A stretch of DNA of 64,000 bases, taken from the IMG/VR virus record IMGVR_UViG_3300030329_004647, positions 168,029 to 232,028 of that record. One strand, written 5' to 3'. The notes below the pieces were generated by a model. The model did not search any database and was not told the DNA's origin. It saw only the letters and a program-made list of their open reading frames with translations. Both the position numbers and the translations under genes were made by a program. Shown here one piece after another: positions 1-64,000 of this stretch (positions are counted from its first letter, which is position 1; every line of letters begins with the position of its first letter).

Positions 1-2
1 CG

Positions 3-737
3 TATCCAGTAGGATACCAAGCTCTTTTAATGAGTGGTGGTACTTTTTCTGGCACTGTAGAGTTTTTATCAGGAGCAACTTTTGGTGGGTTGACTGCTGA
101 TACAGGAAACTTCTTATCAGGAATGACATCTAGTACTGGTATATTTTCAGGTATTAGTACTGGTTTTATCACAGCAACTACAGGTGTCTTTACAGCGATA
201 ACAGCAACTGACGGCATAACTGGTGGTACAGGTTGTGTTTTCTCTGCTGTAACAGTAGCAGGTTCAGGTCTAACCGCTGATACTATATACGCTACAACAG
301 GTGTTACTGTAATAGGTGGATTAACAGCCACTACTAGTGGAACTACCTTCCCACCGAACCAAACAGTATCATTTACTACAGGAGCAACAATAAGTGCTTG
401 TGTTGAAACTTATATTTGTACAGCACAAACGCAGTCTTTAGTAATCGCACCATCCCCAACCTTAACAACTAGTAGTACGGGTACCACTGGCAGCTATTCT
501 TTCTATAAAGTTAATACTACTGGAGGTGATTTTGGTACTCAGTTACCAGACGCGGCAGATGGAGAATTAAAATATTTTGCTGTAGTAGCTGGGACTAATG
601 AATTTGCTATACATGGAGTTAATCTTAATGGCACAAAACTAGTTTTAGATGCTATAGGAGAAGGGGCTACCCTTATTTATGATTCTACTACTACTAAATG
701 GACTGTATTAGGCACAACAGGAACATTGACAGTTTAA
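3..737 (+). CDS. Tail fibre/appendage protein, 5'-truncated by window edge
   Basis: Frame is open upstream of ATG 30 to the window edge (TAT CCA GTA GGA TAC CAA GCT CTT TTA ATG). Gly/Thr/Ser-rich ~10-residue repeats, then a C-terminal LPDAADG...LIYDSTTTKWTVL module typical of phage fibre ends. Confidence 0.7.
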   Translation, partial: YPVGYQALLMSGGTFSGTVEFLSGATFGGLTADTGNFLSGMTSSTGIFSGISTGFITATTGVFTAITATDGITGGTGCVFSAVTVAGSGLTADTIYATTGVTVIGGLTATTSGTTFPPNQTVSFTTGATISACVETYICTAQTQSLVIAPSPTLTTSSTGTTGSYSFYKVNTTGGDFGTQLPDAADGELKYFAVVAGTNEFAIHGVNLNGTKLVLDAIGEGATLIYDSTTTKWTVLGTTGTLTV

Positions 738-740
738 ATT

Positions 741-1127
741 ATGGAATTTTTCGTTAGAAAAGAATCACTAGAACCAATTCTTAAGTTACAACTTGTACAA
801 GACGGTAGAAATGACTTTGATGCATTTTATGATAAGTTATCTAATTCTACTATAAAATTTTCTATGAGAAAAGTAGAAAATGGTGTTTATAAAATTTTAA
901 ATAGAGCCGGTGGAATTGTACAAAAAACAAAAGAAAGTATTAATGCTCCTACAGAATATTACATTTATTATAGATGGAGAAAAAGTGATGTTAACAAAGT
1001 AGGTAGATTTCAAGGAATGTTTTCTATATATTTACACGACGAGTGTACAGAACTTAAAGTACCAATCAGAGAAGACCTATTTATTAATATAACAGATTCT
1101 TTTGTTCAAACTTCTTGTGACTGTTAA
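741..1127 (+). CDS. Hypothetical virion-associated protein (BppU-N-like beta sandwich?)
   Basis: 128-aa ORF directly downstream of the fibre gene. Beta-rich pattern ending GRFQGMFSIY...LKVP resembles BppU N-terminal domains (recollection only). Confidence 0.4.
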   Translation: MEFFVRKESLEPILKLQLVQDGRNDFDAFYDKLSNSTIKFSMRKVENGVYKILNRAGGIVQKTKESINAPTEYYIYYRWRKSDVNKVGRFQGMFSIYLHDECTELKVPIREDLFINITDSFVQTSCDC

Positions 1128-1156
1128 TTGAATTTCCAACTTTTTATTATTACTTT
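1128..1156 (+). promoter_or_regulatory. Sigma70-like promoter upstream of DNA polymerase
   Basis: TTGAAT (1128-1133), 17 bp, TACTTT (1151-1156); 27 nt before ATG 1184. Confidence 0.45.
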
Positions 1157-1183
1157 TACAGTATAATATAAAAACGAAATTTA

Positions 1184-3904
1184 ATGCACATCCCAACTCA
1201 AAAAGACATAGAACAATTTCTACACGGTAATGACCCAGAAAAATACATAGTATCCTTAGAATTTGGTTATCGTTCAGGTAAAATATACAAAATTAAAGAG
1301 GACCCTAAAAGAGGAAAAATTGTAGAACCCGATACCTTTGTACCATTTTGTTGGGTAGGTGACCTAAGAAGTAAAAATTTTTACCAAAATAATAAAATCC
1401 TCCAAAAACAAGCAATTTCTAAATATGGAATTTTAATAGAGCCATTAGACACAGCTAATGATGAAAGATTAGAATCTGGATTAAAATACTTAGTAAAAAC
1501 AACCAAAACTTATAGAGACTTAGTTACGTTTTTTAGACAGGGTGGGTTGGAACCGTGGGCTCAAGACAATAGGGATACTATTCTTATTTTACCACCTATA
1601 GAACAATATTTAATACAAAAACAAAAAAGATTATTTAAAGGATTTGAAGATTATGATAATATCCATAGGTTTGTTTTTGATTTGGAGACCACAAGTTTAA
1701 GACCTTCAGATGGTAGAATTTTTATGATTGGTATGAAGGACAATAGAGGGTTCGAAAGAGTTATAGAAGTCAAAAACGATAATGAAAGTGAAAAAGACGC
1801 TATTATACAATTTTTTGAAACTATTGATGTAATACGACCAACAATTATTGGTGGTTATAATTCAGCAAACTTTGATTGGGATTGGTTATTTGAAAGAGCA
1901 CAAATTTTAGGTGTAGACACCACTAAATTTAAAACACTTAATCCAAATGAAGGATATAAATTAAAAAAAGGGGTTTTAAAGTTAGGTGCAGAAGTAGAAG
2001 AATACAATCAACTTAAAATATGGGGATACAATTCAATTGATATAGCACACGCGGTTAGAAGAGCACAAACTATTAATTCAGACATTAAAAGTTGGGGACT
2101 AAAATATATAACCCAATTCACCAATTCTGAAAAACCAAACAGGGTTTATGTTCCTGGTGATAAAATTGCGTCAACTTATAGTGAAAATAAAGAGTATTAC
2201 CTAAATAAAGATAATGGTAACTATAAGTTAACCACAGAACCAGGTTTACACAATTTAGATAAAAAATTTCCTAATGTTTATGAAAAGGTTAATGGTGAGT
2301 ATATTATAGAAAGATATCTTATGGACGATTTATGGGAAACAATGGAGATTGACGCTCAATTTAACCAAGCTTCCTTTCTACTAGCTTCTATGGTACCCAC
2401 TACCTATGAAAGAGTTTCTACTATGGGGACAGCTACATTATGGAAAATGTTAATGTTAGCTTGGTCCTATACAAATAATTTAGCTATCCCTAAGAAAAAG
2501 GAAAAAAGACCTTTTGTCGGCGGACTATCACGATTAGTTAAAACGGGTTACTCAACTAAAGTTTTAAAATTAGATTTTAGTTCACTATACCCTTCAATAC
2601 AATTAGTACACGACGTATTCCCAGAATGTGATGTTACTGGAGCTATGAAATGTATGTTAAAATATTTTAGAGATACTAGGATAAAATATAAAAATTTAGC
2701 TTCAGAATATTATGAAAAAGATAAAAAAAAGTCTGAATCTTTTGGGAGAAAACAACTACCTATTAAAATTTTTATTAATTCTATGTTTGGTTCTTTATCA
2801 GCACCTCAGGTATTCCCTTGGGGTGACATGGATAGAGGTGAAGAAGTTACTTGTACCGGAAGACAATATTTAAGACACATGATAAAATGGTTTATCTCAA
2901 AAGGATATAAACCTTTGGTGTTGGATACTGACGGTGTTAATTTCTCATCACCAGAAGGTGTCGAGTCACATTCATATGTGGGTGTCGGTAATAACGAATT
3001 GGTGAAAAACGGAAAGGAGTATACTGGTAGTGATGCTCATGTAGCTGAGTATAACGATTTATATATGGTGGGTGAAATGGGGTTAGATACAGACGGAACT
3101 TGGCCCTCTTGTATTAATGTAGCTAGAAAAAATTACGCTTTACTTACTGATAAAGGAAAGGTTAAATTGACGGGTAATTCTATTAAGTCTAAAAAAATGC
3201 AAGGATTTTTAGAAGATTTTATAGATAAAGGTTTAAGAATTTTATTAGAAGGTAGGGGTTCTGACTTTATAGAATATTATTATGAATATTTGACATTAAT
3301 ATTTAATAAAGAAATTCCATTAGCTAAAATAGCTAATAAGGCAAGAGTAAAACAAAGTATAGAAGCTTATAAAAAACGATGTACACAAAGAACCAAAGCT
3401 GGACATTTAATGGCAAGACAAGCTCATATGGAGTTAGCAATTAGTAAAAACTTAAAAGTAGATTTAGGAGATACAATACATTATGTTAATAATGGTAAAG
3501 TAATGTCTCATGGTGATGTACAAAGAAAAAAGAAAAAAGACGGTACTGAAGAAATTGTTTTAAATTGTTATTTAATTTCAGAAAATGAACTACAAAATGA
3601 AACAACAGGAGAATATAATGTACCAAGATGTATAGCCGCGTTCAATAAAAGAATCGAACCATTATTAGTTTGTTTTAAACCAGAAATTAGAGACAGTATT
3701 TTAGTTAAAAAACCAGAAGATAGACAATACTTCACAAGAAAACAATGTGAATTAATAAATGGTATAGCTAGAAGACAAGGGGACCAAGACTCTCTAGAAG
3801 AAATATTAGAGTTATCTCCAGAAGAAAAAATATTCTGGTCTCAAACTATGGGAGAAAGTGAAAATTATTTTCTTGAAAAATTAGGACTCTTTGATACCGT
3901 CTGA
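1184..3904 (+). CDS. polB: Family B DNA polymerase with 3'-5' exonuclease
   Basis: ExoI DLETT, ExoII GYNSANFDW, ExoIII YLMDD; polymerase motifs LDFSSLYPS, KIFINSMFG, LDTDG. Confidence 0.96.
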   Translation: MHIPTQKDIEQFLHGNDPEKYIVSLEFGYRSGKIYKIKEDPKRGKIVEPDTFVPFCWVGDLRSKNFYQNNKILQKQAISKYGILIEPLDTANDERLESGLKYLVKTTKTYRDLVTFFRQGGLEPWAQDNRDTILILPPIEQYLIQKQKRLFKGFEDYDNIHRFVFDLETTSLRPSDGRIFMIGMKDNRGFERVIEVKNDNESEKDAIIQFFETIDVIRPTIIGGYNSANFDWDWLFERAQILGVDTTKFKTLNPNEGYKLKKGVLKLGAEVEEYNQLKIWGYNSIDIAHAVRRAQTINSDIKSWGLKYITQFTNSEKPNRVYVPGDKIASTYSENKEYYLNKDNGNYKLTTEPGLHNLDKKFPNVYEKVNGEYIIERYLMDDLWETMEIDAQFNQASFLLASMVPTTYERVSTMGTATLWKMLMLAWSYTNNLAIPKKKEKRPFVGGLSRLVKTGYSTKVLKLDFSSLYPSIQLVHDVFPECDVTGAMKCMLKYFRDTRIKYKNLASEYYEKDKKKSESFGRKQLPIKIFINSMFGSLSAPQVFPWGDMDRGEEVTCTGRQYLRHMIKWFISKGYKPLVLDTDGVNFSSPEGVESHSYVGVGNNELVKNGKEYTGSDAHVAEYNDLYMVGEMGLDTDGTWPSCINVARKNYALLTDKGKVKLTGNSIKSKKMQGFLEDFIDKGLRILLEGRGSDFIEYYYEYLTLIFNKEIPLAKIANKARVKQSIEAYKKRCTQRTKAGHLMARQAHMELAISKNLKVDLGDTIHYVNNGKVMSHGDVQRKKKKDGTEEIVLNCYLISENELQNETTGEYNVPRCIAAFNKRIEPLLVCFKPEIRDSILVKKPEDRQYFTRKQCELINGIARRQGDQDSLEEILELSPEEKIFWSQTMGESENYFLEKLGLFDTV

Positions 3905-4846
3905 CGAAACAATCATCCAAGAAGACATAGGTTCATAATATCTAAACTCAACACAACTTTCAGGCAACATCTCTAAAGACTCCCATTGATTATCTATGTA
4001 ACCTTTATCTGGAAATACGTTACAATTTGCTAATGATTTAATAACATATTTTTTAGCAACATGACTGTCTAAGGTATAATCTACATCCTCATCTAAGACA
4101 ATAAAAACATCTTTTTCACAAAGACATTCTTTTTTAGTGGTTTCCGTTGAAGTATTAACCTTAGGTGTGTGACCCTTTTTAAGATATTCTATTATAGCTA
4201 GAGTAAGTAATTTATAGTTAACTCCTCTAGGGGTCTTACCATCTATTTCATATGATACAAAATCAGTTAGTCCTAAATCATGTACTTCTTCCGCTATTAA
4301 TCCTATAGCTTCTGTTTTATCTGCCTTCCACCTAAATCTTTTAGTTTCTAAACTTAATAAATTTTCTAAATTTAGAATATCCGTATTTCTAATATCGTAT
4401 TTAACTCTTTTTGTCGAGGTATCAATGTATATGTTACCATTAGAATCAATACCTAAAGCGTCTTTATCCGCAGCCAATAAATTACTTCTATTAATTTGTA
4501 GGCATGTAGCACTAAACGCGGGAACATTTGGGTTACTCCTATCAATTGGGTCTAAAGGTGCTTGACCAATAGATAAAACTGTAGTCGCACTTGTTATTCC
4601 TGAATATGTTGTTATAGCTACACCGTGAGTACAATCTTCAGTAAGATTTCCAGCACTATTATATATTGAACTACCAACTAACAGTGTAGCTCCACTAGAA
4701 CATCGTGTACATGCACTAGAATAACTAAATCCGTTATTCATAGCTCTGAAATTTCCTAAATAAAAAGTGTTACCAGATAATATAGCGGTTTGACCACTAT
4801 ATTGCCTCATTTGTCTACTATAATCTATCTTTGTATAAAATCCCAT
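3881..4846 (-). CDS. Short tail-fibre protein with peptidase S74 intramolecular chaperone domain
   Basis: TSTKRVKYDI (Ser144/Lys149 spacing of the S-D-x-R-x-K motif), then FRWK...IGLIAEEV...GVNYKLLTLAIIEYLK. Converges on and overlaps polB by 24 nt. Confidence 0.8.
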   Translation of the reverse strand: MGFYTKIDYSRQMRQYSGQTAILSGNTFYLGNFRAMNNGFSYSSACTRCSSGATLLVGSSIYNSAGNLTEDCTHGVAITTYSGITSATTVLSIGQAPLDPIDRSNPNVPAFSATCLQINRSNLLAADKDALGIDSNGNIYIDTSTKRVKYDIRNTDILNLENLLSLETKRFRWKADKTEAIGLIAEEVHDLGLTDFVSYEIDGKTPRGVNYKLLTLAIIEYLKKGHTPKVNTSTETTKKECLCEKDVFIVLDEDVDYTLDSHVAKKYVIKSLANCNVFPDKGYIDNQWESLEMLPESCVEFRYYEPMSSWMIVSSDGIKES

Positions 4847-4847
4847 A

Positions 4848-5978
4848 TTAAATTACGTAAATACTTCCTGGATTCATTGGCCTATATCCTAATGATTTAT
4901 TTAGGTTTTCTGCCTCTAGAGCTTTTCTCTCTAACATTTTATCATTCCTTAATCTTTCTAATCTAGCTACTAACTCCTCTATTAATTTAGCATATTCATC
5001 TTTAGCTTCATTTAATAAACTATCATACTCTAAAGTAAGTTCTGAATCTGGTGTTTTTAAATTACCACCAAACTTTCCTCGGACACGACCTAATATTTCT
5101 TTAGATTTAGCGAAAAAATATCTTCTAACCCATGATTGAGCTGGAGGATTAAGTTCACCAAAATTAATTTCATCCAATCTTACATCACTAGGTAATAATA
5201 CAATATCTTTATTTTTTGCTAAACAATCGTCTCTATCACCACCAGTATCATAATACCAATAATAAACTCTGTGTTGGTTAACATCTATATTACCAAAATC
5301 AAATCTTCCACCAGGTACATTATATAGGTGTAGGTACTTAACTCCATTCACACCACCTGCTCCAGCTGTTATTCTATATGTTAATTCACCACCAATAATT
5401 CTATTTTTAAGATTTCTATCCTGCATTCTTAATAGGATATCAAAAGCAGGCATCATATAATAAGAACCTTGAATCCCCATTTGAGCAAATCCTCCAGGAC
5501 CACCAACACCCATTCCACCAAATCCACCAAAAGCACCTAAAAACGGGTCTAAAAAAGCTTCGTTTAATTCTGCACGACTATACCACAACACTTCATTAAT
5601 CTCTCGACCAGCTGGTATTTCATACATTTGTTGGTTATTAACTAAGGTTACATAGTCTTGTTTTAATTGGTACGGTCCTCCAGCTTGTAAACCTACAATC
5701 TTTGAGTATGCGTAAGTAAATGACGTTTCAAAGTTAAGGTCTCTAGTCATAAAAGCGTTGGTGAGAGAAATAACATCCTGGTCTTGACCATATAAAGAAG
5801 ACCATTGATTTTCTATCAACCAATCCTGTATATACTGACCATAATCCATTATAGCTACTTCTAATGCCGTATCTAACATTTCATCTTCTAATTCAACAGC
5901 TCTTATAGGAGCACCTAACATGTGCTTACACTGTTTAAATAATTTTTCTCTTTTTAAGGGGTCTATTGTTGGTTCCAT
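4848..5978 (-). CDS. Neck/head-tail adaptor protein (T4 gp13-like)
   Basis: N-terminal KHMLGAPIRAVELEDEMLDTALEVA and C-terminal WVRRYFFAKSKEILGRVRGKF...EAKDEYAKLIEEL match the gp13 pattern. Confidence 0.8.
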   Translation of the reverse strand: MEPTIDPLKREKLFKQCKHMLGAPIRAVELEDEMLDTALEVAIMDYGQYIQDWLIENQWSSLYGQDQDVISLTNAFMTRDLNFETSFTYAYSKIVGLQAGGPYQLKQDYVTLVNNQQMYEIPAGREINEVLWYSRAELNEAFLDPFLGAFGGFGGMGVGGPGGFAQMGIQGSYYMMPAFDILLRMQDRNLKNRIIGGELTYRITAGAGGVNGVKYLHLYNVPGGRFDFGNIDVNQHRVYYWYYDTGGDRDDCLAKNKDIVLLPSDVRLDEINFGELNPPAQSWVRRYFFAKSKEILGRVRGKFGGNLKTPDSELTLEYDSLLNEAKDEYAKLIEELVARLERLRNDKMLERKALEAENLNKSLGYRPMNPGSIYVI

Positions 5979-6018
5979 AAGCTAATTCTTTTACTATAAA
6001 TATTAGCAACTACGCATT

Positions 6019-6042
6019 AAAAAAGGTTCAAAAAGAACCTTT
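6019..6042 (-). terminator. Intrinsic terminator
   Basis: 8-bp stem AAAGGTTC/GAACCTTT with 5-nt loop, running into a U-tract on the minus strand, just after the stop at 6067. Confidence 0.7.
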
Positions 6043-6066
6043 CTTATATAAATTAGAATAAATAAC

Positions 6067-6675
6067 TTAATCTTCGTCTGTAATCTTATATTCTAGCTCC
6101 TGTCCTACAAGAGGTTCTTCTTTTTCAATCTCTATATCAACTTCGGATTCTTCTTCAGTTGGTGGAGTCATCATTTCCTCATATTGTGTTAGTAAGTTTT
6201 GAACACCTCTACCAAACAAATCTTCATTACCTATATTATCTCTAAGGTCAAAAATATCTTGTACTAGTCTATCTTGAGGAGAAATAGCCACCTCTGTTTC
6301 TTCCATTACTCTATGGACTATTCTTTTAAGTGTAGACTCATTTATTTTTACAACTTTTTTAGATTCATTCATTCCTAATCCTTTAAATGTTCCATATCCT
6401 TCAGAGTTTTCATTTTTACCCTCAACCTCCATTTCTTTCATTTCTTCCATTTCAGTTTTTTCAGTATCCTCCATTTCAGCTATCTCATCAGCTATTTTTC
6501 GTTGTGCTTTTGTTAACTCCTTAATGTCTGCGTTATACTTACCATGATTTTTTAAACCTTCTTTTGCAATCTTAAGAGCGTTGTATGCTGCTTTTAAGTC
6601 TGTTTTAGTATTCTTTGAATCACCCTCGTATAGGTTCATTAGAGTTTTACGTAGTTTAGATTTTATATTTTCCAT
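6067..6675 (-). CDS. Acidic hypothetical protein, probable head-internal/virion protein
   Basis: Likely start is ATG 6675 (MENIKSKLRK), which follows a TATTTAT motif, rather than 6723. Contains KKVVKINESTLKRIVHRVMEE. Confidence 0.6.
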   Translation of the reverse strand: MENIKSKLRKTLMNLYEGDSKNTKTDLKAAYNALKIAKEGLKNHGKYNADIKELTKAQRKIADEIAEMEDTEKTEMEEMKEMEVEGKNENSEGYGTFKGLGMNESKKVVKINESTLKRIVHRVMEETEVAISPQDRLVQDIFDLRDNIGNEDLFGRGVQNLLTQYEEMMTPPTEEESEVDIEIEKEEPLVGQELEYKITDED

Positions 6676-6924
6676 ACTGTTGTGTTTTAATAATAAATAT
6701 TTACTACACCAATAAAGATACATTAGGATTATAGTATAAATTTTTTCTTTATAAAAAAGCGGTATTTAATTATAATATTTTAATCACATTTAGAGCTAGT
6801 CTTTAAAAAGTAAAAAACAATAAAAAAATAGTTAAGTTTGTCGTAAAAATATTAACAACAGAAATAGTAACATAGCTAAACTTATGACAATTAGCTGTAA
6901 TTAAATAAAAATCACCCTAAAACC

Positions 6925-6952
6925 TTGACTTATTTTACGACAATTTTATATT
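6925..6952 (+). promoter_or_regulatory. Sigma70-like promoter in divergent intergenic region
   Basis: TTGACT (6925-6930), 16 bp, TATATT (6947-6952); the spacer holds one arm of an 11-bp inverted repeat. Confidence 0.4.
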
Positions 6953-7158
6953 AAAACTTGGAAAAATTAGAGTAAATTAGTGAAAATAATGGAAAATAAT
7001 TGATATTAAAAAAAATACGTCTAACGTGTGTATAAACGTAAGTTTTTTAATAATTAAAATTAAGTTTGTATTATTGACTACTATGGTTGGGGTTAAAATA
7101 TGGGTTTTTAGTAATAATAACGGGTATTTATGACTACCAATAACAGTTATAAAAAATA

Positions 7159-7389
7159 GTGATTATGGATTCAGTATTTAAGTATGTAAATGGTTTTATT
7201 AGTGGAGTTGGAAGTCTTTTTATGGCTTTCATACCAGTAACGATTCTATGGTATGTATTGACTGGCGGTGCTGTGTTTAACATGGACGTAGTAGGAAACT
7301 TAACAAATCTTCTAACAAGTTTAGGTGACGGAGGTTTTGTTGGTTTAGTAGTATTAGTTATTCTAGCATCCTTTTTTACAAAAAAGTAA
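7159..7389 (+). CDS. Small membrane protein (2-3 hydrophobic helices)
   Basis: 76 aa with hydrophobic segments (GSLFMAFIPVTILWYVL; GFVGLVVLVILASFF) ending KK. Confidence 0.75.
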   Translation: MIMDSVFKYVNGFISGVGSLFMAFIPVTILWYVLTGGAVFNMDVVGNLTNLLTSLGDGGFVGLVVLVILASFFTKK

Positions 7390-7463
7390 AATAAAAAAAG
7401 GTGAAGATAATTCTCTTACACCTTAAAAAAAAATGAGAATATAAAAAGAGAAAAAATTTTAAT

Positions 7464-7871
7464 ATGAAAAATTTAATTTTAGCAGGGATTTTCAGTTTAG
7501 CCACTTTATGTGGGTATTCACAAACAAAGGGAGACTGGTATGTAGGAACAGGCGACATCGCGAACAGCGCTTGGACTGACTGGGCAGTATCACCAACGAT
7601 TGGATACGGAATTATGGACAACCTAATGATAGGAATGTCTGTATCACAAGCTGATTCTACTGTGGATATGGATTTGGATTTTCACGCAAGATACTTTACA
7701 AAAGGATATTTTGTGTATGTTGCAACAGATGGATTGAGTACTGACAACATGGTTTTAGGAGGTGGTAAAATGTTTGCCTTCAGAAACAATATGTACATCG
7801 ACCCAAAAATTGTATACAACATGGGTGAAAAGACCACAAACCTTACAATGGGATTTGGTTTCAAATTTTAA
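7464..7871 (+). CDS. Outer-membrane beta-barrel protein (8-stranded) with Sec signal peptide
   Basis: MKNLILAGIFSLATLCGYS/Q signal peptide, eight alternating amphipathic strands, and C-terminal MGFGFKF (BAM beta-signal ending in Phe). Confidence 0.85.
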   Translation: MKNLILAGIFSLATLCGYSQTKGDWYVGTGDIANSAWTDWAVSPTIGYGIMDNLMIGMSVSQADSTVDMDLDFHARYFTKGYFVYVATDGLSTDNMVLGGGKMFAFRNNMYIDPKIVYNMGEKTTNLTMGFGFKF

Positions 7872-7984
7872 CAAAATAGTAAAGGATAAATAATTTAAGA
7901 CGGTTGCAAATTAGTGAAAGTTTTTTCCCGCAACCAAAAGATGGAAACTAATTACGGATTTTGAATTATTTAAGAGTTGCGAAG

Positions 7985-8010
7985 AACCCTGACGACGGTC
8001 AGGGTTTTTT
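7985..8010. terminator. Intrinsic terminator between convergent OMP and SOD genes
   Basis: AACCCTGAC-GACG-GTCAGGGTT then TTTT; perfect 9-bp stem. Confidence 0.85.
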
Positions 8011-8662
8011 ATTGCTTAGACTTTAAAGTATCACTAACATTATTCCAGTTAACAACTTTCCAGAAATTTTTTATATATTTTTTTCTATCGGACATGTAAT
8101 TAAGGTAATAAGCGTGTTCCCACACATCTAAACCTAGTAGAGGTTCCCCTAATCCTTCCATTAAAGGATTATCTTGATTGGGTGTTGTAACTATTTTAAG
8201 TCGTCCATTTTTTAACACCAACCAACACCAACCAGAACCAAATACTTTACCTGACTCTTCGTCAAACTGTCTTTTAAAATTATCAAGACTACCAAAATCT
8301 TTATTTATTTTTTGTCTTAGTTCTTTAGACAAGTCTGTTTTGTTGGGGGTGATATAATCTTTAAAAAATAAACTATGATTATAATACCCACCAGCATTAT
8401 TCCTAGTAAAAGTATCATAATTTTTAATACCTTTAATAATTTTTTCTATGTCTTTTGGTGGGTTTTTTCTTTTAGATAGAGCTTCATTTAGTTTTGTTGT
8501 ATACCCCTTATAATGTTTATTATAATGTTCCCACATTGTTTCATAACCCACGAAATCTTTAACAGAATTATAATCATATGGTAGACTAACCCTCTTAAAA
8601 AATGATTTTTTAGCTTCCGCTATAATATTTTCGTTTAATATTTTCTTAATTAAATTTCTCAT
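8009..8662 (-). CDS. sodA: Superoxide dismutase, Mn-type signature
   Basis: Metal ligands in EHYNKH, NNAGGYYNH and DVWEHAYY, plus FGSGWCWL and NQDNP. GG..NH together with QD is the Mn-SOD pattern. Has a ~20-aa extra N-terminal leader. Confidence 0.93.
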   Translation of the reverse strand: MRNLIKKILNENIIAEAKKSFFKRVSLPYDYNSVKDFVGYETMWEHYNKHYKGYTTKLNEALSKRKNPPKDIEKIIKGIKNYDTFTRNNAGGYYNHSLFFKDYITPNKTDLSKELRQKINKDFGSLDNFKRQFDEESGKVFGSGWCWLVLKNGRLKIVTTPNQDNPLMEGLGEPLLGLDVWEHAYYLNYMSDRKKYIKNFWKVVNWNNVSDTLKSKQ

Positions 8663-9114
8663 TGTTTACTAACTTTTTGCCAATAAGGTGACCTTAAAAG
8701 TACTGGGTACAGCTTTTTAGCTATCTCTTTGAATACTTTATTAATATTATCCATGTCGTCAACGTCTTTTTTATTGTCATGAACAAATCTAAGAGCCGCT
8801 CTAGTAAAAATATCTCTTATCTCTTGTGCATTATCCCATAAATATTTAACAGGACCCTCTTGGTCCTCAAAAAAAGAATCTGTATTATAATCGCCAGTTT
8901 CCTTTCCTCGATTTAAAATATCAGAAGAAAAATGATGCTCCAAATTAGACTTACCGTCTGTTAAAAATGGTGAAAGGTCGGTCATTAACATATTATAAGC
9001 ACCCCATAGTCTAAGCTGTTCAATATATCTAGAGACCTCAAAACGGTCTTTTGTTGGTAGTAGTTCTAAAGCATCGTAATTATCTATTAGGTAGTCTATA
9101 TCTGATTTTGACAT
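8659..9114 (-). CDS. Hypothetical protein
   Basis: 151-aa ORF; its stop overlaps the SOD start (ATGA overlap), consistent with translational coupling. Confidence 0.7.
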   Translation of the reverse strand: MSKSDIDYLIDNYDALELLPTKDRFEVSRYIEQLRLWGAYNMLMTDLSPFLTDGKSNLEHHFSSDILNRGKETGDYNTDSFFEDQEGPVKYLWDNAQEIRDIFTRAALRFVHDNKKDVDDMDNINKVFKEIAKKLYPVLLRSPYWQKVSKQ

Positions 9115-9144
9115 ATAAATTAAGTTTAGTTTTTAAATAAATAT

Positions 9145-10878
9145 TTAGAGAGACTGCATTTCCTGTAGTATTTCCGCAAACATGTCTTCTTCTTCCATGT
9201 TATCTCCCATTACAGTGTCTATAATTCTTTTTTTCTGTTGTACTATATTATATATAATACGTTCTATTGTATTTTCAAAAATAGGATATATACATGACAC
9301 ATTTTTCTTTTGTCCTATTCTAAATGCTCTATCTTCCGCTTGAGACATTGTAGCTGGAACAAAAGACAGGTCATTAAATATTACAACCTCAGCCTCTGTA
9401 AGAGTAATACCAACCCCACCAGCAACTATATTTGAAACAAATACTTTTACATTTGAGTCATTTTGAAAATCGTCTACACTTTTTTGTCTATCTTCTTTTT
9501 TCATTTGACCATATAATGGAACAGCTACCTTTTTATATTTTGAAAGAATTTGCATTAGAGGTTCAGTAAAGTTTGTAAAAACAATCACCTTTTTATCTTG
9601 TTCTAAACACTGGTCAATAAGGTCATATGTGTTTTTGAGTTTTTCTAGAGCAATAAGTTGTCTAACCTTCATTAGTTTGGACAGCTGTATTGTTAAACTT
9701 TTATTTTTGTTATCGTTTGCCCAATCCAAATACTCACCAACCTCTCTTTGATATTCCGTAGAATTTAACTCCAAAAAAATTGGCGTTATAATTTTATCTG
9801 GTAAATCTAATATTTCTTCTTTTAGTCTTCTTAAAACTTTTTGTTTAGTTCGGTCCCGTAATTCTTCTAGGTTGGATGCTCCATGAGTTAACCAAATTTT
9901 TCTATTCCCTTTTCTAATCTGATACCCATCACAATATCTTTTAACATAATGAACCCAGTTTTTCGCTACTCTAGAGTCTACTAACTTAAGAATATTATAG
10001 TAATTCATTGGTCTAGAAGTCATAGGTGTACCAGTTAATAACCAAACCTTTTTAATTTTAGAACATAAATTATTCACCAACTTAGTACGTTGAGCTTTAG
10101 GATTAGAAATGTAATGAGCCTCATCTATTATAATTAAATCAAAATTTTCATCTAAAATAGTCGTAATACTCTTATCTATAGAGTGAAAGTTTTTTAATAT
10201 ATCATAATTTATTATTACGAATTTACCACTTTTCCACTTCTTACCCTCAACAATTCCAATTTCTTCTTTACTATAATTTTCTATTTCTCTTTTCCAGTTT
10301 AATTTAAGTGTAGCTGGACATATTACTAATATTTTAGTTGACTTACTCTCAATAGCGGCTATTGTCCCACTAGTAGTTTTACCAACACCCATATCATCAG
10401 CTAAAATAAATTTATCATTACCTAATAATTTTTCTATAGCAATTTTTTGGTGGTCATAAGGCATTCTATGTGAATAAGGAGAGTAGTCTACAGAAACCTT
10501 TCTTTCTGTGTTAACAATAATTTGTGCTTTAGGCACCCAGAAGTCGTTTAAAGGATGAGTATCTATTATCTTCCCCCAAACATGGTAAGCTTTATCACTT
10601 TCACTTAATATTTTTTCTACCCATATTTTTTCTGGTTTTTTTTGTAAAAAGTTTTGTGACATAAGTGTTTCACTTAAATAATCATCTATCTCAATCCACT
10701 TACGAGCTATTTTAGGTACATTTTCATAATTTTTAATAATATAGTCTGCTTGTTTACGAGTGGGCAAAAAGTTTTTAGATAACTTTAAATTGTTTTTTAA
10801 TTTCAATATATAGTTATTTGCCCCCTCATATTTACTTAAGAGACTTAAAGATTCTATTTCAGGAAGTAAGTTATCCAT
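9145..10878 (-). CDS. SNF2/SWI2-family helicase-like ATPase
   Basis: ADDMGVGKT (Walker A), DEAH, LTGTP, QAEDRAFRIGQ (motif VI). Likely start is ATG 10878 (MDNLLPE). Confidence 0.93.
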   Translation of the reverse strand: MDNLLPEIESLSLLSKYEGANNYILKLKNNLKLSKNFLPTRKQADYIIKNYENVPKIARKWIEIDDYLSETLMSQNFLQKKPEKIWVEKILSESDKAYHVWGKIIDTHPLNDFWVPKAQIIVNTERKVSVDYSPYSHRMPYDHQKIAIEKLLGNDKFILADDMGVGKTTSGTIAAIESKSTKILVICPATLKLNWKREIENYSKEEIGIVEGKKWKSGKFVIINYDILKNFHSIDKSITTILDENFDLIIIDEAHYISNPKAQRTKLVNNLCSKIKKVWLLTGTPMTSRPMNYYNILKLVDSRVAKNWVHYVKRYCDGYQIRKGNRKIWLTHGASNLEELRDRTKQKVLRRLKEEILDLPDKIITPIFLELNSTEYQREVGEYLDWANDNKNKSLTIQLSKLMKVRQLIALEKLKNTYDLIDQCLEQDKKVIVFTNFTEPLMQILSKYKKVAVPLYGQMKKEDRQKSVDDFQNDSNVKVFVSNIVAGGVGITLTEAEVVIFNDLSFVPATMSQAEDRAFRIGQKKNVSCIYPIFENTIERIIYNIVQQKKRIIDTVMGDNMEEEDMFAEILQEMQSL

Positions 10879-10932
10879 TATATACAAATATAATAAATTC
10901 TCTAATATAAACAATTAAGTATTTATCTATAT

Positions 10933-11451
10933 ATGGCAAAACAGAAAAAAATACCTATTACAAGGATATCTCGATTTTTTGGGTCGGAAGATTTTGACCT
11001 AGAACAACAAATGGGGATGGAATGGTTACATGGTGACATGCATTTCACATTAGTATTATTTAGGGTAGATAGAAGACAATCAGACGTAGATGATGTTTAT
11101 GGTGAATCAGGTCCAGAAGAAATTAGATATTTTGCTCCTGTAGAATTTAACGCTTACGTCAAAATAGATGAACCACAAAATAAAAGCTACGCCGATGGAC
11201 TTGTAAATCAGATGGAGCCAGGAAATCTTACCTTTGGTGTTTATACTAAACATTTAGATGAATTAGATATTGATATTTCTTATGGTGATTACATTGGTTA
11301 TCAAGAAACCGAAGATAGGATGAGATATTATAGTGTAACTAATGATGGAAGAGTAACATCCGATTTAAAACACACCATTGGTGGATACAAACCTTTTTAT
11401 AGGACAATAAAATGTGCTTACGTAACACCAAATCAATTTAAAGGAATATAA
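10933..11451 (+). CDS. Neck/head-closure protein (T4 gp14-like)
   Basis: DDVYGES...APVEFNAYV...FGVYTKHLDELDIDISYGDYI pattern; sits next to the gp15-like gene. Confidence 0.65.
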   Translation: MAKQKKIPITRISRFFGSEDFDLEQQMGMEWLHGDMHFTLVLFRVDRRQSDVDDVYGESGPEEIRYFAPVEFNAYVKIDEPQNKSYADGLVNQMEPGNLTFGVYTKHLDELDIDISYGDYIGYQETEDRMRYYSVTNDGRVTSDLKHTIGGYKPFYRTIKCAYVTPNQFKGI

Positions 11452-12539
11452 TGGCATTACCTAAAAAAGTTAAAAAGAATTTAGATATTACTTCTAGAAA
11501 GGTACAAGAAGAGTATCCGTTTGGTTATAACGGAATACAAGTTCCTGACAGAAGAAAAGAATTAGCAGGACTCATAACAGAAGACGGTACATTTTTACCT
11601 AAATCGGTATTACATGAAGACCTAGACGGGGGTATGTTAAGTTTTGTACAAGAACAACTAAAAGTAGCACTTAACGGAAAACAACTTCCTGTCATAGATA
11701 GAATTTTAACCATTCAACGATGGGGAGAATTTGCACAAACTTGGAGTTTTGCTAATGAAGATAAAAATGTAGAACTACCTTTTATTGTTGTAGTAAGAAA
11801 ACCAGATGTACAATACGGTAGTAATCCAGCTTTAAGATATACAATCCCAAATAGAAAACAGTTTCATTTTGCCAAAGTACCAACTTGGGATGGAACTAGA
11901 AAAGGTATGGACGTTTATACAATTCCACAACCCGTACCTATAGACATTACTTATGATGTTAAAATCGTATGTAATAGAATGAGAGAACTTAACATTTTTA
12001 ACAGAAAAGTAATGCAAACTTTTACTTCTAGACAAGCCTATACTTTTGTTAAAGGACACTATGTTCCAATAATACTTAATTCTGTAGGTGATGAAAGTGT
12101 TATAGATACTGACGATAGAAGGTACTATCAACAAAATTATAGTTTTATCTTATTAGGATTTTTAATTGACGAGGAGGAGTTTGAAGTAAAACCAGCAATT
12201 ACCAGAAACTTAATGTTATTTGATTTTGATGTTAAAAATAAAAGAAAAAATATACAGGTTATGGATGGGAAGGTTAACCCATACAAATATAGAAGAAAAT
12301 TAAATTATGAAATAGGGTCAACAACCCCAGAAGTAGGAACTATAACTTATCAGTATAGAGCTAATATAAAAACTGTAAGAACAAGAAACGTATCGTCAGT
12401 AACATTTAAAATTAATGGTGTGACGGACAACTCACCAGAAATAGAAATAAAGAAGTTGGATAAATTAGAAGTGATTATTGATATAGACGATAACTCTAAA
12501 ACATCTATGGTTGTATTAGAAGAAACTCTTTTACCTTAA
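11451..12539 (+). CDS. Tail terminator/sheath-stabilising protein (T4 gp15-like)
   Basis: PQPVPIDITYDVKIVCNRMRELNIFNRKVMQTF and downstream FILLGFL resemble gp15; position between neck and sheath genes. Confidence 0.65.
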   Translation: MALPKKVKKNLDITSRKVQEEYPFGYNGIQVPDRRKELAGLITEDGTFLPKSVLHEDLDGGMLSFVQEQLKVALNGKQLPVIDRILTIQRWGEFAQTWSFANEDKNVELPFIVVVRKPDVQYGSNPALRYTIPNRKQFHFAKVPTWDGTRKGMDVYTIPQPVPIDITYDVKIVCNRMRELNIFNRKVMQTFTSRQAYTFVKGHYVPIILNSVGDESVIDTDDRRYYQQNYSFILLGFLIDEEEFEVKPAITRNLMLFDFDVKNKRKNIQVMDGKVNPYKYRRKLNYEIGSTTPEVGTITYQYRANIKTVRTRNVSSVTFKINGVTDNSPEIEIKKLDKLEVIIDIDDNSKTSMVVLEETLLP

Positions 12540-12700
12540 CCCTCTCCGTATATATCACTTTTTTGTTTACAATTTTTTTCTATTAACTTTTCTATATACC
12601 TGGATAGGAGTAAACCATGTTTTTTACAATACCTTTTAAGTATTCTATGGTATTCTTCTCGAATCTTTAAATTTTTTATTTTTTTGTTGTTTTCTTTCAT
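12536..12700 (-). CDS. Small ribbon-helix-helix-like DNA-binding protein (absent from ORF track)
   Basis: Hand translation: MKENNKKIKNLKIREEYHRILKRYCKKHGLLLSRYIEKLIEKNCKQKSDIYGEG* (54 aa). Beta strand KNLKI, then two helices separated by G. Confidence 0.7.
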   Translation of the reverse strand: MKENNKKIKNLKIREEYHRILKRYCKKHGLLLSRYIEKLIEKNCKQKSDIYGEG

Positions 12701-12721
12701 AGGTAGAAAAAAGGTAGAAAA
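12701..12721. repeat. Tandem direct repeat AGGTAGAAAA x2, 11-bp period (candidate operator)
   Basis: Copies at 12701-12710 and 12712-12721, abutting the RHH start codon. Confidence 0.6.
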
Positions 12722-12827
12722 TATTCATACTTTACAATAAATAGTACGTTTTTAGCAATACCTTTTCGGTTGGGAAAAAGTATTTATCTAATGATAAAAT
12801 AAATTTATTTAGTAAAAAAAGACAAAT

Positions 12828-15800
12828 ATGGCTAACGGTAATAATAGAGTATTCGTATCTCCAGGGGTATACACCTCGGAAAAAGATTTAAGTTTTGTAG
12901 CACAGAGTGTTGGTGTTACAACATTAGGTTTGGTCGGAGAGACCAAAAAAGGGCCAGCTTTTGAACCAATCTTTGTAAGTAATTATAGTGACTTTACAAC
13001 TAGATTTGGTAGTACATCAGCTGACAAATTTGTTGATACACAAATTCCTAAACACGAATTAGCATTTATAGCAAAATCTTACTTATCACAATCAAATCAA
13101 TTGTTTGTGACAAGAGTATTAGGATTAAATGGTTATGATGCAGGACCATCTTGGTCAATAACAACAATCGGTGAAGTAGACCCACTATACGTTTCTGCTG
13201 CAACATCAGCTCAAACAACGAGTAACTGGAGTGACATTATTTACATTCCAATGACCTCAACTACCGCTACGCCAGACGGAATATATTTAACATATAACTC
13301 TGCGACAGGAAAGTTTAGTGACCCTATCACTGATATGACAACATTTGGGGGTGCCAATTTCCCAATTCAAAATTACCAACTAACAGGCCAAACATTTATT
13401 AATGGGTATGGAACTACTTTAGGTACTTTTATTGATGAAATAACCTCTTTTGTTAACACAGTAAATGGTGGGGACAATATGTCTTGGGATGGTTCAGGAC
13501 TAAGTCAATACTGGTATTATGGTGTATTAGGTACAGGAACAACTGTTGGTGGTGAAGGAGCAAATAGTTTTTGTGAACATTACGCTAACACGTGGATGAC
13601 AGGTAATACATCAGGATTATCCATTCAAGCAATAGACCATGAAAATAGATTAGCTGTTGACGCTTCAAACTTCTATGATGACCAAAATGATGGTTGGTAT
13701 GACACTTTATTCGAGTATGAATATGGTGAAGGTGCTAACTGTTACTGTACTTCTTATTCAGGTTCTTCATTTGATATGTTTGGTTATTCAGCTTTAACAG
13801 CTCAAACATATATAGATGAAGTTGACTTAAGTACTAGTGGAGCAAGTACATTCTTTGCTGGTGGACAATTTAATAATGACCCAACATCAGGAGGAACAAG
13901 TACAGAATGGTCAGGAGCTACAGGAGTAAATGGAACAGGTGGACAAGCTGTAATATCGTTTACGGCTACTAGTAGTGGTGGTCCAGAAACTTGGGCATAC
14001 AGAATTGGTTCAACATCAGCTAACGCAACAGGTGTAGTAGCTAATGTATGGAGTTCCCTATACCAAACACCAGTGGGAACATATGATAGTATAGGACCTG
14101 TAACGACACATCCTTATGTACCATCTGATTTTGACGAGGTATTATCAGGAGGAACAGCATCCACAACAACAGTATTAAAGAGTAATCCATATCCAGTACC
14201 ATTAACGCCATTCGATTTCGCGAAGAGTGGTACAACTTGTGATACTAGTATAGGAGCTTACTCAGCTGTTTCAGTAATTTATAGTGGATTTGCTAATATT
14301 GGTAGTTTAGTAGGTGGTAACTTAGGTGGAGCAGGAACTGGATTCGACCAAGGTAATCTATCTTCAGGTATTTCACATACCTTTGTTGGTTTCTCTGGAG
14401 CTGACGGACCAAACTCATATTCTGGGACACTTGCTGTTAATATGGTATTCTATAGTGCTGATTGTCAATCACAAAATCTGTTAACATTACAATTAAGTGG
14501 TTGTGCAGCTGAATATCAAAATGTAAGTGCAGACACTGAATATCACAACTTAGTAGTGGCAACAATGAGAGCTAGAGGACAAAGTTCACTTTCTACAGGA
14601 GGACCAGTCTATACAATTAGTGGTTCATCATCATCCTCAACAGGAGCTTACGGTGATGTAACATTTAATTGTTTAGGAGCTTACCAACCAATAGTTGATG
14701 ACCCATTCTTTAATTTTGGTATAAGTGCTAGAACGGATGGTGGAGCAACATATAACTTTGATGTGAGCATGAATACATCATCTAAAAATTACCTACCAAA
14801 AGTATTAGGTAGAAATGTATTTGATAAAAAAATGGAGGAAGTTCCTATTTTTGTTGAGGAAGTTTACCCTAATATCCTAAAATATGGATTTAATAGAAAT
14901 AGAATTAGAGGCCTAAACTGTTGTTTATTAAAATTACCAGCAGCAAGATGGAACAATACAGGTATGGATTCTATAGGTTGGTACATGCAACAATGGCAAA
15001 CACCAGAAACACCTTACGTAGTTTCAGAATTACGAGGTGAGGATGTATATAGACTATTTAAATTTGTTTCTATTTCAGACGGTACAGAAGCAAATAGAGA
15101 ATATAAAGTATCAATTATAAACATTTCATTTGAAAGATTAGAGTTTGATGTATTAGTTAGAGATTTCTATGATAGTGACGCTAGTCCTGTTGTTTATGAA
15201 AAATTCACAAGATGTAGTTTAGACCCATCATTACCTTCTTTTATAGGAAGAAAAATAGGTACTTCAGATGGTCAATACGAATTAAGGTCTAAATACACAA
15301 TGTTATATTTAACTGAAGAGGTTTTAGATGGAACACTTAAAGACGCTGTTCCAGCAGGTTTTGATTACTACGATTTTAGAAATTATGAAAACGGTGCTGG
15401 TAAAACGTGTAGAGCTATTCCACCGATGTTAAAATATAAAACAAAATACTTTACGGCTGGAGAAGTAGTTTATGACCCACCTTATGATAACGCTGACGGA
15501 AGTGCTAACTCTTATATATCACCAGGTGACAATGTGAGAAAAACATATTTAGGTATTTCTGACACAGTAGGTGCAGCTATAGATTTTGATTTCTTCGAGT
15601 ATAAAGGTAAGAAAACACCAGTATCGGTTTGTACAGATGTTAATGGTGTAAGTTGGGGAACAATCAGAAAAGGTTTCCATATGGATTCAGGAGCTACAAT
15701 AATTGTTGCGGGTTCTGGAACGTATATAACACAATCGGGTACAACTCTTAGTGGTGACTCTATCTTTGAGGTGGGAGCAGCAGACTTTAGAGGTGAACCA

Positions 15801-16913
15801 GCATCAAGTAATCACCCATACAAAAAACTAAATTCTCGTAAATTTACTTTAGCACCTTATGGTGGTTTTGATGGATGGGATGAATACCGTAAGTTTAGAA
15901 GTAATGGTGATTCCTATAGACTTGGACTACAAGGATTCTTAAATGGAGCGTGTAATGACGCGGTTTACCCGTCAGCTGTAGGAGACGGTTCATTTAAAGC
16001 TCTAAGTAGTACTGAAGCAAATACGGATTATTTTGCATACCTTAGAGGTGTACAAACATTCCAAAACCCAGAAGCGGTTAATATTAATGTATTTGCTACA
16101 CCAGGTATTGACTACGTTAACAACCAATCTCTAGTTAAAGAATCTATAGATATGGTAGAAAGTCAAAGAGCTGACTCGTTATATATTACGACAACACCTG
16201 ACTTTAACATGTACGTACCAACATCTTCAGATGTGACAAATCAAATATCACCAACAGAAGCTGGAGATAATTTAGAGGACTCACTAATAGATTCTAACTA
16301 TACGGCAACGTATTATCCATGGATTTTGGTTAGAGATGACAATAGTAATAAACAAATCTATATACCACCAACATCAGAGGTTACTAGAAACTTAGCATTA
16401 ACTGATAATGTAGCATTCCCTTGGTTCGCTTCAGCAGGTTATACACGTGGTTTAGTAAACGCACAAAGAGCTAGAAGAAAACTGACTCAGGACGAAAGAG
16501 ATACGTTATATGTTGATAGAATTAACCCAATAGCGACATTCTCAGATGTAGGACCAATTATTTTTGGACAGAAAACTCTACAAATTAAAGAGTCTGCTCT
16601 TGACAGAATTAATGTTAGAAGATTATTATTACAAACAAGAAAACTAATTTCCGCGGTAGCTGTTAGACTACTATTCGAACAAAATGATGATGTAGTAAGA
16701 CAACAATTCTTAGACCTAGTTAACCCTATATTAGATTCTATTAGAAGAGATAGAGGTTTAACAGACTTTAGAGTTGTACTTTCTAACGACCCAGAAGAAA
16801 TTGATAGAAATGAATTAAATGGTAAGATTTACTTAAAACCTACAAGAGCGTTAGAGTTTATCTTCATAGAATTCTTGATAACACCAACTGGAGCAGAATT
16901 TGAATCAGTTTAA
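12828..16913 (+). CDS. Contractile tail sheath protein (T4 gp18-like), unusually large
   Basis: N-terminal FVSPGVYTSEKDLS...GPAFEP and C-terminal NINVFATPG...YYPW...WFASAG...DRINVRRLL...IYLKPTRALEFIFIEF. Confidence 0.96.
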   Translation: MANGNNRVFVSPGVYTSEKDLSFVAQSVGVTTLGLVGETKKGPAFEPIFVSNYSDFTTRFGSTSADKFVDTQIPKHELAFIAKSYLSQSNQLFVTRVLGLNGYDAGPSWSITTIGEVDPLYVSAATSAQTTSNWSDIIYIPMTSTTATPDGIYLTYNSATGKFSDPITDMTTFGGANFPIQNYQLTGQTFINGYGTTLGTFIDEITSFVNTVNGGDNMSWDGSGLSQYWYYGVLGTGTTVGGEGANSFCEHYANTWMTGNTSGLSIQAIDHENRLAVDASNFYDDQNDGWYDTLFEYEYGEGANCYCTSYSGSSFDMFGYSALTAQTYIDEVDLSTSGASTFFAGGQFNNDPTSGGTSTEWSGATGVNGTGGQAVISFTATSSGGPETWAYRIGSTSANATGVVANVWSSLYQTPVGTYDSIGPVTTHPYVPSDFDEVLSGGTASTTTVLKSNPYPVPLTPFDFAKSGTTCDTSIGAYSAVSVIYSGFANIGSLVGGNLGGAGTGFDQGNLSSGISHTFVGFSGADGPNSYSGTLAVNMVFYSADCQSQNLLTLQLSGCAAEYQNVSADTEYHNLVVATMRARGQSSLSTGGPVYTISGSSSSSTGAYGDVTFNCLGAYQPIVDDPFFNFGISARTDGGATYNFDVSMNTSSKNYLPKVLGRNVFDKKMEEVPIFVEEVYPNILKYGFNRNRIRGLNCCLLKLPAARWNNTGMDSIGWYMQQWQTPETPYVVSELRGEDVYRLFKFVSISDGTEANREYKVSIINISFERLEFDVLVRDFYDSDASPVVYEKFTRCSLDPSLPSFIGRKIGTSDGQYELRSKYTMLYLTEEVLDGTLKDAVPAGFDYYDFRNYENGAGKTCRAIPPMLKYKTKYFTAGEVVYDPPYDNADGSANSYISPGDNVRKTYLGISDTVGAAIDFDFFEYKGKKTPVSVCTDVNGVSWGTIRKGFHMDSGATIIVAGSGTYITQSGTTLSGDSIFEVGAADFRGEPASSNHPYKKLNSRKFTLAPYGGFDGWDEYRKFRSNGDSYRLGLQGFLNGACNDAVYPSAVGDGSFKALSSTEANTDYFAYLRGVQTFQNPEAVNINVFATPGIDYVNNQSLVKESIDMVESQRADSLYITTTPDFNMYVPTSSDVTNQISPTEAGDNLEDSLIDSNYTATYYPWILVRDDNSNKQIYIPPTSEVTRNLALTDNVAFPWFASAGYTRGLVNAQRARRKLTQDERDTLYVDRINPIATFSDVGPIIFGQKTLQIKESALDRINVRRLLLQTRKLISAVAVRLLFEQNDDVVRQQFLDLVNPILDSIRRDRGLTDFRVVLSNDPEEIDRNELNGKIYLKPTRALEFIFIEFLITPTGAEFESV

Positions 16914-16934
16914 AACTAAATAAAAATTATTACG

Positions 16935-17219
16935 ATGGAATTGAATAAAGAAATTTTAATAGAAAGTTTAGGTGTGAAGTCGACTGGAGCTAAACATTTT
17001 ACTAATAATAAAAAACAATCAGTTATTATAAGTGAAAAACAACTCGAAAGATTAGTAGAAAAATATGTCAATGAAGATGAAAATGTTGTTAATATCGACA
17101 TACCATCGGGAAGTAACGTAGAAGTTACCCCAAAAGATGAAGATATGGCAGAAGATGTTGTAGCAGGAATCGACAATGACATGATTGATGAGGAAGAATC
17201 TTGTCCAGACGATGTTTAA
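16935..17219 (+). CDS. Small acidic hypothetical protein
   Basis: 94 aa; contains KKQSVIISEKQLERLVEKYVNE. Confidence 0.7.
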   Translation: MELNKEILIESLGVKSTGAKHFTNNKKQSVIISEKQLERLVEKYVNEDENVVNIDIPSGSNVEVTPKDEDMAEDVVAGIDNDMIDEEESCPDDV

Positions 17220-17246
17220 TCTACATTAAGTTTACTTCTTAATATT

Positions 17247-17280
17247 ATATAAAAAACTCCTACACAGGAGTTTTTTATAT
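17247..17280. terminator. Bidirectional intrinsic terminator
   Basis: Perfect 15-bp inverted repeat ATATAAAAAACTCCT-ACAC-AGGAGTTTTTTATAT. Confidence 0.85.
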
Positions 17281-17337
17281 TATAACCATATAGTTTATGT
17301 AAGTTGTATTAACAAAATGTTTTAATATTTATAAGAT

Positions 17338-18198
17338 ATGAGTAAAATTATCATAACAGCAAAACAACTAGAACATCTAAGTAATGTAGTTAAAGAACAA
17401 GCTAGAGCAAATAATGGTGCTGTAAGAGCTTATTCTTTTGATTGGGACGACAATATCCTCCATATGCCTACTAAAATTGCAATTGATTACAATAACGGCA
17501 CAGAATGGGTACCAACCCTCATAACCACTGAAATGTTTTCTAAGGTAAGAGAAAATGAAAATTTTAGGGTAAATGAAGATTCCTTTGTTAATTTTAGAAA
17601 TGATAATGTTTTTTTTGACGACCTTAATGAAGCTTTACAAAAAAGAAGTTTCGCTCCTTCTTTTGAAAAATTTAAAGAATCTTTAATATACGCTAATCCT
17701 TTTTCTATTATTACAGCAAGAGGACATACACCAGAAGTTTTTCCTAAAGGTATAAAAGTAATAATTGGAAATACTTTTAGTGAGGGAGAACTAGAAGATA
17801 TGTTATTTAACATTAAGAAGAAATATCCAGAAACTGTGGACTATTCACCGTGGGACGCGATTGATTTTTATTTAAATGAAAATGAATACCACCCTGTAAC
17901 ATCCGAAGAATTCGGTAAAAAATTCGGAAATAGGTTCATCAATACGGATAACCCTGAAGAAGCTAAAAAAACAGCACTTAGAAATTATATAGAAAAAGTT
18001 GTAAACGGTGTTAGTAAAATAGAAGATGGTAATTATTCACAATTATCTATAGGTTTTAGTGACGATGACTACGGTAATATAAGTGCTGTAATAAATTTAA
18101 TAAAAGATGAACTAAACCAAAAGTATCCACAAGTAAATTTTGTTGTATATGACACATCTAGTGGTGACATAAACAAAATTGTAGTTAAAAGAGAATAG
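17338..18198 (+). CDS. HAD-superfamily phosphatase-like protein
   Basis: Motif I FDWDDNI (DxD), motif II IITARG, conserved Lys (EAKK), motif IV GFSDDD. Confidence 0.75.
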   Translation: MSKIIITAKQLEHLSNVVKEQARANNGAVRAYSFDWDDNILHMPTKIAIDYNNGTEWVPTLITTEMFSKVRENENFRVNEDSFVNFRNDNVFFDDLNEALQKRSFAPSFEKFKESLIYANPFSIITARGHTPEVFPKGIKVIIGNTFSEGELEDMLFNIKKKYPETVDYSPWDAIDFYLNENEYHPVTSEEFGKKFGNRFINTDNPEEAKKTALRNYIEKVVNGVSKIEDGNYSQLSIGFSDDDYGNISAVINLIKDELNQKYPQVNFVVYDTSSGDINKIVVKRE

Positions 18199-18268
18199 AA
18201 ACAAGAAAGTTTTCAAATATAGATATATTTATAATAGTAAATAAAAGAAATTTTTAAAAATACACAAT

Positions 18269-18757
18269 ATGGCTGATTTATTAATGAAAATGCCCGTTCC
18301 TTATGAACCGAAAAGAAAGAATCGGTTTATTTTGAGATTTGATTCTTCACTGGGTTTAAACGAGTGGTACGTTGAAAGTACATCAAGACCACAAGTAACA
18401 ATAAATTCTGTAGAAATACCTTTCCTAAACACATCTACTTATGTGGCAGGAAGATTTACATGGAATACTGTTAATGTAACATTCAGAGACCCAATCGGTC
18501 CTTCAGCAGCACAAGCGTTGATGGAGTGGGTTAGACTACACGCTGAGTCAGTTACTGGTAGAATGGGATATGCTGCGGGATATAAGAAAAATATCGATTT
18601 AGAATTATTAGACCCTACAGGAGTTGTTGTAGAAAAATGGGTAATGCAAGGTGTATTTTTAACAGATGTTAATTTTAATGACTTATCTTATAGTGATGAC
18701 GGACTATCTAACATTTCTGCTACACTAAGACCAGACAGATGTATATTAGTTTACTAA
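18269..18757 (+). CDS. Tail tube protein (T4 gp19-like)
   Basis: YEPKRKNRFILRF...RPQV...GRFTWNTVNVTFRDP...LDPTGVVVEKW; 162 aa. Confidence 0.92.
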   Translation: MADLLMKMPVPYEPKRKNRFILRFDSSLGLNEWYVESTSRPQVTINSVEIPFLNTSTYVAGRFTWNTVNVTFRDPIGPSAAQALMEWVRLHAESVTGRMGYAAGYKKNIDLELLDPTGVVVEKWVMQGVFLTDVNFNDLSYSDDGLSNISATLRPDRCILVY

Positions 18758-18778
18758 AACTATAAAACATACAATATT

Positions 18779-18805
18779 AAAAAACCCCAGTTATGGGGTT
18801 TTTTT
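18779..18805. terminator. Bidirectional terminator between tube gene and Mom-like gene
   Basis: AAAAAACCCCA-GTTA-TGGGGTTTTTT; the loop contains the minus-strand stop of the Mom-like gene. Confidence 0.85.
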
Positions 18806-19417
18806 ATTTAAAGGGGCAACATTTTTATTTTTGGGATAAGGTTGTTTAATCCACTTAGTTTTAAGGGTTTTATCAAAAACTAACATGTATCTATGTTTTC
18901 TAGTCCTATCCCTCCATTCACCTCGTTTATTTTTTACGGGTCCTCGAGAATGTTTTATAAACGTACCATCACCCAACTCAAACCAAAAATCTTTCTTTTT
19001 ATCTGTTAATCCATAATACGAAAAATTGGTTGCCTGATAAATGTAACCATTATGTAGTTTGGAATCAGCATAAGATATTACAGCTTTAAGAACTGTTTCT
19101 TTTTTAAGAAGTTTAATAGATTTTGAGACGAACCAAGATAATAAATTTTTAAAATTGTGTTCGGGATGTACACACAGTCTTCCCAGTTCATATATTCCCT
19201 CCTGAGAACTCCTATCTAAACCAAAACAACCTTTAACTAATTCAGGCACAGAGGGAGCATGAAAGATACATACACTTATTAACTCATCTTGTTTAAAAAT
19301 TCCGTAATTAAAACCACATCTGAAACCTTTACTTTCTTTTGACAAGTAATGATATTCATTAAGTAGCTTAGCGCATTCGGATTTAGTAATAGCTCTAATG
19401 CTTAAATTTTGAAACAT
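18791..19417 (-). CDS. Mom-like (GNAT-fold) DNA modification protein
   Basis: LLNEYHYL...YELGRLCVHP...SWFVSKSIKLLK...VISYADS...GYIYQATNFSYYG...KHRY resembles the phage Mu Mom family. Confidence 0.75.
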   Translation of the reverse strand: MFQNLSIRAITKSECAKLLNEYHYLSKESKGFRCGFNYGIFKQDELISVCIFHAPSVPELVKGCFGLDRSSQEGIYELGRLCVHPEHNFKNLLSWFVSKSIKLLKKETVLKAVISYADSKLHNGYIYQATNFSYYGLTDKKKDFWFELGDGTFIKHSRGPVKNKRGEWRDRTRKHRYMLVFDKTLKTKWIKQPYPKNKNVAPLNKKTP

Positions 19418-19487
19418 ATAATAATTATATTTTATAATGTTGATATAAAATTATAATAAACTTAAATTAGTATTTAAACGCAAAAAT

Positions 19488-20249
19488 ATGGATTTACAAC
19501 AAAACACACCAGAAATGGAACCACAAGTAGCTTATGACATGGTAGAATTGCCTTCTAAGGGCGTATTTTATCCTGGCAATAAGAAAAGTGTAAAGGTTAG
19601 CTACCTCACAGCTGAAGATGAAAATATTTTAACAGCACCTAATCTTGTACAATCAGGAGAAATGATGGACATTTTATTAGGTAAGAAAATTTTAGATAAA
19701 GATATTGATATAGCAACTTTAGCTGAATGTGATAGACAAGCGGTCCTAATCTTTTTAAGAAACACCGCTTTTGGTTCGGAATACACTTTTAATCTTGTAG
19801 ACCCAGTAACTAATGAAAGTTTTGAACACATAGAAGACTTAAGTAATTTAACATTCAAAGAAGTTAAAATAAGTCCAAACAAAAAAGGAGAATACGAAAC
19901 CACACTCCCAAAAAGTGGACGAAAGGTAATGTTAAAAACCTTGTCACCAAAAGATGAACAAGAATTAAATGACCTTAGAAAAGCTTATGAAAATATTAAA
20001 ATACCACCATCAGTAACCAAAAGAATAGAAAAAATGGTAGTAGAAATAGATGGTATTAGAGACGTAGGTGAAATAGCAAGAACTGTTTCACAATTACCTA
20101 TTGCAGACTCTAAATATATTAGAAAATTTATCGCAGACGCTGAACCTGGATTAGATTTAAGAAGAGAAGTAGTTTCCCCAGCAGGAAACGCTGTATCGTT
20201 CCAGATTAACTTTGGCGTAGAGTTTTTTCGTCCTTTCTTCGGCGTATAG
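19488..20249 (+). CDS. Tail assembly chaperone / baseplate-hub assembly protein (gp26-like; 'G' product)
   Basis: YDMVELPSKGVFYP...VSYLTAEDENILT...LIFLRNTAFGSEY; lies between tube and tape measure genes. Confidence 0.75.
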   Translation: MDLQQNTPEMEPQVAYDMVELPSKGVFYPGNKKSVKVSYLTAEDENILTAPNLVQSGEMMDILLGKKILDKDIDIATLAECDRQAVLIFLRNTAFGSEYTFNLVDPVTNESFEHIEDLSNLTFKEVKISPNKKGEYETTLPKSGRKVMLKTLSPKDEQELNDLRKAYENIKIPPSVTKRIEKMVVEIDGIRDVGEIARTVSQLPIADSKYIRKFIADAEPGLDLRREVVSPAGNAVSFQINFGVEFFRPFFGV

Positions 20250-20256
20250 GGGCAGT

Positions 20257-20421
20257 ATGCTCGAGGAAATATACTACATAGCCCGACATCTTAATTTTAC
20301 CCGTTCAGATGTTTTAAGAATGCCTATTTTCGAAAGAAGATTCTATCTAAAAATGTTATCTGATGAATTTGAGAAAAAGAACAAAGCAATAGAACAAGCA
20401 AATCAAAAAGCGAGACGGTAA
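20257..20421 (+). CDS. Short downstream chaperone ORF ('T' part; absent from ORF track), possibly expressed by frameshift
   Basis: Hand translation MLEEIYYIARHLNFTRSDVLRMPIFERRFYLKMLSDEFEKKNKAIEQANQKARR* (54 aa). Frame is open back to 20221, overlapping the chaperone 3' end. Confidence 0.75.
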   Translation: MLEEIYYIARHLNFTRSDVLRMPIFERRFYLKMLSDEFEKKNKAIEQANQKARR

Positions 20422-20458
20422 AAATATCTTTGTAAATATTTATCAATAAAGATTTAAT

Positions 20459-22417
20459 ATGACTATAAATCAATATGACCAGCTCGTACAAGATGTTATC
20501 GCTAGTGGTAGAGCCTCCGACCAAGCGGGAGCGGAAAGATATATCCGTAGTACTTATGGTGTTTCACGACCTTCTGCTATAAGTTCATCACCACCTTCTA
20601 GTAGTAATGTTAGTGCTACAAATCCTCTCACCAAAACCTTACAAACTGTAGCTACTGAGTATAGAAAACAAAACATGGCTATGAACGATGTAATCGACCT
20701 TAGTCAAAAGTTAATATCTACAGACCCTTATGAAAAGTTAGACGCTTACAAAGAAATGGTTGAGTCTACCGACCAACTAAGAGTTGGGTTGTCTCAGACA
20801 TTCGGTATGACCGAACAGCTCATAATGGAAAATATGGCCCTTTATCAAGAAGGAGCTGAAGCGTTCGACCAGTTTGGTATCACCGCAAGAGACGTATTTA
20901 TGACGGTTTCTGATGCTACACAAGATATAGGTAGGAATTTAAGAATACCACCAGATGTAGCGGGTCAATTAACATTAATAGGTGATTTATATGGTACGGT
21001 AGCCCAACAATCCGTTCCAGTTTTTGTTGCTGGTTTTGAAAAAATAGGTAGAGGTTCTTATGAAGCAGCTGAAGCGATGGAAAACGCTATTGTTACTTCA
21101 CAAAAAATGGGACTGGTTACAGAAAAATTATTACCAGCAGTTGGTAAACAAATTGAAAAAGTTAATTTATACGGATTTAAAAATGGGGTACAAGGATTAA
21201 CCTCAATGGTGGCAGAAGCAGAGTTATTGGGTACAAACTTTGATAATGTAACACAATTAGCTGAAAAATTCTTTGACCCTGAAGCTGCAATAGATTTTGC
21301 TGCGGGAATGCAAATGATTGGTGGAACCAACATGACTGACCCCCTAAAATTAATGTACCAGTCTCTATATGACATAGATGGTTTAATGGATGACATGAAT
21401 GAGAACGCTAAAAGTTTCGCTACATTTAATGAAACTACTGGTGAATTCGAAATTGACCCAGCTAACATGATAAGAATGAGAGATTACGCTAAACTAACGA
21501 ATCAATCATTAGAAGAATTACAAACTACAGCTATAAGAGGTCAAAAAATGGACTTAGCAAAAAGTATGTTAAGTGGATTTGACGATGAAGAAGTTAAAGG
21601 ATTAATTGCTGGAATGTCAGATTTTGCTGAAATTGATGGTGAGAAAAAAATGGCGATTAGTTTACCTGGATATGGAGAAATACCACTAGAAAACTTAGCT
21701 AGTTTAATGGAAGAAGACGCGACAATCCTAGAAGCTTTAAGAGAACAAGCTCATACCGATTCCTTATCTAACGAACAAATATTCAAAGACCAATTAACAG
21801 CTAATAAGGCAACTGCAGTAGCTGCCGCTAATATAGAAAATATGATAACAGGTGGGGTGATAATGGAAGGTATGGAATCAGGTACTCTAGGTGCTGGACA
21901 AAACTTAGCTGAAAGTGTGTTAACTATGTCTAGAGACTTTTCTAATAAAATGTTACCAGGATTAGACACTTTAGTATCTGACTCTTTGTCTGGTATAGGA
22001 GATATTGTAGGCATGGTTCAAGCCATAGCTGATGATATAGGAGTACTAATTAAAACAGCTATAGATGCAAATACTATAGACCCCATAATAGTAAATGATG
22101 GTACTTTTGGACCAACTAGTGAGAAAAGAACTTTACAAATAGGACCCAAAGGTTCCAACCCAATTTATGAATTTTCACCAGACGACACAATTCAAGCTAG
22201 TACAGTAGTAAAAAGTTTTAGTGAACTAACACCACTTGGTGGTGAAGGAAATACCGGCGGTGGAGGCGGTTTAAGAGATATTAAAATGACCGTAAGTGGT
22301 AATGTAACTGTTAATGGTGGTGATAGCATATCAGGCAAAAAATTTGTACAACTGGTAAATGAAAACGCTAAAGATATTGTATATGCTATTGACGGAGCAA
22401 CTAGTTATGGTGGGTAG
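20459..22417 (+). CDS. Tape measure protein
   Basis: 652 aa, predicted helical and Ala/Met/Gln/Glu-rich; canonical position after the chaperone. Confidence 0.75.
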   Translation: MTINQYDQLVQDVIASGRASDQAGAERYIRSTYGVSRPSAISSSPPSSSNVSATNPLTKTLQTVATEYRKQNMAMNDVIDLSQKLISTDPYEKLDAYKEMVESTDQLRVGLSQTFGMTEQLIMENMALYQEGAEAFDQFGITARDVFMTVSDATQDIGRNLRIPPDVAGQLTLIGDLYGTVAQQSVPVFVAGFEKIGRGSYEAAEAMENAIVTSQKMGLVTEKLLPAVGKQIEKVNLYGFKNGVQGLTSMVAEAELLGTNFDNVTQLAEKFFDPEAAIDFAAGMQMIGGTNMTDPLKLMYQSLYDIDGLMDDMNENAKSFATFNETTGEFEIDPANMIRMRDYAKLTNQSLEELQTTAIRGQKMDLAKSMLSGFDDEEVKGLIAGMSDFAEIDGEKKMAISLPGYGEIPLENLASLMEEDATILEALREQAHTDSLSNEQIFKDQLTANKATAVAAANIENMITGGVIMEGMESGTLGAGQNLAESVLTMSRDFSNKMLPGLDTLVSDSLSGIGDIVGMVQAIADDIGVLIKTAIDANTIDPIIVNDGTFGPTSEKRTLQIGPKGSNPIYEFSPDDTIQASTVVKSFSELTPLGGEGNTGGGGGLRDIKMTVSGNVTVNGGDSISGKKFVQLVNENAKDIVYAIDGATSYGG

Positions 22418-22442
22418 TTAAAATTAATAAAATAAAAAATAT

Positions 22443-25430
22443 ATGTTTTTAAATACAGAAATAAAATATCCGTGGACACAAGGAGACTTTAACATTTCCT
22501 TAGAAGGCACCCAACTTATTAGAGAAGCTCTTCTTAATAGAAATTTAGATGGAGCGTATTTGAACAGGGGTAATCCTATTCCACCTAATGGTGATATAGC
22601 TCCAGGTACTATTGTTTATACGAATTTATCCGATAAGTCAGTGAGAGACCAACCACAACCAGAGGACGTGACTAATCAGGACGGTATACCGTTACAAGAG
22701 GCTATGTATTTAAATAACAAATACGGACCAACAGACGGTTACGGAGGACTGACAATAATAGATGTTAATAAATTAGTTAGAGACACTCAACTAACATATA
22801 TAAACGCAAATACACTACTTCCTGAAGGATTTTTCTCATCTAGTTATACCGCGATAGAAGTAATGAACACTGTTAACATATCCAATGGTATTATTACTAC
22901 ATTAAACAGTAAAATCCTAGATGACTCTATGTTAATTAAAACCTCTTTTAGTCACTTAAGGAAAAATTTAGGATTCAATCAAGGACAATTTGAAATAAAA
23001 GACAAACCTGATGGGTTATTTAGTTTAAACATTACTAGTCCACCTAGCGAAATAGTAGACGATGATGAAAATTATTTATCTCGTTTAGAGCCATCATACG
23101 ACCCAGAATCTGTTATACCAGGAAGTTATTTTTTACCCACCCAACCACCTAATGTTAACACTTACTTAGAAAACCCAATTAACTTCAATTACTTTAGTAT
23201 AGTTGGTGGAGCAGAGTTTAATCAAATAAGTAATATATTCACACAAGGAAGTTCAATCCCAACCTCACCTTTCGCTACCCCAGCTCCTTCTGAGAGTTTT
23301 ATAGCTTACATGGGAGAAGAGCAACAATCGACTTTATTTGGTGTTTTAAATTATAACTTTTATAGACCAGATTATACACAATCACAAACAGCATTTGGTA
23401 TTGAGGTTCCTGTAGGAAATTATTATTTAGGTAGTAGAAATTTAGAACCAGGATTAATTCAGTCACCACTTGACGCGGTTCCAGCTGATAAATTTGGTCG
23501 ACCAGTACAAGCTTTAGTTTATGGTCCATTCGCTATAGCCCAACAGTATGAAACAGTAGACGGTCAAGCTTTATGGCAAAGATATGAAATGATGGACCAA
23601 GGAAGAGCTTATGTTAATGGAGGAGGTGTTAACGCTGGATTTACTTGGGTAGGAGCCCTTTCGGTACCAGTTACAGATACGAGTTCACAAAATCCTGGTG
23701 TAGCTTCAAATCTCATAATTAATCGTTCTGACGTTTTACCAAAAAAGAAAGGTTCTATTTTAGATGCAACTCAAGCTTTAATAGATTCTACACCAGCTTT
23801 TGGTGGAGCTAAATTTAAACACGCGGGTAACGCAATCGACCAAACAGCTAAAATATTTAATGATGGTTATAAAAATATATCCAAAGGTTCAAGAGTAACC
23901 AACTACCACGATGGAGACGTACCTTGGAATTGTATGGAGTATTGTAGAGTATGGACCAAAGACCAACCATTTATTACGTTTTCTGACTTACAACAAAGAG
24001 GAGTTCATAGAGGATATGTTTGTAGTACAGATTCAGTATTTGAAACACCGTATAACCTGAATATATACCCAACAAGAGGTAAAAGTACTTCTATGCCTAC
24101 AGGTAAAAATGTTAAAAAATATATGTTCTCTATTGAAAATTTAGCTTGGAGAGGTACCAATGAATTTAATAATTTACCCGCAGCAGAAAAAGGACCTAAT
24201 GGTGGAAGAATAATGTGGTTCCCACCTTATGATATTAGTATTGGTGATACTAATTCTGCACAATGGAATTCTACAAACTTTTTAGGTAGACCAGAACCAA
24301 TATACACATACAATTACGCTGAAAGAATTGGTACCTTATCCTTTAAAATAGTAGTAGACCACCCATCAGTACTAAATGTTATAACACAAACTAGACTGAA
24401 AGGTTTAACGGACGCTCAAGCAGACGCAGCTTTAAACGCGTTTTTTGTTGGATGTAAAGAATTTGATTTATTTGAATTGGCAGAAACCTACCAAAATTTT
24501 ACAATGGATGAGTTAAATTATTTATATAATGAAGCTAATGCTACAGATGATAATGATGTGTCTAATAATATAAATTACCAAAATACAGGACAAGATTATC
24601 CTGCTGGTGGTAATTTTACACAAAATGAGATAGATAATTTAGAAGCTCAAAATCAAAATAATCAAAATATATCTAATAGTGTTGATGGGCAACCACCCGC
24701 GGGTTCTGCCGCGGAGGACGCACAAAACTTCCAAGAACAAGAACAACTAACCCAACAGTTTGTATTAAAAAAACTATTAGGTGAAGCAAACTATTTTGAA
24801 TTTTTAGAAGAAAACAACCCATTCATATATAATTCTATAAGAGACCAACTAAAGTATTTCCATCCAGCTTTTCACTCTACTACACCAGAAGGATTAAATA
24901 GTAGATTAACTTTTTTAATACAAACTTGTAGACCAGGAAAAACAATACCTACCATAACAAAAGAAGGTACACAGATTATAGACGCTGATAATACCGCGTT
25001 TGGTCCCCCACCAATATGTGTACTAAGGATAGGGGATTTTTATCACACTAAAATAGTTATAGATTCGGTGAGTATATCTTACGAACCATTATTATTTGAT
25101 TTAAATCCTGACGGGATAGGCGTACAACCGATGATAGCGGATATACAAATGAACTTTAAGTATATTGGTGGACAAGGATTAAAAGCACCTATTAGTAGAC
25201 TACAGAATGCTTTATCATTTGACTATTTTGCTAATACAGAAATGTATGATGAAAGGTCTGGAGTCGAAGTAACCACTCAAACACCTACTAGTGAAGAGGT
25301 TAATAACGAAGTCCTAAATCAAGAAGGTGGTAGTAACCCAGAAGTAAGTAATACGTCAAATAATGCTGGAGGTGACGGTTCTAATCCTGAAATAATTGAA
25401 ACAGGAACAAACCCTGAAGTAACAGGATAA
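22443..25430 (+). CDS. Baseplate tube-initiator protein with two tube-like domains (gp48/gp54-like)
   Basis: Two segments resembling tube-initiator folds: RIMWFPPYD...WNSTNFLGRPEPIYTY...LSFKIVVDHP and FGPPPICVLRIGDFY...IDSVSISYEP...QMNFKYIG. Confidence 0.55.
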   Translation: MFLNTEIKYPWTQGDFNISLEGTQLIREALLNRNLDGAYLNRGNPIPPNGDIAPGTIVYTNLSDKSVRDQPQPEDVTNQDGIPLQEAMYLNNKYGPTDGYGGLTIIDVNKLVRDTQLTYINANTLLPEGFFSSSYTAIEVMNTVNISNGIITTLNSKILDDSMLIKTSFSHLRKNLGFNQGQFEIKDKPDGLFSLNITSPPSEIVDDDENYLSRLEPSYDPESVIPGSYFLPTQPPNVNTYLENPINFNYFSIVGGAEFNQISNIFTQGSSIPTSPFATPAPSESFIAYMGEEQQSTLFGVLNYNFYRPDYTQSQTAFGIEVPVGNYYLGSRNLEPGLIQSPLDAVPADKFGRPVQALVYGPFAIAQQYETVDGQALWQRYEMMDQGRAYVNGGGVNAGFTWVGALSVPVTDTSSQNPGVASNLIINRSDVLPKKKGSILDATQALIDSTPAFGGAKFKHAGNAIDQTAKIFNDGYKNISKGSRVTNYHDGDVPWNCMEYCRVWTKDQPFITFSDLQQRGVHRGYVCSTDSVFETPYNLNIYPTRGKSTSMPTGKNVKKYMFSIENLAWRGTNEFNNLPAAEKGPNGGRIMWFPPYDISIGDTNSAQWNSTNFLGRPEPIYTYNYAERIGTLSFKIVVDHPSVLNVITQTRLKGLTDAQADAALNAFFVGCKEFDLFELAETYQNFTMDELNYLYNEANATDDNDVSNNINYQNTGQDYPAGGNFTQNEIDNLEAQNQNNQNISNSVDGQPPAGSAAEDAQNFQEQEQLTQQFVLKKLLGEANYFEFLEENNPFIYNSIRDQLKYFHPAFHSTTPEGLNSRLTFLIQTCRPGKTIPTITKEGTQIIDADNTAFGPPPICVLRIGDFYHTKIVIDSVSISYEPLLFDLNPDGIGVQPMIADIQMNFKYIGGQGLKAPISRLQNALSFDYFANTEMYDERSGVEVTTQTPTSEEVNNEVLNQEGGSNPEVSNTSNNAGGDGSNPEIIETGTNPEVTG

Positions 25431-25441
25431 AAAAATATATT

Positions 25442-26551
25442 ATGGCTACAACAACAGAAAGAACAGGTATAGTAAAATATAAGAATCAATACAATCAATT
25501 AGTATCCGATTCAAAATACTATATATCAGTTTGTGATTCATTTGCGTCTGACATATATAGAAGATTTGGATTTGGTCATTTAGAATTTATGTATATAGAA
25601 AAAAGATATCACTATGGTGATTTTTTAGACAGTAACTCACATTTTTTAGGATTACCGTTTAAATTTTTAAGTAGATTAGATACCCAGTATAATAGTTTAA
25701 TAACCAATATTAATAGTGGACTAACACACATACAAAGTTTTATACCCAAAGGAGCTTCTATAGAAGACGAGGAGTATGTTAAAACAACTTTGTTAACTCA
25801 TGCACAGGAACAATTTAAATCATTAAAAACAACATACGTAAATAAATTTTTACAAATAAAAGATGCTCAATTAAACTGTAGTACAAGAATAGACAGATTC
25901 AATTTAGTCACTGGTAGTAGTAATGATGGTATAGCGAGTGGAGCTTCAGGTTCTAGAATTATCTGTATGACTTTAAGTGGTGATGAGATTACAACATTAA
26001 CAAATGATATTAGAAATGTAGGTTATAAAATAGAAAAATATACTAGTACATTAGAAAGTCTATTAGATGACTCTTACTTAACATTAGGTACTAAATTAGA
26101 AGAATATATATTCTTTAATAACATAATTTGCAACCAACAAACAATAAATAGAGTAAACGGGGTGGACTATACAGTAAATGCTGGTAAATTATTTGAATAT
26201 AGAAAAGCAATATTGATAGAAGACTTAACAACAACTAAAACTAACTTTAGAGACGGTATACATTCTTACTTAGTTCCACAATTTAAAAGTAGAATAGAAG
26301 AATTTGCTTCTGAACTTATTACTTTTGATGTTAAAAGATACGAACAAATATTTGATGTGGATTATGGATTAAATAAAATAGCTAAAAAACAAATTGATAA
26401 TCTTTTAACGTCGGATAACGATTATAGTGTAAACTATACAGGTAAAACCACAGAAATAAAAGAAGTTATGAAATATTTTGAAAACTCCAGAGTAGGGACA
26501 CTGTCTTCAGATTTTAATTTTAAAACTTCAGATAAAATTTTATTAAGTTAA
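25442..26551 (+). CDS. Hypothetical protein in baseplate operon
   Basis: 369-aa ORF, no recognised motif. Confidence 0.65.
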   Translation: MATTTERTGIVKYKNQYNQLVSDSKYYISVCDSFASDIYRRFGFGHLEFMYIEKRYHYGDFLDSNSHFLGLPFKFLSRLDTQYNSLITNINSGLTHIQSFIPKGASIEDEEYVKTTLLTHAQEQFKSLKTTYVNKFLQIKDAQLNCSTRIDRFNLVTGSSNDGIASGASGSRIICMTLSGDEITTLTNDIRNVGYKIEKYTSTLESLLDDSYLTLGTKLEEYIFFNNIICNQQTINRVNGVDYTVNAGKLFEYRKAILIEDLTTTKTNFRDGIHSYLVPQFKSRIEEFASELITFDVKRYEQIFDVDYGLNKIAKKQIDNLLTSDNDYSVNYTGKTTEIKEVMKYFENSRVGTLSSDFNFKTSDKILLS

Positions 26552-26555
26552 TATT

Positions 26556-26870
26556 ATGTATTATAACAGATATAAAGATTTTACACAAAATGGTGAAATA
26601 AAAACAGTACCATACATTACATTAGCCGATAAACCATCGGACAAATATGTGGTCTATAAACTTGGTAAAACTAGAATGGATAAATTATCACAACAATATT
26701 ATGGGACACCTTACTTCGGGTGGTTAATATTACAAGGCAACCAAAAGTATGGTTCACAAGAATGGAATATTCCTGATGGTACATTAATAAGAGTTCCTTT
26801 TCCCCTAATACCCTCTTTAGAAGAATATAAGTCGGAGCTACAAAATTATTTTCTTTTTTATGGTAGATAA
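26556..26870 (+). CDS. LysM-like baseplate protein (T4 gp53/P2 gpX-like)
   Basis: KTRMDKLSQQYYGTPYFGWLILQGN...IPDGTLIRVP. Confidence 0.8.
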   Translation: MYYNRYKDFTQNGEIKTVPYITLADKPSDKYVVYKLGKTRMDKLSQQYYGTPYFGWLILQGNQKYGSQEWNIPDGTLIRVPFPLIPSLEEYKSELQNYFLFYGR

Positions 26871-26884
26871 AAATCGGGTGAATT

Positions 26885-29800
26885 ATGAGTATTAGTGGAA
26901 ATGAAGATATCCTTACGGAAAAAATTGGTGGTAATCTAACGGTAATCAATCCTAATAAAGTAATAACTAATAAAGGGGTTAAAGATAGGTTAGTTAATCA
27001 TGAAGATTTAGTTATATACGCCAATTTAGTAGCAAAAATAGTACCTAGAAGTAAAATTCTTTTAGGAGACGCGGATACAGAATCAGAAGTTGCTATAGAT
27101 TTATTTGGGGGAGAAGTTAATTTCCTTAAACCAAAAGGTAAAAAAAGTTTAGACAGTTCTTGGACCGAAGCATTCACCAATCCAGATTTTAATAAAATTA
27201 CTTATAGTGAAAATGAAGATTTTGCACAGACAGGAGCGTACACTAAAAGTTTAAAAGAAGCTGAAGATTTTCAAGGGTTTGGAATTACCTCTATAAATGT
27301 GGTAATAAACCAATCATTTGTCCCTGAAGTAACTATAAATTTTACAGATATTAGGGGTAAAACCTTATTTGAACAAGGAGACACAGGTGGCCCTTATACA
27401 GCCTTTTTTCACATGCCTTATCCAGTATTCCACCTAACTTTAAAAGGTTATTACGGAACAGCAGTAAAGTACCAACTTAAATTAATGAAATTTAACGCAG
27501 CTTTCGACTCTAGTTCAGGTGATTATAATATTACGTGTAAATTTATTGGTAATCACTCAGCTTTACTAAATGATTTAAATTTACATCAAGCGATGATAGC
27601 TCCGTATATGTATCCGAGTCCAACTCGAGGTGAAGGTGGTGTTAGTACGGGATTAGGTATGCAAATTATGAACGAAGTCTATCAAACTTATGAAGATAGA
27701 GGTTTAATAAAAAAAGACTTTCCTAGATATACAATTTTTGCTTTAATGAATAAAGTAAATCAGTTTGAAACAGAATTAGCTAGTAATTTTAAAAAGGAAG
27801 ACCTACAATTCATGGATGATAAAAAGACCTATCAAGACGAATTAACAAAGTTTTACAATTCTATATTTGGTACTGGTCAATGGTTTGATACTTTTTTAGA
27901 TAAGACTACCGCGACAGTAATACCAACAAACGTTACAGCAAGCGCGGGAACAGAAAATATAGTTGCTTATCAATTGTTAGATGCTACTGACTCTGGTGTA
28001 GCCGCAGCAAACGACGCTTGGGTTAAAAGAAAGGACACCTATGTAGAAAGATTAAATAGTAATTTAACATTTGGTGAAACAGGTCAAAGACCTATAACAG
28101 TAAGTGGTAGATTTGATGTATCACATCAGATAGCTAGTGGTACCTCAAGTACCCTGGAAGGACCATATTGGTATATAGTAGATAAAAAATCGGAATCATT
28201 TGGAATTCAATGGTTAAACGTACAAAAAGAATTTGAAAAAAACTTTAATGAACTACAAACTGAAGTTAGTAAAAATTTAAATAAAACTTTTGTAGAAACA
28301 TTAGGGTTTTATCCATCTATAAGAAATTTGCACGCTGTTATTCTAGCAGGTTCAGATACCTTTATAAGGTTATTAGATAGAGTACATACAGAAGCCTTTA
28401 AACAAAGAAACAATCAAAAAAGATTAAGGGTGTTAGTTCCGGAAGATGTTAAAAATGAAGAAAAAACAGTATTTCCTTGGCCTATATATTATGAAGAAAC
28501 TGAAGACAATGAAAGAATATTACAATATCCAGGAGCTAGTAAAAGTTTATCTATTACAGGAGCATATGACGCTAAATTATGGCCTGAAGTAGAATTTGTT
28601 GAGGAGTATACTAAAGCTAGTGCATTTCACACGGAATCTATAAACGCTCCATTTGAAAACCAATTTGTAACAATAGATTATATACCACTAAGTGTTAGAG
28701 AATTTCCTTTTGATAATGAAGTTTATGGACAGAGTGCCGTTGATAAAATGGTGATGGAAATTTATGACCGTTCATTTGATTTATTAAATTATGGTAGTTT
28801 AACATGGCAAAACAGAAGTTCTGATGTTATACCAGCGATACAAGAACTAGCTCAATATGATGCTGAGGTTTTAGAAAAAAGAATAAAATTAAATAGTAAT
28901 TTAGCAACATTTTTCGGTAATAGTACAGTTACAGATATTAACAGTATTTTTGAATATTTTAATAATGAAAAAGGACAAGACGTTATTCTTAGATGGCAGT
29001 TAGGGTTACCTAATACATCTTATATCAGTCAAAGAAATATAGAAGGTAAAAATATACCAGGAACAAATTATGGTGTTTATCCTGGATATATAAGTTTTAT
29101 ACAATTAGTCGAAACAAAACCATACACCCAAGTACTAAATTATATTCATGACCAAAAATCTGATAGTACATTTGATATGTACCCACTAAGATGGGACATG
29201 GGTTCCGCGTGGATACAAGAAACATTAGCTAACGGACAAACTGCGGACGAAGGAAGTTTTTACACAACTAAAGAAATACAATTAGACCCAGAAGCTAAAT
29301 TATTCTCGACACAAAATCTTAAATATTTTTTATGTAATCATCATGTTATAAATGAAGACCCAACTAACGAAAGTATTATTAATGATGAAATAATAAGTAC
29401 TAAAGATTTAAAGACTAAAGAGGAATGGGAAAGTCATTACCAAGGTACAGACGGTAAACAAATAAAACATATAACTGAAGGTTTAAATCACAGTGGTGAC
29501 TACACAAAAGTTTTATCACTATTTAACACACCTTACTTTGCAAATGCTTTAGCTAAGGGTTATATAGAAAAAGACCAACCAGGAGCTTTTTTAAATTTAG
29601 GGTACATGTTTTTACAAAGTTTACCTATAGCCACAACTAAAGAAAAAATGTTATGGTCACCAGGAAATTACGGTAGTTACATATCACAAATTTTAAATCA
29701 ATTAGCTGCTCATCACCAGATACCTCTAGCTTTTGCATTAAAAATAGGGAGTATATGGTGGAGATATAAAACCGCGGGTATTACAAATCCTGATACAGAT

Positions 29801-32800
29801 GCTGACAATTGGGACGACGCTATAAACAGTGGTACTTTAGGATATTTTAACACAAGTATTAACACAGGTACAGGTCCTGAATTTCTATATACGGATTCAA
29901 TAATGGGATTAGGTTTTTCATACACCTTACCAGACGGAACAATAGCTACAGGAGATAATGGGTCAGAAATATCTTTAGGGATATATCCTAAGTTAATGGC
30001 CGCAGCTCATTATATGGTTACAGGTCAAGACGTTTTAAGTCCAGTAGTTGATGACGCAACATTACTTAATAATTTTAATATTAGTTCAGGTTTTAGTGTT
30101 AATGTTATAAAAGAAACTGACGCGTCATTTAATGCCAACAACCAACAAGTAAATTACTATACAACCTATGGTACAGGAAATTCAGTTACCGTACAATCCA
30201 CCATAGACACAGCGGTAAGTACAGCAGGAGTTCCTTCTGGTGATTATTATATTTTATATCCGTCAGCTGGTGGAATGTTATCTAACGAATTTGAGTCTGC
30301 CGCTGGAGTTACATCCTATAACAATCAAGTAGGTGGACACAACGGTTCCGTGAGATTTTTATGGTCGTTACCACAGTATGGTTATTTTTCAGGTGACACC
30401 TTCCCAGCTAGAGACCAATACTATAAGAAAATTTTTAATGACAAAGACGAACAAGATATTTTCGCTATAAGTAATGGTGGTACCGAATTGACGCAAAGAT
30501 ATTCTTATATTGATGAGTTACTAGCTGTATTTCCTACAGAAGTATTAAATTATTTTGAGGATATGTTTAAAAATTTCTGTCAAAGAAGAAACCCTTCTAC
30601 AGAAGAGATTGAAGGAGAATATACTAGTCTACACCAAGTTTTAGGACAAATACTATATGTTCCTTTAAGTGATGTTAAATTGCCAGACCAAGGAACGGGT
30701 AAGTTTACCTCTAATATTGCAGCGGCACAACACAAAAAAGCTATTAATATACTAGAAACCTTTACTCAACAAAAAGTGTTTTATAAAAAAGGGTCAGTAA
30801 ATAATCTAGATAACGTTATAAATATTGACGGTAACCCCATACAATCTTATCAAGCTTTGGTTTACTTATTAAGAGCTAATGGTACTAGTTCTATGTCTCA
30901 ATTACCAGAAGCTATACAACAAAGTTGGGACCAACCATTTAAAGATATTTTCTTCCCGTATAACAATAATTTACCACCCGACATACCCTTAGCAACCTTT
31001 ATGGTTAATAATCCAGGATTATATTCTACTTTTCAGTATTATTTCCCATCAGCTTTTGGGGGGATAGATATGGTGACCGTCACCAACTCACCGGTATATG
31101 AGTTTTTTAGAGAAATAAATATAGCACCAACAGAAGAAAATGTACCGCTATTTGCCCCAATTATAAGAACATATTATTCTAATGGTAATAACTTAGAAAG
31201 TTTGGGTGAACTAGAAACTACATTATCACAAACACAAAATCAGTACCTAGAACAACTTTTTAATAACTTAAAAAAAATAGAGCCAGATACAAAAGAGGAA
31301 GATGCTATTATTGAAGATGACAGACCACTAATTGTGGCGGACAATTTAAAATTAGAACTATACCAATCCTTCAAACACCTTAATGACGCTTGGATTGCTG
31401 GATTAACTGGTTTGGAAGATAGGACATTACTTGAAAAATTTTATTTTTTAGATAGAGCTAATGAGGATATTGGTGACGAAGCTGTAATTGATATTTTTAT
31501 TATGCAACAATTAGGTAATCCATTTACACCAGACCCTAGTGCATCAGTAGATAGAACTTTAAACAGTTTTCTAAGTAAAATAGCGATGGACAATAACTTC
31601 TTAAAGTTAGACTTACCTTCATATATTAACTTTTTTGGTGTGGGTGACGCAAATTCAAGCTCTCAAGGAAACGCTATGTTTGGTACTTTTACTGAAGTCG
31701 ACACAACTAAATCTGGTCCAGTATTTCTTTACATCTATATCGGAGAAGAATCAACACACTTATCTGTAAAAACGGATAATTATGGATTTAACAACGATTC
31801 TTTTGATTTAAATAAAACAACCCCTAATCCGTTGGTAAGAACAACACCATTAAGCCCAGAAAAACAAGCTAGAAGTAACGCGATAATGGCATACACAGTT
31901 GATTTTGGAATACCTAATCAAAATGTTTTTACTAGTATAAATTTAGACCAATCACAAAGTGAAAATACCTCAGAAAGTTATATTGTTCTAGATGATTTAG
32001 CTTTAGCGGGTGGTGGTAAAAATGTATCTACTAACTCATTAAATTTATTTAACGTTTATAAAACTAGGTCTTACAACTGTTCGGTAGAAGCTATGGGATG
32101 CGCGTTAATACAACCAACCCAATATTTCCAACTAAGATACGTTCCTATGTTTTCTGGTGTTTACATGATTAAAAGCGTTGAACACAGTATAGCTCCAAAT
32201 ACGATGACTACTAAGTTTGAGGGTGTTAGAATACCGATACCAAATCTACCTAAAGTAACTGATTTAATAACTAGAGTACAAACTAGTTTACTAGAAAAAG
32301 TTAAGAGTGCTGTTGAAAAAGCAGACTCACCAGAAGAAGTTCCAGGTGACATGTTTGATTTTACCGAAGAAGAATTAAATCGTGGACCAGAAGAAGAAGG
32401 CGGACCAACTAATCAAACAGCACCAATTGCTGGAATAACCTTTAGTGCACCTGTTGATATTTCTAAAGTTGAAGACCCTAGAACTATTGATAGTAGTAGA
32501 GTTTCAGGTGGCCCAGAAGTGGGAGACCCAAGAAGTGGAGGTAGAGTACATAAAGGTGTGGACCTATATCCTAAAACCGATTTCATGGGTGAAGAACTTG
32601 AAATTACTGCAGCACATAGTGGTAAAATAACCAAAATTGTTAGAAATTGTCTAGATGATAACACAGTTGGTTCTTGTGGTGGAGGTTATGGAAATCACGT
32701 CAGAATTGTAAGAGAAATTGTAGAATGGCCAAGTAATGTTACCTTAGCAGAAGGTACTATAATAAAGGTTGAGACAAGATATTGTCACCTAAAAAGAGGT

Positions 32801-32995
32801 AGTGTAGCCGCTGGTTTAAGTGAAGGTCAAGAAATAAATGATGGTGTATTTTTAGGTCACATGGGAGCTACAGGAAACGCTTCACCTGGTAAAGAACACC
32901 TACATTATGAAGTAAGGGTCACCAAATTAAATAGTAGATTAGCCCCTATAACTAAAGTAGCTGACCCGCTAGAAGGATATATTCCTGGACTATAA
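26885..32995 (+). CDS. Giant baseplate hub protein (gp27/VgrG-like) with C-terminal M23 peptidase
   Basis: Hub-type GITSINV...PEVTINFTDIRG and TRSYNCSVEAMGCALIQPTQYFQL...GVYMIKSVEHSI. C-terminal HKGVD...GGYGNHV...RYCHL...GHMGATG...HLHYEV is the M23 Zn motif. Confidence 0.8.
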   Translation: MSISGNEDILTEKIGGNLTVINPNKVITNKGVKDRLVNHEDLVIYANLVAKIVPRSKILLGDADTESEVAIDLFGGEVNFLKPKGKKSLDSSWTEAFTNPDFNKITYSENEDFAQTGAYTKSLKEAEDFQGFGITSINVVINQSFVPEVTINFTDIRGKTLFEQGDTGGPYTAFFHMPYPVFHLTLKGYYGTAVKYQLKLMKFNAAFDSSSGDYNITCKFIGNHSALLNDLNLHQAMIAPYMYPSPTRGEGGVSTGLGMQIMNEVYQTYEDRGLIKKDFPRYTIFALMNKVNQFETELASNFKKEDLQFMDDKKTYQDELTKFYNSIFGTGQWFDTFLDKTTATVIPTNVTASAGTENIVAYQLLDATDSGVAAANDAWVKRKDTYVERLNSNLTFGETGQRPITVSGRFDVSHQIASGTSSTLEGPYWYIVDKKSESFGIQWLNVQKEFEKNFNELQTEVSKNLNKTFVETLGFYPSIRNLHAVILAGSDTFIRLLDRVHTEAFKQRNNQKRLRVLVPEDVKNEEKTVFPWPIYYEETEDNERILQYPGASKSLSITGAYDAKLWPEVEFVEEYTKASAFHTESINAPFENQFVTIDYIPLSVREFPFDNEVYGQSAVDKMVMEIYDRSFDLLNYGSLTWQNRSSDVIPAIQELAQYDAEVLEKRIKLNSNLATFFGNSTVTDINSIFEYFNNEKGQDVILRWQLGLPNTSYISQRNIEGKNIPGTNYGVYPGYISFIQLVETKPYTQVLNYIHDQKSDSTFDMYPLRWDMGSAWIQETLANGQTADEGSFYTTKEIQLDPEAKLFSTQNLKYFLCNHHVINEDPTNESIINDEIISTKDLKTKEEWESHYQGTDGKQIKHITEGLNHSGDYTKVLSLFNTPYFANALAKGYIEKDQPGAFLNLGYMFLQSLPIATTKEKMLWSPGNYGSYISQILNQLAAHHQIPLAFALKIGSIWWRYKTAGITNPDTDADNWDDAINSGTLGYFNTSINTGTGPEFLYTDSIMGLGFSYTLPDGTIATGDNGSEISLGIYPKLMAAAHYMVTGQDVLSPVVDDATLLNNFNISSGFSVNVIKETDASFNANNQQVNYYTTYGTGNSVTVQSTIDTAVSTAGVPSGDYYILYPSAGGMLSNEFESAAGVTSYNNQVGGHNGSVRFLWSLPQYGYFSGDTFPARDQYYKKIFNDKDEQDIFAISNGGTELTQRYSYIDELLAVFPTEVLNYFEDMFKNFCQRRNPSTEEIEGEYTSLHQVLGQILYVPLSDVKLPDQGTGKFTSNIAAAQHKKAINILETFTQQKVFYKKGSVNNLDNVINIDGNPIQSYQALVYLLRANGTSSMSQLPEAIQQSWDQPFKDIFFPYNNNLPPDIPLATFMVNNPGLYSTFQYYFPSAFGGIDMVTVTNSPVYEFFREINIAPTEENVPLFAPIIRTYYSNGNNLESLGELETTLSQTQNQYLEQLFNNLKKIEPDTKEEDAIIEDDRPLIVADNLKLELYQSFKHLNDAWIAGLTGLEDRTLLEKFYFLDRANEDIGDEAVIDIFIMQQLGNPFTPDPSASVDRTLNSFLSKIAMDNNFLKLDLPSYINFFGVGDANSSSQGNAMFGTFTEVDTTKSGPVFLYIYIGEESTHLSVKTDNYGFNNDSFDLNKTTPNPLVRTTPLSPEKQARSNAIMAYTVDFGIPNQNVFTSINLDQSQSENTSESYIVLDDLALAGGGKNVSTNSLNLFNVYKTRSYNCSVEAMGCALIQPTQYFQLRYVPMFSGVYMIKSVEHSIAPNTMTTKFEGVRIPIPNLPKVTDLITRVQTSLLEKVKSAVEKADSPEEVPGDMFDFTEEELNRGPEEEGGPTNQTAPIAGITFSAPVDISKVEDPRTIDSSRVSGGPEVGDPRSGGRVHKGVDLYPKTDFMGEELEITAAHSGKITKIVRNCLDDNTVGSCGGGYGNHVRIVREIVEWPSNVTLAEGTIIKVETRYCHLKRGSVAAGLSEGQEINDGVFLGHMGATGNASPGKEHLHYEVRVTKLNSRLAPITKVADPLEGYIPGL

Positions 32996-32996
32996 G

Positions 32997-33026
32997 TTGA
33001 CATTTTATAAAATAACAAATATTTAT
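32997..33026 (+). promoter_or_regulatory. Composite promoter: TTGACA plus TATTTAT motif
   Basis: TTGACA (32997-33002), 17 bp, TATTTAT (33020-33026); ATG at 33043. Confidence 0.5.
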
Positions 33027-33042
33027 TATAAAAAAGAGTACT

Positions 33043-33279
33043 ATGATTAATCAAGATTTAAAATCAAAGTTAGATAATTTCCTAGGAAAGGACACCAACA
33101 TATCAGAAATTTCTAGTAATCCTGAAAGTGAAGAGGTGTGTGATTTAGATACGGGTATCTGTTATACTGTAAGAACTAGAGATGGTCTTATTGAAAGAGT
33201 TGAAAATAGTGTTAGAGTTAATAGAAAAATAAATGTAGAGTCACCAAGTGGTGATGTTAAACAACTTTTAAATGGATAA
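33043..33279 (+). CDS. Hypothetical protein
   Basis: 78 aa containing EEVCDLDTGICY; overlaps the next gene by 8 nt. Confidence 0.7.
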   Translation: MINQDLKSKLDNFLGKDTNISEISSNPESEEVCDLDTGICYTVRTRDGLIERVENSVRVNRKINVESPSGDVKQLLNG

Positions 33280-34072
33280 TAATCTAAAAAACAAACTACA
33301 CGAAGAACTAAAAAGATTTAATAATATAGGAAACTATGTTAAAAATCTAGAAGAACAAATTGTATTAGGTACAGGAAGAAGTTCTGGATTCGTAGAAAAA
33401 CAAGGAAATTCACCAAGAGTAATTCAATTTGCTCAACGTCAAGAAATGGGAGAACAAGAAGAGGTAGCACCTGAAGAAGAGTTAGCGGTTGGAGACGAAG
33501 AGGTTGCTGATGAAGAATTAGCAGCTGTAGGAGATGAAGAAGTAGCAGCTGTAGGAGATGAAGAAGTAGCAGTAGGTGACGAAGCAGTTGGTGCTGAAGA
33601 AGAAGGTGACGCTGCTGTAGAAGATGAATTAGCAGTCGCAGATACAGGTGATACTGATACTGAAGATACTGTGGAAGTAGACGTTACTGATTTAGTTGAC
33701 AAACAGAAAGAAATTGAAACAGCTGTTAAAAGTAGTGAAGAAAATATTAGTGGGGCAAATGATAAGTTATCTAGTTTATTAGACAAACTAGATGAATTAG
33801 AAGGTACTTTAGCTGATATGGATTCACAATTATCTAAAATTGAAACACTAGAAAAAAAGATTGAACAATTCAGACCACGTACCGCTAGAGAAAAAGTAGA
33901 ACAAAGAAAAGATTTTGATAGTGGTCCATACAATACCTCACTTTCCGATTTTTGGCAAGAAGGACAAGAAAGATTTAAAAAACAAGGAAAAGAAGAATAT
34001 GTACTTACTCCTGATGAAGCTAAAGACTATAGTGAAACAGACATCCAACAAAGTTTTAACCCACCTAGTTAA
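33272..34072 (+). CDS. Acidic-repeat/coiled-coil protein, probable head-internal or scaffold-like
   Basis: N-terminal KLHEELKRF...NLEE, a central EEVAAVGD repeat tract, then a heptad coiled coil (KLSSLLDKLDELEGTLADMDSQLSKIETLEKKIE). Confidence 0.6.
   Translation: MDNNLKNKLHEELKRFNNIGNYVKNLEEQIVLGTGRSSGFVEKQGNSPRVIQFAQRQEMGEQEEVAPEEELAVGDEEVADEELAAVGDEEVAAVGDEEVAVGDEAVGAEEEGDAAVEDELAVADTGDTDTEDTVEVDVTDLVDKQKEIETAVKSSEENISGANDKLSSLLDKLDELEGTLADMDSQLSKIETLEKKIEQFRPRTAREKVEQRKDFDSGPYNTSLSDFWQEGQERFKKQGKEEYVLTPDEAKDYSETDIQQSFNPPS
33481..33600 (+). repeat. Coding tandem repeat
   Basis: Exact 24-bp unit GCAGCTGTAGGAGATGAAGAAGTA at 33521-33544 and 33545-33568, with degenerate flanking copies. Confidence 0.9.
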
Positions 34073-34100
34073 ATATAGACATCATTTTTACCCCAACTAG

Positions 34101-34129
34101 TTGACATTACCATAACACTTTATTATTCT
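34101..34129 (+). promoter_or_regulatory. Sigma70-like promoter for replication operon
   Basis: TTGACA (34101-34106), 17 bp, TATTCT (34124-34129); upstream of the SSB gene. Confidence 0.65.
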
Positions 34130-34186
34130 TTTTATAGATTATATTATGTATAAAAATTATGTATTAAAAAAGAAAATTAAAAAGTT

Positions 34187-35056
34187 ATGACAAATTCAAC
34201 AACAGACGCGGTTTTGCAACAATACGAAAAAAACAAAAACGCAGGGGGCTCATCTACCCAACAAAAGATGTCACAAGAAGAAAGAATGAAAAAATATTTC
34301 ACTACTATGTTACCACAGGGTGTTAGCAACGGTGAAAAAATGATTAGAATTTTACCAACAAAAGATGGTAGTTCACCTTTTAAGGAAGTTTGGTTTCACA
34401 ATATCCAGATTCAAGGAAGATGGCAAAAACTTTATGACCCAGGAAAAAATTCAGATGGTTCAGCTACAGGAGAAAGAAGTCCTCTAAATGAAGTAGAAGA
34501 AGCTTTAAGACTTGCTGGAGACGAACAATCAAAAGAATTAGCAAGACAATATCGTTCATCAAAATTTTATATTGTAAAAGTTATCGATAGAAACAATGAA
34601 GAGGATGGTGTAAAATTTTGGAGATTTAAACACAATTGGAAAGGAGATGGTGTTTTAGATAAAATTATCCCTATTTGGAAAAATAAAGGTGACGTTACAA
34701 ATCCTGAAGAAGGAAGAGACTTACTACTAACTTTACAAAAAGTTCCATTACCTAGTGGTAGAGGAGAATATACTACAGTTTCATCAATTATGTATGAAGA
34801 CCCAGCAGTATTATCTCAAGAAGAATCTAAAAAAACAGAATGGTTAGCTAATGATTTAACATGGAAAGATGTTTACGCACAAAAACCAGTAGAATTTTTA
34901 GAAGCTATATCTAAAGGATGTGAACCAGTATGGGATAATGAGTTAAAAAAATATACTTATGATGACCCATCAGCAAAAACCCAAAGTACAACCGAGGTAA
35001 CTCCATCAGCAGACCCACAAGCAGGTCAAAGTGTTGATAAGGATTTACCGTTTTAA
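34187..35056 (+). CDS. Single-stranded DNA-binding protein (T4 gp32-like)
   Basis: IRILPTKDGSSPFKEVWFH...VKVIDRNNEEDGVKFWRF...EEGRDL; acidic tail ending DKDLPF. Confidence 0.8.
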   Translation: MTNSTTDAVLQQYEKNKNAGGSSTQQKMSQEERMKKYFTTMLPQGVSNGEKMIRILPTKDGSSPFKEVWFHNIQIQGRWQKLYDPGKNSDGSATGERSPLNEVEEALRLAGDEQSKELARQYRSSKFYIVKVIDRNNEEDGVKFWRFKHNWKGDGVLDKIIPIWKNKGDVTNPEEGRDLLLTLQKVPLPSGRGEYTTVSSIMYEDPAVLSQEESKKTEWLANDLTWKDVYAQKPVEFLEAISKGCEPVWDNELKKYTYDDPSAKTQSTTEVTPSADPQAGQSVDKDLPF

Positions 35057-35068
35057 TATATTACCAAT

Positions 35069-36070
35069 ATGCCATTGAAAAAAAGAAGTTTTGCGGATAT
35101 AAAAAATAAATTTTCTAAAAAAGCTAAATTTAAACCTGATAGATTTTTTGACCTTGGACCAGCATTCCTAGACGCCACAGGAATTCCTGGTCCAGCAATG
35201 GGTCATTTACAAATGTTTTTAGGTCACTCAGATACTGGTAAAACAACAGCATTAGTAAAAGCTGCTGCAGACGCTCAGAAAAAAGGAGTATTACCAGTTA
35301 TTATTATTACTGAACAAAAATGGGGTTTTGAACACGCTAAAATGTTAGGCCTCGAATGTGAAGAAGTAGTGGACGAAGAAACAGGACAAATAGATTGGGA
35401 TGGATTTTTCTTATTTAATAATAATTTTGAATATATTGAACAAATTACCGATTATATTAATGAGTTAATGGACGCACAAGATAAGGGTGAAATTGATTAT
35501 GATTTACTATTTTTGTGGGATTCTGTTGGTTCTATACCATGTAAAATGACGTATGATGGAAAAGGAGGAAAAATGCATAACGCTGCTGTTTTAGCAGACA
35601 AAATAGGAATGGGAATAAACCAAAGAATAGGAAAGTCTAGAAGAGAAGACTCTAAATATACAAACACGCTGGTTGTCGTTAATCAACCATGGGTAGAATT
35701 ACCAGACAACCCATTTGGTCAACCTAAAATTAAAGCGAAGGGAGGTGAAGCTCTATGGTTAAACTCTACTTTAGTTTTTAGATTTGGTAATCAAAAAAAC
35801 GCTGGTACAAATAACATTTCCGCTGTAAGAGATAAAAGAAAAGTTAAATTTGCAACAAGAACAAAAATTACTATCATGAAAAATCATGTAAATGGACTAG
35901 GTTATGAAGATGGTAAGATTTTAATTGCACCACATGGTTTTCTAGCAGCAAGAGAACCTTCAGAAGAAAAAAAATCAATCGAATCATACAAAAAAGAACA
36001 CGCTGAATTTTGGTCACAACAATTAGGTGTTGGTGGTGATTTTGATTTGAAAGAAGAAAAAGAATTGTAG
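35069..36070 (+). CDS. recA: RecA/UvsX-like recombinase
   Basis: Walker A GHSDTGKTT, Walker B LFLWDSVG, VVNQ, KAKGGEAL. Confidence 0.9.
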   Translation: MPLKKRSFADIKNKFSKKAKFKPDRFFDLGPAFLDATGIPGPAMGHLQMFLGHSDTGKTTALVKAAADAQKKGVLPVIIITEQKWGFEHAKMLGLECEEVVDEETGQIDWDGFFLFNNNFEYIEQITDYINELMDAQDKGEIDYDLLFLWDSVGSIPCKMTYDGKGGKMHNAAVLADKIGMGINQRIGKSRREDSKYTNTLVVVNQPWVELPDNPFGQPKIKAKGGEALWLNSTLVFRFGNQKNAGTNNISAVRDKRKVKFATRTKITIMKNHVNGLGYEDGKILIAPHGFLAAREPSEEKKSIESYKKEHAEFWSQQLGVGGDFDLKEEKEL

Positions 36071-36089
36071 AACCCACTAATGTATAAAA

Positions 36090-37103
36090 TTGAAAACAAA
36101 AACATTAATAGTTGATGGTAATTCATTACTAAAATTAGGATTTCATGGTGTTAAATCTTTATTTGTTAAAGATAAGCACATTGGGGGTCTATTTCATTTT
36201 TTAAATACTCTTAGAAAATATATTGTTGAGGAATCTTTTAATAAGGTTGTAGTTTTTTGGGACGGTAAAAACAATAACGCTCAAAGAAGAGAAATATATA
36301 AAGAATATAAGAGTAATAGAAGAAATAGATTTAAAGACCAAGATGCAGAAAATTCATTTAACTATCAAAAAGTAAGGACTCAAGAGTATCTAGAAGAACT
36401 TTTTGTTAGACAAGGTATATTTGAAAAATGTGAAGCAGACGATTGTATAGCTTATTATTCACAAATTACCCCTAATGAAGAAAAAACCATTCTTACCGCC
36501 GACAAAGACCTAACTCAATTAATATCACCAACAGTTAAGGTTATACTAACTTCCACAGGCAAAGTTTATTCCGAAGGAGATTTAATTAAAATGAAAGATG
36601 TGAGCATACCTTCTTTTAATATTCCTTTGTATAAAATTATATGTGGTGACAGCTCAGATAATATTCCTGGTGTTAAATTAGTTGGTGGTAAAACATTAAT
36701 GAATTCTTTTCCTGAAATAAAAAATAAAAAAGTAGAAATAGAAGAAATATTAGATTTAACTTCTAAATTATTAGAAAAAAATAATAATTTTAGATTAAAT
36801 AATATTAAAAAAGGTGTAACGAGAAACGGAGAATTAGGCTCCACTCTTTATGATATTAACAAAAAATTAGTAGACTTATCAACACCTCTTTTAACAGAAA
36901 CAGCTATTAATAATATTAAATTAATATCTGAAGAAACCATCGACCCAACAGACAGGGGATGGAAAAACATTATCAAAATGATGATGGATGACGGAATGTT
37001 TGAAGTATTCCCGTCAAATGACGATGCTTGGATACAATTTATCCAACCATTTTTAAATATAATTAAAGTAGAAACTAAAAAATTTAAGAAAAATGAGAAA
37101 TAG
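36090..37103 (+). CDS. 5'-3' exonuclease/flap endonuclease (Pol I N-terminal / T4 RNase H-like)
   Basis: LIVDGNS, VVVFWDG, YKSNR, EADDCIA, TADKDLTQL, GDSSDNIPGVKLVGGKT; TTG start. Confidence 0.92.
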   Translation: MKTKTLIVDGNSLLKLGFHGVKSLFVKDKHIGGLFHFLNTLRKYIVEESFNKVVVFWDGKNNNAQRREIYKEYKSNRRNRFKDQDAENSFNYQKVRTQEYLEELFVRQGIFEKCEADDCIAYYSQITPNEEKTILTADKDLTQLISPTVKVILTSTGKVYSEGDLIKMKDVSIPSFNIPLYKIICGDSSDNIPGVKLVGGKTLMNSFPEIKNKKVEIEEILDLTSKLLEKNNNFRLNNIKKGVTRNGELGSTLYDINKKLVDLSTPLLTETAINNIKLISEETIDPTDRGWKNIIKMMMDDGMFEVFPSNDDAWIQFIQPFLNIIKVETKKFKKNEK

Positions 37104-37527
37104 TGAAAATATGGACATGACAAAATTTGAATTCCTATTAAGTATGGGAAACAATATTATATGCCAAAGATACTTTATGGTTAGGTCACACATACCCCAA
37201 TCTTTAAAGTCGGTAGATTTATATGAAGTTATAAAAGAAATTTCTGATGACATTCAAGGTACATTAAAACTAAAAACCACAGATGTTTTAGAAATTTTTC
37301 ACAGAGAAGATATGTCAAAACTTCCTACAGAATCAAGCTATTTTACGATAAGCTTAAAAAAAGAAAACGAGATAATAATGCAAAGAATATTCCCCTCAAA
37401 CCTCTATCCCCCAAAGGTGAGGTATTCTGTGGATATTAGACCACAAATTTCTTATTTTCTCCACAGGCTTACTGACGTTTTGTCACGTAAAAAATTAGAA
37501 ACAATCTACCTAGACCAGGTGATTTAA
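37093..37527 (+). CDS. Hypothetical protein in replication operon
   Basis: 144-aa ORF overlapping the exonuclease stop. Confidence 0.7.
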   Translation: MRNSENMDMTKFEFLLSMGNNIICQRYFMVRSHIPQSLKSVDLYEVIKEISDDIQGTLKLKTTDVLEIFHREDMSKLPTESSYFTISLKKENEIIMQRIFPSNLYPPKVRYSVDIRPQISYFLHRLTDVLSRKKLETIYLDQVI

Positions 37528-37536
37528 GAGAGTAAA

Positions 37537-38940
37537 ATGACTATTTATAATAACACAAATATGAGCAACGATATGACAGAAAATTTTGGATATTTAGGAT
37601 ACGTTTTCCAACAGAAACTTTTAAATATAATCATAACAGACAACTCATTTGCACAGTCAATTCTAGACGTTATTAAAGCAAAATATTTTGATAACCAATA
37701 TTTTAGATTAATAGTACAAATGATAAAAGAATATTATGAGACTTATGAAACTACACCTTCTTTTGATGGGTTAGACCAACTTACTAGGTTAGAGATTAGT
37801 TCTGAAATGGCAAGAAAATGTGTTTTTGATATGCTAAAAGAAATTAAAGACGCATCATTTGAAGACCATAACTTTATTAAAGAAAAATCTATAAAATTCT
37901 GTAAACAACAAGAACTAAAAAAGGCTATTAAAAAAGTAGAGTCTATTATGGAACAAGGAGATTTTGAAAGTTATGACAAATGTGAAGAATTTATTAGAGA
38001 TGCAATTCAAATAGGTGAAACTGATTCTAATAGCTTTGAAGTATTTAATGATTTAGAGGAAGTTTTAAGGGAAGATTACCGTCATCCTATCCCTACGGGG
38101 TTAAATGGGATAGATAATCTACTTAATGGGGGTCTAGCAAAAGGTGAAATTGGTGTTATACTAGCACCTACAGGAGTAGGAAAAACAACAATATTAACTA
38201 GATTCGCGAATACAGCTTATAATTTAGGTTATAATGTTTTACAAATATTTTTTGAAGACAATCCTAAAATCATACAAAGGAAACATTTTACTTGTTGGAC
38301 AGGTATAGTACCAGACGAACTTAGTAAACATAAAGAGGAAGTATTAAAAAAAGCTAGTGAAATAAAAAAGAATGGTGGTAGATTAGTATTAAAAAAATTA
38401 CCATCAGACGAACTAAATATATTACAAATAAAACACCAGTTAAGAAAACTTATTTCAGAAGGAATGAAAATTGACATGGTGGTTATTGACTATATAGACT
38501 GTGTCCTTCCAGATAGAAAACATAATGATGAATGGAAAGGAGAAGGTTCAGTAATGAGAAAATTTGAAGGTATGTGTCATGAATTAAATTTAGTAGGATG
38601 GACAGCTACACAAGGTAATAGGTCCTCTATTTCTTCAGAAGTTGTAACTACAGACCAAATGGGTGGTTCTATAAAGAAAGCTCAAGTGGGGCATGTCATA
38701 ATTTCAGTCGCTAAAACTCTACAACAAAAAGAAATGGGTCTAGCGACAATAGCACTAACAAAATCCAGATTAGGGCAAGATGGTATTATTTTTGAGAATT
38801 GTAAATTTGACAATTCTTTATTAGAAATAGATACCGAACAATCACAAACATTTTTAGGTTTCGAAGAAGACAAAACAGAAAGAAACCGACAAAGAGTATT
38901 AGACGCTCTACAAAGAAGAGAGAGAATAGTAAAACAATAA
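37537..38940 (+). CDS. dnaB: Replicative DNA helicase (DnaB/T4 gp41-like)
   Basis: IPTGLNGIDNLLNGGL, Walker A APTGVGKT, Walker B VVIDY, TATQGNR, KSRLG. True start may be ATG 37561. Confidence 0.93.
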   Translation: MTIYNNTNMSNDMTENFGYLGYVFQQKLLNIIITDNSFAQSILDVIKAKYFDNQYFRLIVQMIKEYYETYETTPSFDGLDQLTRLEISSEMARKCVFDMLKEIKDASFEDHNFIKEKSIKFCKQQELKKAIKKVESIMEQGDFESYDKCEEFIRDAIQIGETDSNSFEVFNDLEEVLREDYRHPIPTGLNGIDNLLNGGLAKGEIGVILAPTGVGKTTILTRFANTAYNLGYNVLQIFFEDNPKIIQRKHFTCWTGIVPDELSKHKEEVLKKASEIKKNGGRLVLKKLPSDELNILQIKHQLRKLISEGMKIDMVVIDYIDCVLPDRKHNDEWKGEGSVMRKFEGMCHELNLVGWTATQGNRSSISSEVVTTDQMGGSIKKAQVGHVIISVAKTLQQKEMGLATIALTKSRLGQDGIIFENCKFDNSLLEIDTEQSQTFLGFEEDKTERNRQRVLDALQRRERIVKQ

Positions 38941-38967
38941 AAATAAAATAAATAATAAAATTAAAAT

Positions 38968-40872
38968 ATGGAGATTTCGAATAAAATTTTGTCTGATATT
39001 ACTGTTTACATGAAGTACGCAAAATATCTACCAGAACTAAACAGAAGAGAAACTTGGGAAGAGTTAGTAACGAGAAATAAAAATATGCACATCAAAAAGT
39101 ATCCACACTTAAAAGAGGATATTGAGGAGAAGTATAAGTTTGTTTATGATAAGAAGGTATTGCCATCTATGAGGTCTATGCAATTTGGTGGAAAACCAAT
39201 TGAGATAAGCCCAAATAGAATTTATAATTGTGCATATATGCCAATTGACCATATAGATTCTTTTGCTGAATGTATGTTCTTATTATTAGGAGGTACGGGA
39301 GTAGGTTATTCCGTACAAAAACACCACGTAGCTAAATTACCCGTAATTCAAAAACCATACCCAAAAAGAAAACGTAGATTTTTAATCGGTGACTCAATCG
39401 AAGGTTGGGCGGACTCGATTAAAGTTCTTATGAAATCATACATGAATGGTGGAGGAAGTAGAGTGGAATTTGATTATTCAGATATTAGACCTAAAGGAGC
39501 AAGATTAATCACATCAGGTGGTAAAGCACCAGGCCCACAACCATTAAAGGAGTGTCTGGTTAAAATAGAAGGATTATTAAACGCAAAAGAAAATGGAGAA
39601 CAACTTACAACAATTGAGGTACATGATATTATATGTTATATCGCAGACGCGGTATTGGCCGGAGGTATTCGTAGAGCAGCTCTTATTAGTTTATTTAGCG
39701 CTGATGACGATGCAATGATTGGATGTAAAGCTGGTAACTGGTGGGAACTAAACCCACAACGTGGTAGAGCAAATAACTCAGCTGTATTGATGAGACATAA
39801 GATAACTCAAGAATTTTTCTGGGAATTATGGAAAAGAGTTGAACTATCAGGAGCAGGAGAACCAGGAATATATTTCAATAATGATAAAGATTGGGGCACA
39901 AATCCTTGTTGTGAGATTGCTTTAAGACCCTATCAGTTCTGTAACTTATGTGAAGTAAATGTTTCAAACATTGAGTCCCAAGAAGATTTAAATATAAGAG
40001 TTAAAGCAGCGGCATTTATCGGAACACTTCAGGCAGGATATACAGCTTTTCATTATTTAAGAGATGTGTGGAGAGAGACAACAGAGAAAGATGCACTAAT
40101 TGGTGTTTCAATGACAGGTATTGGTTCAGGTAAAGTTCTTAATTATGATATGAAAAAAGCTGCTAGTTTAGTAAAAAGAGAAAATACCAGAGTATCTAAA
40201 TTACTAGGAATTAATCAAGCAGCAAGAACAACCACGGTTAAACCAGCTGGAACTACTTCATTAACGTTAGGAACATCATCAGGTATTCATGCGTGGCATA
40301 ATGATTTCTATATTAGAAGATTACGTGTTGGTAAAAATGAAGCGATTTATTCTTATCTTTCACAAAATCATCCAGAATTAGTGGAGGATGAATATTTCAG
40401 ACCACACGACACAGCAGTAATTAGTATACCACAAAAAGCACCTAAAGGTTCAATAATGAGAACAGAGTCACCATTTGATTTATTAGAAAGAGTTAAAAAA
40501 GTAGCTACTGAATGGGTTAACTCTGGACATAGAAAAGGTTCTAACTCTCATAATGTATCTGCAACTATTTCTCTAAAAGAAGGTGAGTGGTTATCAGCAG
40601 GTAAATGGATGTGGGAAAATAGAAAATATTATAATGGGTTATCTGTACTACCATATAATGGTGGAACTTATACACAAGCTCCATTTGAAGATATTACCGA
40701 AGAAAAATATAATGAAATGATGAAGTCATTAAAAGATGTAAATCTATCTAATGTGGTAGAGTTAGACGATAATACAGATTTATCAGGAGAATTAGCCTGT
40801 TCGGGAGGAAGTTGTGAAATTGATGTAGATTTAAAAACTATAGAAAAGGAAGAAGAGCTTGATGAAGCATAG
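38968..40872 (+). CDS. nrdJ: Ribonucleotide reductase, class II (adenosylcobalamin-dependent)
   Basis: RIYNCAY, GTNPCCEI, CNL, TTVKPAGT, C-terminal ACSGGSC. No C-terminal YY pair and no adjacent nrdB. Confidence 0.9.
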   Translation: MEISNKILSDITVYMKYAKYLPELNRRETWEELVTRNKNMHIKKYPHLKEDIEEKYKFVYDKKVLPSMRSMQFGGKPIEISPNRIYNCAYMPIDHIDSFAECMFLLLGGTGVGYSVQKHHVAKLPVIQKPYPKRKRRFLIGDSIEGWADSIKVLMKSYMNGGGSRVEFDYSDIRPKGARLITSGGKAPGPQPLKECLVKIEGLLNAKENGEQLTTIEVHDIICYIADAVLAGGIRRAALISLFSADDDAMIGCKAGNWWELNPQRGRANNSAVLMRHKITQEFFWELWKRVELSGAGEPGIYFNNDKDWGTNPCCEIALRPYQFCNLCEVNVSNIESQEDLNIRVKAAAFIGTLQAGYTAFHYLRDVWRETTEKDALIGVSMTGIGSGKVLNYDMKKAASLVKRENTRVSKLLGINQAARTTTVKPAGTTSLTLGTSSGIHAWHNDFYIRRLRVGKNEAIYSYLSQNHPELVEDEYFRPHDTAVISIPQKAPKGSIMRTESPFDLLERVKKVATEWVNSGHRKGSNSHNVSATISLKEGEWLSAGKWMWENRKYYNGLSVLPYNGGTYTQAPFEDITEEKYNEMMKSLKDVNLSNVVELDDNTDLSGELACSGGSCEIDVDLKTIEKEEELDEA

Positions 40873-41053
40873 AGTCTCTAAAGAAATTTTGTACCATTTT
40901 AGTTGTGGTAATTGTAATAAATGGTGGTCAATAGCTGACTACCATTTATTGTCTATAGACAACAATAAAGATTTAAATTATAATAATGAAATAACATGTC
41001 CTCACTGTGGACATAGAGAAAAATTAATAGAAATAAAAAATGATAAGAAATGA
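40862..41053 (+). CDS. Small zinc-ribbon protein
   Basis: CGNC...CPHC pairs; ATG at 40862 (the track starts at TTG 40859). Confidence 0.7.
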   Translation: MKHRVSKEILYHFSCGNCNKWWSIADYHLLSIDNNKDLNYNNEITCPHCGHREKLIEIKNDKK

Positions 41054-41282
41054 CGATTGGATAACAGAGTTATACCACCAAGAAGGAAGAAAAGTAGAAT
41101 TTAATCAAAAAGATTTTTATAAAAGCAAGGAAGGGGCTATGGTAATGACAGAGGATTATCATATTCGGAGAGGTAGTTGTTGTGGTAGTGGATGTAAACA
41201 TTGTCCATACTGGCCACCACATCAAAAGATGAATAGAGAGTTAAGAGAGGATTTAAAATCAAAAGACCACAGACTTATATAA
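41040..41282 (+). CDS. Small Cys-rich protein (DUF5522-like)
   Basis: VMTEDYHIRRGSCCGSGCKHCPY. Confidence 0.75.
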   Translation: MIRNDDWITELYHQEGRKVEFNQKDFYKSKEGAMVMTEDYHIRRGSCCGSGCKHCPYWPPHQKMNRELREDLKSKDHRLI

Positions 41283-41302
41283 CAATTATATATTTATAAT
41301 AG

Positions 41303-41503
41303 ATGAAACCATTAATTAAAAAGGTATTAAGAGAATATTGGGAAAAAGAACCAGATAAATGGGATTTGGTAGCTGAGGACCTTAAAGAATGCCTAGAAAA
41401 TATAATTCAAAAACATAAATCTAATTTTTATGACGACCAGTACGCGGTAATCAGTGCTATAGAGGATATAATGGAGAATATGTTCGCAAAAGTACCACGA
41501 TAG
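41303..41503 (+). CDS. Hypothetical protein with leader motif
   Basis: 66 aa starting MKPLIKKVLRE; preceded by TATTTAT (41291-41297). Confidence 0.65.
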   Translation: MKPLIKKVLREYWEKEPDKWDLVAEDLKECLENIIQKHKSNFYDDQYAVISAIEDIMENMFAKVPR

Positions 41504-41525
41504 GTATTTATAATAAAAACCAATT

Positions 41526-41987
41526 ATGCCATCAAAAAGATTTGGAATAGCGTTCCCATTTTCAGATAGTCCAGACGGATTATTTTTGAAAACTACTAAA
41601 ACACCTTCAGAAGAATTACGTGCTAATTTTATTCATTTAATACTTACTAAAAAAGGTAGTAGATATTTTTTACCTGATTTTGGGACGAGATTAATGGAAT
41701 ATGTTTTCGACCAATTGGATGAACCTACACTCAAGGCTATAGAATCAGAACTACAAGATGCGGTAGATAAGTACCTACCAAACCTACAAATTTTAGGTAT
41801 ACACGTTACCATTTTAAAAGACGCTAACGACGCAGAACTAAATCCAGTAATAAATAGTGATGAAGATGCTAGAGTTTTTAGAGTAGCTGGAACATCTGCT
41901 CAGGAACACACAGCTAAAATTAGAATAGAATATACTTTAAAAGATAATGTTTTTCAAACTAAAGACTTTGTAATTATTAATATATAA
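41526..41987 (+). CDS. Baseplate wedge protein (T4 gp25/GPW-like)
   Basis: FGIAFPF...HLILTKKGSRYFLPDFGTRLMEYVFD. Confidence 0.9.
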   Translation: MPSKRFGIAFPFSDSPDGLFLKTTKTPSEELRANFIHLILTKKGSRYFLPDFGTRLMEYVFDQLDEPTLKAIESELQDAVDKYLPNLQILGIHVTILKDANDAELNPVINSDEDARVFRVAGTSAQEHTAKIRIEYTLKDNVFQTKDFVIINI

Positions 41988-41988
41988 T

Positions 41989-43827
41989 ATGGCACAGAAA
42001 AAAATATCATATACGGAAAGAGATTTTTTGGGTCTAAGGAATGAACTTCTAAGACTAACAAATATCTATTACCCTGATTTAATTCAAGACGCGAGTGACG
42101 CTTCTATATATTCTTTATTTCTAGATTTAAATGCGGCGGTAGCAGACAATTTACACTATAGTATTGATAGAAGTTTACAAGAAACGGTTTTACAATTTGC
42201 CCAGGAAAGAAGTTCTTTATATAATATAGCTAGAACTTATGGTTTAAAAATACCAGGCAAAAGACCATCTGTTGCTTTATGTGACTTATCGGTTATTGTA
42301 CCAGCCAGAGGAGACCAAGAAGATACTAGATATCTTGGATTATTAAAAAGTGGTTCACAATTTAGAGGAGCGGGACAAGTTTTCGAACTTGTAAACGACT
42401 GTGATTTTTCTTCCCAATATTCCGTAGACGGTACACCTAATAGAACAAAAATACCTAATTTAGACGCTAACGGGATAATTGTTAATTATACCATTACAAA
42501 AAGAGAACCGGTAGTTAACGGAGTTACAAGAATCTTTAAAAAAGAAATAAGAGATATTGATTCTAAACCATTCTTTAAACTATTTCTTCCAGAAAGAAAT
42601 GTGTTAGGAGTTACAAATGTGATATATAAAGAGGGTACAAACTTCCAGTCTTTACCTTCTGGTTTAGAATTCATCAACTCACCTAACAAGTATTATGAAA
42701 TGCAGGCTCTTGCGGAACAAGATGTTTTTATTATAAATCCATCGATGCCTGCGGATGATGCTGGACTAAAAGTCGGTAACTATATCCAAACAGATAATAG
42801 GTTTATTACAGAACATACACCTGAAGGTTACTTCTTTTTAACTTTTGGTGGTGGTAATAATACACCACAAGAGTTATTGGACGATTTTAGTAGGTATGGA
42901 ATGCCTTTAGATTTAAATAGATTTATGAATACAGCCTCTATGGGTACCGCTGTTAGACCTAACACTACTATTTTTGTACAATATAGAGTTGGTGGTGGTA
43001 CCACATCCAATGTTGGTGCTGGAGCTATAAATTCTGTAGGTGTAATAGATTTTGTGGTTTATGGCCCAAATACAACTCAAAATAATAGAGTCATAAATAG
43101 TTTAGCTGTAAACAATGTTACAGCAGCTGTAGGTGGAGCAGACCAAATGACAGAAGAAGAAGTTAGAAATTACGTTTCTTTTAATTTTGCTGGACAAAAT
43201 AGAGCGGTAACTATTAATGATTATGTAAATAAAATCAGAACAATGCCTGCAGTATTTGGAGCTGCTGCTAAAGTAGGTGTTACTGAGATTGAAAATAAAG
43301 TTAAAATAGATATTTTATCATATAACCCAGATGGTACACTAACCTCTAATGTTAGTAATACACTTAAAAGTAATATAGTAACGTATCTATCCAACTATAG
43401 AATGTTAAATGATTATATAGAAATTGCTTCTGGTAATGTAATCGATTTAGCTTTTGAGGTTGATTTAATTATTGAACAAGGAGTAAATCAGTCTGAAATA
43501 ATAACTAATGTCATAACTAAAGTAGGTGATTACTTTGGTGTGAGTAAAGTTGAAATGGGAGCGCCTGTTAATATGGGTAACCTAAGAAGACAGATAATGG
43601 AACAACCAGGAGTAATAAACATAGTAGATATTAAAGTATTTAATAAGGTGGGTAATGGATACTCAAGCAGTGAAATTAGTCAAGCATATGTAGACCCAGA
43701 AACTAAACAAATAGCTTTAATTGACGAGACTATTTTTCTACAACCAAACGAGATAGCAGCCATCCGAGTACCGCAAGTAGACATCAACGTTAGATTTAAA
43801 CAACCTAGCCAACCTATAATATATTAG
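41989..43827 (+). CDS. Baseplate wedge protein (T4 gp6/baseplate J-like)
   Basis: ISYTERDFLGLRNEL...AQERSSLYNIARTYGLK...YRVGGG...GGADQ...QNRAVTINDY. Confidence 0.9.
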   Translation: MAQKKISYTERDFLGLRNELLRLTNIYYPDLIQDASDASIYSLFLDLNAAVADNLHYSIDRSLQETVLQFAQERSSLYNIARTYGLKIPGKRPSVALCDLSVIVPARGDQEDTRYLGLLKSGSQFRGAGQVFELVNDCDFSSQYSVDGTPNRTKIPNLDANGIIVNYTITKREPVVNGVTRIFKKEIRDIDSKPFFKLFLPERNVLGVTNVIYKEGTNFQSLPSGLEFINSPNKYYEMQALAEQDVFIINPSMPADDAGLKVGNYIQTDNRFITEHTPEGYFFLTFGGGNNTPQELLDDFSRYGMPLDLNRFMNTASMGTAVRPNTTIFVQYRVGGGTTSNVGAGAINSVGVIDFVVYGPNTTQNNRVINSLAVNNVTAAVGGADQMTEEEVRNYVSFNFAGQNRAVTINDYVNKIRTMPAVFGAAAKVGVTEIENKVKIDILSYNPDGTLTSNVSNTLKSNIVTYLSNYRMLNDYIEIASGNVIDLAFEVDLIIEQGVNQSEIITNVITKVGDYFGVSKVEMGAPVNMGNLRRQIMEQPGVINIVDIKVFNKVGNGYSSSEISQAYVDPETKQIALIDETIFLQPNEIAAIRVPQVDINVRFKQPSQPIIY

Positions 43828-43899
43828 GTATTTACTTAAGCACCCCTAATTTTATCTTTAATTATTGAAGGAATAAATATTTATTCTTAAAGACACAGA

Positions 43900-46800
43900 A
43901 TGCCTAGGAATATAAGAATTAGAACAAAAATTGGGGTAGACAAGGAAGTTAAGGTAAACCTCGACCAAGATTTTGATAGATTGGAGATATTAAGTTTGAA
44001 TCTCCATCAGTCTGACACATACAGAAGAGATTGTGCAGATTTTGGTGTTATAGCTGGTAGAGTTGTAACAAATGGAGGGTTTGGAGTACCAAATGCAAAG
44101 GTAGCTGTGTTTGTACCTTTAGACAATGAAGACGAAAGTAATCCAGTAATATCACAATTATATCCTTATAAAAGAACCAGTTTTAGAAACGAAGAAGGTT
44201 ATAGTTATAATCTACTATCCTCAACACCAAACTACGAAGGACACAAAGCAACTGGAACCTTCCCGACAAGAAGAGAAGTACTACTTAATCAAGATGTAGA
44301 GTACGTTTATAAAAAATACTATAAATTCACAGTTAAAACCAATCCAAGTGGTGATTATATGTTATATGGTATTCCTCCAGGAAACCAAACATTAATAATG
44401 AATTTAGATTTAAGTGACATGGGTTGTTTTTCATTAACACCAGAAGACTTAAAAAGAATGGGGAAACCTGAAGCACAATTTGATGGTGCGGATTTTATGA
44501 GTGGAACAACACTAGAAACTTTACCACAAATAGTATCACAAGCTAAGGTAATTGAAGTTAGACCATTTTGGGGTGATGACGAAGCTTGTAACGCTGCAAT
44601 AACAAGAGTAGATTTTGATTTAAGAGATTCTAGTATAGAAATAAAACCTGTAGCGGTTTTTATGGGGTCCTCAGCTAGTGATGATGGTAAAAACTCTGTT
44701 AATAAAAACTGTATTCCTAGAAGAAGACAAGGTAATTTATGTGAGCTAGTTACCGGACCAGGTGATATAGAATCTATAAGACACACAATAGCTTATACTA
44801 CTGGGGGTACGATAAACGCACCCCAAGTAACCCCAATTTTACAAAGAAAAGATTATCCTGGAGCTTTAGATGGGGATGGAGCTTTTTTAATAAATGTTCC
44901 TATGAATATGGACTATGTTTATACTAATGAATTTGGTGAACAAGTTTTAAGTCCAGACCCAAAAGTAGGGATACCAACAAAATCTAAAAGTAGATTTAGA
45001 ATTAAATTTTCACAAGATGGGTCAGGATTTAGATTAAGAAAACGTGGAGAATACTTATTACCTAATATTAAAGAGTACAACGCTATACCTGCCGATGCTG
45101 GAGAAAATGTTGTTAATGGTAATATTACAATAGAAGAAGCTTCATATTCATTTTCTACAGACATAGAAAACTATGCGTCTAAATACGATGTTTTAGCTAC
45201 TAATGATTATTTTTATACCTTTCGGTATAATAGAGTATACACCCCATCTTTATATTTACACAAACATAGAGACAGTATAAATATTTTAGGTTTTATACCT
45301 TTCGGTAATAACAAACATAGGTTTGTGGGTATAAAATCTATTAAACCAGACCCTAAAGACGCTTGTACAGATATTGTTACTGAGTTTCCAGCAAATGATG
45401 CGTATAGGGACACTAATTTGATGTTTATAATTGCACAACTAATGTTCATTTTTATGCAAATTATTTTTATAGTCTTATTTTTATATTTGGGTTATATCAC
45501 TATTAGTTGGTTATTAGCTTTTGCTGCAGGTATAGGTTCAGAAGTTTATTTTGGTACTTTACTAGGTGGTATTATGGCTTACGCGATTAATTCTATAGCT
45601 AGAGGGTTTGATGTTAATTTACCATTAACTAAGTATTCAGAATGTGAGTCGTGTGATTGTGGTGGTAATCCATTTTTCGACTTTAATCTTGGAGCGTTTA
45701 GTATGAGTTACGCCGCGTCAAGTGTGTCGATGCCTTCCGTAGACTCCTCATTTGTAGGGTCTAGTTTTTCTGCTCCACCAGGTCAATCAGGAAGTGCAGC
45801 CGCCGGGGGACCAACACCTAATGTAAGTTTAACCGCACCAACCAACGCAGAGGCAAACTGCGCAGATTTGGTACATTTACCAGCTGGAAACTGTAACGCT
45901 TGTGCTGGTGGGCTAAACACAAATTTCTATGATAACGGATGTTATCAACTATCTTTTGGTAATTACGGAATTATTAACACTGCTGGTAACGCGATAAATG
46001 GAACAATTGTAGCTATAACAGTAGCACTTGCACTTTATATATTTCTTTGTATTGTAGGTACAGTAGGTAGTTTTGGTACAGCTGGACCCATTATTTGTCA
46101 AGGTTTAAATTTCATAGTAGGACTAGTTACAATATTACTTTATATAGCTATTATAACTTTATTTGCTGGGTTTTTAATTGCGATATTCACTGGTACAGGA
46201 GGATGCAACAGTATTGTCCACCTAAGTAGTTTTTGGAGAGCTAGAAAAACAGTATATCAAGCACTATGTGGTGGGATAATTAATCAAATATTTGCTAATA
46301 ATTGGATACACGGATTTCTATACCACTTTCAATTTAAAGCTAAAACTATAACAGATGCTCAGGCAGCTAGTTTAAATTGGATACCTTTTGGCTGGGCTCC
46401 ACAAGCGGGGACTAAATTCTGTGAATCAGTAGTGTATCTATCCGATAAACAAAAAAAATATTATTATAGGAGTTCTAAATGGGCACCAGGAGCTAATTAT
46501 CCACAAGGAACGTTTAATAAATTAAGGTTTTCCACAACTGTAAGTGAAATAGGATTGACTAAAGGTTATTTATTAGACACATGTAACGACTTATCTATTT
46601 GTGATGATTGTTATGTATTACCAAAAATGGGGTCCACCTCAGCTCAAGATAATGATGATTTATTAGAATATATAGCCAATTCAAGGTACCAATGGGAAAT
46701 TGAAGATATTAATAACCCTTATTTCCTAGGGAGCGTTACCATTAGAAATTTATTCTTCAATATTAGAAATAACAGCAAAGTAGACGGTGATATAGCTCAA

Positions 46801-47406
46801 GCTATTTCACAAAACAATGAATTTGGAATGGCTCAGTTCGTTTCACCTGATGAACCAGGAAACTCACTCTCAAACCCAGGTTCACTTACAAACTTTGAAG
46901 TTGCTTTAACTAACCCATACTATTTTGAATTACTAGACTCATCTCAATGTCAAACACCGAATAGTGTTGGGTTTACAGGTCCTGAAGGTACCATAGATAC
47001 TAATGGTGGTGTTGTTACTATTCCATTCGCTGTAGAAGGTCCTGAAACAAGAGATTGTTTATTAGGAAAAGCAGATGGGTTTGATTGGAGTCAAGATACA
47101 TATTGGGGACATTGGTCAACAGCTGGTGGAGCTGGTGGATGGGGTGATAGAGGTAATGATTATTCATTAACATCTAATGATGGTGTACAAGCACCAGGGG
47201 GTATAACACAATTTGTTAGTCAACCAGGATACCAATATTCTCCTAACACTTTACCACCTATTGGACCAACAACCGCTGATGACATGAGAATAGCTAGACA
47301 TTTCCACTATTATTTCGGGCATAAAGTAGGTTTTACGTCCTATAATTTATTTGAAGAAAAGTACATAAATAAACCAGAAGATGATTTAGATTTAACAACA
47401 TTATAG
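43900..47406 (+). CDS. Large structural protein with Ig/carboxypeptidase-regulatory-like N-domain and internal hydrophobic helices
   Basis: GRVVTNGGFGVPNAKVAVFVP and VKTNPSGDYMLYGIPPGNQTL; two long hydrophobic clusters. Confidence 0.6.
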   Translation: MPRNIRIRTKIGVDKEVKVNLDQDFDRLEILSLNLHQSDTYRRDCADFGVIAGRVVTNGGFGVPNAKVAVFVPLDNEDESNPVISQLYPYKRTSFRNEEGYSYNLLSSTPNYEGHKATGTFPTRREVLLNQDVEYVYKKYYKFTVKTNPSGDYMLYGIPPGNQTLIMNLDLSDMGCFSLTPEDLKRMGKPEAQFDGADFMSGTTLETLPQIVSQAKVIEVRPFWGDDEACNAAITRVDFDLRDSSIEIKPVAVFMGSSASDDGKNSVNKNCIPRRRQGNLCELVTGPGDIESIRHTIAYTTGGTINAPQVTPILQRKDYPGALDGDGAFLINVPMNMDYVYTNEFGEQVLSPDPKVGIPTKSKSRFRIKFSQDGSGFRLRKRGEYLLPNIKEYNAIPADAGENVVNGNITIEEASYSFSTDIENYASKYDVLATNDYFYTFRYNRVYTPSLYLHKHRDSINILGFIPFGNNKHRFVGIKSIKPDPKDACTDIVTEFPANDAYRDTNLMFIIAQLMFIFMQIIFIVLFLYLGYITISWLLAFAAGIGSEVYFGTLLGGIMAYAINSIARGFDVNLPLTKYSECESCDCGGNPFFDFNLGAFSMSYAASSVSMPSVDSSFVGSSFSAPPGQSGSAAAGGPTPNVSLTAPTNAEANCADLVHLPAGNCNACAGGLNTNFYDNGCYQLSFGNYGIINTAGNAINGTIVAITVALALYIFLCIVGTVGSFGTAGPIICQGLNFIVGLVTILLYIAIITLFAGFLIAIFTGTGGCNSIVHLSSFWRARKTVYQALCGGIINQIFANNWIHGFLYHFQFKAKTITDAQAASLNWIPFGWAPQAGTKFCESVVYLSDKQKKYYYRSSKWAPGANYPQGTFNKLRFSTTVSEIGLTKGYLLDTCNDLSICDDCYVLPKMGSTSAQDNDDLLEYIANSRYQWEIEDINNPYFLGSVTIRNLFFNIRNNSKVDGDIAQAISQNNEFGMAQFVSPDEPGNSLSNPGSLTNFEVALTNPYYFELLDSSQCQTPNSVGFTGPEGTIDTNGGVVTIPFAVEGPETRDCLLGKADGFDWSQDTYWGHWSTAGGAGGWGDRGNDYSLTSNDGVQAPGGITQFVSQPGYQYSPNTLPPIGPTTADDMRIARHFHYYFGHKVGFTSYNLFEEKYINKPEDDLDLTTL

Positions 47407-49188
47407 ATGAGTTATAGTGAAGGAATAAGAATAGTAAGGGGAAGTAAACGTTTTATTGGAGGCGTTGACAAAGACGTATCGATACCATACGCTCTTGAAG
47501 CACAACAACTCAATTTAATTGAAGGCGATAGAAATAAGGTACTAGACTTAAGTGAACAGTTTTTAAGAGAAAGAGACTCGTCTTCAATATATAGATTTTA
47601 CGGTAAGATTTCACCTTTATATGAAAACTTTTTAACGGGGTGCACAGAGGACACAGTATTAATGCAACACCACATGGAGTTTACTTCTCCACACCCTAAC
47701 ACAGCTACTACTACCTGTGGATACCCATCTTTTGAGATATTTGATTTTGTACCTAGCACAGGATTTACAAACTCGTCCCTGCAAGGTTCACCCAACCCCT
47801 ATGAAGAACAATTAGCCTACCAATATAACTGGACAATTTATGAGTCTTACGTTTATAGTGCAGACACAGAAGAAAAAATGCATTGGGTAGCTCAATTTAC
47901 ACCACCAAACTACCAAATATTACAGTTTACCGCTCACGACGGAATACCTTTTACTGTTAACAATGTACAAGTAGAAGGTAAAAATTTATTAAAATGTACT
48001 TGCCCAGTAGAACATGGTTTAAATGTGGGAGAATATATACTTTTAGCAGATGGTACCACCAATAATGCAATTAATCAAAATCTAGTAACTATAATAAATG
48101 GAGACTCTTTAGTTCCAGTTTATTCTTTAGGTGATGCAACAGTAGGTTCCGATACAACTATATTTAACATCTTATTAGATGGTAGTAGTAACGTACCACC
48201 CAACTTCTCACTAGGAAATTTTAAAAGAGTTATTAACCCCGATAATTTAGAGGAAACAACCTCACAATATTATGTGCACCAACATAAATTAATAACAACA
48301 CCTAGGGATTATATTTTAGATAATTGTGCGTTTGAGTTAGGCATATATGACGCTGATAAAAAGGTTTATTGTGAACACGACTCACCACCTAACGGAATAC
48401 CACATAAAGTAACTAAACAAGAATATAGAAGTTTTTTATGGAACTTTACAAATGATTTAAACACAGCATTTTTATCTGACAATTTAAATAGACCTATAAC
48501 TGAAATATATACTAGTATTTTTGTTACCAATTACTATAATATATGGGACCAAATTACATTACTAAATTCACAACCAGCACCATACCTAGCAACAGGTTCA
48601 TCACCAGCTGGGTACGGATGGTCTTGGAATTTCCAACCAAATGGAACTCTAGATTCCTATCCAAGTAGCCACCCAACTAATCTACAAACACCAACTACAT
48701 ATCCTACAAGTGGTGACACCTTTAGAGGGGCATACGCAGAATATAATCCATCAGAAGTAAAAGAAAGAGTAGTTTCTGAAATTTATCATAAATTACAGTA
48801 CAATCTAGCTCTTATGGATATTGGAATTGAGTGGTATCCAGCTACTATGGGTGGACAATGGGACCACCCACCACCAGGATACTACTACCAACCTCATAAT
48901 AGAATGATAACTAGAAAATATTCTAACCAGATATCTACAAATCCAGATTATAACTACGCTCCGCCTTATGCTTATTATTCAGTATACGAAAATACTTTTA
49001 AGTGGAGAAATATTTTAGATTTGGGTTATTATGAATCTGAAACAAATGGGGTTAATTATCCTTTTTTAAACGGAATACAATATGTTTATAATAACATAAT
49101 GTTTAACATAAAACCATTACTTGGAGACCTAAGATTTAGAGGTGCTACAAGTCCAATAGAAATACCTGACTTTGATGACTGTCAATAG
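47407..49188 (+). CDS. Structural protein, unknown function
   Basis: 593-aa ORF in the tightly packed baseplate-distal operon. Confidence 0.65.
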   Translation: MSYSEGIRIVRGSKRFIGGVDKDVSIPYALEAQQLNLIEGDRNKVLDLSEQFLRERDSSSIYRFYGKISPLYENFLTGCTEDTVLMQHHMEFTSPHPNTATTTCGYPSFEIFDFVPSTGFTNSSLQGSPNPYEEQLAYQYNWTIYESYVYSADTEEKMHWVAQFTPPNYQILQFTAHDGIPFTVNNVQVEGKNLLKCTCPVEHGLNVGEYILLADGTTNNAINQNLVTIINGDSLVPVYSLGDATVGSDTTIFNILLDGSSNVPPNFSLGNFKRVINPDNLEETTSQYYVHQHKLITTPRDYILDNCAFELGIYDADKKVYCEHDSPPNGIPHKVTKQEYRSFLWNFTNDLNTAFLSDNLNRPITEIYTSIFVTNYYNIWDQITLLNSQPAPYLATGSSPAGYGWSWNFQPNGTLDSYPSSHPTNLQTPTTYPTSGDTFRGAYAEYNPSEVKERVVSEIYHKLQYNLALMDIGIEWYPATMGGQWDHPPPGYYYQPHNRMITRKYSNQISTNPDYNYAPPYAYYSVYENTFKWRNILDLGYYESETNGVNYPFLNGIQYVYNNIMFNIKPLLGDLRFRGATSPIEIPDFDDCQ

Positions 49189-50107
49189 AATTAAAATATT
49201 AAGAAAAGATTTAGAACAAAACGACAAAAGAATTGTAGTGCCTTTTGCAACTGATTTTGATGAAGTAGGGAGAAATCAATTAGTGCAATTGTATGAAGAT
49301 TCTGAAATGCAAGATGCGATAAATTATATACAAGATTTTGAAACAGTAAGATATTCTCATGAGGAAACCCTTAATAATGCTGACAACAGTCATATATTTT
49401 ACGATATGAATTTTATAACAACTATTGGGGGTTTAGATTATACTAATTCTTATTCAGCGATGGACATATCAAATCAAGATGTAAGAGACGCACAAAACAG
49501 TTTTACTAAAAGTTTTTTTAAGTTTGATTTTTATAATACACCTAACAGGTCACAACAAAGACTTATGTTTTCTACAATTATGCCTTGCGACGCATCCAAA
49601 AAAGTTGAAGTTCCTATATCGAGTGACCCAAACGACATTAATTTTGACCCATTTGCCTATATCAACGCTATCTCATTAGACCCTACAAACGCCAATCCAA
49701 CCTATCTAATCAATCAAGCGTTATTTGATTTAGGGCCTCATAGAACTAATAACGAAAATTATTATCTTCATTGGTTAAAAGGAACCAATATATTTGATAG
49801 TGTAGAATTTTATATGTCTTGTACTTTCTTTAATGCACAAACAGGTGAATTTTATCCATTACTAACAACACACCAGTTTGATTTTAACGGAAACCTCACC
49901 CCAATGAATGATATATACACTTTTAATTTTGCGGATTGGAGATATTATAAAGTAACATTAGATAGAAATCATTTAGGTCAAAATGCTGATTATAGAAAAT
50001 ATACTTACAAAGTAGAAGAATATAATGAATCACAAGGAGGAGTTGGTAATAGAGTGGGAACCACCAGTGCCAATCCGATAAAGTTTTTTGAATACCAAAG
50101 CCCATAA
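49175..50107 (+). CDS. Structural protein, unknown function
   Basis: ATG 49175 overlaps the upstream stop; contains FTKSFFKFDFYNTP. Confidence 0.65.
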   Translation: MTVNRIKILRKDLEQNDKRIVVPFATDFDEVGRNQLVQLYEDSEMQDAINYIQDFETVRYSHEETLNNADNSHIFYDMNFITTIGGLDYTNSYSAMDISNQDVRDAQNSFTKSFFKFDFYNTPNRSQQRLMFSTIMPCDASKKVEVPISSDPNDINFDPFAYINAISLDPTNANPTYLINQALFDLGPHRTNNENYYLHWLKGTNIFDSVEFYMSCTFFNAQTGEFYPLLTTHQFDFNGNLTPMNDIYTFNFADWRYYKVTLDRNHLGQNADYRKYTYKVEEYNESQGGVGNRVGTTSANPIKFFEYQSP

Positions 50108-52728
50108 TGGACATTTATAAATACAGAGTACTCACAGGTAATATACCAGGCAAATACACTCCATTTCCTTGTGGAGATGTAATATATGGGTGTACAGATA
50201 CTGACGCGGTAAACTTTAACCCAGCGGCTACTGTCAATCAAGTTTCAGAAACTAATACCGCTAATCCCTGTACGTATACAGTTAATTTAAGTGGTATGTG
50301 TTGTGGGACTTGTTTAGACTGTTTTGACTTTACAGGTGATGGTGTTATTAGTGTAGGTGATTTAAATGTGTTTCTACAATACTATTATACAGTACAACCA
50401 GACTGTACAAATGGTGATGCTACAAATAGTGGTTATGTTAATGAAGAAGACTTAAATATATTTTTACAATGTTGGAATTTAACTAATAATCCTATAGATT
50501 GTCAAACCACTTTTGCTGGTCAACCAGATGCTATTCAGGCTTGTTTAGATGCAAATAGTGTAAGTGAAATCCCACAAGAAGAAGAAAAAGAATATTTGGT
50601 ACAAGTTTACCTAGACCAAGATTTTAATGATATAGGTCATTACTCACTTACAGATGGTAAAATACAACATAAAAGTGACTTTTCAAATTTTGCCGTATTT
50701 TGTGATGATACAAACCCAAATATGGTTACAGTTGAAAACTCAACAAATTTTAATTTATGGGCAGACACACAAAACTATGAATATACGATAGAATGGGGTG
50801 ACGGAACAACAACTGTCGCACAATACCCAACTATACTAAATAGTCATACGTATAATCCACCACCACCCGCATTTACTGGAACCTATGAGATTAACATTAC
50901 AATGGTAACCAACTGGAGTACTTTATCTGTAACACAAACTCACGCTATACCATGTGAGACACCAGATATAACTGGTAGTAATATAACTCAAACCTACCAA
51001 TTTACTCCATTAGGTGGAGCTCCAATAAGTTTAGATTGGTATAACACAAGTTGGGGTCCACTAGATAGTGGATTTTATGCAGAGGACTATATAACAGGTA
51101 ATTATACTACAACACCATTTATCATTACAGGTATAACTGATAGTGTGCTAAGTAATTTCCAAACTTATTCCCAAGCTCCATCTAATAACGCATATTTACC
51201 TAACGGTTATTTTGTAGGACCTAATTTTTTAGTTCCTTTTGGTGGTGAAGTCGCTATAGATAATGGTGGGGTTACAATATATGAAGATGGATTAGTAGGA
51301 TATATAATGAATGCAACACCAAACTATACAGCATATACCATAAGTGATGGTACAGGACAAAATGGTGGAATTGTACTAACCGACCAAATGATAGATGGAG
51401 AGTTAATTACAATTTATGAAGCGACTAGTGAAGGATTAAATCTACAAAATATGGGTTGGAAATATTGTTATAAACCTTGTGATGATTGTATGGGGCCACA
51501 AATGTGGATTAATGGTCAGATGGTTAACGTAAGTATTGAAGCGGGAGAATGGGATGAAAATGTATTATATAGTCAAGGTTCACTCGTAACATCTAAAGGG
51601 TGTTGTTATTTTAATTATGATACTGCTCAAGGTCAAAGTAATAATACTTCCAATACAGACATCTGGCAACCTTGTCCATCACAACCAAGCACATGTACTT
51701 CAGTTTTAGTTTGTGAATGTCAGGGATGGACAATCCAATATGGAGCAAGTCCACTCGCTACCATGTGTCAGGAATTTGACGCATTACAAGCTGCTGGATT
51801 TGGTTACCCAGCGGGGTCTATAGTTGAATTTCCAGTTGGTAGTGGTGTGTACTATTGGAACGTCATAGCTGAAGCTAACACCCCACCAAACGGTACTTGG
51901 GAATTGTGTGATGCTCCAGTTAACAGTCCTATAGTGGTAGAATTAAATTTAGAGTGTTGTGATTTAGTAGCAGAAGTAACCAATGGTATAGCACCATTTG
52001 AGTACACCTTTACGGATAATTTCAATAGTGGCGCTATTATAGTACAAGTACCAGGTGTATATAACACAACTCAAATGTTACAACAAAATTTATTTGCACC
52101 AGGACCAACTAATTTTTTAGTAGGTCAAAACATTACTGTTACTGTTACAGATTCACAAGGAAACACGTCGACTGATTCTATTAGTATAGCTGGATTACAA
52201 TGGGACCAAACAGGTAGTGTGATGTATCCACCAACAAATCAACAAGGAAATCAAGGTGGGTATACCGCACTTTTAACAGGGGGTGTATTTGATATTAATT
52301 GTGCACCAATATCTTTCTACTGGGCAGTATATCCACCTGCACAAGGAACTCCACCGACAACTACTTTTAACTACTCTACACAAGAAATATATATTGGATG
52401 GCACCCAACACAACAACCTAATGGTTTATTAGTGCCAGGACAGTACAATCTTAGAGTTGTAGATAGTTGTGGGACTAATATTGACGTGACCTTCATGGTT
52501 CCAAATATACCAAGTCCACCAGGGCCACAACAACAATATATTTTATACGATAACAATTGTCTGCCTTACTCATCACCTTTTGCTCAACAGTATATAGCTA
52601 ATGGTGGGGTTATATTTGATAGTCTACAAGCGTGTCAAGCTAATATTAGTCAAACACCACCACCTCCACCACCACAAAACGGTGCTGGCTGGTCACCCAA
52701 TAATCAAGGAAACTTATATAATACTTAA
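50107..52728 (+). CDS. Multidomain appendage protein (dockerin-like Ca-binding pair, PKD, CBM-like modules, SprB-like repeat)
   Basis: GCTDTDAVNFNPAAT; DFTGDGVISVGDL and DATNSGYVNEEDL; YTIEWGDGT; YPAGSIVEFPVGSGVYYW; AEVTNGIAPFEYTF. Confidence 0.65.
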   Translation: MDIYKYRVLTGNIPGKYTPFPCGDVIYGCTDTDAVNFNPAATVNQVSETNTANPCTYTVNLSGMCCGTCLDCFDFTGDGVISVGDLNVFLQYYYTVQPDCTNGDATNSGYVNEEDLNIFLQCWNLTNNPIDCQTTFAGQPDAIQACLDANSVSEIPQEEEKEYLVQVYLDQDFNDIGHYSLTDGKIQHKSDFSNFAVFCDDTNPNMVTVENSTNFNLWADTQNYEYTIEWGDGTTTVAQYPTILNSHTYNPPPPAFTGTYEINITMVTNWSTLSVTQTHAIPCETPDITGSNITQTYQFTPLGGAPISLDWYNTSWGPLDSGFYAEDYITGNYTTTPFIITGITDSVLSNFQTYSQAPSNNAYLPNGYFVGPNFLVPFGGEVAIDNGGVTIYEDGLVGYIMNATPNYTAYTISDGTGQNGGIVLTDQMIDGELITIYEATSEGLNLQNMGWKYCYKPCDDCMGPQMWINGQMVNVSIEAGEWDENVLYSQGSLVTSKGCCYFNYDTAQGQSNNTSNTDIWQPCPSQPSTCTSVLVCECQGWTIQYGASPLATMCQEFDALQAAGFGYPAGSIVEFPVGSGVYYWNVIAEANTPPNGTWELCDAPVNSPIVVELNLECCDLVAEVTNGIAPFEYTFTDNFNSGAIIVQVPGVYNTTQMLQQNLFAPGPTNFLVGQNITVTVTDSQGNTSTDSISIAGLQWDQTGSVMYPPTNQQGNQGGYTALLTGGVFDINCAPISFYWAVYPPAQGTPPTTTFNYSTQEIYIGWHPTQQPNGLLVPGQYNLRVVDSCGTNIDVTFMVPNIPSPPGPQQQYILYDNNCLPYSSPFAQQYIANGGVIFDSLQACQANISQTPPPPPPQNGAGWSPNNQGNLYNT

Positions 52729-52744
52729 ATGAAAAATAATTAAA

Positions 52745-54175
52745 ATGGTAGAACCACAATTTCATATATACAAACTTTGTGACATGGATACAGGACAAGA
52801 CCCTGTTACTAACCAATATACTATGGCTAGTGCGTTCACCATGGGACACCAACACCTAGACCCACCTGGTGCACAACAATGGATTTTTGGGACATATGGT
52901 ATGGGTAGTGATAAGTGGGAAGTGGCACAAATGGGTGATGTTACTTACAACCTGTTATTTGGTCTATCTAATCCACCAAATCCTGGAGAGTTTATAAAAC
53001 TTCAAACCATGACATCCGCACAACTACCAACAGGAATTATTACCTGGCAAAATGTTGCTTACGGATACCCCGCGTATCCAGGATGTGATAACGACCCTAT
53101 AACCCAAAATCCTGATTGTTATAGTAGATGTTATCAGTACTTAGGAAAATATAGTTGTGGTGACACTATGATAGATGGGACCATTAATGAATGTTTTGGA
53201 TATGCACCAACTGGTCCTTTTCCACCAACAGCTATTATTAATGACCCAATACTTTACGTTCATTCAGTTCCAAATACACAAGCCAATCAACACATAGCGA
53301 CATGCTCAGAGTGTGCCGGTTTTGGTCCACCACCTCCACCACCACCTGTGGTTCCGTGTCCTGATGCTGCTGCACAAACCCCACCTGTTAGCACTACTTT
53401 TGTGGGTTCATGGACACTTCCAGGAACATATTATTTAGGTGATGTAGTAGAATACCCAACAAATTCGGGTGTTTATTATTGGCACAATAGCTATCCTGGA
53501 GGTTTTACATATTCGGACTTATCTGGTGGCGGGATGCAAACTTATAATCCACTTTTATTGACTCAATGGCAACCATGTGTACCAGTGGTTCCCCCACCAC
53601 CCCCACTATCAGTACCATGTACTTCAGCTCAACAACAATACCCTAATCAAACATTTTCTTTTTCAGGAGCTTGGGATTCCGTAGCGTATGCTAATGATAT
53701 TTGGTACTATAGTGCGTTTTCTATAGTAGAATTTCCTCCAGCTTCTGGAATATATTGGTGGACAGATAGTGGTAGTTCACAAGGACAACCTGATATACTT
53801 ACAAATAATAAATGGTATCTATGTGAACCAGGAGGAGGACCAGGACCACCACCAATAGCAGGATGTACAGACTCAACGGCTTTAAACTATGACCCCGCTG
53901 CAGACGGTTGTTTAGACCCTCAAGGAATTGTAGTACCGGGAGACTTTAGTTGTTGTTTATATCCACAACCTAAAGAAAAACATTGTTTACCTTATTTAGT
54001 AAAAGAAGAGTTTTTAATGAATGTTGCACAAGCACCAGAAACTCGTTCCAATGTATTTATTGAAAGAGGTAAAGCTTCTGTATTCCAAAGAGCACAACGA
54101 TTATCCGAAATTAAATCAATCGGAGATTTAGAAACTCATGGATATGGATATTATAAAATACAAAATGAAACTTAA
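52745..54175 (+). CDS. Pro-rich appendage protein with CBM-like repeats
   Basis: Poly-Pro linkers; YYLGDVVEYPTNSGVYYW and AFSIVEFPPASGIYWW; GCTDSTALNYDPAAD. Confidence 0.65.
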   Translation: MVEPQFHIYKLCDMDTGQDPVTNQYTMASAFTMGHQHLDPPGAQQWIFGTYGMGSDKWEVAQMGDVTYNLLFGLSNPPNPGEFIKLQTMTSAQLPTGIITWQNVAYGYPAYPGCDNDPITQNPDCYSRCYQYLGKYSCGDTMIDGTINECFGYAPTGPFPPTAIINDPILYVHSVPNTQANQHIATCSECAGFGPPPPPPPVVPCPDAAAQTPPVSTTFVGSWTLPGTYYLGDVVEYPTNSGVYYWHNSYPGGFTYSDLSGGGMQTYNPLLLTQWQPCVPVVPPPPPLSVPCTSAQQQYPNQTFSFSGAWDSVAYANDIWYYSAFSIVEFPPASGIYWWTDSGSSQGQPDILTNNKWYLCEPGGGPGPPPIAGCTDSTALNYDPAADGCLDPQGIVVPGDFSCCLYPQPKEKHCLPYLVKEEFLMNVAQAPETRSNVFIERGKASVFQRAQRLSEIKSIGDLETHGYGYYKIQNET

Positions 54176-54180
54176 AAAAT

Positions 54181-55098
54181 ATGGCACTAGGAACTTACGG
54201 AATTAAAAGACCAGCAGACGTATCACCAGCAGACGTGGAAATAATTGTACACTACACGTCTACTAGAGATTATACTACAAATTATACATTAAGAAAATTA
54301 AATACATCTCAAGTATTAACACCATATCTACATAATGCACAGACAGGTGGAAACGCGGGAGTTGAAATCTTGGGAGGACTATATAATTTAAAATTACCAT
54401 CTTCTGTTTTTAATAAAAAAGGATATTATACGGTATACATAAGACCTATAGAAATAAGAACCAAAATAGTAGATTGTGGTATTTTATCATCTTTACCTAA
54501 TGTTAAAGGATTGGTATTTGACATAAACCAAGTACCGTCTTCATTTATTAATAGATTTGTTAATTCAGGTCTTGTAGGATATAGAATTGAGTATTTAGGA
54601 CAAGCAGGAACTAAGATACCAAACTTTTATAGATTAGTAACATCTAATTTTTATTGTGAACCTGTACCAGCTAATTTAACTAACCCAAATCAAGTATCAC
54701 CTAGATATGTTTATACTGATGGTACCAGTAATTTAATGTTTTGTACTTTAACACCAACAAGTGCACCAACAACTAAACCAAATGCTATTCCATTTATAGG
54801 TCAACCAAACCAAGATGTTATAATAACTAATACATTCTTTAATCCTATTATTTTAGATATAGAAATGGTAGACCATGATTTTGAAACACTTGCAATTGCT
54901 CTATATGGTAACCAAACTAAATCTATGGAAGATGGAATATACACAGTATACGATTTATCTGGTAACAATAACATTTATAAACAATACAACATATTTGAGA
55001 TTAGAAATGACTTCGATAATAAACTATTTGAGGTAAGACAAGATAGAGGAACCAATATCGATTTTTCTAAAAACTTTAATAGCGTTTTAACTAGTTAA
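54181..55098 (+). CDS. Structural protein, unknown function
   Basis: 305-aa ORF in operon, starting MALGTYGIKRPADVSP. Confidence 0.7.
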   Translation: MALGTYGIKRPADVSPADVEIIVHYTSTRDYTTNYTLRKLNTSQVLTPYLHNAQTGGNAGVEILGGLYNLKLPSSVFNKKGYYTVYIRPIEIRTKIVDCGILSSLPNVKGLVFDINQVPSSFINRFVNSGLVGYRIEYLGQAGTKIPNFYRLVTSNFYCEPVPANLTNPNQVSPRYVYTDGTSNLMFCTLTPTSAPTTKPNAIPFIGQPNQDVIITNTFFNPIILDIEMVDHDFETLAIALYGNQTKSMEDGIYTVYDLSGNNNIYKQYNIFEIRNDFDNKLFEVRQDRGTNIDFSKNFNSVLTS

Positions 55099-55109
55099 TA
55101 CTAATTTAG

Positions 55110-58100
55110 ATGGCAAAATACTATTATCCACCAGCGCCACCGAGCGGAGAAGACACATTCAGTAACAACCTAGTAGGGTTACAGTTTGTTAATGGGTCAT
55201 CGCAAATGACGCTCGGTAATTTTAGTATGACCCAATCAACTGGTGGTAGGGATGAAAGAGGATATAGTTTAGGTAACTTTAGTGAACCAATTAACTTATC
55301 CAACCTAAGTATAGAAAATTTAAAATTAGCTCAATTAAATTTAAATTTTAATTTACAAATTTCTTTTAATTATAACTTAGAGTTCGTACAAGATTTTGTA
55401 TTATATGGTTCATTAAAAGAAAGATTTAGGGTTAGTACTAAAAATATAATTAATTTTTTTCCAGCTTCATTATATCTAAATAAAGTTGATAATGGAGGTC
55501 AGACAGGGTCCACAACACTATCATTACTGTATGATGATATAAATGATAGAACAACACTGGTAATACCAACCGCTAATATAAAAAATCCTTTTGGTATTGA
55601 AATCACAGATTTGGGTGTTAATAAAATTACTCTTACAGCTGGGGATGGTTTAATAGATACTTCAGACTTAACAGCTGTTAAGGCAGAAAGTGGACAAATA
55701 TCTGATTTAAGAAATTTTTCTCTACAATATAAAAGGTATGTAATTTCCTTAAGTGGTTCATCATTAGAAACAGAATACCCTATAATTGATTATACCCCTA
55801 TAAAAAGAACCGATGATAGATTAACTATTGTTGTTTCAGGGTCACCATTAGGTACCGCTGATACAGCTAGTACCCTCTCCTATTATATAAAACCAAATAA
55901 TTTAGAAACACAAACTAGTTTTAAAGAATTTGATGAAGTAGAAAATTTTTTACTAAATAGAGAAATTGTTCCAGAATACACAGCACAATTTAAGGTACCT
56001 AGAGAAAGTCAATTAGGTAGTACCTATCTAGAAACAAAAAACATAACTTGGCCTAAAGTAGACTTAGTTAATTTAGATATTGTAAGCACTGCTTATACTG
56101 AGTATCTTACATCTTTAGCAGAAATAGGTGATGAGTTTGATTCTTATAAAACAAACTTAGTATCAAGATTTCTAACCACGGACCCAATAAAAGAATTTGA
56201 CACAGGCAGTAGAAAAGTAGAAAAAACATTACAAATATACGGTAGAAGTTTTGACGATATTAAAAAGTTTATAGATGGTATAGCTTACATGACCCGTGTA
56301 ACTTACGACACTAAAAATAATATTCCAGATAACTTATTGAAAAAGTTTGCTAGAATGTTAGGCCTTAAGACACCTTCGGTAATTTCAAAAGAAGACTTTT
56401 TAAATTCTTTACTTACCCCAGCAATACCACAATTTTCAGGAACCACAATAGGTAAAACACCATTCCAACTGGACACCGAATTGTATAGAAAAATATTAAT
56501 GAATCTAGCTTACCTGTACAAATCTAAAGGTACTAGAACAGCTATAGAGTTTATTTTAAGATTTGTAGGTGCCCCAGAAGCATTAATAGAATTTGATGAA
56601 CACGTTGTTATAGCAGACTCTAAAATAAATCTTAATAAATTTAATCAGTATTTTAGTGTAATATCTGGTGGGTCCTACTGTAATTACACATATCACCAAA
56701 ATCCAGTAGATAATACGATTACGACAAGTTGTTCTACAGTTACACAAGGATTTCAGAGAGATGATTATCCTATGAATGATGAAGGATACCCAACTCAACC
56801 AAGAGAAACAACCAACTACTACTTCCAAAGAGGAGCTGGATGGTATGAAGAAACAATGGAACATAGAGGTGAAGTAGTATTAGATTTAGAAACTTCAACT
56901 TTTTCTGGATGTAGTCCTATAATTAATACAAAACTAAATCAATTTACATGGGGTGGTTTCTTTGGTGACGGTTCAAAAGCTAACGACCCAGGAGGACCTT
57001 ACCTAGAAAGATTTTTTAGATTTCCACATTTACATTTTGGTTATGGTACACATAAAATAGTAGATGATAAAAAAGCATGGTTTCAAACTACACAATACGA
57101 AACTAGAGAATATGACCTAGGAGTAAGATACGCCAACTATGATGTTAGAGACGAAAAATTAATTATTAATGTTAAAAATGTTGATATATTTTTGAATATA
57201 GGACAAGGATTGGTATATGACGTTTGGAATCCTAAACATAGTTTTTTAACTGGAACCACTTTACCTTACCCATATCCTAATATTGGAGGACCAGATTGGA
57301 CTCAACCTAAAACAGATAGCAGAGAAGTTAGTTTTAAACGATTTATAAAAGATTTTTGGAGATATTATATAAATGTTAAAAATAGATTAACTATAGACGA
57401 TGGAAAAACAGGAGGATACCCAACCCTACTTAAAATTTATTTAGATTATTTAAATCAAGTTTATAGTAAAAACAATCAATATACCTATCAAAAAATGATA
57501 GAGTATGCAGAGTCTTTAGGTGATTATTGGATTAAATTAATAGAACAATTTGTACCAGCTACTACATTATGGCAAGGAGGGGTAAAAATAGAAAATTCAT
57601 TATTCCACAGAGATAAATTTGTTTACAAACATTTTAATTTATTAACTGGGATTACCACAACCGCTGTAACTGGACAAACAGCTGGAATGTCAGCGTTTGG
57701 ATATTCGGGATATAGTTTAAGTATGCCAGACGACCCTTTAATTAGTGGGTCAACACAACAAACATCCTCAAAAGGATGTAATGTGGAAACAGACCTGATT
57801 GTGCAAATAAGGAAAAAAATAGCTCAACAAGGAATCTACGCTATAGATGATTATACATGTGATTCTACATGGTTCCCAACTGTAATATATACAGGACCAC
57901 AAAACCTACAACTTAATGGTAACGCAAGAGCGGGTGTACAAAATCAAAATTTATATTATAATAGCCAATTATATGCAACCAATACTCAAAAAATGGGAGG
58001 TATTAAACAACACGCTAAATCAGGTCCCTTACAAGGTGTTGTAAAAATCTCTAAACCACAAAAAGTATTGACTAATAATTACCCATGGGACTATAATTAC

Positions 58101-58112
58101 ATTATAAAATAG
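55110..58112 (+). CDS. Baseplate wedge/fibre-anchor protein with P2 gpI/gp7-like segment
   Basis: LYRKILMNLAYLYKSKGTRTAIEFILRFVG resembles the gpI 'xKGTxxxI' motif. Confidence 0.6.
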   Translation: MAKYYYPPAPPSGEDTFSNNLVGLQFVNGSSQMTLGNFSMTQSTGGRDERGYSLGNFSEPINLSNLSIENLKLAQLNLNFNLQISFNYNLEFVQDFVLYGSLKERFRVSTKNIINFFPASLYLNKVDNGGQTGSTTLSLLYDDINDRTTLVIPTANIKNPFGIEITDLGVNKITLTAGDGLIDTSDLTAVKAESGQISDLRNFSLQYKRYVISLSGSSLETEYPIIDYTPIKRTDDRLTIVVSGSPLGTADTASTLSYYIKPNNLETQTSFKEFDEVENFLLNREIVPEYTAQFKVPRESQLGSTYLETKNITWPKVDLVNLDIVSTAYTEYLTSLAEIGDEFDSYKTNLVSRFLTTDPIKEFDTGSRKVEKTLQIYGRSFDDIKKFIDGIAYMTRVTYDTKNNIPDNLLKKFARMLGLKTPSVISKEDFLNSLLTPAIPQFSGTTIGKTPFQLDTELYRKILMNLAYLYKSKGTRTAIEFILRFVGAPEALIEFDEHVVIADSKINLNKFNQYFSVISGGSYCNYTYHQNPVDNTITTSCSTVTQGFQRDDYPMNDEGYPTQPRETTNYYFQRGAGWYEETMEHRGEVVLDLETSTFSGCSPIINTKLNQFTWGGFFGDGSKANDPGGPYLERFFRFPHLHFGYGTHKIVDDKKAWFQTTQYETREYDLGVRYANYDVRDEKLIINVKNVDIFLNIGQGLVYDVWNPKHSFLTGTTLPYPYPNIGGPDWTQPKTDSREVSFKRFIKDFWRYYINVKNRLTIDDGKTGGYPTLLKIYLDYLNQVYSKNNQYTYQKMIEYAESLGDYWIKLIEQFVPATTLWQGGVKIENSLFHRDKFVYKHFNLLTGITTTAVTGQTAGMSAFGYSGYSLSMPDDPLISGSTQQTSSKGCNVETDLIVQIRKKIAQQGIYAIDDYTCDSTWFPTVIYTGPQNLQLNGNARAGVQNQNLYYNSQLYATNTQKMGGIKQHAKSGPLQGVVKISKPQKVLTNNYPWDYNYIIK

Positions 58113-61100
58113 ATGGCAGTAAAAAAATATAATAGTAGATTAGTATTCGGAGATTCTTATAATAGTTTAAGAATAAATGTTTATGCTACTGGAACATATA
58201 AACAAAAACATTATAAAAAAGACAGGTTTATAACGTTTATCTATGATATTAATTATCCAGTTGATGTTTATGTTGGGTGTGATAACAATGACACACCTTA
58301 TGAGTTATTTTTATACTTTAAAAAAGAAGGTATTAAGAATACAATTTGTCCACCTTTAAATAATTTAGAAAGTGATGTGGTACTAAAGATAAAACCAAAA
58401 AATCACTTATTCATACTTGAACAACTAAAAGGAAGTAGACTAACCACTCACGAATTATTTTTACCAGGAAAACAATCGGCTCTAAAAAAGTTTTCATCTC
58501 CTATAGCTGGAAAAAAACATCCTATAGAGATGGTTATACCGGGGATAGCGAATAAAATGTCAAACCAACTAAGTAATCTAGGTTTTGATATTGATTTAAC
58601 AATAAAAAATATTAACACCCCCATAACTAGATTAAATTTTGATGTTGATATTGATAGTAATATAGTTACGGTAGGTGACGTACCCAACATAAAATATTCT
58701 AATGTTAAAGGAACACCGAATATACCTGATTTACCAACTACCTATCTTCCTTTAAAAAATAGTGATTTAAACACAAGATACTTTAAGTTTAATTATGGGT
58801 CTTTTTTTAAGAAAAATAATTTTGATTTTGGTGATTTTAAATATTTGAATACACAGGTTTACGCTGTTCATAATGACGAAAAATATAATGTTAACGTTTG
58901 TGGTATATTAGAAAATGAACAAAAAGAAATTCCTTATAATATATCTAGATTTATTAACGATAAAAATGAAATAAAACCTACTTACCCTTCATATAAAAAT
59001 GGTATTAAAATGTACCCCTTAACCTGGGTAGATGAAATAAGAAATAATCAGTATTTTAATGACTGTAATAGATGTTTAGATATAGAATTTTATTGTAATA
59101 AACAATATGAAGCATTTAAAGCTGCATTAAAAGAGAATCAAATAGCTGAATTAGAGGAAGAATTTATAGTTTCAAATGATGTTCTAAGATATACTCCTAA
59201 ATTTTATACACATATAAATCAATGGATAGAAAGAACTACTTTAAATCCTTTTAATGATGTACAATTTTTTTATAAAGACGATGGTGAAATAAACTATATC
59301 AGAATTTGTCCAGAAAAAGAAATAAAAATAAATCAAAATGAAGACGAAAAAGGTAGGTGTAATTGTTGGTGTAGTGATGGGTATAATTACATACAACCAG
59401 TAGGGCCATATAGTAGAGATTGTGGTGACGAAGATTGTAATGATTGTTGTTGGGATTACTGTAAAAAAATAGGATATAAAGTTGGGGTTAGTGATGAAAT
59501 ATTAGCGCCATTATCTAATTTACGAACAGATTTAATGGCTACTACTTTTTCACCTTACTTAGAGACTTATACTGGTGAAACAATATCCTACACAGGTTAT
59601 AGTAGCACCACTAATGGGGTTTATATTGATACAGGTCAAAATAAAAACCCTGACTTTGATTTATACTTTGATTACGATAATTTTGTAGGTTCCACCCAGA
59701 TTCCAATAGGGGCGTTTGCTGATTCAGCTAAAAGATTACCATTAATTGGTGTACCAGACCTACGTTACCGACCTTACATAGACCCCACAATAAAATATCA
59801 AAGAGGTGGACCACTAAAAACAGGACAGAATGCTGACCTACATACAACATATACTACATTAAGTGCTGGAACTTTTAGGTTTACATACAATGCTTCATTA
59901 GATGTAAAATATTTAGATTCTACTTGGTGTCAATATCTAGCTACAAATTACTATTCTGGAGGAACAATAGATACTGGATTCCCAAATAACGACTACGATT
60001 TAAAAGGTTTAATAAACACTACTTTAATAGACGGAGGAGCTGGTAGTGGTGAAGTTATAAGAGAGGCCACGGACGGAAAATTTTATACGGGTAAAGATGG
60101 AATATCGGGAGATACCGGTATTCTAGATTTTAAATTTGAAATTAGTTTTATATCAACATCATCAGGAGGCACGGAAGAGACACTTAAAACATATAGTGTA
60201 GCTAATAGTGAACTTATCAATCCAGGGTTTGATGATTATCTTACTCTAGATAGAAACATAGTAGAAAAAAATTATAGTGGGTTTAATAGTTGTTACACTA
60301 GTGGTACCACAGGCAATACAATTTTTAGAAAAGATTTTGACATTAATTTGGATACAGGTTTAGTCGCTTTAGGTAGTGGAACTACAGTGGAATTAAAATA
60401 TACAGCTTCATGGAACACCAAGTCAGTATTTTTTGCTGGAAAACCTAGGGTGGTTGTAAATTTAGGACACAAATTAAATGTAAGTGGTGATAGTGAATAT
60501 GCACCGTGGTTAAGAATAACACAACAGGACCACAATCCCGTTCCGTTATCTAAAAAACTATTTTACAATGCCACTAAAAAATCTAGAGCGTTTAGGTTTT
60601 TTAAAGAAGACGAAAAAACAGAACGTAAAAGAAGTACAACTGGTACAATGTTTTTAATAGATAAAGAAAATGAACCTATTTCTATTCCTAATATTACTCA
60701 CGAAACTTTTAACAACCAATTAACTTTTATAGATAATAGTGCGTCTGAACATAGATTATTATTCGACGAAGTATCTTCTAGACCAACTAATAAGTGGCAA
60801 AGTCAAATAGAACAAGGAGAAGTAAAAGACTATTACTTACCTATGGGTAAAACAAAAATGATTGAACGTAATGATGATAGTATAGAATTTTACATGCCAC
60901 AATACGACCAATCGTTAAGTTTAAATTGTAATTACATATTTCCACAAATTAATCATAGTTATATTTTGAGGACAGAATTTATAACTCCTACACAAAATAC
61001 CTTTTATCATAATTTAGTTTTAACACCTAATAGTTGTTTTGACGTACCATGTGAAACACTACCTTTAAATGAAAAGTATAAAATAATACAATCACCTAAA

Positions 61101-61649
61101 TTTAATCCTAGACAATTAACCTATACTGATAATGTCTTAACTATTGATGGTGAACAAATTGTTATAAAAACTGGAACTCCTTCTAGAACAAATCCTCGTC
61201 ATAACGATGGTGGATTTGAGTGTAAGTATTATTGTATATGTGACCCATCTAGAGCTCCAAACACACACCCATTTTATGGCACAAGTGTGGTGTATAGAGA
61301 TGTAAACGCAACTAATTGTGATGAATGTAAACAAAAAGCAGAAAAACATTGTAAGGAACTATCCACAACATGTCTTGCAAAAGTATATTTAGATTGTAGT
61401 GAAGACGAATCTAATCTGTATACAAATGGTACAGAATATTTACTTCCTAATGGACAGAATTATGTTGGGTTTTATCATACACATGATGGTGTAGCAATGG
61501 TTGGAGCTTACCACACCACAAAACCACACGATACTTTAATTCCTATAGGACAGGATAGAAAAGATAGAGTTGGTAGAACGACAATAAGAACAAACACAAA
61601 TAATACAGGAAGTTCGTCTAATACGACTTCAACAACATCATCATATTAA
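58113..61649 (+). CDS. Large Cys-rich structural/appendage protein
   Basis: 1178 aa with two Cys-rich modules, many SGxT motifs and a His-rich C-terminal segment. Confidence 0.6.
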   Translation: MAVKKYNSRLVFGDSYNSLRINVYATGTYKQKHYKKDRFITFIYDINYPVDVYVGCDNNDTPYELFLYFKKEGIKNTICPPLNNLESDVVLKIKPKNHLFILEQLKGSRLTTHELFLPGKQSALKKFSSPIAGKKHPIEMVIPGIANKMSNQLSNLGFDIDLTIKNINTPITRLNFDVDIDSNIVTVGDVPNIKYSNVKGTPNIPDLPTTYLPLKNSDLNTRYFKFNYGSFFKKNNFDFGDFKYLNTQVYAVHNDEKYNVNVCGILENEQKEIPYNISRFINDKNEIKPTYPSYKNGIKMYPLTWVDEIRNNQYFNDCNRCLDIEFYCNKQYEAFKAALKENQIAELEEEFIVSNDVLRYTPKFYTHINQWIERTTLNPFNDVQFFYKDDGEINYIRICPEKEIKINQNEDEKGRCNCWCSDGYNYIQPVGPYSRDCGDEDCNDCCWDYCKKIGYKVGVSDEILAPLSNLRTDLMATTFSPYLETYTGETISYTGYSSTTNGVYIDTGQNKNPDFDLYFDYDNFVGSTQIPIGAFADSAKRLPLIGVPDLRYRPYIDPTIKYQRGGPLKTGQNADLHTTYTTLSAGTFRFTYNASLDVKYLDSTWCQYLATNYYSGGTIDTGFPNNDYDLKGLINTTLIDGGAGSGEVIREATDGKFYTGKDGISGDTGILDFKFEISFISTSSGGTEETLKTYSVANSELINPGFDDYLTLDRNIVEKNYSGFNSCYTSGTTGNTIFRKDFDINLDTGLVALGSGTTVELKYTASWNTKSVFFAGKPRVVVNLGHKLNVSGDSEYAPWLRITQQDHNPVPLSKKLFYNATKKSRAFRFFKEDEKTERKRSTTGTMFLIDKENEPISIPNITHETFNNQLTFIDNSASEHRLLFDEVSSRPTNKWQSQIEQGEVKDYYLPMGKTKMIERNDDSIEFYMPQYDQSLSLNCNYIFPQINHSYILRTEFITPTQNTFYHNLVLTPNSCFDVPCETLPLNEKYKIIQSPKFNPRQLTYTDNVLTIDGEQIVIKTGTPSRTNPRHNDGGFECKYYCICDPSRAPNTHPFYGTSVVYRDVNATNCDECKQKAEKHCKELSTTCLAKVYLDCSEDESNLYTNGTEYLLPNGQNYVGFYHTHDGVAMVGAYHTTKPHDTLIPIGQDRKDRVGRTTIRTNTNNTGSSSNTTSTTSSY

Positions 61650-61650
61650 T

Positions 61651-64000
61651 ATGTTTATAAACAAATACATATCGACACCTAGTCAAACAACAAGTAATTT
61701 TCCACCTAGTGGCACTGACTTTTGTTCAGGTTCAATAGAAGTGTTAAATGTCTCTGGCCTTACTTCTTTAGCTACTGTATCTTGGACAGGTCCAGGAGGA
61801 TTTACTAGTGATGAATGGAACATAACTAATTTATGTGTGGGTTCCTATACTGGAATTAGTAGTACTCCTGATGGTGGTGATAGAGGACAGGTAATTGTAG
61901 ATGTATCTGGTTACACATTACCAGTTTTTTCAGCTGGTACATTTGACGACACAAAACCTACTGAAGATAATAACGCTTGTATAACAGACCCAACTAAGTT
62001 TTGTAAAGTTATAGTATATTCCGCAGCAAGCAATACTGGACAACCAACACTTAACTATAGTTTATACAAAGATGGTGAGTTGTTTAGAGAAAAAATAATT
62101 AATAGTGGTGATACTAGAGTAGAGTTTTCAGATTTACCTAATGGATTATATACCATAAGTGTAGGTGACACTAGTTTATTTGTTGAAGAAAGTAGAGTTA
62201 GTTCAGCATGTTCTGGGTCAAGTGAGGTATTAGGTTTACTTAATTCTGTAGTTTTTAGTTCTAACACAGCATTTAGTTCGATTACTTCTGCCGATACAGT
62301 GATTAATCAACTACAAATTCATCCAGGAACCGAGAAGAGTTACCAAAGAATATCTCCTAATGCTCCTGGAGTATTTAGATTTGATAGATTTGCAGCAACT
62401 CTAAGTGGCTCTGAGCTTGATGATGATGGAAGATACGGGCCTTTTGGAGCATTTAATTCAGGAATATGGAATAACGGGATTATTACCAATGACCCAAGTT
62501 TATGGTTATATACAGGAAGTAGTCCTAGTCAAGGGGTTAATATAAATGAGGACCCAAACACTGGTAGAACTACCGATAACTCAAAATATTGGTACTTAGG
62601 ACAATCCGCGTTTACAGAAACTCCTCTGGCCAACCAACAAGGTACACAAGGCCCTGATAGGGATTTGGCTGGAAATTCATTTTCCAACAATCCTATACCT
62701 TATGTAGGTTCTTTTTACTATAACACCATTTCGGAAAAGTTTATGATGCTTGACACCGTAAGTAGTGGTGGAACAGGATATGGGGGTAAATATAGTGACT
62801 ATGCTTGGAGAACAATTGAACCACTAATAGATGCTGGTTACTCTGGTAACCCAACATCATCTACAGGATATACCGCACTACTTGGTAGTTCTACTGGAAA
62901 TCGACATCATGTTTTTAGATTTTTAGGACAAGGTGGTGACACTCCATGGATGACGGGAATAGAACCTTGGGGTACAGCTCACAATCTCCAAACCTGGTAT
63001 GATATAAGTAATACTTGGGGGCTTGGAAACCAAATGGGACAACTATTAGTATGTAACCCAATTGTCAGACAAGGGCCACTTCACTATATAAGTCCTTGTC
63101 ATTACAACAATTATGAACACAAAGTATATTTCAGTATGAGTGGTAATAATGTAAATTTAACTTATAGTGCTGGACAGTATTTAGGTTCGGGTATTGGAGG
63201 ACCTACAACCACATCGGGAGGTTTAGTTTTAGCAGCTTTTAAAGATGATTCTGGTTTATACGGCACCAGTGGAGTTACACACACAATAACTTTAGAATTG
63301 GATAACATTTCTGGAGCGACCGTTTATCACAATAAAGGTAATGAGGCTCATGGTTTCCAAAGAAGTATAAGAGGTAGAGAAATTGTAGACAGTGATTACG
63401 CTAATCCTGAATCAGTTAAACCTACTACCACTAAACCTTATAAAACATCCACAACAGCAGTAAGAGAAACAACTTTTAGGGAGTTTAGTAATGTTATATT
63501 AAGAAATTGGGCATCAGGAGCAACAGACATGGGTCCTAATTTAGCTAGAGTGCATGATGTGGGTCCCTTTACAGCGAATAGCTATTATTATTCGGGTACT
63601 TTAGACGGAAACGATACAGTAAGAAACCAAGGACAAGTTTATATTGGGGTATCCCGTACAGGTCAATATGGACAACATTTCAAAATTCAGATGACTAAAA
63701 CAATGATGCCAAGTGGTGCCGGCCGTCCGTATAATAGAGCTCAAATACAGTCAGGTTCAAATAGGTTCTATCCTGATTACGAAATAAATTTTAACTTAAT
63801 GGATAAGACCACTTGGTCGGGAAGTGCACAGTCAGCTCCTAGTTGGACAGACGGTACCGAACTTTATAAATTTTTGGGTGGAACAAGAGTAGGTTATACT
63901 CATTCATCTAACGCACTAAGTGGTGTGAGTTATTGGTACGGTGCAGGATTTACTGGTACACCATCAAATAGTATTGTTAATGTGACGGAACCACCACTCG
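61651..64000 (+). CDS. Appendage/adhesin-like protein with SprB-like repeat, 3'-truncated (absent from ORF track)
   Basis: ATG 61651: MFINKYISTPSQTTS...CSGSIEVLNVSG...VSWTGPGGFTSDEWNITNLCVGSYT. No stop in the stretches translated (61651-62460 and the last line); appears to run off the window. Confidence 0.75.
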   Translation, partial: MFINKYISTPSQTTSNFPPSGTDFCSGSIEVLNVSGLTSLATVSWTGPGGFTSDEWNITNLCVGSYTGISSTPDGGDRGQVIVDVSGYTLPVFSAGTFDDTKPTEDNNACITDPTKFCKVIVYSAASNTGQPTLNYSLYKDGELFREKIINSGDTRVEFSDLPNGLYTISVGDTSLFVEESRVSSACSGSSEVLGLLNSVVFSSNTAFSSITSADTVINQLQIHPGTEKSYQRISPNAPGVFRFDRFAATLSGSELDDDGRYGPFGAFNSGIWNNGIITNDPSLWLYTGSSPSQGVNINEDPNTGRTTDNSKYWYLGQSAFTETPLANQQGTQGPDRDLAGNSFSNNPIPYVGSFYYNTISEKFMMLDTVSSGGTGYGGKYSDYAWRTIEPLIDAGYSGNPTSSTGYTALLGSSTGNRHHVFRFLGQGGDTPWMTGIEPWGTAHNLQTWYDISNTWGLGNQMGQLLVCNPIVRQGPLHYISPCHYNNYEHKVYFSMSGNNVNLTYSAGQYLGSGIGGPTTTSGGLVLAAFKDDSGLYGTSGVTHTITLELDNISGATVYHNKGNEAHGFQRSIRGREIVDSDYANPESVKPTTTKPYKTSTTAVRETTFREFSNVILRNWASGATDMGPNLARVHDVGPFTANSYYYSGTLDGNDTVRNQGQVYIGVSRTGQYGQHFKIQMTKTMMPSGAGRPYNRAQIQSGSNRFYPDYEINFNLMDKTTWSGSAQSAPSWTDGTELYKFLGGTRVGYTHSSNALSGVSYWYGAGFTGTPSNSIVNVTEPPL

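What the first reader, a model, noticed from the sequence alone, without database searches (positions are those of the whole stretch)
5996..43884. TATTTAT motif heads nearly every structural transcription unit: a late promoter that is the reverse complement of the T4 late box core
Seen on the coding strand about 5-45 nt before starts. Plus strand: 7125, 10920, 12781, 17326, 18226, 20437, 33020, 37542, 41291, 41505, 43878. Minus strand (ATAAATA on +): 5996, 6693, 9137, 12737. That is 15 sites, mostly right after a terminator or strand switch. Known: T4 gp55 late promoters are TATAAATA on the coding strand, and ATAAATA is the reverse complement of TATTTAT. Inference: a distinct phage sigma factor or RNAP recognises this element.
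Basis: partly seen in the sequence, partly recalled or inferred. Interest (0 to 1): 0.7.

Follow-up and report, generated by a model that had tools for sequence, protein, structure and literature searches.

The report
Variant T4-type late promoter box TATTTAT
A seven-letter DNA signal, TATTTAT, marks the start of most virus-particle gene units in this 232-kb marine phage and its many uncultured relatives; it is most likely a variant of the classic phage T4 late promoter, read by a divergent phage-encoded sigma factor.

Summary
All 15 cited sites exist. The heptamer is not over-represented in the window overall (36 copies against about 52 by chance), but its placement is far from random. In the window, 12 of the 36 copies lie within 45 nt upstream of a same-strand ORF (0.5 expected). 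Across the 232-kb genome it is the most enriched upstream heptamer (69 of 241 genes against 6.4 expected). It is strand-specific, occurs about once per transcription unit, tolerates no mismatch and is avoided inside genes. It is also enriched in 80 related loci and in Microcystis phage Mel-JY01. It heads the terminase, portal, capsid, sheath, baseplate and lysin-like units, and a few others such as the DnaB/RNR unit. Lone accessory genes instead carry host-type Bacteroidota promoters (TTTG…TAnnTTTG). The genome has one sigma-like gene, outside the window, related to T4 gp55 by sequence (weakly) and by predicted fold. I found no phage RNA polymerase, gp33 or gp45. The "reverse complement" framing is misleading: read on the same strand, TATTTAT(A) matches T4's TATAAATA at 6 of 8 positions. 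No transcription start data exist, so timing, start sites and the sigma–box link are inferred.

The parts
5996..6002 (-). TATTTAT box, 17 nt before the ATG of ORF 4848-5978(-) (376 aa, C-terminal match to a head-tail adaptor family); follows a hairpin plus T-run
6693..6699 (-). TATTTAT box, 17 nt before the second in-frame ATG (6675) of ORF 6067-6723(-); lies in a 441-nt divergent spacer
7125..7131 (+). TATTTAT box, 33 nt before small ORF 7165-7389; atypical G flanks; weakest candidate
9137..9143 (-). TATTTAT box, 22 nt before ORF 8659-9114(-), which is followed by 8009-8662(-)
10920..10926 (+). TATTTAT box, 6 nt before the ATG of ORF 10933-11451 (near-leaderless geometry); divergent from the helicase gene
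10885..10892 (-). Host-type Bacteroidota -7 box (TATATTTG), 6 nt before ATG 10878 of the phrog_62 DNA helicase gene; the contrasting promoter class
12737..12743 (-). TATTTAT box, 36 nt before small ORF ending at 12700(-); divergent partner of 12781
12781..12787 (+). TATTTAT box, 40 nt before the tail sheath gene 12828-16913
17326..17332 (+). TATTTAT-N5-ATG, ORF 17338-18198 (286 aa): leaderless-type geometry
18226..18232 (+). TATTTAT box, 36 nt before ORF 18269-18757
20437..20443 (+). TATTTAT box, 15 nt before ORF 20459-22417; heads a packed 12.5-kb unit that runs to the 2036-aa ORF ending at 32995
33020..33026 (+). TATTTAT box, 16 nt before small ORF 33043-33279, followed by 33272-34072 (weak SbcC-like match)
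37542..37548 (+). TATTTAT box, 12 nt before in-frame ATG 37561 of the DnaB-like helicase ORF (37537-38940), followed by ribonucleotide reductase 38968-40872; a non-structural unit
41291..41297 (+). TATTTAT-N5-ATG, small ORF 41303-41503
41505..41511 (+). TATTTAT box followed by an A-rich tract, 14 nt before ORF 41526-41987 and then the baseplate wedge gene 41989-43827
43878..43884 (+). TATTTAT box, 15 nt before ORF 43900-47406; heads a packed run of nine large ORFs (20 kb or more, to the window end) with no further upstream box

Best explanation
TATTTAT, with extended consensus (A/G)A-TATTTAT-(A/T), is the -10-like core of a phage-specific promoter class with no -35 element. It drives the virion, packaging and lysis (late-type) units and a few other units of a T4-related 232-kb marine myovirus. 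The most likely reader is host RNA polymerase carrying the phage's only sigma-like protein: 233 aa, genome 132924-133625(-), outside the window. Its N-terminal domain is a sigma region-2 / T4 gp55 homologue. Its conserved C-terminal domain of about 100 aa has no clear relative. Transcription would start a few nucleotides downstream of the box. That gives leaderless mRNAs (TATTTAT-N5-ATG) or very short A-rich leaders (12-16 nt to the ATG), which suits a host that lacks Shine-Dalgarno sequences. Host-type promoters (TTTG-N19-TAnnTTTG) serve a separate set of accessory genes. SHOWN: enrichment, strand bias, one box per unit, stringency, avoidance inside genes, conservation across relatives, the gene classes headed, and the existence and fold of the sigma-like protein. 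INFERRED: promoter activity itself, the transcription start positions, late timing, and that this sigma reads this box.
For: Placement and selection: it is the top upstream heptamer, 69 of 241 genes against 6.4 expected. 79 of 170 copies are intergenic against 29±5.5 in shuffles, with 46 sense and 7 antisense copies in co-directional spacers. It precedes only 4 of 113 tightly coupled genes, but 22 of 35 and 18 of 45 genes after spacers and 19 of 48 at strand switches; 18% of sites follow a terminator-like hairpin against 1.8% of random positions. All seven positions matter: 39% of consensus copies are sense-upstream, against 7.5% or less for any one-mismatch variant. Inside genes the sense strand holds 31 copies against 80±10 in codon shuffles. 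No -35-like element appears in 230 pooled sites. Gene classes: it heads the terminase (N5-ATG), portal, the unit with the major head protein, the sheath, the baseplate wedge unit, a virion/tail-spike unit and a lysin-like gene. Host-type boxes head kinase-like, peptidase, Lon-like, Mom-like/HNH and helicase genes. Conservation: in 80 related loci, 247 of 1706 genes carry it against 32 expected. In the spacer after the sigma gene, 51 of 54 distinct relatives keep an exact TATTTAT while the flanks vary. Microcystis phage Mel-JY01 (sigma 26% identical) has ATATTTAT (19 against 2.9) and TATTTATA (13 against 2.0) among its most enriched upstream 8-mers and TATAAATA only twice; there the box lies mostly 28-44 nt upstream, ahead of an SD-like GGAG. 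Reader: one sigma-like gene only. It matches phrog_234 'late sigma transcription factor' at E=4.9e-5, T4 gp55 by phmmer at E=3.4e-5 and Sigma70_r2 at E=2.3e-4, with 11 of 14 family members hitting r2. The AF2 model (pLDDT 73) aligns with T4 gp55 chain 7d7d_F at Z 8.2 over 111 residues, and with sigma-B, AlgU and SigW region 2 at Z 8.1-8.6. No RNA polymerase domains were found. The sigma gene lies at the distal end of packed arrays whose heads rarely carry the box (3 of 43), and the next gene starts with it. Known biology: T4 late promoters are an 8-bp -10 box with no -35 element, an AT-rich downstream segment, about 50 sites and either polarity (PMC2988020). Weak RNA support: metatranscriptome contigs cover the capsid unit from 72 nt inside its first ORF onward, and none covers the 236 nt upstream.
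Against: No transcription start mapping exists. The metatranscriptome contigs are sparse and unstranded, and cannot place a 5' end. Sequence evidence for gp55 homology is borderline: all hits fall on one region-2 segment, all are below Pfam's cut-off, and hhalign against the single T4 sequence gives probability 4%. The fold Z-scores of about 8 are near the tool's stated noise range for helical proteins. gp33 and gp45 homologues were not found, so the T4 activation mechanism cannot simply be transferred. The box also heads replication and nucleotide-metabolism units and the head of a 32-kb biosynthetic block that ends with the sigma gene itself. A strictly 'late' label is therefore uncertain, and expression of the sigma needs another, unidentified promoter. 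The sharp two-peak spacing to the ATG (4-5 and 12-16 nt) could also reflect an RNA-level role. CheckV rates the record only 72% complete.
Confidence: 0.7

Rival explanations
1. The box is a variant -7/-10 element read by the host's own primary sigma with no phage factor, so these are ordinary host-type promoters, perhaps early or constitutive.
For: In the leaderless-type arrangements, TATTTAT-N5-ATG and host-type TAnnTTTG-N4-ATG both place TA at about -12/-11 (register from PMC6847099). The two boxes also share T at -8 and -6.
Against: Clear host-consensus promoters (TTTG-N19-TAnnTTTG) exist separately in the same genome and head different genes. The position after TATTTAT, where the host box has its near-invariant G-5, is G in only 1 of 67 sites. 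The same box is enriched in a cyanobacterial phage, and Bacteroidota promoters differ sharply from sigma-70-type ones. The box heads virion genes. E. coli-type -35/-10 promoters are not enriched.
Confidence: 0.08
2. The motif acts in the RNA as UAUUUAU in the 5' leader, as a translation-initiation enhancer or a stability or processing signal, and is not a promoter.
For: Spacing to the ATG is sharply peaked at 4-5 and 12-16 nt. Bacteroidota lack Shine-Dalgarno sequences and rely on upstream A/U-rich context (PMC6847099).
Against: It occurs about once per unit and not once per gene: 4 of 113 tightly coupled genes. Two spacing peaks about 9 nt apart do not fit a single ribosome-positioning role. 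In Mel-JY01 it lies 28-44 nt upstream with a separate SD-like element between it and the ATG. It follows terminator-like hairpins and occupies both sides of divergent spacers. On the same strand it matches the T4 late box at 6 of 8 positions.
Confidence: 0.05
3. A phage-encoded RNA polymerase, undetected or encoded in the missing part of the genome, recognises the box, as in AR9/phiKZ-type jumbo phages. The sigma-like protein would then be its specificity subunit.
For: The genome is jumbo-sized, with many large ORFs that have no family match. The sigma-like model also aligns with a chain of the AR9 non-virion RNA polymerase holoenzyme entry 7s01 at Z 8.0. The record is estimated at 72% complete.
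Against: No Rpb2_6, Rpb1_2 or T7-type RNA polymerase domain was found in 232 kb, and the first two models did ring in all 14 control genomes. The gene content is T4-like and not phiKZ-like. Host-type promoters in the genome show that host RNA polymerase is used.
Confidence: 0.07
4. The box is the binding site of a non-sigma phage transcription factor (an activator or anti-terminator loading site) at promoters whose true core elements are degenerate. The sigma-like protein would have other targets.
For: The link between this sigma and this box rests only on co-occurrence. The sigma's C-terminal domain is of unknown type.
Against: There is no second conserved element near the box. Its position relative to leaderless ATGs matches a -10 element exactly. 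The strict one-strand orientation and the 6-of-8 identity with the gp55 box fit sigma region-2 recognition of single-stranded non-template DNA.
Confidence: 0.07

Closest known systems
Phage T4 late promoters and the gp55/gp33/gp45 late-transcription system (PMC2988020; PMC7892883)
   Same: A single, stringent, AT-only box of 7-8 bp at about -10 on the non-template strand. No -35 element. An A/T-rich segment just downstream. Tens of copies per genome, heading virion genes on either strand. A small phage protein with a sigma region-2-like domain. A T4-like gene set (sheath, baseplate wedge, portal, gp23-type head protein, terminase, UvsX, DnaB-type helicase, RNR).
   Different: The box is TATTTAT(A/T) and not TATAAATA; in the same-strand alignment the central AA is TT. 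By that alignment the change falls on -10 and -9, and -9 is one of the three bases that gp55 flips into a pocket. The sigma is 233 aa with an extra conserved C-terminal helical domain and a non-conserved extreme C-terminus. No gp33 or gp45 homologue was detectable. Many units appear leaderless. The box also heads some non-structural units.
Bacteroidota primary-sigma promoters, -33 TTTG / -7 TAnnTTTG (PMC6847099)
   Same: Present in this genome in consensus form. They share the TA start and the T-rich middle, and the same distance to leaderless ATGs as the phage box.
   Different: The phage box has A where the host box has T-7, and it avoids the near-invariant G-5 (1 of 67 sites). It has no -33 element. 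It heads different genes. It is also used by a phage of a cyanobacterium.
Late promoters of jumbo phages AR9/phiKZ, read by non-virion RNA polymerases with a sigma-like specificity subunit (PMC5312081; PMC4666361)
   Same: Short AT-rich single-element promoters without a -35 element in a jumbo phage. The AR9 holoenzyme entry aligns with the model at fold level (Z 8.0).
   Different: No phage RNA polymerase subunits were found here, and the genome is T4-like and not phiKZ-like.
Variant late boxes within the T4 family (for example Aeromonas phage Aeh1, with a/gC in place of TA at -13/-12; cited in PMC2988020)
   Same: A precedent that the late box can drift within T4-related phages while the system is kept.
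   Different: The known variants change the upstream edge of the box. This one changes the centre and is paired with a far more divergent sigma.

Membership tests
T4-type (gp55-dependent) late promoter | 8-bp box TATAAATA on the non-template strand at about -13 to -6 | tested here: not met
   The box is TATTTAT followed by A (37), T (21), C (8) or G (1) of 67 sites: 6 of 8 identity on the same strand. Sense TATAAATA occurs upstream of only 13 genes against 38 for TATTTATA.
T4-type (gp55-dependent) late promoter | No conserved -35 element | tested here: met
   No position from -60 to -7 before the box exceeds 0.25 bits in 230 pooled distinct sites.
T4-type (gp55-dependent) late promoter | A/T-rich segment immediately downstream of the box | tested here: met
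   Positions +3 to +7 after the box are 63-73% A, and with T they reach 90-94%.
T4-type (gp55-dependent) late promoter | Heads late (virion, packaging, lysis) genes, in either polarity | tested here: met
   Terminase, portal, major-head unit, sheath, baseplate wedge, virion protein and lysin-like units, on both strands. It also heads some non-structural units.
T4-type (gp55-dependent) late promoter | Transcription starts about 5-7 nt downstream of the box, late in infection | tested here: inconclusive
   Only sparse, unstranded metatranscriptome contigs are available. They are consistent but cannot map 5' ends or timing.
gp55 late sigma family (phrog_234) | Significant sequence match to the family | tested here: inconclusive
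   phrog_234 E=4.9e-5 over profile positions 68-157 of 181; T4 gp55 phmmer E=3.4e-5. hhalign against the single T4 sequence gives probability 4%, and the PDB sequence profile search misses gp55.
gp55 late sigma family (phrog_234) | Sigma region-2 homology domain | tested here: met
   Sigma70_r2 hits in 11 of 14 family members, all sub-threshold. Model residues 9-123 align to gp55 (7d7d_F) at Z 8.2 and to many sigma region-2 structures at Z 6-8.6; Foldseek's top hits are almost all sigma factors.
gp55 late sigma family (phrog_234) | Conserved C-terminal sliding-clamp-binding motif | tested here: not met
   The last 8 or so residues are unconserved in the 14-member alignment. The matches to gp55 end well before its C-terminus.
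gp55 late sigma family (phrog_234) | Partner genes gp33 (co-activator) and gp45 (clamp) in the genome | tested here: inconclusive
   phrog_254, phrog_223 and the T4 sequences find nothing. The record is about 72% complete and divergent analogues could be missed.
Two-domain sigma-70-family factor (sigma2 + sigma4, ECF-like) | Sigma region-4 helix-turn-helix domain | tested here: inconclusive
   The C-terminal domain folds confidently (pLDDT 82). Region-4 chains score only Z 4.4-5.1 among unrelated helical proteins. No Pfam region-4 hit.
Two-domain sigma-70-family factor (sigma2 + sigma4, ECF-like) | Cognate -35 promoter element | tested here: not met
   None detected.
Bacteroidota primary-sigma promoter (-33 TTTG / -7 TAnnTTTG) | T-12 A-11 ... 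T-8 T-7 T-6 G-5 box | tested here: not met
   TATTTAT has A at the T-7 position, and G follows it in 1 of 67 sites. True host-type boxes occur elsewhere in the genome: TAHHTTTG-N4-ATG at 7 genes against 0.12 expected.

The most novel reading that the evidence does not exclude
The 233-aa protein is a single-chain late sigma that unites a gp55-like region-2 domain with a C-terminal domain doing the job of gp33 or sigma region 4 (docking on the beta flap). This would be an 'unsplit' counterpart of T4's split gp55+gp33 sigma. It would work without a sliding-clamp activator, would have a re-tuned pocket that accepts T in place of A at the centre of the box, and would direct largely leaderless late mRNAs across a very abundant ocean phage clade that infects hosts of different phyla.
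Probability: 0.25. Interest if true: 0.75.

Novelty: new variant of a known kind. Interest (0 to 1): 0.55.

Why it matters
T4 late transcription (gp55/gp33/gp45 acting on TATAAATA) is a textbook system. Its box was thought to be nearly constant across T4-related phages (PMC2988020). Here a very large, uncultured and globally distributed marine clade uses a different, equally stringent box. The sigma family has at least 8000 protein clusters, all labelled hypothetical. The sigma is so divergent that annotation pipelines miss it, and there is no recognisable gp33 or gp45.

Practical value: the box gives a simple rule for delimiting late transcription units and correcting start codons in these genomes. 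It also gives a function to a widespread hypothetical protein family. A cultured phage, Microcystis phage Mel-JY01, is available in which the system can be tested.

Conceptual value: it offers a natural experiment on how sigma region-2 pockets change base specificity, and on whether clamp-coupled activation is dispensable.

Tried and rejected
1. Whole-window over-representation: rejected as a test, because the heptamer is under-represented overall. Only placement carries the signal.
2. Metatranscriptomes: two read-laying runs gave a few short unstranded contigs. These are useful only as weak consistency evidence; no transcription start sites can be derived.
3. gp45, gp33 and the gp44/62 clamp loader: T4 sequences and PHROG profiles found no gp45 or gp33, and only weak AAA+ hits for gp44.
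4. hhalign of the sigma family against the single T4 gp55 sequence: weak, probability 4%. The PDB profile search by sequence returned only chance hits.
5. Sigma region 4 for the C-terminal domain: suggested by the full-length fold search, but not upheld when the domain was modelled alone. Left as inconclusive.
6. A -35-like element: none found at fixed positions. A 4-mer scan found only GC-rich words that probably reflect upstream terminator stems.
7. The generic sigma-70 promoter and GC-rich terminator scan of the window: no enrichment of either.
8. Literature: no paper in the searchable library describes TATTTAT or TATTTATA as a phage promoter, or mentions Mel-JY01.
I re-ran it without that row.
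10. One search contained a slicing bug in one count ('31 in territory'). It was corrected (12 sites).
11. Complex prediction was not used: the host RNA polymerase is unknown, so no meaningful partner chain was available.

Full report
**What the window is.** The 64-kb window is positions 168029-232028 of a single 232,028-bp viral contig with 32% G+C. CheckV rates it about 72% complete. Its genes show a T4-related myovirus:
- In the window: tail sheath, baseplate wedge, DnaB-type helicase, ribonucleotide reductase, UvsX-like recombinase, SSB, exonuclease, DNA polymerase.
- Elsewhere in the genome: large terminase, portal, a gp23-type major head protein.

The nearest deposited phages are distant: Flavobacterium, Microcystis and Pelagibacter phages and cyanophages, at about 30-38% identity for the sheath. 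The same DNA is found in many seawater metagenomes and, in part, in marine metatranscriptomes.

**Checking the observation.** All 15 cited sites exist.
- The heptamer is not over-represented in the window: 36 copies against 52±8 in shuffles.
- Its placement is highly non-random. 12 of the 36 copies lie within 45 nt upstream of a same-strand ORF, against 0.5 expected (P=5e-14).
- The other three cited sites are explained. Site 12781 starts 47 nt before the sheath ATG. Sites 6693 and 37542 lie before the second in-frame ATG of their ORFs.
- An unbiased scan of all heptamers in the 80 nt upstream of 241 crude gene calls ranks TATTTAT first: 69 genes against 6.4 expected, P=8e-50.
- 79 of the 170 genomic copies lie in the 6% of the genome that is intergenic, against 29±5.5 when the same spacers are shuffled. 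In co-directional spacers the sense:antisense ratio is 46:7.

**Anatomy.**
- All seven positions matter. 39% of exact copies are sense-upstream, against 7.5% or less for every one-mismatch variant.
- The only extra conservation is (A/G)A just before the box, A or T but almost never G just after it (G in 1 of 67), and an A-rich run downstream.
- There is no -35-like element.
- Spacing to the ATG has two sharp modes. One is 4-6 nt (TATTTAT-N5-ATG at 11 genes here, including the terminase). The other is 12-18 nt. A tail extends to about 40 nt.
- The box is a once-per-unit element. It precedes 4 of 113 tightly coupled genes, 22 of 35 and 18 of 45 genes after real spacers, and 19 of 48 at strand switches.
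- It follows a perfect-stem hairpin plus T-run ten times more often than random positions do.
- Inside genes it is avoided on the sense strand: 31 copies against 80±10 in codon shuffles. This is what selection against spurious internal starts would produce.

**What it heads.** With the box: terminase, portal, the unit with the major head protein, tail sheath, the baseplate wedge unit, a virion/tail-spike unit, a lysin-like protein, and the 20-kb run of large ORFs that fills the right third of the window. It also heads the DnaB/RNR unit, a small-ORF/SbcC-like unit, and the head of a 32-kb packed block of glycosyltransferase/HAD-type genes. "Nearly every structural unit" is therefore fair, but "only structural" is not.

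**A second promoter class.** Lone genes, often on the opposite strand, carry consensus Bacteroidota promoters such as TATCTTTG-N19-TATCTTTG-N4-ATG. TAHHTTTG-N4-ATG occurs at 7 genes against 0.12 expected. These genes encode kinase-like, peptidase, Lon-like, Mom-like/HNH and helicase proteins. In Flavobacterium johnsoniae the -7 box occupies -12 to -5, with 4-5 nt to the start site (PMC6847099). The N4 arrangement therefore implies leaderless mRNAs and suggests a Bacteroidota host. TATTTAT-N5-ATG puts its TA in the same -12/-11 register, which is the geometry of a -10-type element. E. coli-type promoters are not enriched.

**Conservation.**
- The phage's sigma-like protein has 325 confirmed relatives in IMG/VR and at least 8000 protein clusters in the wider protein collection, all labelled hypothetical.
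- In 80 related loci (1.45 Mb; sigma 54-69% identical), TATTTAT is again among the most enriched upstream words: 247 of 1706 genes against 32 expected.
- In the short spacer between the sigma gene and the next gene, 51 of 54 distinct relatives keep an exact TATTTAT while the flanks vary. The two most divergent loci have TAATTAT there.
- The only deposited phage with a homologue is Microcystis phage Mel-JY01, at 26% identity. ATATTTAT and TATTTATA are among its most enriched upstream 8-mers, and canonical TATAAATA is nearly absent. There the box sits mostly 28-44 nt upstream, ahead of a Shine-Dalgarno-like GGAG.
- The same box in phages whose hosts appear to belong to different phyla argues for a phage-encoded reader. 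The Mel-JY01 geometry argues against a ribosome-binding role.

**The candidate reader.**
- The genome has one sigma-like gene, at 132924-133625(-), 233 aa.
- Sequence evidence is borderline but consistent: phrog_234 "late sigma transcription factor" at E=4.9e-5, T4 gp55 at E=3.4e-5, and Sigma70_r2 just under its cut-off in 11 of 14 family members.
- In the AlphaFold model (pLDDT 73), residues 9-123 align with T4 gp55 (chain F of 7d7d, identity confirmed) at Z 8.2 over 111 residues. They align with region 2 of sigma-B, AlgU, SigW and sigma-E at Z 8.1-8.6. Foldseek's top hits are almost all sigma factors.
- The conserved C-terminal domain of about 100 aa folds confidently but has no clear structural relative. 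A sigma region-4 assignment is inconclusive.
- No gp33, gp45 or phage RNA polymerase was found.
- The sigma gene lies at the far end of packed arrays whose heads rarely carry the box (3 of 43), and the next gene starts with it. This layout fits a factor made before the class it activates.

**Relation to T4.** T4 late promoters are TATAAATA at -13 to -6 with no -35 element, an AT-rich downstream segment, about 50 sites and either polarity. gp55 is a region-2 homologue, and gp33 is a sigma-4 mimic on the beta flap (PMC2988020). gp55 reads the non-template strand and flips the bases at -12, -9 and -8 into pockets (PMC7892883).
- On that same strand, TATTTAT(A) matches TATAAATA at 6 of 8 positions; only the central AA is TT.
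- By that alignment the bases at -12 and -8 are kept, and -10 and -9 change. This step is inference.

**Direct transcript evidence.** This is weak. Metatranscriptome contigs at 99% identity or more cover the capsid unit from 72 nt inside its first ORF onward, and none covers the 236 nt upstream. Run X19 holds 44% of the capsid-unit words against 6% of the sheath-region words. This is consistent with strong late-gene transcription starting near the box. It does not map a start site.

**Verdict.** The best explanation is a variant T4-type late promoter read by a divergent, phage-encoded gp55-like sigma on host RNA polymerase, with many leaderless or short-leader mRNAs.
- My rough confidence in the parts: about 0.9 that the box is a promoter core, about 0.75 that it defines a late-type class, and about 0.65 that this sigma reads it.
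- It fails strict membership of the T4 late-promoter family, because the box sequence differs. Membership of the gp55 family is partial: the region-2 domain is met, the clamp-binding tail is not met, and the partner genes were not found.
- I classify it as a new variant of a known kind, of moderate interest.

Noticed in passing
window 10885-10892(-); genome 123851(-), 125785(-), 98622(-), 95909(-), 74464(-), 4030(+), 23(+): Consensus Bacteroidota promoters (TTTG-N19-TAnnTTTG) lie 4 nt from the ATG (6 nt at the in-window site), implying leaderless mRNAs and a Bacteroidota (probably marine flavobacterial) host. TAHHTTTG-N4-ATG occurs at 7 genes against 0.12 expected.
   Followed up: partly
genome 133632-165015(-), outside the window: A 32-kb block of about 40 tightly packed minus-strand genes (glycosyltransferase, HAD hydrolase and other biosynthetic-looking genes) has no upstream TATTTAT inside it. 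It ends with the sigma-like gene. Only its head (box at 165034) carries one. How the sigma gene is first expressed is unresolved.
   Followed up: partly
whole genome: TATTTAT is strongly avoided inside genes on the sense strand (31 against 80±10 in codon shuffles) and less so on the antisense strand (49 against 73±9).
   Followed up: yes
L095:16532-17953 (genome 117402-118823): The 473-aa ORF just upstream of the major head protein gene has no PHROG match, yet shows higher metatranscriptome contig depth (up to about 25) than the head protein gene itself (3-8). It may be a scaffold or decoration protein, or a second abundant capsid protein.
   Followed up: no
window 20459-32995 and 43900-63999: Runs of very large ORFs (652, 995, 369, 104 and 2036 aa; then 1168, 593, 311, 873, 476, 305, 1000, 1178 and more than 783 aa). 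Those scanned had no PHROG match (the 104-, 2036-, 311-, 305-, 1000-, 1178- and 783-aa ORFs were not scanned). Each run lies behind a single TATTTAT box. They are presumably tail, fibre or baseplate proteins.
   Followed up: partly
window 18779-18804 and 18791-19417(-): An 11-bp-stem hairpin flanked by A and T runs (a bidirectional terminator) sits between convergent genes. The minus-strand gene is a Mom-like DNA-modification/HNH protein inserted among plus-strand late units.
   Followed up: no
L074 and L083, spacer after the sigma gene: The two most divergent relatives (sigma 54-55% identical) carry TAATTAT in place of TATTTAT at the orthologous site. This may be co-variation of box and sigma.
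   Followed up: no
Microcystis phage Mel-JY01 (L101-L110): Besides the TATTTAT box, other long words recur upstream of genes (AACAACCTAACAGGA-like, ATTAGAGA, ATACTACG). This suggests another repeated regulatory element in that phage.
   Followed up: no
window 43873-43884: The box at 43878 is part of a 12-bp palindrome (ATAAATATTTAT), so a second, minus-strand copy overlaps it. Probably incidental.
   Followed up: no
window 34073-34186: The 114-nt spacer before the SSB/UvsX/exonuclease genes has neither a TATTTAT box nor a host-type box, but has TTGACA-N17-TATTCT (10 of 12 to the sigma-70 consensus). The promoter class of the replication and recombination genes (a possible middle class) is unidentified.
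   Followed up: no

Follow-up and report, generated by a model that had tools for sequence, protein, structure and literature searches.

Unrelated proteins of a phage share a portable, virus-specific tag that is selected as a peptide, ends in I/L-x-E and occurs in two interchangeable forms. The carrier is a marine T4-like jumbo phage, and the tag is likewise found in hundreds of uncultured relatives. The stretch analysed here (the window) comprises 64,000 nucleotides, positions 168,029 to 232,028 of IMG/VR virus record IMGVR_UViG_3300030329_004647, and its features are collected in Table 1. The reading we prefer, with a probability of roughly 45%, is that these leaders are portable prohead-targeting N-terminal propeptides comparable to the capsid-targeting sequence (CTS) of T4. 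An amphipathic helix of 8-22 residues would dock accessory proteins made late to the scaffolding core of a prohead still being assembled, a prohead protease of the gp21 family would cut after the terminal Glu of (I/L)-x-E, and the mature cargo would stay in the capsid and enter the host together with the DNA. The proposed cargo includes a superoxide dismutase (SOD) and a HAD-like protein, proteins that resemble kinases or peptidases, and numerous small unknowns.

Table 1. Tagged genes, leaders and promoter-like motif copies in the window (window coordinates)
Feature	Position	Strand	Evidence or remark
Fe/Mn superoxide dismutase	8009..8662	-	Pfam Sod_Fe_C 1.2e-40, Sod_Fe_N 3.4e-14
Short leader of SOD, MRNLIKKILNE	8630..8662	-	PSSM 26.9 bits vs null maximum 20.5
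HAD-like protein, between sheath and tube genes	17338..18198	+	Long leader MSKIIITAKQLEHLSNVVKE (17338-17397)
66-aa protein, short leader MKPLIKKVLRE (41303-41335)	41303..41503	+	PSSM 24.7 bits
94-aa protein, internal long-form motif KKQSVIISEKQLERLVEKYVNE (17010-17075) followed by acidic tail	16935..17219	+	Strict pattern match
Acidic helix-rich 202-aa protein, internal long-form motif KKVVKINESTLKRIVHRVMEE (6298-6360)	6067..6675	-	Pattern match
[AG]TATTTAT, representative copy	17325..17332	+	Sense, upstream
[AG]TATTTAT, sense-upstream copies	5996-6003, 6693-6700, 9137-9144	-	
[AG]TATTTAT, sense-upstream copies	7124-7131, 10919-10926, 12780-12787, 18225-18232, 20436-20443	+	
[AG]TATTTAT, further sense-upstream copies	33019-33026, 41290-41297, 41504-41511, 43877-43884	+	

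The short leader follows the pattern M[KR]xLIKK[IV]LxE, with which both the SOD and the 66-aa protein of the window begin. The PSSM used to score it was trained on relatives, with the window copies left out, and its null consisted of 2,899 other N-termini (maximum 20.5 bits, 99th percentile 14.9). In IMG/VR, 92 stretches match a degenerate DNA pattern for M-x-N-L-I-K-K-I-L-x-E, every one of them at the start of an ORF, and these genes fall into 40 clusters without similarity outside the leader (their Pfam content includes SOD, AAA_33/Zeta_toxin, Peptidase_C39, GNAT, GP88 and L5_gp82, among others). The sequence M[KR]NLIKKIL[KR]E is common to all 40. The same DNA pattern has two matches in 596 Gb of cellular genomes, one in a viral contig within a single-cell assembly and the other an internal chance match; the short leader is essentially virus-specific. 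When 1.84 billion proteins were searched with a profile, 196 cluster representatives reached E<=0.001, and in nearly all of them the alignment began at residue 1. The family is far larger than was first noted. In loci anchored on the HAD-like or SOD gene, the core motif begins within residues 1-20 in 4.0% of ORFs, an enrichment of about 28-fold over the internal rate per position. The leader is selected at the protein level, since synonymous codons at N3, L4, K6, L9 and E11 vary about like the remaining genome sequence and the substitutions seen in orthologues are conservative (I/V/L, K/R). A Sec, Tat or lipoprotein signal peptide was considered for the short leader and rejected: in NLIKKILKE a Lys or Glu breaks the run after every two hydrophobic residues, and there is no uninterrupted hydrophobic core of at least 10 residues. 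A true signal peptide does occur in the window, MKNLILAGIFSLATLCGYSQ at 7464, and serves as a contrast case.

In the SOD, the Sod_Fe_N match begins at residue 25, behind an N-terminal extension of about 20 residues (MRNLIKKILNENIIAE) in which residue 16 is the last of a second I-A-E site (8615-8662). The metal-ligand contexts EHYNKH, NH and DVWEHAYY are visible, at positions that we take to correspond to the ligands of E. coli FeSOD. Codon 1 is the sole ATG, GTG or TTG among codons 1-30, and no alternative start codon precedes the core of either the SOD or the HAD-like protein. SOD orthologues carry a short or a long leader, and the most distant one has none. The start of the SOD gene overlaps the stop of an upstream ORF (8659-9114), and transcription of the gene therefore probably starts at the promoter-like motif at 9137-9144.

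The HAD-like protein carries the long leader, of the pattern hhhT-E-x-Q-L…hhxE. Its 55 distinct orthologues divide into 29 with the long form, 19 with a short form or variant, 6 with a minimal form (MKRRLLYE) and 1 without a leader; in the other 54 the leader directly precedes the conserved core R-x-Y-x-F-DWDDNIL. Long and short forms thus interchange on orthologues of this protein, as they do on those of the SOD. In a huge-phage homologue, the place of the leader is taken by MKKLSNIKNFELFLNE, whose pattern F..F[IL].E is closer to the T4 CTS. The strict long-form pattern has 32 matches in related loci, of which 7 are internal and 4 lie at the very C-terminus, and cleavage after Glu could not remove a copy so placed. 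As to the protein itself, the preliminary description had called it a HAD enzyme, and the invariant residues D35-x-D37, T126, K210 and S241-D-D-D do fit HAD motifs I-IV, but no significant match came from Pfam, from a sequence search of the PDB or from Foldseek (best Foldseek E-value 0.018, with HAD entries at E >=0.2), which leaves the DxDxN / T / K / SDDD motif pattern as the basis for that name. Marine RNA libraries contain fragments at least 99% identical to the HAD-like gene, alongside sheath and tube fragments, with DNA carry-over a possible source.

The sharing of a leader by unrelated proteins, originally proposed from six examples in the window, stands for the SOD, the 66-aa protein and the HAD-like protein (in its long form), and for ORFs 16935 and 6067 by virtue of an internal long-form motif; two of the six N-terminal examples fail. 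The N-terminus of ORF 6067, MENIKSKLRKTLMNLYE (6625-6675), was rejected as a leader because its PSSM score lies within the null range. The segment of ORF 33272 at 33284..33355 (plus strand) was rejected likewise, with a score of 0.8 bits that 10% of null N-termini exceed and no match to the long-form pattern. ORF 6067 probably starts with MENIK at 6675 and has orthologues in relatives L018, L022 and L031. In relatives, the genes that occupy the position of ORF 16935 have the motif either inside the protein or at its C-terminal end, and the orthologue of the 66-aa protein in L099 begins MKNLIKKILREESYWQP.

The head genes and the leader endings agree with processing by a prohead protease. A head module on the window's own contig (L333, 107402-128820) encodes Portal_T4 (3.7e-77), Peptidase_S77 (4.1e-25), Gp23 (5.4e-71) and an acidic scaffold, and the Peptidase_S77 of a relative is 36% identical to T4 gp21 and retains the contexts of the catalytic residues His85 and Ser140. 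T4 gp21 cleaves after Glu in I/LxE (PMC12991175) and the stretch that it removes is 65 residues long in gp23, 10 in gp24 and about 10 in the internal proteins (PMC9958956), whose CTS is MKTYQEFIAE (10.1101/2021.01.19.427310). In the clade studied here, the capsid propeptide ends in LINE, aligned with the T4 gp23 cleavage site FLTE65, and the protease N-termini GLLIE and GILIE resemble T4 LLIE9; the closest isolates to the clade have capsid proteins only about 41-43% identical. Leaders end in ILKE, ILRE, ILNE, IIAE or VVKE at residue 8-22. In the window these endings are ILNE11 and IAE16 (SOD), VLRE11 (66-aa protein) and VVKE20 (HAD-like protein), and orthologues have ILKE, LLYE or LILE. Multi-module relatives have their modules linked by (I/L)-(N/K)-E-S-DDFDW-I-x-D-V junctions, and a polyprotein that is processed would need just such an I/L-x-E ahead of each module. 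Leaders and 84 internal junctions alike have I, L or V at P3. Some tagged genes also lie close to head genes: long-leader proteins are encoded in or beside head modules (L241 7970-8266, in the gap between protease and scaffold; L280 12244-12753; L333 18795-19433), and in L133, L157 and L160 short-leader genes are neighbours of capsid genes.

The earlier suggestion of a capsid-targeting system is thus borne out in its sequence-level predictions (portability, peptide selection, virus specificity, the I/L-x-E end, the shared motif and T4-type head genes), but it is weakened by the internal and C-terminal long motifs, by the coupling of leader to promoter described below, and by neighbourhood, as tagged genes adjoin tail or baseplate genes as often as head genes. 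In the window their neighbours are a helicase and the genes for sheath, tube and baseplate, not head genes. The leader could instead be a docking or oligomerisation helix, not necessarily cleaved, for some other phage assembly or hub (tail or baseplate, chaperone, late-infection enzyme complex), which we consider unlikely. In >50 relatives the HAD-like gene is likewise located between sheath and tube, and the 66-aa gene stands immediately 5' of a gp25-like baseplate gene, as does a leader-like protein (MKLDLLKKLIKEAVKE) at the matching place in Flavobacterium phage immuto. The long form is a strand-plus-helix unit that can sit internally or at the C-terminus, and an AF2 model of the HAD-like protein predicts a separate N-terminal helix (residues 8-25, pLDDT about 65) ahead of a core that begins at residue 28 (pLDDT >90). 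A Glu-specific protease, however, better explains both the h-h-x-E ending, which never varies, and the I/L-x-E-S junctions of multi-module relatives; the lumen of a myovirus tail is normally occupied by the tape-measure protein, and the partners named for such a helix are candidates.

Another alternative arises from the DNA around the leaders. The total count of [AG]TATTTAT in the window is not above chance; 13 of the 21 copies are sense-oriented and lie within 60 nt upstream of gene starts, so that TATTTAT ahead of tagged genes or operons, to which the preliminary description had drawn attention, is real as a positional signal. In the window it stands before the genes for adaptor, sheath, tube and baseplate and before tagged genes, but before no replication genes, and elsewhere on the same contig it is found ahead of terL, of the protease gene and of the scaffold-MCP operon; it may act as a late promoter. 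ATATTTAT lies 5 nt ahead of the ATG of the HAD-like gene and of the 66-aa gene, and 17 nt upstream of 6675. Motif and short leader are closely linked, the motif typically standing 4-7 nt from the ATG: a spacing of 2-9 nt is found in 65 of the 80 motif-bearing short-leader genes (81%) vs 145 of 743 other genes (20%). The codon for Ile8 is ATA in 96% of short leaders vs 35% genome-wide, and that for Ile5 is ATT in 84%. Given the spacing and the bias at Ile8, promoter and leader may travel or act as one nucleotide-level cassette.

On this basis the short leader might be mainly part of a mobile expression or recombination cassette (late promoter, near-leaderless start, optimised A/T-rich first 11 codons) that would permit late expression of newly acquired genes, with little or no targeting by the peptide. 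This is improbable in our estimate. Besides the spacing and codon bias, it would account for the 30 nt of almost pure A/T 3' of the ATG, for the terminator-like hairpin that some cassettes follow and for the extreme diversity of the cargo. It does not account for the half of leader genes, the window SOD included, that lack the motif and are translationally coupled in operons, nor for G+C-richer variants (MKNLRGVIRRVLNE, MSEMRNIIKRVLRE) that retain the amphipathic pattern and not the nucleotides. The genome-like variation at most synonymous sites also speaks against it, as do the internal junction copies and the long form, which shares the ending but not the sequence or the promoter spacing and takes the place of the short form on orthologues. 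Nor does a cassette structure exclude targeting, because in T-even phages the promoter and the CTS, as Repoila et al. are said to have described in 1994, are also conserved together around variable internal-protein genes. Finally, that the similarity reflects chance or composition (K/I/L/N-rich N-termini of an AT-rich genome, about 32% G+C) is very improbable and, although the 6675 N-terminus and ORF 33272 are no better than null, is refuted for the SOD, 41303, HAD-like, 16935 and 6067 motifs by the 92 exact viral matches vs about 1 by chance in the 596 Gb of cellular DNA, by reversed-sequence controls (0 matches for the long form; for the core motif in two locus sets, 4 and 12 anywhere vs 39 and 34 N-terminal) and by a residue order that is invariant over 40 unrelated families.

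Prohead targeting has further points against it. The mature parts of tagged proteins are acidic on average (median pI 5.2), unlike the highly basic internal proteins of T4, and crowded regions, such as the five tagged genes within 8 kb of L192, would demand much capsid space. More tentatively still, the clade (large, uncultured, aquatic T4-like phages, including jumbo genomes) might load dozens of unrelated enzymes and small effectors into the prohead by a modular system made up of the universal 11-residue address MKNLIKKILKE, its long strand-helix variant and the (I/L)-N-E-S-DDFDW junctions, with gp21-type release and delivery to the host. Some cargo would then first be made as multi-module polyproteins. 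If true, the capsid-borne effector arsenal would be far larger and more standardised than the T4 internal proteins.

Known systems resemble the proposed one to different degrees. Encapsulin cargo-loading peptides (usually C-terminal and not removed) and the packaging signals of extracellular contractile injection systems (eCIS; N-terminal, about 50 disordered residues) likewise use a short portable peptide that sends diverse enzymes into a proteinaceous shell or tube; unlike them, the leader here ends in a protease site, and neither system is present in this phage. The giant phages phiKZ, 201phi2-1 and SPN3US are, like this one, jumbo myoviruses with a gp21-related protease. In them it cuts after Glu, many proteins of the inner head bear propeptides at the N-terminus and some paralogues have identical N-termini (PMC5694885). 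Their propeptides end in A/S/G-x-E and most exceed 100 residues, whereas the leaders here have Ile, Leu or Val at P3 and 8-22 residues. With both the A/S/G-x-E motif and the long propeptide absent, a phiKZ/SPN3US-type propeptide was rejected, and the head genes are T4-type, not phiKZ-type.

T4 itself offers the closest comparison. There are several differences. First, the T4 CTS is not basic, whereas the leader is strongly so (+3) and, having no alignable identity with it, is not homologous to it, which counts against the proposal; the pattern M-K-x-h-…-h-h-x-E is common to both. Second, the leader has two interchangeable forms, one short and one a long strand-helix that can be internal or C-terminal, and its spread is far larger (at least 40 families, 196 clusters in public data). 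Third, the SOD and further enzymes are among its cargo, in about 20% of cases an acidic-aromatic DFDW box comes after it, and its packaging and cleavage are proposed. The likenesses are as follows. The CTS of IPI-III and the propeptides of Alt and gp24 are, like the leader, N-terminal peptides of about 10 residues on otherwise unrelated, non-essential proteins, and both end in hydrophobic-hydrophobic-x-Glu, the I/LxE site of gp21. Heads of the gp20/gp21/gp22/gp23 type are found in both phages, and tagged genes are expressed with morphogenesis genes in T4, as they would be here from the shared promoter-like motif. The MAKINELLRE of T4 gp24, with S next, and the leader MKNLIKKILRE, again with S next, are alike in length and ending (PMC9958956, PMC5694885, PMC12991175).

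The leaders can be taken with high confidence to be a real, virus-specific and portable peptide tag, selected as a peptide and carried by unrelated, late-expressed proteins. They come in two forms: a short leader of 11 residues, of the type M[KR]xLIKK[IV]LxE, and a long strand-helix variant with the motif (K/R)(K/R)-h-h-h-h-(T/S/N)-E-x-(Q/D)-h-x-x-h-h-x-x-h-h-x-E. The preliminary description had seen one leader on several proteins of the window, and its examples fared differently. The leader stands on the superoxide dismutase (SOD) and on the 66-aa product of ORF 41303 (N-terminus MKPLIKKVLRE): with a PSSM trained on relatives only, these scored 26.9 and 24.7 bits, respectively, against 20.5 for the best of 2,899 other N-termini. 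SOD itself was confirmed by Pfam Sod_Fe_N/C, and its N-terminal domain begins at residue 25, which leaves about 20 extra N-terminal residues (MRNLIKKILNENIIAE…). The leaders proposed at the N-terminus of the ORF at 6675 and in ORF 33272 had to be dropped, as they scored no better than random N-termini. ORFs 17338, 16935 and 6067 carry the longer motif (at the N-terminus of the first, in inner segments of the other two), and the HAD identity of ORF 17338 is tentative, the likeness being at motif level only; it is called HAD-like here. A strict pattern for the long form gave 32 matches in related loci (21 at residues 3-8, 7 internal and 4 C-terminal) versus none in reversed sequences.

The same cargo can carry either form. 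Among 55 distinct orthologues of the HAD-like protein compared for leader type, 29 have the long form (for example, MSQKIIITEKQLRTISGGLTEE), 19 the short form or a variant of it (MSNRNLIKKILKEVAEE, MKNLRGVIRRVLNE, MLHKKIVKEIVDEMLIE), six a minimal leader, MKRRLLYE, and one no leader; wherever a leader is present, the invariant core R-x-Y-x-F-DWDDNIL starts immediately after it. The SOD family has a short leader in the window and in five relatives, a long one (MKIIITESQYNLILE) in three others and none in its most distant member. The window's own genome has both forms, and a hybrid in one related locus (L090), MKKILITERQLERLTKKVLNE, shows that the second half of the long form corresponds to the short one. 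The HAD-like homologue in the 735-kb uncultured phage LR756501 starts with MKKLSNIKNFELFLNE, and peptides of the MKNFTRFINE type stand on its neighbours; in the huge uncultured phages of 636-735 kb (L330, L331 and L332, the last being LR756501.1 200001-250000), several ORFs begin M-K-x-F-x-x-F-[IL]-N-E, MNNIKTKLSEFINE being a further example. The cultured relative Flavobacterium phage immuto (NC_055915) has merely faint versions of the tag (Table). A second common peptide, LSE(I/V)NR(I/L)R.IMGLK(I/L), has two matches in total across the loci compared and none in the reversed control.

The motif [AG]TATTTAT, which the preliminary description had placed before several tagged genes or operons, shows no overall excess in the window (21 copies versus 24.8 expected), but its placement holds up: 13 of the 21 lie in sense, no farther than 60 nt upstream of a start codon. 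These copies stand ahead of the adaptor-like gene, ORF 6067, the 8659-SOD operon, 10933, the sheath, HAD-like and tube genes, 20459, 33043, the 66-aa gene, the gp25-like gene and 43900; no replication gene of the window is preceded by a sense-upstream copy. Copies also stand before terL, the post-portal gene, the protease and the operon of scaffold and capsid, both on the window's contig and in relatives, and the motif is therefore read as a predicted late (morphogenesis) promoter, different from that of T4 (TATAAATA). It is present in 48% of leader genes versus 26% of other genes. Its end lies 2-9 nt before the ATG in 65 of 80 short-leader genes, versus 3 of 17 long-leader genes and 145 of 743 others. 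The motif of short-leader genes stops only 4-7 nt short of the ATG, which points to late mRNAs that are leaderless or nearly so. Fragments of the HAD-like, sheath and tube genes, at least 99% identical and at similarly low depth, occur in marine RNA libraries; they may stem from DNA carry-over.

Locations of features in the window and in related loci (L-numbers, positions within the locus)
Feature	Location	Strand	Remark
Promoter-like AA[AG]TATTTAT	window 5996-6003, 6693-6700, 7124-7131, 9137-9144, 10919-10926, 12780-12787, 17325-17332, 18225-18232, 20436-20443, 33019-33026, 41290-41297, 41504-41511, 43877-43884		
Small beta-barrel-like protein	window 7464-7871	+	Bacteroidota-style signal peptide
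SOD	window 8009-8662	-	
Tail sheath	window 12828-16913	+	
HAD-like protein	window 17338-18198	+	
Mom-like DNA-modification gene	window 18791-19417	-	between tube and baseplate-hub genes, opposite strand; phrog_1384, 4.7e-37
2,036-aa ORF	window 26885-32995	+	tail region, without assigned function
66-aa protein	window 41303-41503	+	
Head module (L333)	contig 107402-128820		same contig as window; portal, scaffold, capsid protein and protease within L333:5404-13269, protease at L333:9201-9902
Other proteins with Bacteroidota-style signal peptides	L241:12015-18932; L333:15923-16450; L333:17800-18384		
Second common peptide, N-terminal	L333:16544-17803		
Second common peptide, internal	L333:13320-15926		868-aa protein
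immuto, internal KKLIKKVLSEE	L191:38579-39661		360-aa protein between portal and protease
immuto, MKLDLLKKLIKEAVKE	L276:37526-37945		small protein before gp25-like gene, same place as window's 66-aa gene
Long-leader proteins with acidic tails	L241:7970-8266; L280:12244-12753; L333:18795-19433		in or beside head modules
DFDW junction, multi-module proteins	P0007, P0009, P0059, P0062, P0069, P0089; L185:957-1760		relatives only

As to mechanism, the best reading of the sequences, with a probability of roughly 0.45, is a prohead-targeting propeptide like the capsid-targeting sequence (CTS) found on T4's internal proteins: the leader would target the tagged protein to the prohead, and the S77 protease would then remove it, the predicted cuts being after E11 or E16 in the SOD and after E20 in the HAD-like protein. 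Several observations weigh against this: the clade leaders are not homologous to the T4 CTS, copies of the long form also occur internally and C-terminally, tagged genes adjoin tail and baseplate genes, some regions are dense in tagged genes, the cargo is acidic on average (median pI 5.2), and there is a tight coupling between short leader and promoter. This coupling keeps two other explanations alive. The leader might be a docking helix for another assembly, which seems unlikely, or, with similarly low odds, a promoter-plus-start cassette serving expression or recombination.

An untranslated conserved DNA element is ruled out. No other ATG, GTG or TTG lies ahead of the conserved core in the SOD and HAD-like genes, so the leader must be translated, and on orthologues its variants use different codons yet stay amphipathic in pattern, conserving the peptide rather than the nucleotides. 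Across 69 distinct genes, the choice among synonymous codons at N3, L4 (six codons), K6, L9 and E11 differs about as much as elsewhere in these genomes. Two isoleucines show a nucleotide-level constraint within the leader, while the other codons vary freely: in 69 IMG/VR genes, Ile8 is ATA in 96% of leaders versus 35% genome-wide, and Ile5 is ATT in 84% versus 51%.

The idea of a portable tag on unrelated proteins is borne out well beyond the window. In IMG/VR, 92 stretches match a degenerate DNA pattern for ATG-x-N-L-I-K-K-I-L-x-E, all 92 at an ORF start, and without their first 14 residues the tagged proteins form 40 clusters between which no similarity could be detected. Pfam domains among them include SOD, P-loop kinase (AAA_33/Zeta_toxin), C39-like cysteine peptidase, GNAT and GP88/L5_gp82; the majority have none. 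A profile of the leading 30 residues, scanned against 1.84 billion protein representatives, found 196 at E<=0.001, almost all aligned from residue 1; a word-indexed protein search confined to residues 1-40 brought up just 14 candidates. The same DNA pattern had two matches in 596 Gb of bacterial and archaeal genomes, one on a viral contig in a single-cell assembly and the other an internal chance match. This viral contig, the 63,985-bp QCKH01000009.1 (L192/L120) from the single-cell assembly 'Prochlorococcus sp. AG-409-L21' and also listed in IMG/VR as viral, has five consecutive tagged genes within 8 kb, one with a HELVH metallopeptidase-like motif; it may be a phage caught in or on the sorted cell, or a hint at the host. 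A cellular sorting signal is ruled out because the tag is absent from cellular genomes, a secretion signal because the leader has no hydrophobic core, and chance or composition by the cellular-genome scan, the reversed-sequence controls and the N-terminal versus internal rates.

In relatives, many leader-profile matches are multi-module proteins whose modules are mutually dissimilar. An acidic-aromatic box, E-S-D-D-F-D-W-I-K-D-V, follows about 20% of short leaders versus 0.6% in controls, and the module junctions share the consensus (I/L/V)-(N/K)-E-S-(D/E)(D/E)-(F/L)-(D/Q)-W-(I/V)-x-D-(I/V)-x-P (84 internal sites in 150 proteins). The box could be a site of polyprotein cleavage or of docking, and a polyprotein cut by a gp21-type protease would need such an I/L-x-E site ahead of each module. 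The DFDW junction box was not found in the window. PHROGs and Pfam gave no match for tagged small proteins, head-module neighbours or multi-module proteins, and an ESM Atlas look-up of one tagged protein returned weak viral matches, none with a function.

The window (G+C about 32%) takes up the final 64 kb of IMGVR_UViG_3300030329_004647, a contig of 232,028 bp (subtracting 168,028 from a contig position gives that in the window), and is from a distant T4-like myovirus. It encodes a 1,361-aa tail sheath, a tail tube, baseplate hub and wedge proteins, family-B DNA polymerase, SSB, a UvsX-like recombinase, a DnaB-like helicase, ribonucleotide reductase, an SNF2 helicase and a Mom-like protein. 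The sheath is unusually large and only its ends match sheath families, which implies a large insertion. The closest isolates (immuto, Microcystis phage Mel-JY01, Rhodothermus phage RM378, Pelagibacter phage HTVC008M and cyanophages) reach merely about 30-45% identity, and a 20-kb part of the window had no megablast match among GenBank phages. At least 10 marine DNA runs, from 2014 to 2025, contain 90-100% of sampled words from this phage, and eight further runs contain it less completely. Bacteroidota-style signal peptides (…LLSQ / …YSQ) on phage proteins point to a host of the Flavobacteriia type.

If the leader is a packaging address, the proteins that abundant uncultured marine phages deliver into cells would be recognisable from sequence alone, among them superoxide dismutase, kinase-like and peptidase-like proteins and many unknowns. 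Viral proteins now called 'hypothetical', hundreds of them, would turn into candidate injected effectors or counter-defence factors, the T4 internal-protein principle would be ancient and widely elaborated, and a short natural tag for putting foreign proteins into capsids would be at hand. Should the leader not be a packaging signal, an 11-mer that is invariant, confined to viruses and present on at least 40 unrelated families still calls for explanation. The principle is already known from the T4 CTS; the sequence family, its two forms, the junction box, the breadth and the cargo are undescribed in the literature searched, where no paper was found for the leader strings and nothing relevant for packaged SOD in jumbo phages.

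The head genes of this phage are of the T4 type. The window's contig encodes, in its head module, terL, Portal_T4 (3.7e-77), a Peptidase_S77 prohead protease (4.1e-25), an acidic scaffold with a conserved N-terminal region (NAKEILASTMKEEI.ELV.ESL) and a Gp23 capsid protein (5.4e-71); the protease of a relative is 36% identical to T4 gp21 and retains the sequence contexts of His85 and Ser140. Short-leader genes flank the capsid gene in three loci (L133, L157 and L160), and the acidic tails of long-leader proteins in or beside head modules recall T4 gp67. T4 gp21 cleaves after the Glu of I/LxE motifs (PMC12991175): it cuts 65 residues off gp23 and 10 off gp24, takes short N-terminal peptides off IPI-III and Alt, and removes nine N-terminal residues of itself (PMC9958956). 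The internal proteins share the CTS MKTYQEFIAE, sufficient to package foreign proteins (10.1101/2021.01.19.427310; PMC3012670; PMC5694885), and the huge-phage peptides come near it in pattern. The segment LKVIKE of the MCP propeptide is like a leader ending in a different register, and was not counted. The T4 gp23 site FLTE65|A aligns with LINE|A/T of the clade capsid protein, and the LLIE9| N-terminus of gp21 resembles those of the clade proteases (GLLIE| in the window's genome, GILIE|, GLLTE|). The leaders end, at residues 8-22, in ILKE, ILRE, ILNE, IIAE, VVKE, LILE or LLYE, an architecture shared by T4 gp24 (MAKINELLRE|S) and by Alt (MELITELFDE|D).

Follow-up and report, generated by a model that had tools for sequence, protein, structure and literature searches.

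We identify an intact manganese-type superoxide dismutase (SOD) gene in an uncultured marine jumbo T4-like phage, lying behind a late-promoter-like motif of the phage itself and encoding a short, probably detachable N-terminal leader of a kind carried by about 30 other phage proteins. This arrangement suggests, but does not prove, that the enzyme is loaded into the capsid. Late expression is well supported from sequence, whereas capsid loading is a reasoned inference that we consider about as likely as not. The original prediction described an intact Mn-SOD with a leader of about 20 residues, coupled through ATGA to a 151-aa ORF that is itself preceded by TATTTAT, and every element of this observation was confirmed in the sequence. 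Its interpretation, that the SOD is a late, virion-loaded protein protecting the genome or incoming DNA from superoxide, for example in sunlit water or on algal surfaces, is only partly supported: late wiring is supported more strongly than the original prediction could know, virion loading only indirectly and by evidence it did not use, and the proposed purpose remains speculation.

The window analyzed here is the last 64 kb of a 232-kb IMG/VR virus record with 32% G+C, rated 72% complete by CheckV, which belongs to a jumbo myovirus of the T4 superfamily. It holds genes for a tail sheath, a tail tube and baseplate proteins, mixed with genes for PolB, a DnaB-like helicase, SSB-like and UvsX-like proteins and a ribonucleotide reductase. 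Elsewhere the genome encodes terminase, portal, a gp21-type prohead protease (Peptidase_S77, 88.7 bits; genome positions 116602–117303), an acidic, gp22-like scaffold protein and a gp23-type major capsid protein. No cultured phage is close; the best capsid-protein matches, 42–47% identical over part of the protein, are Microcystis phage Mel-JY01, uncultured huge phages, and Flavobacterium phage immuto. A megablast search of positions 7000–12000 against a phage collection found no match. The features of the locus are collected in the table.

Features of the SOD locus and related loci (positions in the 64-kb window).
Position	Strand	Feature	Basis
8009–8662	-	Mn-type Fe/Mn-family SOD, 217 aa; predicted metal ligands H46, H96, D179 and H183; outer-sphere residue Q163	Pfam Sod_Fe_N (PF00081), 3e-14, 53.5 bits against a cut-off of 27; Sod_Fe_C (PF02777), 1e-40, 138.1 bits against 20.9; no PHROG hit
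8603–8662	-	Leader, residues 1–20, type A (M-R-N-L-I-K-K-I-L-N-E-N-I-I-A-E-A-K-K-S); candidate protease sites after E11 (L-N-E) and E16 (I-A-E↓A)	Outside the Pfam and PDB alignments; same leader on at least 8 other proteins
8659–9114	-	151-aa orphan ORF, without leader or family assignment; ATGA overlap with the SOD start at 8659–8662	No Pfam or PHROG hit
9137–9144	-	Late-promoter-like motif ATATTTAT (TATTTAT at 9143–9137), directly after the SNF2 stop codon and ending 22 nt before the ATG of the 151-aa ORF	Matches the genome-wide consensus; equivalent motifs in front of the SOD in relatives
7985–8006	-	9-bp G+C-rich hairpin, 3 nt after the SOD stop codon; likely end of the transcription unit, though the U-tail is weak	-14.2 kcal/mol, z -4.8, 0 of 200 shuffles as good; found by folding, not listed by a strict terminator scan
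9145–10878	-	SNF2-family helicase upstream of the SOD unit; likely start at the ATG at 10878 (577 aa)	Pfam SNF2-rel_dom and Helicase_C; phrog_62, 2e-103
10885–10892	-	Host-type (Bacteroidota sigma-A '-7', TAnnTTTG) promoter-like element, 6 nt before the helicase ATG	Same TTATTAT[AC]TTTGTA word before about 10 other non-structural genes
4848–5978	-	T4 gp13-like neck (head-completion) gene; conserved downstream neighbor of the SOD in relatives; own late motif at 6002–5996(-)	phrog_211; PF26809 Phage_T4_gp13 in the syntenic relatives
41303–41503	+	66-aa ORF with the same type-A leader (M-K-P-L-I-K-K-V-L-R-E) directly behind a late motif	N-terminal pattern and motif scans
17338–18198	+	286-aa ORF with a type-B leader (I-I-I-T-A-K-Q-L-E-H-L) behind a late motif, between the sheath and tube genes	N-terminal pattern and motif scans

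The SOD has the features expected of an intact enzyme. Its best solved relatives are the Sphingobacterium MnSODs 6gsc and 5a9g (E 3e-54), with which the four ligands (His, His, Asp, His), the Gln in T-P-N-Q-D-N-P and G91-G92 in N-N-A-G-G all align. An outer-sphere Gln from the C-terminal domain together with Gly-Gly in the N-terminal domain, rather than the A-A-Q of Fe enzymes, marks the Mn-specific subclass, although cambialistic enzymes can share these signatures. Among homologues, H46, D179 and H183 are invariant and H96 is at least 90% conserved. The Pfam and PDB alignments begin at residue 21–26, so about 20 residues lie ahead of the fold, which starts at F-F-K-R-V-S-L-P-Y; M1 is the only in-frame start codon before residue 43. 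An AlphaFold model built on 47 homologues gives a confident core (pLDDT above 90), with a solitary helix at residues 2–17 (pLDDT 49–59) that does not pack on the fold.

The TATTTAT motif is not a chance occurrence. ATATTTAT and TATTTATA are the two most enriched 8-mers in the 70 nt upstream of ORFs across the genome, preceding 43 and 37 genes against about 2 expected, an enrichment of about 20-fold. Of 170 copies, 83 lie outside coding sequence, although only about 6% of the genome is non-coding. The consensus, R-TATTTAT-AATAAAAA, ends either 5 nt or 14–18 nt before the ATG and resembles the A/T-rich, -10-like octamer of T4-type late units, which lacks a -35 element. It precedes the terminase, portal, protease, scaffold, sheath, tube, baseplate-wedge and gp13-like neck genes, whereas PolB, the SSB-like and UvsX-like genes, DnaB and the reductase lack it. 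A second class of upstream word, TTATTAT[AC]TTTGTA, contains the Bacteroidota sigma-A '-7' element TAnnTTTG, usually lies 4–6 nt from the ATG and precedes other genes, including the SNF2 helicase. The genome also encodes a weak but specific homologue of the T4 late sigma factor gp55 (genome positions 132924–133625(-); E 3e-5 with T4 gp55, E 2e-6 with phrog_234). The motif thus behaves like this clade's counterpart of the T4 late promoter. Timing itself is inferred, as a search of sequencing runs found the locus in one DNA run and in no RNA run, and exclusively late expression is not shown: the SNF2 gene lies only 30 nt upstream of the 151-aa ORF, carries a host-type promoter-like element, and is separated from it by no hairpin, so that early read-through remains possible.

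Comparison with relatives indicates that the late motif in front of the SOD, rather than its coupling to the 151-aa ORF, is the conserved feature. The nearest SOD homologues all lie on phage contigs with the same gene order: sheath, two small genes, then divergently SNF2 helicase, SOD, gp13-like neck gene, a small gene, and PolB. In three relatives whose SOD is only about 50% identical, the short SNF2-SOD gap contains [AG]TATTTATAT and the SOD-gp13 gap contains a second copy. In two relatives at 88% identity the motif lies directly before the SOD, which has ATATTTATA 24 nt before its own ATG. By contrast, only three homologues of the 151-aa ORF were found among 5.8 billion proteins; it is absent from the distant relatives, and in another, related phage it lies next to a different gene rather than beside a SOD. 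An Atlas search with this ORF gave only sub-threshold leads, and its model is poor (pLDDT 0.48). The ATGA coupling is therefore specific to this lineage. The fixed position of the SOD across relatives with only 50% identity shows that the gene is a long-standing core component of the clade and not a sporadic pickup.

Reading the N-termini of all 233 ORFs revealed three recurrent leader types: type A, M-[KR]-x-L-I-K-K-I-L-[RKN]-E, which the SOD carries; type B, K-I-K-L-T-E-x-E-L-x-x-L-I-E; and type C, S-E-x-E-K-N-R-I-R-x-L-H. Together they occur on about 26–30 otherwise unrelated proteins and are essentially confined to N-termini, with simple patterns hitting 11, 8 and 10 N-termini against about 0.2, 0 and 0 expected from the rest of the proteome; as these patterns were written after seeing the data, the contrast is descriptive. 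Leader genes lie in late-motif units in 23 of 26 cases, against 94 of 207 other genes (p = 3.5e-5), although they are scattered among tail genes as well as head genes. The sheath, tube, portal, terminase and replication proteins have no leader. Leader-bearing proteins with recognizable domains are a Peptidase_M23 + PG_binding + SLT protein (type A), a VanY peptidase, a DeoC-family aldolase and a CarboxypepD_reg protein (type C). The leader is modular, in that SOD orthologues with a 70–73% identical core carry a type-B leader instead of type A, while others have a 30–40-aa helical extension or an extra N-terminal domain. In the 361-aa SOD variants the leader-like segment is internal, behind the extra domain, which fits a simple N-terminal tag less well.

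A candidate cleavage site lies at a fixed position in the leader. Among the 120 best homologues, all 108 complete sequences with at least 15 aa ahead of L-P-Y have [LIVM]-x-E ending 6–14 aa before it, with the Glu falling 8 aa before L-P-Y in 99 occurrences and 10 aa before it in 8. In the 47-sequence alignment, E16 and K18 are the only positions of an otherwise variable leader conserved at 90% or more. The T4 prohead protease gp21 cuts after Glu in L/I-X-E, where a Glu-to-Asp change blocks cutting (PMC9026906), and the first 10 residues of IPIII are sufficient to take foreign proteins into the head (PMC9026906, PMC5694885). In the T4 record, IPII and IPIII begin M-K-T-Y-Q-E-F-I-A-E↓A, whereas the SOD has N-I-I-A-E↓A-K-K; cutting after E16 would leave a protein starting only about four residues before the first residue aligned in the Sphingobacterium enzyme. 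[LI]-x-E is a common tripeptide in this K/E/I/L-rich proteome, however, so that its fixed position rather than its presence is informative. The capsid protein's N-terminal propeptide is homologous to that of T4 gp23, but its own site is ambiguous by alignment (L-I-N-E↓A or S-F-E↓T), and the preference of the phage protease can only be assumed from T4. A complex prediction of SOD residues 1–45 with the prohead protease scored 0.00, which counts neither for nor against binding.

Had cellular homologues carried the same leader, the original prediction would have been refuted. Of the 80 best hits in 185,579 species genomes, 69 have a Met within 10 aa of L-P-Y and ten have longer N-termini, which are Tat, Sec or lipoprotein signals; none has the charged phage leader. 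In a quick maximum-likelihood tree, for which the search was short and no root was inferred, 28 phage SODs form one clade with SH-aLRT support of 100, and the next supported set (97) adds four Flavobacterium or Flavobacteriaceae lipoprotein-type SODs and one long-branched viral sequence. A single capture from Flavobacteriia is the simplest reading, not a proven one, and the TAnnTTTG promoters and lack of Shine-Dalgarno sequences point to the same host phylum. Inheritance of the leader from the cellular donor was considered and rejected, as the nearest Flavobacterium SODs carry lipoprotein signals unrelated to it.

We propose that an ancient lineage of marine jumbo T4-like phages, probably infecting Flavobacteriaceae, captured this Mn-type SOD from its host group and fitted it with one of its own leaders. 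In this view, the 151-aa/SOD unit is transcribed from a gp55-type late promoter ([AG]TATTTATA) together with the head, neck and tail genes, possibly also with early read-through from the helicase promoter. The roughly 16-aa amphipathic leader would take the SOD into the assembling prohead core, where the gp21-type protease would cut after Glu16, and possibly also after Glu11, leaving a SOD of nearly canonical length inside the capsid to enter the cell with the DNA. Our analysis establishes the intact SOD, the position of the leader outside the fold, its sharing among proteins and exchange between SOD orthologues, the conserved [LIVM]-x-E site, the protease gene, and the late motif with its conservation in relatives; late transcription, the bound metal and catalytic activity of the probably active enzyme, cleavage of the leader, packaging, and any benefit such as blunting a superoxide burst at the onset of infection are inferred.

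The most serious alternative, which we regard as less likely but possible, is an ordinary intracellular auxiliary enzyme that is made late, or both early and late, to keep the infected cell alive and productive under oxidative stress, is never packaged, and carries a helical extension serving oligomerization, solubility, or efficient translation of Shine-Dalgarno-less or leaderless mRNAs. SODs annotated in other jumbo phages have no known virion role, the 30–40-aa extensions of longer homologues are heptad-like and could form coiled coils, and the helicase promoter could give early expression. The leader-coding DNA is A/T-rich and similar between genes, so that an mRNA-level role is not excluded; a promoter-plus-leader DNA cassette spread by recombination was nevertheless rejected as the sole cause, because the same leader occurs both with and without a promoter directly upstream and with some synonymous differences. 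Against an intracellular role stand the sharing of three distinct peptide families by unrelated proteins and their exchange between SOD orthologues, the nearly invariant Glu, the failure of the leader to pack on the modeled fold, and the absence of leaders from replication and metabolic genes.

It is unlikely that the leaders direct proteins to the membrane, the periplasm or the lysis machinery, where the SOD would act outside the cytoplasm alongside cell-wall hydrolases carrying the same tags. Two leader-bearing proteins act on peptidoglycan, and the nearest cellular relatives of the phage SOD are exported lipoprotein-type enzymes of Flavobacterium, but the leaders are highly charged rather than hydrophobic and have no lipobox or twin-arginine motif, and a DeoC aldolase also carries one. 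Virion-borne cell-wall hydrolases are common in phages, so this cargo fits the capsid model equally well. Least likely is that TATTTAT is incidental here and that the 151-aa ORF and the SOD are the tail of the early SNF2 operon. The short gap without a hairpin and the 68% A+T content of the genome would allow this, yet the motif matches the extended consensus (A at -1, A-rich downstream) and is conserved at the same place in relatives whose intergenic sequence has otherwise diverged, with a second copy before the gp13-like gene.

A broader possibility, which we advance tentatively as less likely than not, is that a cosmopolitan clade of marine jumbo T4-like phages of Flavobacteriia uses the three leader families as a general cargo-loading system, placing about 30 proteins into the capsid for co-injection, including MnSOD, two cell-wall hydrolases and a DeoC aldolase captured from cells. 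The SOD would then be the first Fe/Mn superoxide dismutase known to be delivered by a phage particle, fixed next to the neck gene for the whole history of the clade. Phage auxiliary enzymes are usually assumed to act in the cytoplasm after expression, whereas a SOD arriving with the DNA would act before any phage gene is read, which would be a bacterial-virus parallel to the packaged Cu/Zn SODs of giant algal and amoebal viruses. The shared leaders also give a concrete, testable rule for predicting capsid cargo in uncultured jumbo phages from sequence alone, and could serve as a natural tag set for loading foreign proteins into large capsids.

[quoted passage not shown] Both involve a leader of 10–20 aa that is shared by otherwise unrelated proteins and ends in L/I-x-E↓A (a cut inferred here by analogy), a gp21-family protease with gp22-like scaffold and gp23-like capsid proteins, and cargo genes that are polymorphic between relatives. 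Here, however, there are three leader families rather than one, the putative cargo includes captured cellular enzymes (MnSOD, M23/SLT, VanY, DeoC), and there is no sequence similarity to the T4 leader beyond the cleavage site. In the literature searched, we found no close parallel for a virion-delivered Fe/Mn SOD in a phage. The functional precedent is the Cu/Zn SOD of chlorovirus PBCV-1 (A245R), a late gene whose product is packaged in the virion (PMC7019647), along with that of Megavirus chilensis; these are thought to lower superoxide early in infection (PMC7019647, PMC9405923), but belong to eukaryotic giant viruses and differ from the phage enzyme in fold and metal. The Bacteroidota MnSODs, namely the Sphingobacterium enzymes and Flavobacterium lipoprotein-type SODs, are 40–50% identical in the core, with identical ligands, the same Mn-type signatures and a fold starting at the same F-K-x-x-x-L-P-Y, and form the nearest branch to the phage clade. 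Fe/Mn-family SOD genes are also annotated in the large myovirus genomes of the PA5oct group and Vibrio phage 2.275.O, where they are only 25–29% identical and belong to a different lineage.

Across the whole genome (G000, the viral record of which the window is part), we identify three families of N-terminal leaders, types A, B, and C, on about 26-30 otherwise unrelated proteins, most of which belong to late units. These leaders are densest in the 51-88 kb region of G000, and three of the positions at which they occur in the window are listed in the table. Cell-derived enzymes are among the tagged proteins, as a DeoC/LacD-family aldolase and a VanY-type peptidase both carry type-C leaders and are tagged in the same way as the SOD. 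A further 98-aa protein has a type-C leader followed by the segment E-A-T-A-S-D-N-S-G-S-Y-E, which almost copies the segment E-A-T-A-A-D-N-S-G-S-F-E at the candidate maturation site of the capsid protein. A 218-aa ORF in the window has an internal type-B-like segment; this ORF probably starts at M17 (6675), where a late motif lies 17 nt upstream.

A second upstream word, TTATTAT[AC]TTTGTAGT, lies directly before ATG at one site in the window and at about 10 other sites in G000. It contains the Bacteroidota '-7' element TAnnTTTG only 4-6 nt from the start codon, which implies leaderless mRNAs for a class of probably early genes. PolB and the SSB-like gene have a looser variant of this word.

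The N-terminal architecture of the SOD varies among its orthologues, some of which are fused to extra N-terminal domains, as in homologues P0036 and P0046 (361-363 aa) and P0009 and P0010 (338-341 aa). One of these extra domains has an H-E-x-x-H motif. In the relatives L010-L014, the same extra domain is instead a separate 86-aa ORF coupled to the SOD. In the window, a two-gene plus-strand insert that is absent from relatives lies between the SOD and the neck gene, and encodes a small membrane protein and a 135-aa protein with a signal peptide and weak outer-membrane beta-barrel hits.

Coordinates of the leader-bearing positions, promoter-like word, and additional genes, in the window or in the whole genome (G000)
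Feature	Reference	Coordinates (strand)
Leader position	window	41303-41503(+)
Leader position	window	17338-18198(+)
Leader position	window	16935-17219(+)
DeoC/LacD-family aldolase and VanY-type peptidase, type-C leaders	G000	95971-96777(+) and 70008-70601(+)
98-aa protein with type-C leader	G000	78998-79294(+)
Capsid protein	G000	118838-120670(+)
218-aa ORF	window	6067-6723(-)
TTATTAT[AC]TTTGTAGT word	window	10885-10892(-)
Two-gene insert between the SOD and the neck gene	window	7159-7389(+) and 7464-7871(+)
Tail sheath protein gene	window	12828-16913(+)
Mom-like DNA modification protein gene	window	18791-19417(-)

The tail sheath protein is 1361 aa long, yet only its last 300 aa or so match sheath families, and it therefore has a very large N-terminal addition. 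A gene for a Mom-like DNA modification protein (phrog_1384, 5e-37) sits on the opposite strand between the tube and baseplate-hub genes.

What the first reader, a model, noticed from the sequence alone, without database searches (positions are those of the whole stretch)
18779..19487. Mom-like DNA-modification gene inserted antisense between tail tube and chaperone
Seen: a 208-aa GNAT-like protein with YELGRL, VISYADS and GYIYQATNF segments, on the opposite strand inside the otherwise co-directional tail module and bounded by a bidirectional terminator. Known: Mu Mom converts adenines to N6-carbamoylmethyladenine and protects against restriction. Inference: a moron-like anti-restriction gene that may give this phage a non-methyl hypermodified base.
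Basis: partly seen in the sequence, partly recalled or inferred. Interest (0 to 1): 0.65.

Follow-up and report, generated by a model that had tools for sequence, protein, structure and literature searches.

The report
Mom-family DNA-modification gene in marine jumbo phage
An uncultured marine jumbo phage carries, backwards inside its tail-gene block, an intact relative of phage Mu's Mom enzyme (which decorates DNA adenines to evade restriction); it is a real but ordinary member of a known family, long resident at this site and lost again by deletion in some relatives.

Summary
A 208-aa ORF (18791-19417, minus strand) is the only minus-strand gene in more than 50 kb of plus-strand genes. It lies between the tail tube gene and a T4 gp26-like gene.

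It is a true Mom-family GNAT:
- Pfam PF25680 scores 96 bits against a cut-off of 27, over the full length.
- A profile built only from its marine clade finds one PDB entry, Mu Mom 8BV8.
- The AF2 model (pLDDT 90) matches 8BV8 best (Z 19.1, against 14.3 or less for other GNATs).
- Mu's R111, S124, D149, Y159 and H58/Y59 are invariant. Mu's R151, W48 and W181 are not conserved.

By homology it most likely aminoacylates adenine N6 in phage dsDNA from host charged tRNA (Silva 2026). The product is unverified.

The gene is accessory but old:
- Only 2 of 75 related tube-hub junctions carry it.
- Every copy at 65% identity or more sits in this slot.
- It co-diverges with its flanks, dN/dS is about 0.1, and its GC matches the genome.
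- One nested relative shows a deletion scar.

The "bidirectional terminator" is the tube gene's own terminator, with Mom's stop codon in its loop. I rate this a new member of a known kind, of modest interest.

The parts
18791..19417 (-). Mom-family GNAT gene, 208 aa. Residues matching Mu Mom functional residues: H23/Y24, R80, N91, S94, D118, H122 (the family-wide His), Y127. C-terminal QPYPK motif.
18779..18804 (.). Bidirectional intrinsic-terminator-like hairpin (A6-CCCC-loop-GGGG-T7). It is the tail-tube terminator, present at empty sites too. The Mom stop codon (18791-18793) sits in its loop, and the last five or so Mom codons are encoded by its 3' arm and T-run.
19418..19487 (.). 70-bp AT-rich divergent intergenic region. 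Minus-strand promoter-like TTTAAA-17-TATAAT (19478->19450), plus a second TATAAT ending 6 nt before the Mom ATG (possible leaderless start). Plus-strand TTGAAA-18-TATAAT (19409-19438) for the downstream gene. No Com-like ORF fits here.
   Evidence: consensus matches only, function not shown
18269..18757 (+). Tail tube gene (left flank of the slot), 162 aa.
   Evidence: (phrog_4542 E=5e-31)
19488..20249 (+). T4 gp26-like 'baseplate hub' / putative tail assembly protein (right flank of the slot), 253 aa. It is followed by a 54-aa DUF6760-like ORF and a 652-aa tape-measure-position protein.

Best explanation
The ORF encodes a functional, stand-alone Mom-family GNAT. By homology with Mu Mom, it most likely acts after replication on the phage's own double-stranded DNA. 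It would take an aminoacyl group (glycine in Mu) from a host-charged tRNA and place it on N6 of adenines. The group would then rearrange to N6-carbamoylmethyl-adenine or a close analogue, which blocks host restriction nucleases. The phage carries no tRNA genes in the held 232 kb, so the donor must be host tRNA. The gene sits antisense in a slot between the tail tube terminator and the next tail gene. It has its own AT-rich promoter region and terminates at the tube terminator read backwards. It was acquired once by an ancestor of one clade of this marine jumbo-phage lineage. It has since been inherited vertically under purifying selection and lost by deletion in several descendants, so it is an old accessory gene. 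Shown: family membership, fold, conserved catalytic residues, slot polymorphism, co-divergence, purifying selection and one deletion scar. Inferred: the donor, the target base, the product, the anti-restriction role and the timing of expression.
For: Family: PF25680 scores 96.4 bits (cut-off 27.1) across profile positions 2-202 of 202; PHROG 1384 E=4.7e-37. A profile of 35 marine relatives without Mu finds only 8bv8_A, E=3.4e-8. hhalign against Mu Mom gives probability 95%. Fold: AF2 pLDDT 89.9. Foldseek top hit is 8BV8 at E=3.5e-11, with generic GNATs at about 7e-6. VIA-align gives Z=19.1 with 177 residues aligned (model 2-196 on chain 37-241), against Z 14.3 or less over about 136 residues for other GNATs. 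Residues: Mu H58/Y59, R111, S124, D149 and Y159 correspond to H23/Y24, R80, S94, D118 and Y127. All are invariant in 35 clade members, and all are invariant in 68 wider family members except that H58/Y59 are invariant only where covered (49 of the 68). Silva et al. 2026 (PMC13219725) show that R111 and S124 are essential and that Gly-tRNAGly is the donor for N6-adenine in dsDNA. Selection: the ORF is intact at 208-214 aa in 8 lineages and dN/dS is 0.06-0.15. History: Mom is absent from 70 of 75 assessable tube-hub junctions. All Mom+ loci fall inside one starred 28-row clade. Copies at 65% identity or more are always in this slot, and copies at 59% or less are always elsewhere. Mom identities track tube and hub identities, rho 0.79 and 0.76. 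L033 keeps about 47 nt of Mom codons 4-19 as a scar, score 26 against a null mean of 11, reached by 0 of 300 shuffles. GC and GC3 match the genome. No N6/N4, C5 or Dam-type methylase is found in the held 232 kb, and no tRNA genes. The gene is present in independent 2025 seawater metagenomes.
Against: There are no chemical data on the DNA. Mu's essential R151 is K120 here, and that column is variable (mostly D/S/E) in the clade. Mu's W48 (dimer interface) and W181 are not conserved. The Mom-specific insertion is about 9 residues shorter and is predicted as beta-hairpins, whereas Mu's resembles a helix-turn-helix. Donor or target specificity could therefore differ. No transcript over Mom was seen in the one metatranscriptome that holds the phage, but coverage there was minimal. 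Promoters are consensus matches only. The genome is about 72% complete, so other modification genes or tRNAs could lie in the missing part.
Confidence: 0.65

Rival explanations
1. The protein has the Mom fold and acts on nucleic acid, but its chemistry differs. This 'His-type' enzyme would use another aminoacyl-tRNA or another acyl donor, or act in a different sequence context or on a different base. The phage would then carry a hypermodified base other than N6-carbamoylmethyl-adenine.
For: Mu's essential R151, and also R154, are specific to Mu. All 68 environmental homologues, including the window protein, have an invariant His at the R154 column within AD-x-x-x-H-N-G-Y-I-Y-Q-A-T-N. W48 and W181 are not conserved, and the insertion is shorter and predicted as beta structure. 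Silva et al. state that co-substrate and substrate could not be predicted from the structure alone.
Against: R111, S124, D149, Y159 and H58/Y59 are all invariant. Silva et al. report that randomly chosen metagenomic homologues were active in their assay.
Confidence: 0.22
2. The protein is a GNAT that does not target DNA at all. It could acylate host aminoacyl-tRNA or a protein, like the TacT/AtaT toxins or host-takeover factors.
For: The GNAT fold is versatile, and tRNA-binding GNAT toxins superpose on Mom. The gene lies among structural genes, whereas more distant homologues lie among DNA-metabolism genes.
Against: The match to Mom is specific and stands well above all other GNATs. Homologues at 52-58% identity lie in replication modules, next to a DNA methylase or fused to MazG. 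The basic C-terminal extension and the QPYPK end are shared with Mu Mom.
Confidence: 0.08
3. The gene is a decaying remnant of a selfish nuclease-GNAT (homing or R-M-like) cassette and has no present function for the phage.
For: In another clade the same slot holds a 525-aa nuclease with a distant Mom-type GNAT domain and a 302-aa DUF559 nuclease. The gene has been lost repeatedly.
Against: There is no nuclease domain. The ORF is intact in 8 lineages with dN/dS about 0.1. Identity to the fused GNAT is only 24%, and that gene is on the opposite strand. The catalytic residues are invariant.
Confidence: 0.05

Closest known systems
Bacteriophage Mu Mom (PDB 8BV8; Pfam PF25680)
   Same: Same Pfam family and the best structural match. 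The GNAT core and the Mom-specific C-terminal elements are shared. H58/Y59, R111, N121, S124, D149, G156 and Y159 are conserved, as is the C-terminal QPYPK motif. Both are stand-alone single-enzyme systems.
   Different: Only about 26% identity over 178 residues. R151, R154, W48 and W181 are not conserved, and a His replaces R154. The insertion is shorter. The N-terminal 35 residues of Mu Mom are absent. There is no Com translational activator and none of the Mu regulatory context. The host genome is a roughly 300-kb marine jumbo phage and not a transposable temperate phage. The gene lies antisense inside the tail module.
'Mom-like DNA modification protein' of PHROG 1384 (for example Listeria phage A511 gp178, Staphylococcus Twort-like phages, Bacillus phage SerPounce)
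   Same: Same His-type active-site loop (AD-x-x-x-H-N-G-Y-I-Y-Q-A-T-N). Stand-alone proteins of about 200 aa in lytic phages. 32-41% identity.
   Different: Those genes lie among early or DNA-metabolism genes or at genome ends. I know of no demonstrated product for them. The window protein belongs to a separate marine clade (50-71% identity within the clade).
REase-Mom fusion proteins of jumbo phages (Iyer et al. 2021, PMC7824862) / PHROG 3339 and 559 'homing/HNH endonuclease'
   Same: They occur in jumbo phages. A member occupies the very same tube-hub slot in a sister clade (L070). The GNAT domains are distantly homologous (24% identity, E=4e-6).
   Different: The window protein has no nuclease domain and scores far better on the Mom profile (96 bits, against 15.5 for the L070 domain). 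It keeps S124 and the His, which the fused domain lacks.
Mom-MazG fusions of marine roseophages (P0116; Roseobacter phage CRP-212 gp15)
   Same: Nearest cultured-phage homologue (52% identity). Same marine Mom clade.
   Different: Fused to a MazG pyrophosphohydrolase, co-directional in the replication module of a 55-kb phage.

Membership tests
Mom family (Pfam PF25680) | Sequence scores above the curated family threshold over the full length | tested here: met
   96.4 bits against a cut-off of 27.1, profile positions 2-202 of 202. A clade profile without Mu hits only 8bv8_A, E=3.4e-8.
Mom family (Pfam PF25680) | GNAT fold that is closest to the Mu Mom crystal structure | tested here: met
   Foldseek top hit 8BV8, E=3.5e-11, TM about 0.65. 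VIA-align Z=19.1 with 177 residues aligned, against 14.3 or less for other GNATs. Model pLDDT 89.9.
Mom family (Pfam PF25680) | Catalytically essential R111 and S124 (Silva 2026), plus D149, Y159 and H58/Y59 | tested here: met
   R80, S94, D118, Y127 and H23/Y24 are invariant in 35 clade members and in 68 wider homologues, with H58/Y59 invariant only where covered.
Mom family (Pfam PF25680) | R151 (essential in Mu Mom) | tested here: not met
   The aligned residue is K120. The column is variable in the clade and across the family. The family has an invariant His at Mu's R154 column. R151 is therefore a feature of Mu's subfamily and does not define the family.
Mom family (Pfam PF25680) | Mom-specific HTH-like insertion (Mu residues about 175-209), essential for activity | tested here: inconclusive
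   An insertion is present at about residues 148-172, and the structural alignment runs on to the C-terminus. It is about 9 residues shorter and is predicted as beta-strands. W181 is not conserved.
Mom family (Pfam PF25680) | Dimerisation through W48 | tested here: not met
   The aligned position is S13 and the column is variable. Oligomeric state was not tested.
Mom family (Pfam PF25680) | Uses Gly-tRNAGly to make N6-carbamoylmethyl-dA in dsDNA at SAS sites | not testable with these tools
   Needs biochemistry or modification-aware sequencing. For reference, SAS contexts cover 10.9% of adenines in the 232-kb contig.
Mu mom operon regulation (Com, C, Dam/OxyR) | Overlapping upstream com gene that encodes a zinc-finger translational activator | tested here: not met
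   Only 70 bp separate the Mom start from the divergent downstream gene, and no ORF fits there. In Mu, com overlaps the mom start.
Moron (accessory gene inserted between conserved phage genes) | Present in some relatives and absent in others at the same junction | tested here: met
   2 of 75 assessable junctions are filled with Mom, 70 are empty (59-243 bp) and 3 hold nuclease genes.
Moron (accessory gene inserted between conserved phage genes) | Own promoter and terminator | tested here: inconclusive
   Only promoter-like consensus matches. The terminator is shared with the tube gene and pre-exists at empty sites.
Moron (accessory gene inserted between conserved phage genes) | Atypical base composition that indicates recent foreign origin | tested here: not met
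   GC 0.313 and GC3 0.215, against a genome value of 0.323 +/- 0.033 and neighbouring GC3 of 0.19-0.24. Mom co-diverges with its flanks.
REase-Mom fusion / free-standing homing endonuclease (PHROG 3339/559) | Nuclease domain (Vsr/DUF559-like or HNH) | tested here: not met
   The window protein matches only the C-terminal GNAT part of those profiles and has no nuclease domain.

The most novel reading that the evidence does not exclude
The His-type Mom enzymes, to which this abundant marine jumbo-phage clade belongs, lack Mu's essential R151 and its W48 and W181. They may install a different tRNA-derived (or otherwise acyl-derived) adduct on DNA than N6-carbamoylmethyl-adenine. If so, a cosmopolitan uncultured ocean phage lineage would carry an undescribed hypermodified base. 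Its natural Mom+ and Mom- sister genomes would give ready-made contrasts for modification-aware metagenomic sequencing.
Probability: 0.2. Interest if true: 0.7.

Novelty: new member of a known kind. Interest (0 to 1): 0.33.

Why it matters
Mom is the only known enzyme that uses charged tRNA to hypermodify DNA, and its mechanism was settled only in 2026. This locus shows that a stand-alone Mom is stably maintained in a globally distributed, uncultured marine jumbo-phage lineage, found in metagenomes from 14 studies. It appears to be the only recognisable DNA-modifying enzyme in the held part of the genome. Closely related genomes with and without the gene, including one with a fresh deletion scar, coexist in public data. 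SMRT or nanopore kinetics on marine viromes could therefore test directly whether momylation occurs in the ocean and what it costs or buys the phage. The family-wide His-for-Arg difference from Mu flags which residue to probe for donor or target specificity. None of this changes what is known about the family, so the finding is a solid annotation and not a discovery.

Tried and rejected
(1) Single-sequence phmmer against PDB found nothing relevant. The clade profile was needed.

(2) blastn of the 7-kb region against cultured phages found no match. The nearest cultured tube and polB relatives are at most 41% and 25% identical, so the host could not be assigned.

(3) Recent horizontal acquisition by this phage is rejected. 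GC and GC3 match the genome, Mom co-diverges with its flanks, and the clade is bound to this slot.

(4) Direct descent of the solo Mom from the nuclease-GNAT gene found in the same slot in L070 is rejected as unsupported. The two share only 24% identity, lie on opposite strands, and the L070 domain lacks S124 and the His.

(5) The deletion-scar test for the window's own sister clade (L013, L020, L022, L023) was only suggestive, p about 0.007-0.05 uncorrected. I do not claim loss there. Only the L033 scar is solid.

(6) Expression: the single metatranscriptome holding this phage had contigs only on the HAD-like and tube genes. That is uninformative for Mom. The joints listed by read laying had short sides and came from 90-95% relatives, so I did not interpret them.

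(7) The supplement of Silva et al., which holds the sequences of active Homologs A and B, is not held. I could not check whether a His-type Mom has been shown to be active.

(8) The big representative-protein search and complex prediction were not used, because the family scans had already settled the identity.

Full report
**Observation**

The ORF exists as described. It runs 18791..19417 on the minus strand and encodes 208 aa with the YELGRL, VISYADS and GYIYQATNF segments. Between 10.9 and 64 kb every long ORF is on the plus strand. All other minus-strand ORFs of 90 aa or more are nested inside longer plus-strand genes, so this is the only antisense gene in the block.

The flanking genes are:
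- Upstream, the tail tube gene (18269-18757; phrog_4542 E=5e-31).
- Downstream, a T4 gp26-like 'baseplate hub' gene (19488-20249; phrog_150 E=3e-9; PF12322 below its cut-off). It is followed by a 54-aa DUF6760-like ORF and a 652-aa protein in the tape-measure position.

The window is the last 64 kb of a 232-kb IMG/VR contig that CheckV rates 72% complete. GC is 32%, so this is a jumbo phage of about 300 kb.

**What the protein is**

Sequence evidence:
- Pfam Mom (PF25680) matches at 96.4 bits against a gathering score of 27.1, over profile positions 2-202 of 202.
- PHROG 1384 'Mom-like DNA modification protein' matches at E=4.7e-37.
- Direct BLASTP against Mu Mom gives 26% identity over 178 residues, E=3e-6, and includes the shared C-terminal QPYPK motif.
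- A profile built from 35 marine relatives, without Mu, finds exactly one PDB sequence, 8bv8_A 'Methylcarbamoylase mom', at E=3.4e-8.

Structural evidence:
- The AlphaFold2 model is confident (pLDDT 89.9, pTM 0.83).
- Its best Foldseek match is 8BV8 at E=3.5e-11, against about 7e-6 for generic GNATs.
- VIA-align gives Z=19.1 with 177 residues aligned (model 2-196 on chain 37-241). The next GNATs reach Z 14.3 or less and align only the core of about 136 residues.

**Current knowledge of the family**

Silva et al. 2026 (PMC13219725) showed the following for Mu Mom:
- It transfers glycine from Gly-tRNAGly to N6 of adenine in dsDNA at SAS sites.
- An on-base rearrangement then gives N6-carbamoylmethyl-dA.
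- R111, S124 and R151 are essential, and D149A also greatly reduces activity.
- H58, Y59, Y159, W48 (dimer interface) and W181 strongly affect activity.
- An HTH-like insertion at about residues 175-209 is required.

**Residue test**

I mapped these residues by HMM and hhalign alignments and by column counts.

| Mu Mom residue | Window residue | Conservation |
|---|---|---|
| H58 / Y59 | H23 / Y24 | invariant in 35 clade members, and in wider homologues where covered |
| R111 | R80 | invariant in 35 clade members and 68 wider homologues |
| N121 | N91 | invariant in the clade |
| S124 | S94 | invariant in 35 clade members and 68 wider homologues |
| D149 | D118 | invariant in 35 clade members and 68 wider homologues |
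| Y159 | Y127 | invariant in 35 clade members and 68 wider homologues |
| R151 | K120 | not conserved; the column is variable, mostly D/S/E in the clade |
| R154 | H122 | all 68 environmental proteins have His here |
| W48, W181 | S13, G151 | not conserved |

On the R151/R154 loop Mu is the outlier. The window protein has the majority form, AD-x-x-x-H-N-G-Y-I-Y-Q-A-T-N.

An insertion is present at about residues 148-172. It is roughly nine residues shorter than Mu's and is predicted as beta-hairpins.

I therefore file the protein as a member of the Mom family. The exact donor and product remain an extrapolation.

**Genomic setting and regulation**

The hairpin at 18779-18804 folds at -14.3 and -13.9 kcal/mol on the two strands (z about -3.2) and has U-runs on both sides. 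The same kind of hairpin follows the tube gene at empty sites in relatives. It is therefore the tube terminator, and Mom uses it from the other side.

Mom's stop codon lies in the hairpin loop, and its last codons are encoded by the stem and the T-run. The same is true in L004, L005 and L009.

The 70-bp Mom-hub spacer holds promoter-like hexamers in both directions. One TATAAT ends 6 nt before the Mom ATG. These are consensus matches only. No com-like gene fits in the spacer, so Mu's regulatory circuit is absent.

The held 232 kb has no tRNA genes. It also has no N6/N4, C5 or Dam-type DNA methyltransferase. Any aminoacyl-tRNA donor would therefore be the host's, and Mom is the only recognisable DNA-modification enzyme seen.

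**Is it a moron?**

The tube protein identifies at least 596 related viral contigs, and the best 80 are 80-100% identical. Of 75 junctions that could be assessed:
- 70 have tube and hub 59-243 bp apart.
- 2 carry Mom: L011, which is essentially this phage, and L029.
- 3 carry other genes: a 525-aa phrog_3339 'homing endonuclease' in L068 and L070, and a 302-aa zinc-finger/DUF559 nuclease in L076.

The site is therefore an insertion hot spot and Mom is accessory. A relative that is 93% complete (G001, 298 kb) has no Mom at all. Another (G002) carries a Mom domain in a 490-aa protein elsewhere in its genome.

The gene is nevertheless not a recent arrival:
- On a tube+hub tree, all nine Mom+ rows lie inside one well-supported 28-row clade. 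They form two groups, and one empty-site locus (L033) is nested inside the second. This requires at least 2-3 gain or loss events.
- Every Mom at 65% identity or more to the window's is in this slot (L004-L009, L029, L094, L101-L105). Every one at 59% or less is in another context: replication modules, next to a C5 methylase, or fused to MazG.
- Pairwise Mom identities track those of the tube and hub, with rho 0.79 and 0.76.
- All eight lineages keep intact ORFs of 208-214 aa, with dN/dS of 0.06-0.15.
- GC and GC3 are indistinguishable from the genome.
- L033 retains about 47 nt of Mom codons 4-19 abutting the hairpin. The alignment score is 26 against a null mean of 11, reached by 0 of 300 shuffles. 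This is a deletion scar.

The window's own sister group shows only a suggestive scar, and I do not rely on it.

The most economical history is one acquisition in the ancestor of the 28-row clade, followed by vertical descent under purifying selection and repeated deletion.

**Occurrence**

The stretch is held by marine metagenomes of 14 studies from 2014 to 2025. Independent 2025 seawater assemblies carry the Mom gene. One metatranscriptome had small contigs only on the HAD-like and tube genes, which is uninformative for Mom. The nearest cultured phages are distant: tube identity is at most 41%, to phages of Microcystis, Rhodothermus and Flavobacterium. Only 1 of 27 genes has an SD-like motif. 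An FCB-group host is possible but unproven.

**Verdict**

- The gene is an old resident and not a recent moron.
- The terminator is shared with the tube gene and lies at one end only.
- The current mechanism for the family is tRNA-dependent.
- The product in this phage is unverified.

Mom homologues are already known in the thousands from viromes and have been noted in jumbo phages. I rate this a new member of a known kind, with modest interest of 0.33. The main open question is whether His-type Moms make the same adduct as Mu; I put the probability that they do not at about 0.2.

Noticed in passing
L070:4554-6131 (+) and L068 (same slot between tube and hub): A 525-aa protein (phrog_3339 'homing endonuclease', 396 bits) sits in the same slot. 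It combines DUF7487, a Vsr/DUF559-like nuclease motif and a C-terminal GNAT distantly homologous to Mom (24% identity to the window protein, E=4e-6). So the same junction is occupied by Mom-type GNAT genes of two very different architectures in two clades.
   Followed up: partly
L076:4550-5458 (+): A third kind of insert at the tube-hub junction: a 302-aa protein with a C2H2 zinc finger and a DUF559 nuclease, hitting 'homing endonuclease' PHROGs. The junction is an insertion hot spot.
   Followed up: partly
L092:685-2157 (+) in G002 (256-kb relative): A 490-aa protein with a C-terminal Mom domain (69 bits) and an unassigned N-terminal part of about 270 aa, at a different genome position in a relative whose tube-hub slot holds the nuclease gene.
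   Followed up: partly
L003 (Roseobacter phage CRP-212, MZ892988.1 10354-11274) and L099/L100 (P0116): Mom-MazG fusion proteins (PF25680 + PF03819, 310 aa) occur in marine roseophage-like genomes. In GenBank, CRP-212 gp15 is annotated only as MazG, and the Mom match begins 171 nt upstream of the annotated start. The start is probably mis-called.
   Followed up: partly
G000:C1 complement 90124-90528 (outside the window): ARAGORN calls a tmRNA-like gene (tag GKTLAKLATLGLVREESAVTVA) in the phage contig, and no tRNA genes anywhere in the 232 kb. Not checked against Rfam.
   Followed up: no
window 12828-16913 (+): The tail sheath protein is 1361 aa, and only the C-terminal 300 or so residues match sheath profiles. 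The N-terminal 1000 or so residues are unassigned. Relatives have sheaths of about 1160 aa.
   Followed up: no
window 16935-18198 and L004-L009, L094 between sheath and tube: The sheath-tube interval is also variable among relatives. It holds a HAD-like protein here. In relatives it holds HAD_SAK_1-like and DUF2608-like genes, an AAA_33/zeta-toxin-like kinase on the opposite strand, and a DeoC aldolase in L094.
   Followed up: no
window 26885-32995 (+): A 2036-aa protein with a C-terminal M23 peptidase domain, probably a tail-associated lysin or giant structural protein.
   Followed up: no
window, start regions of 27 plus-strand genes: Only 1 of 27 genes has a Shine-Dalgarno-like motif within 20 nt upstream. 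Together with distant tube and polB similarity to phages of Flavobacterium, Rhodothermus and Salinibacter, this hints at an FCB-group host.
   Followed up: partly
window 1184-3904 (+), 9145-10914 (-), 38968-40872 (+): A family B DNA polymerase, an SNF2-type helicase and a class II-like ribonucleotide reductase fragment. These replication and nucleotide genes flank the structural block.
   Followed up: no
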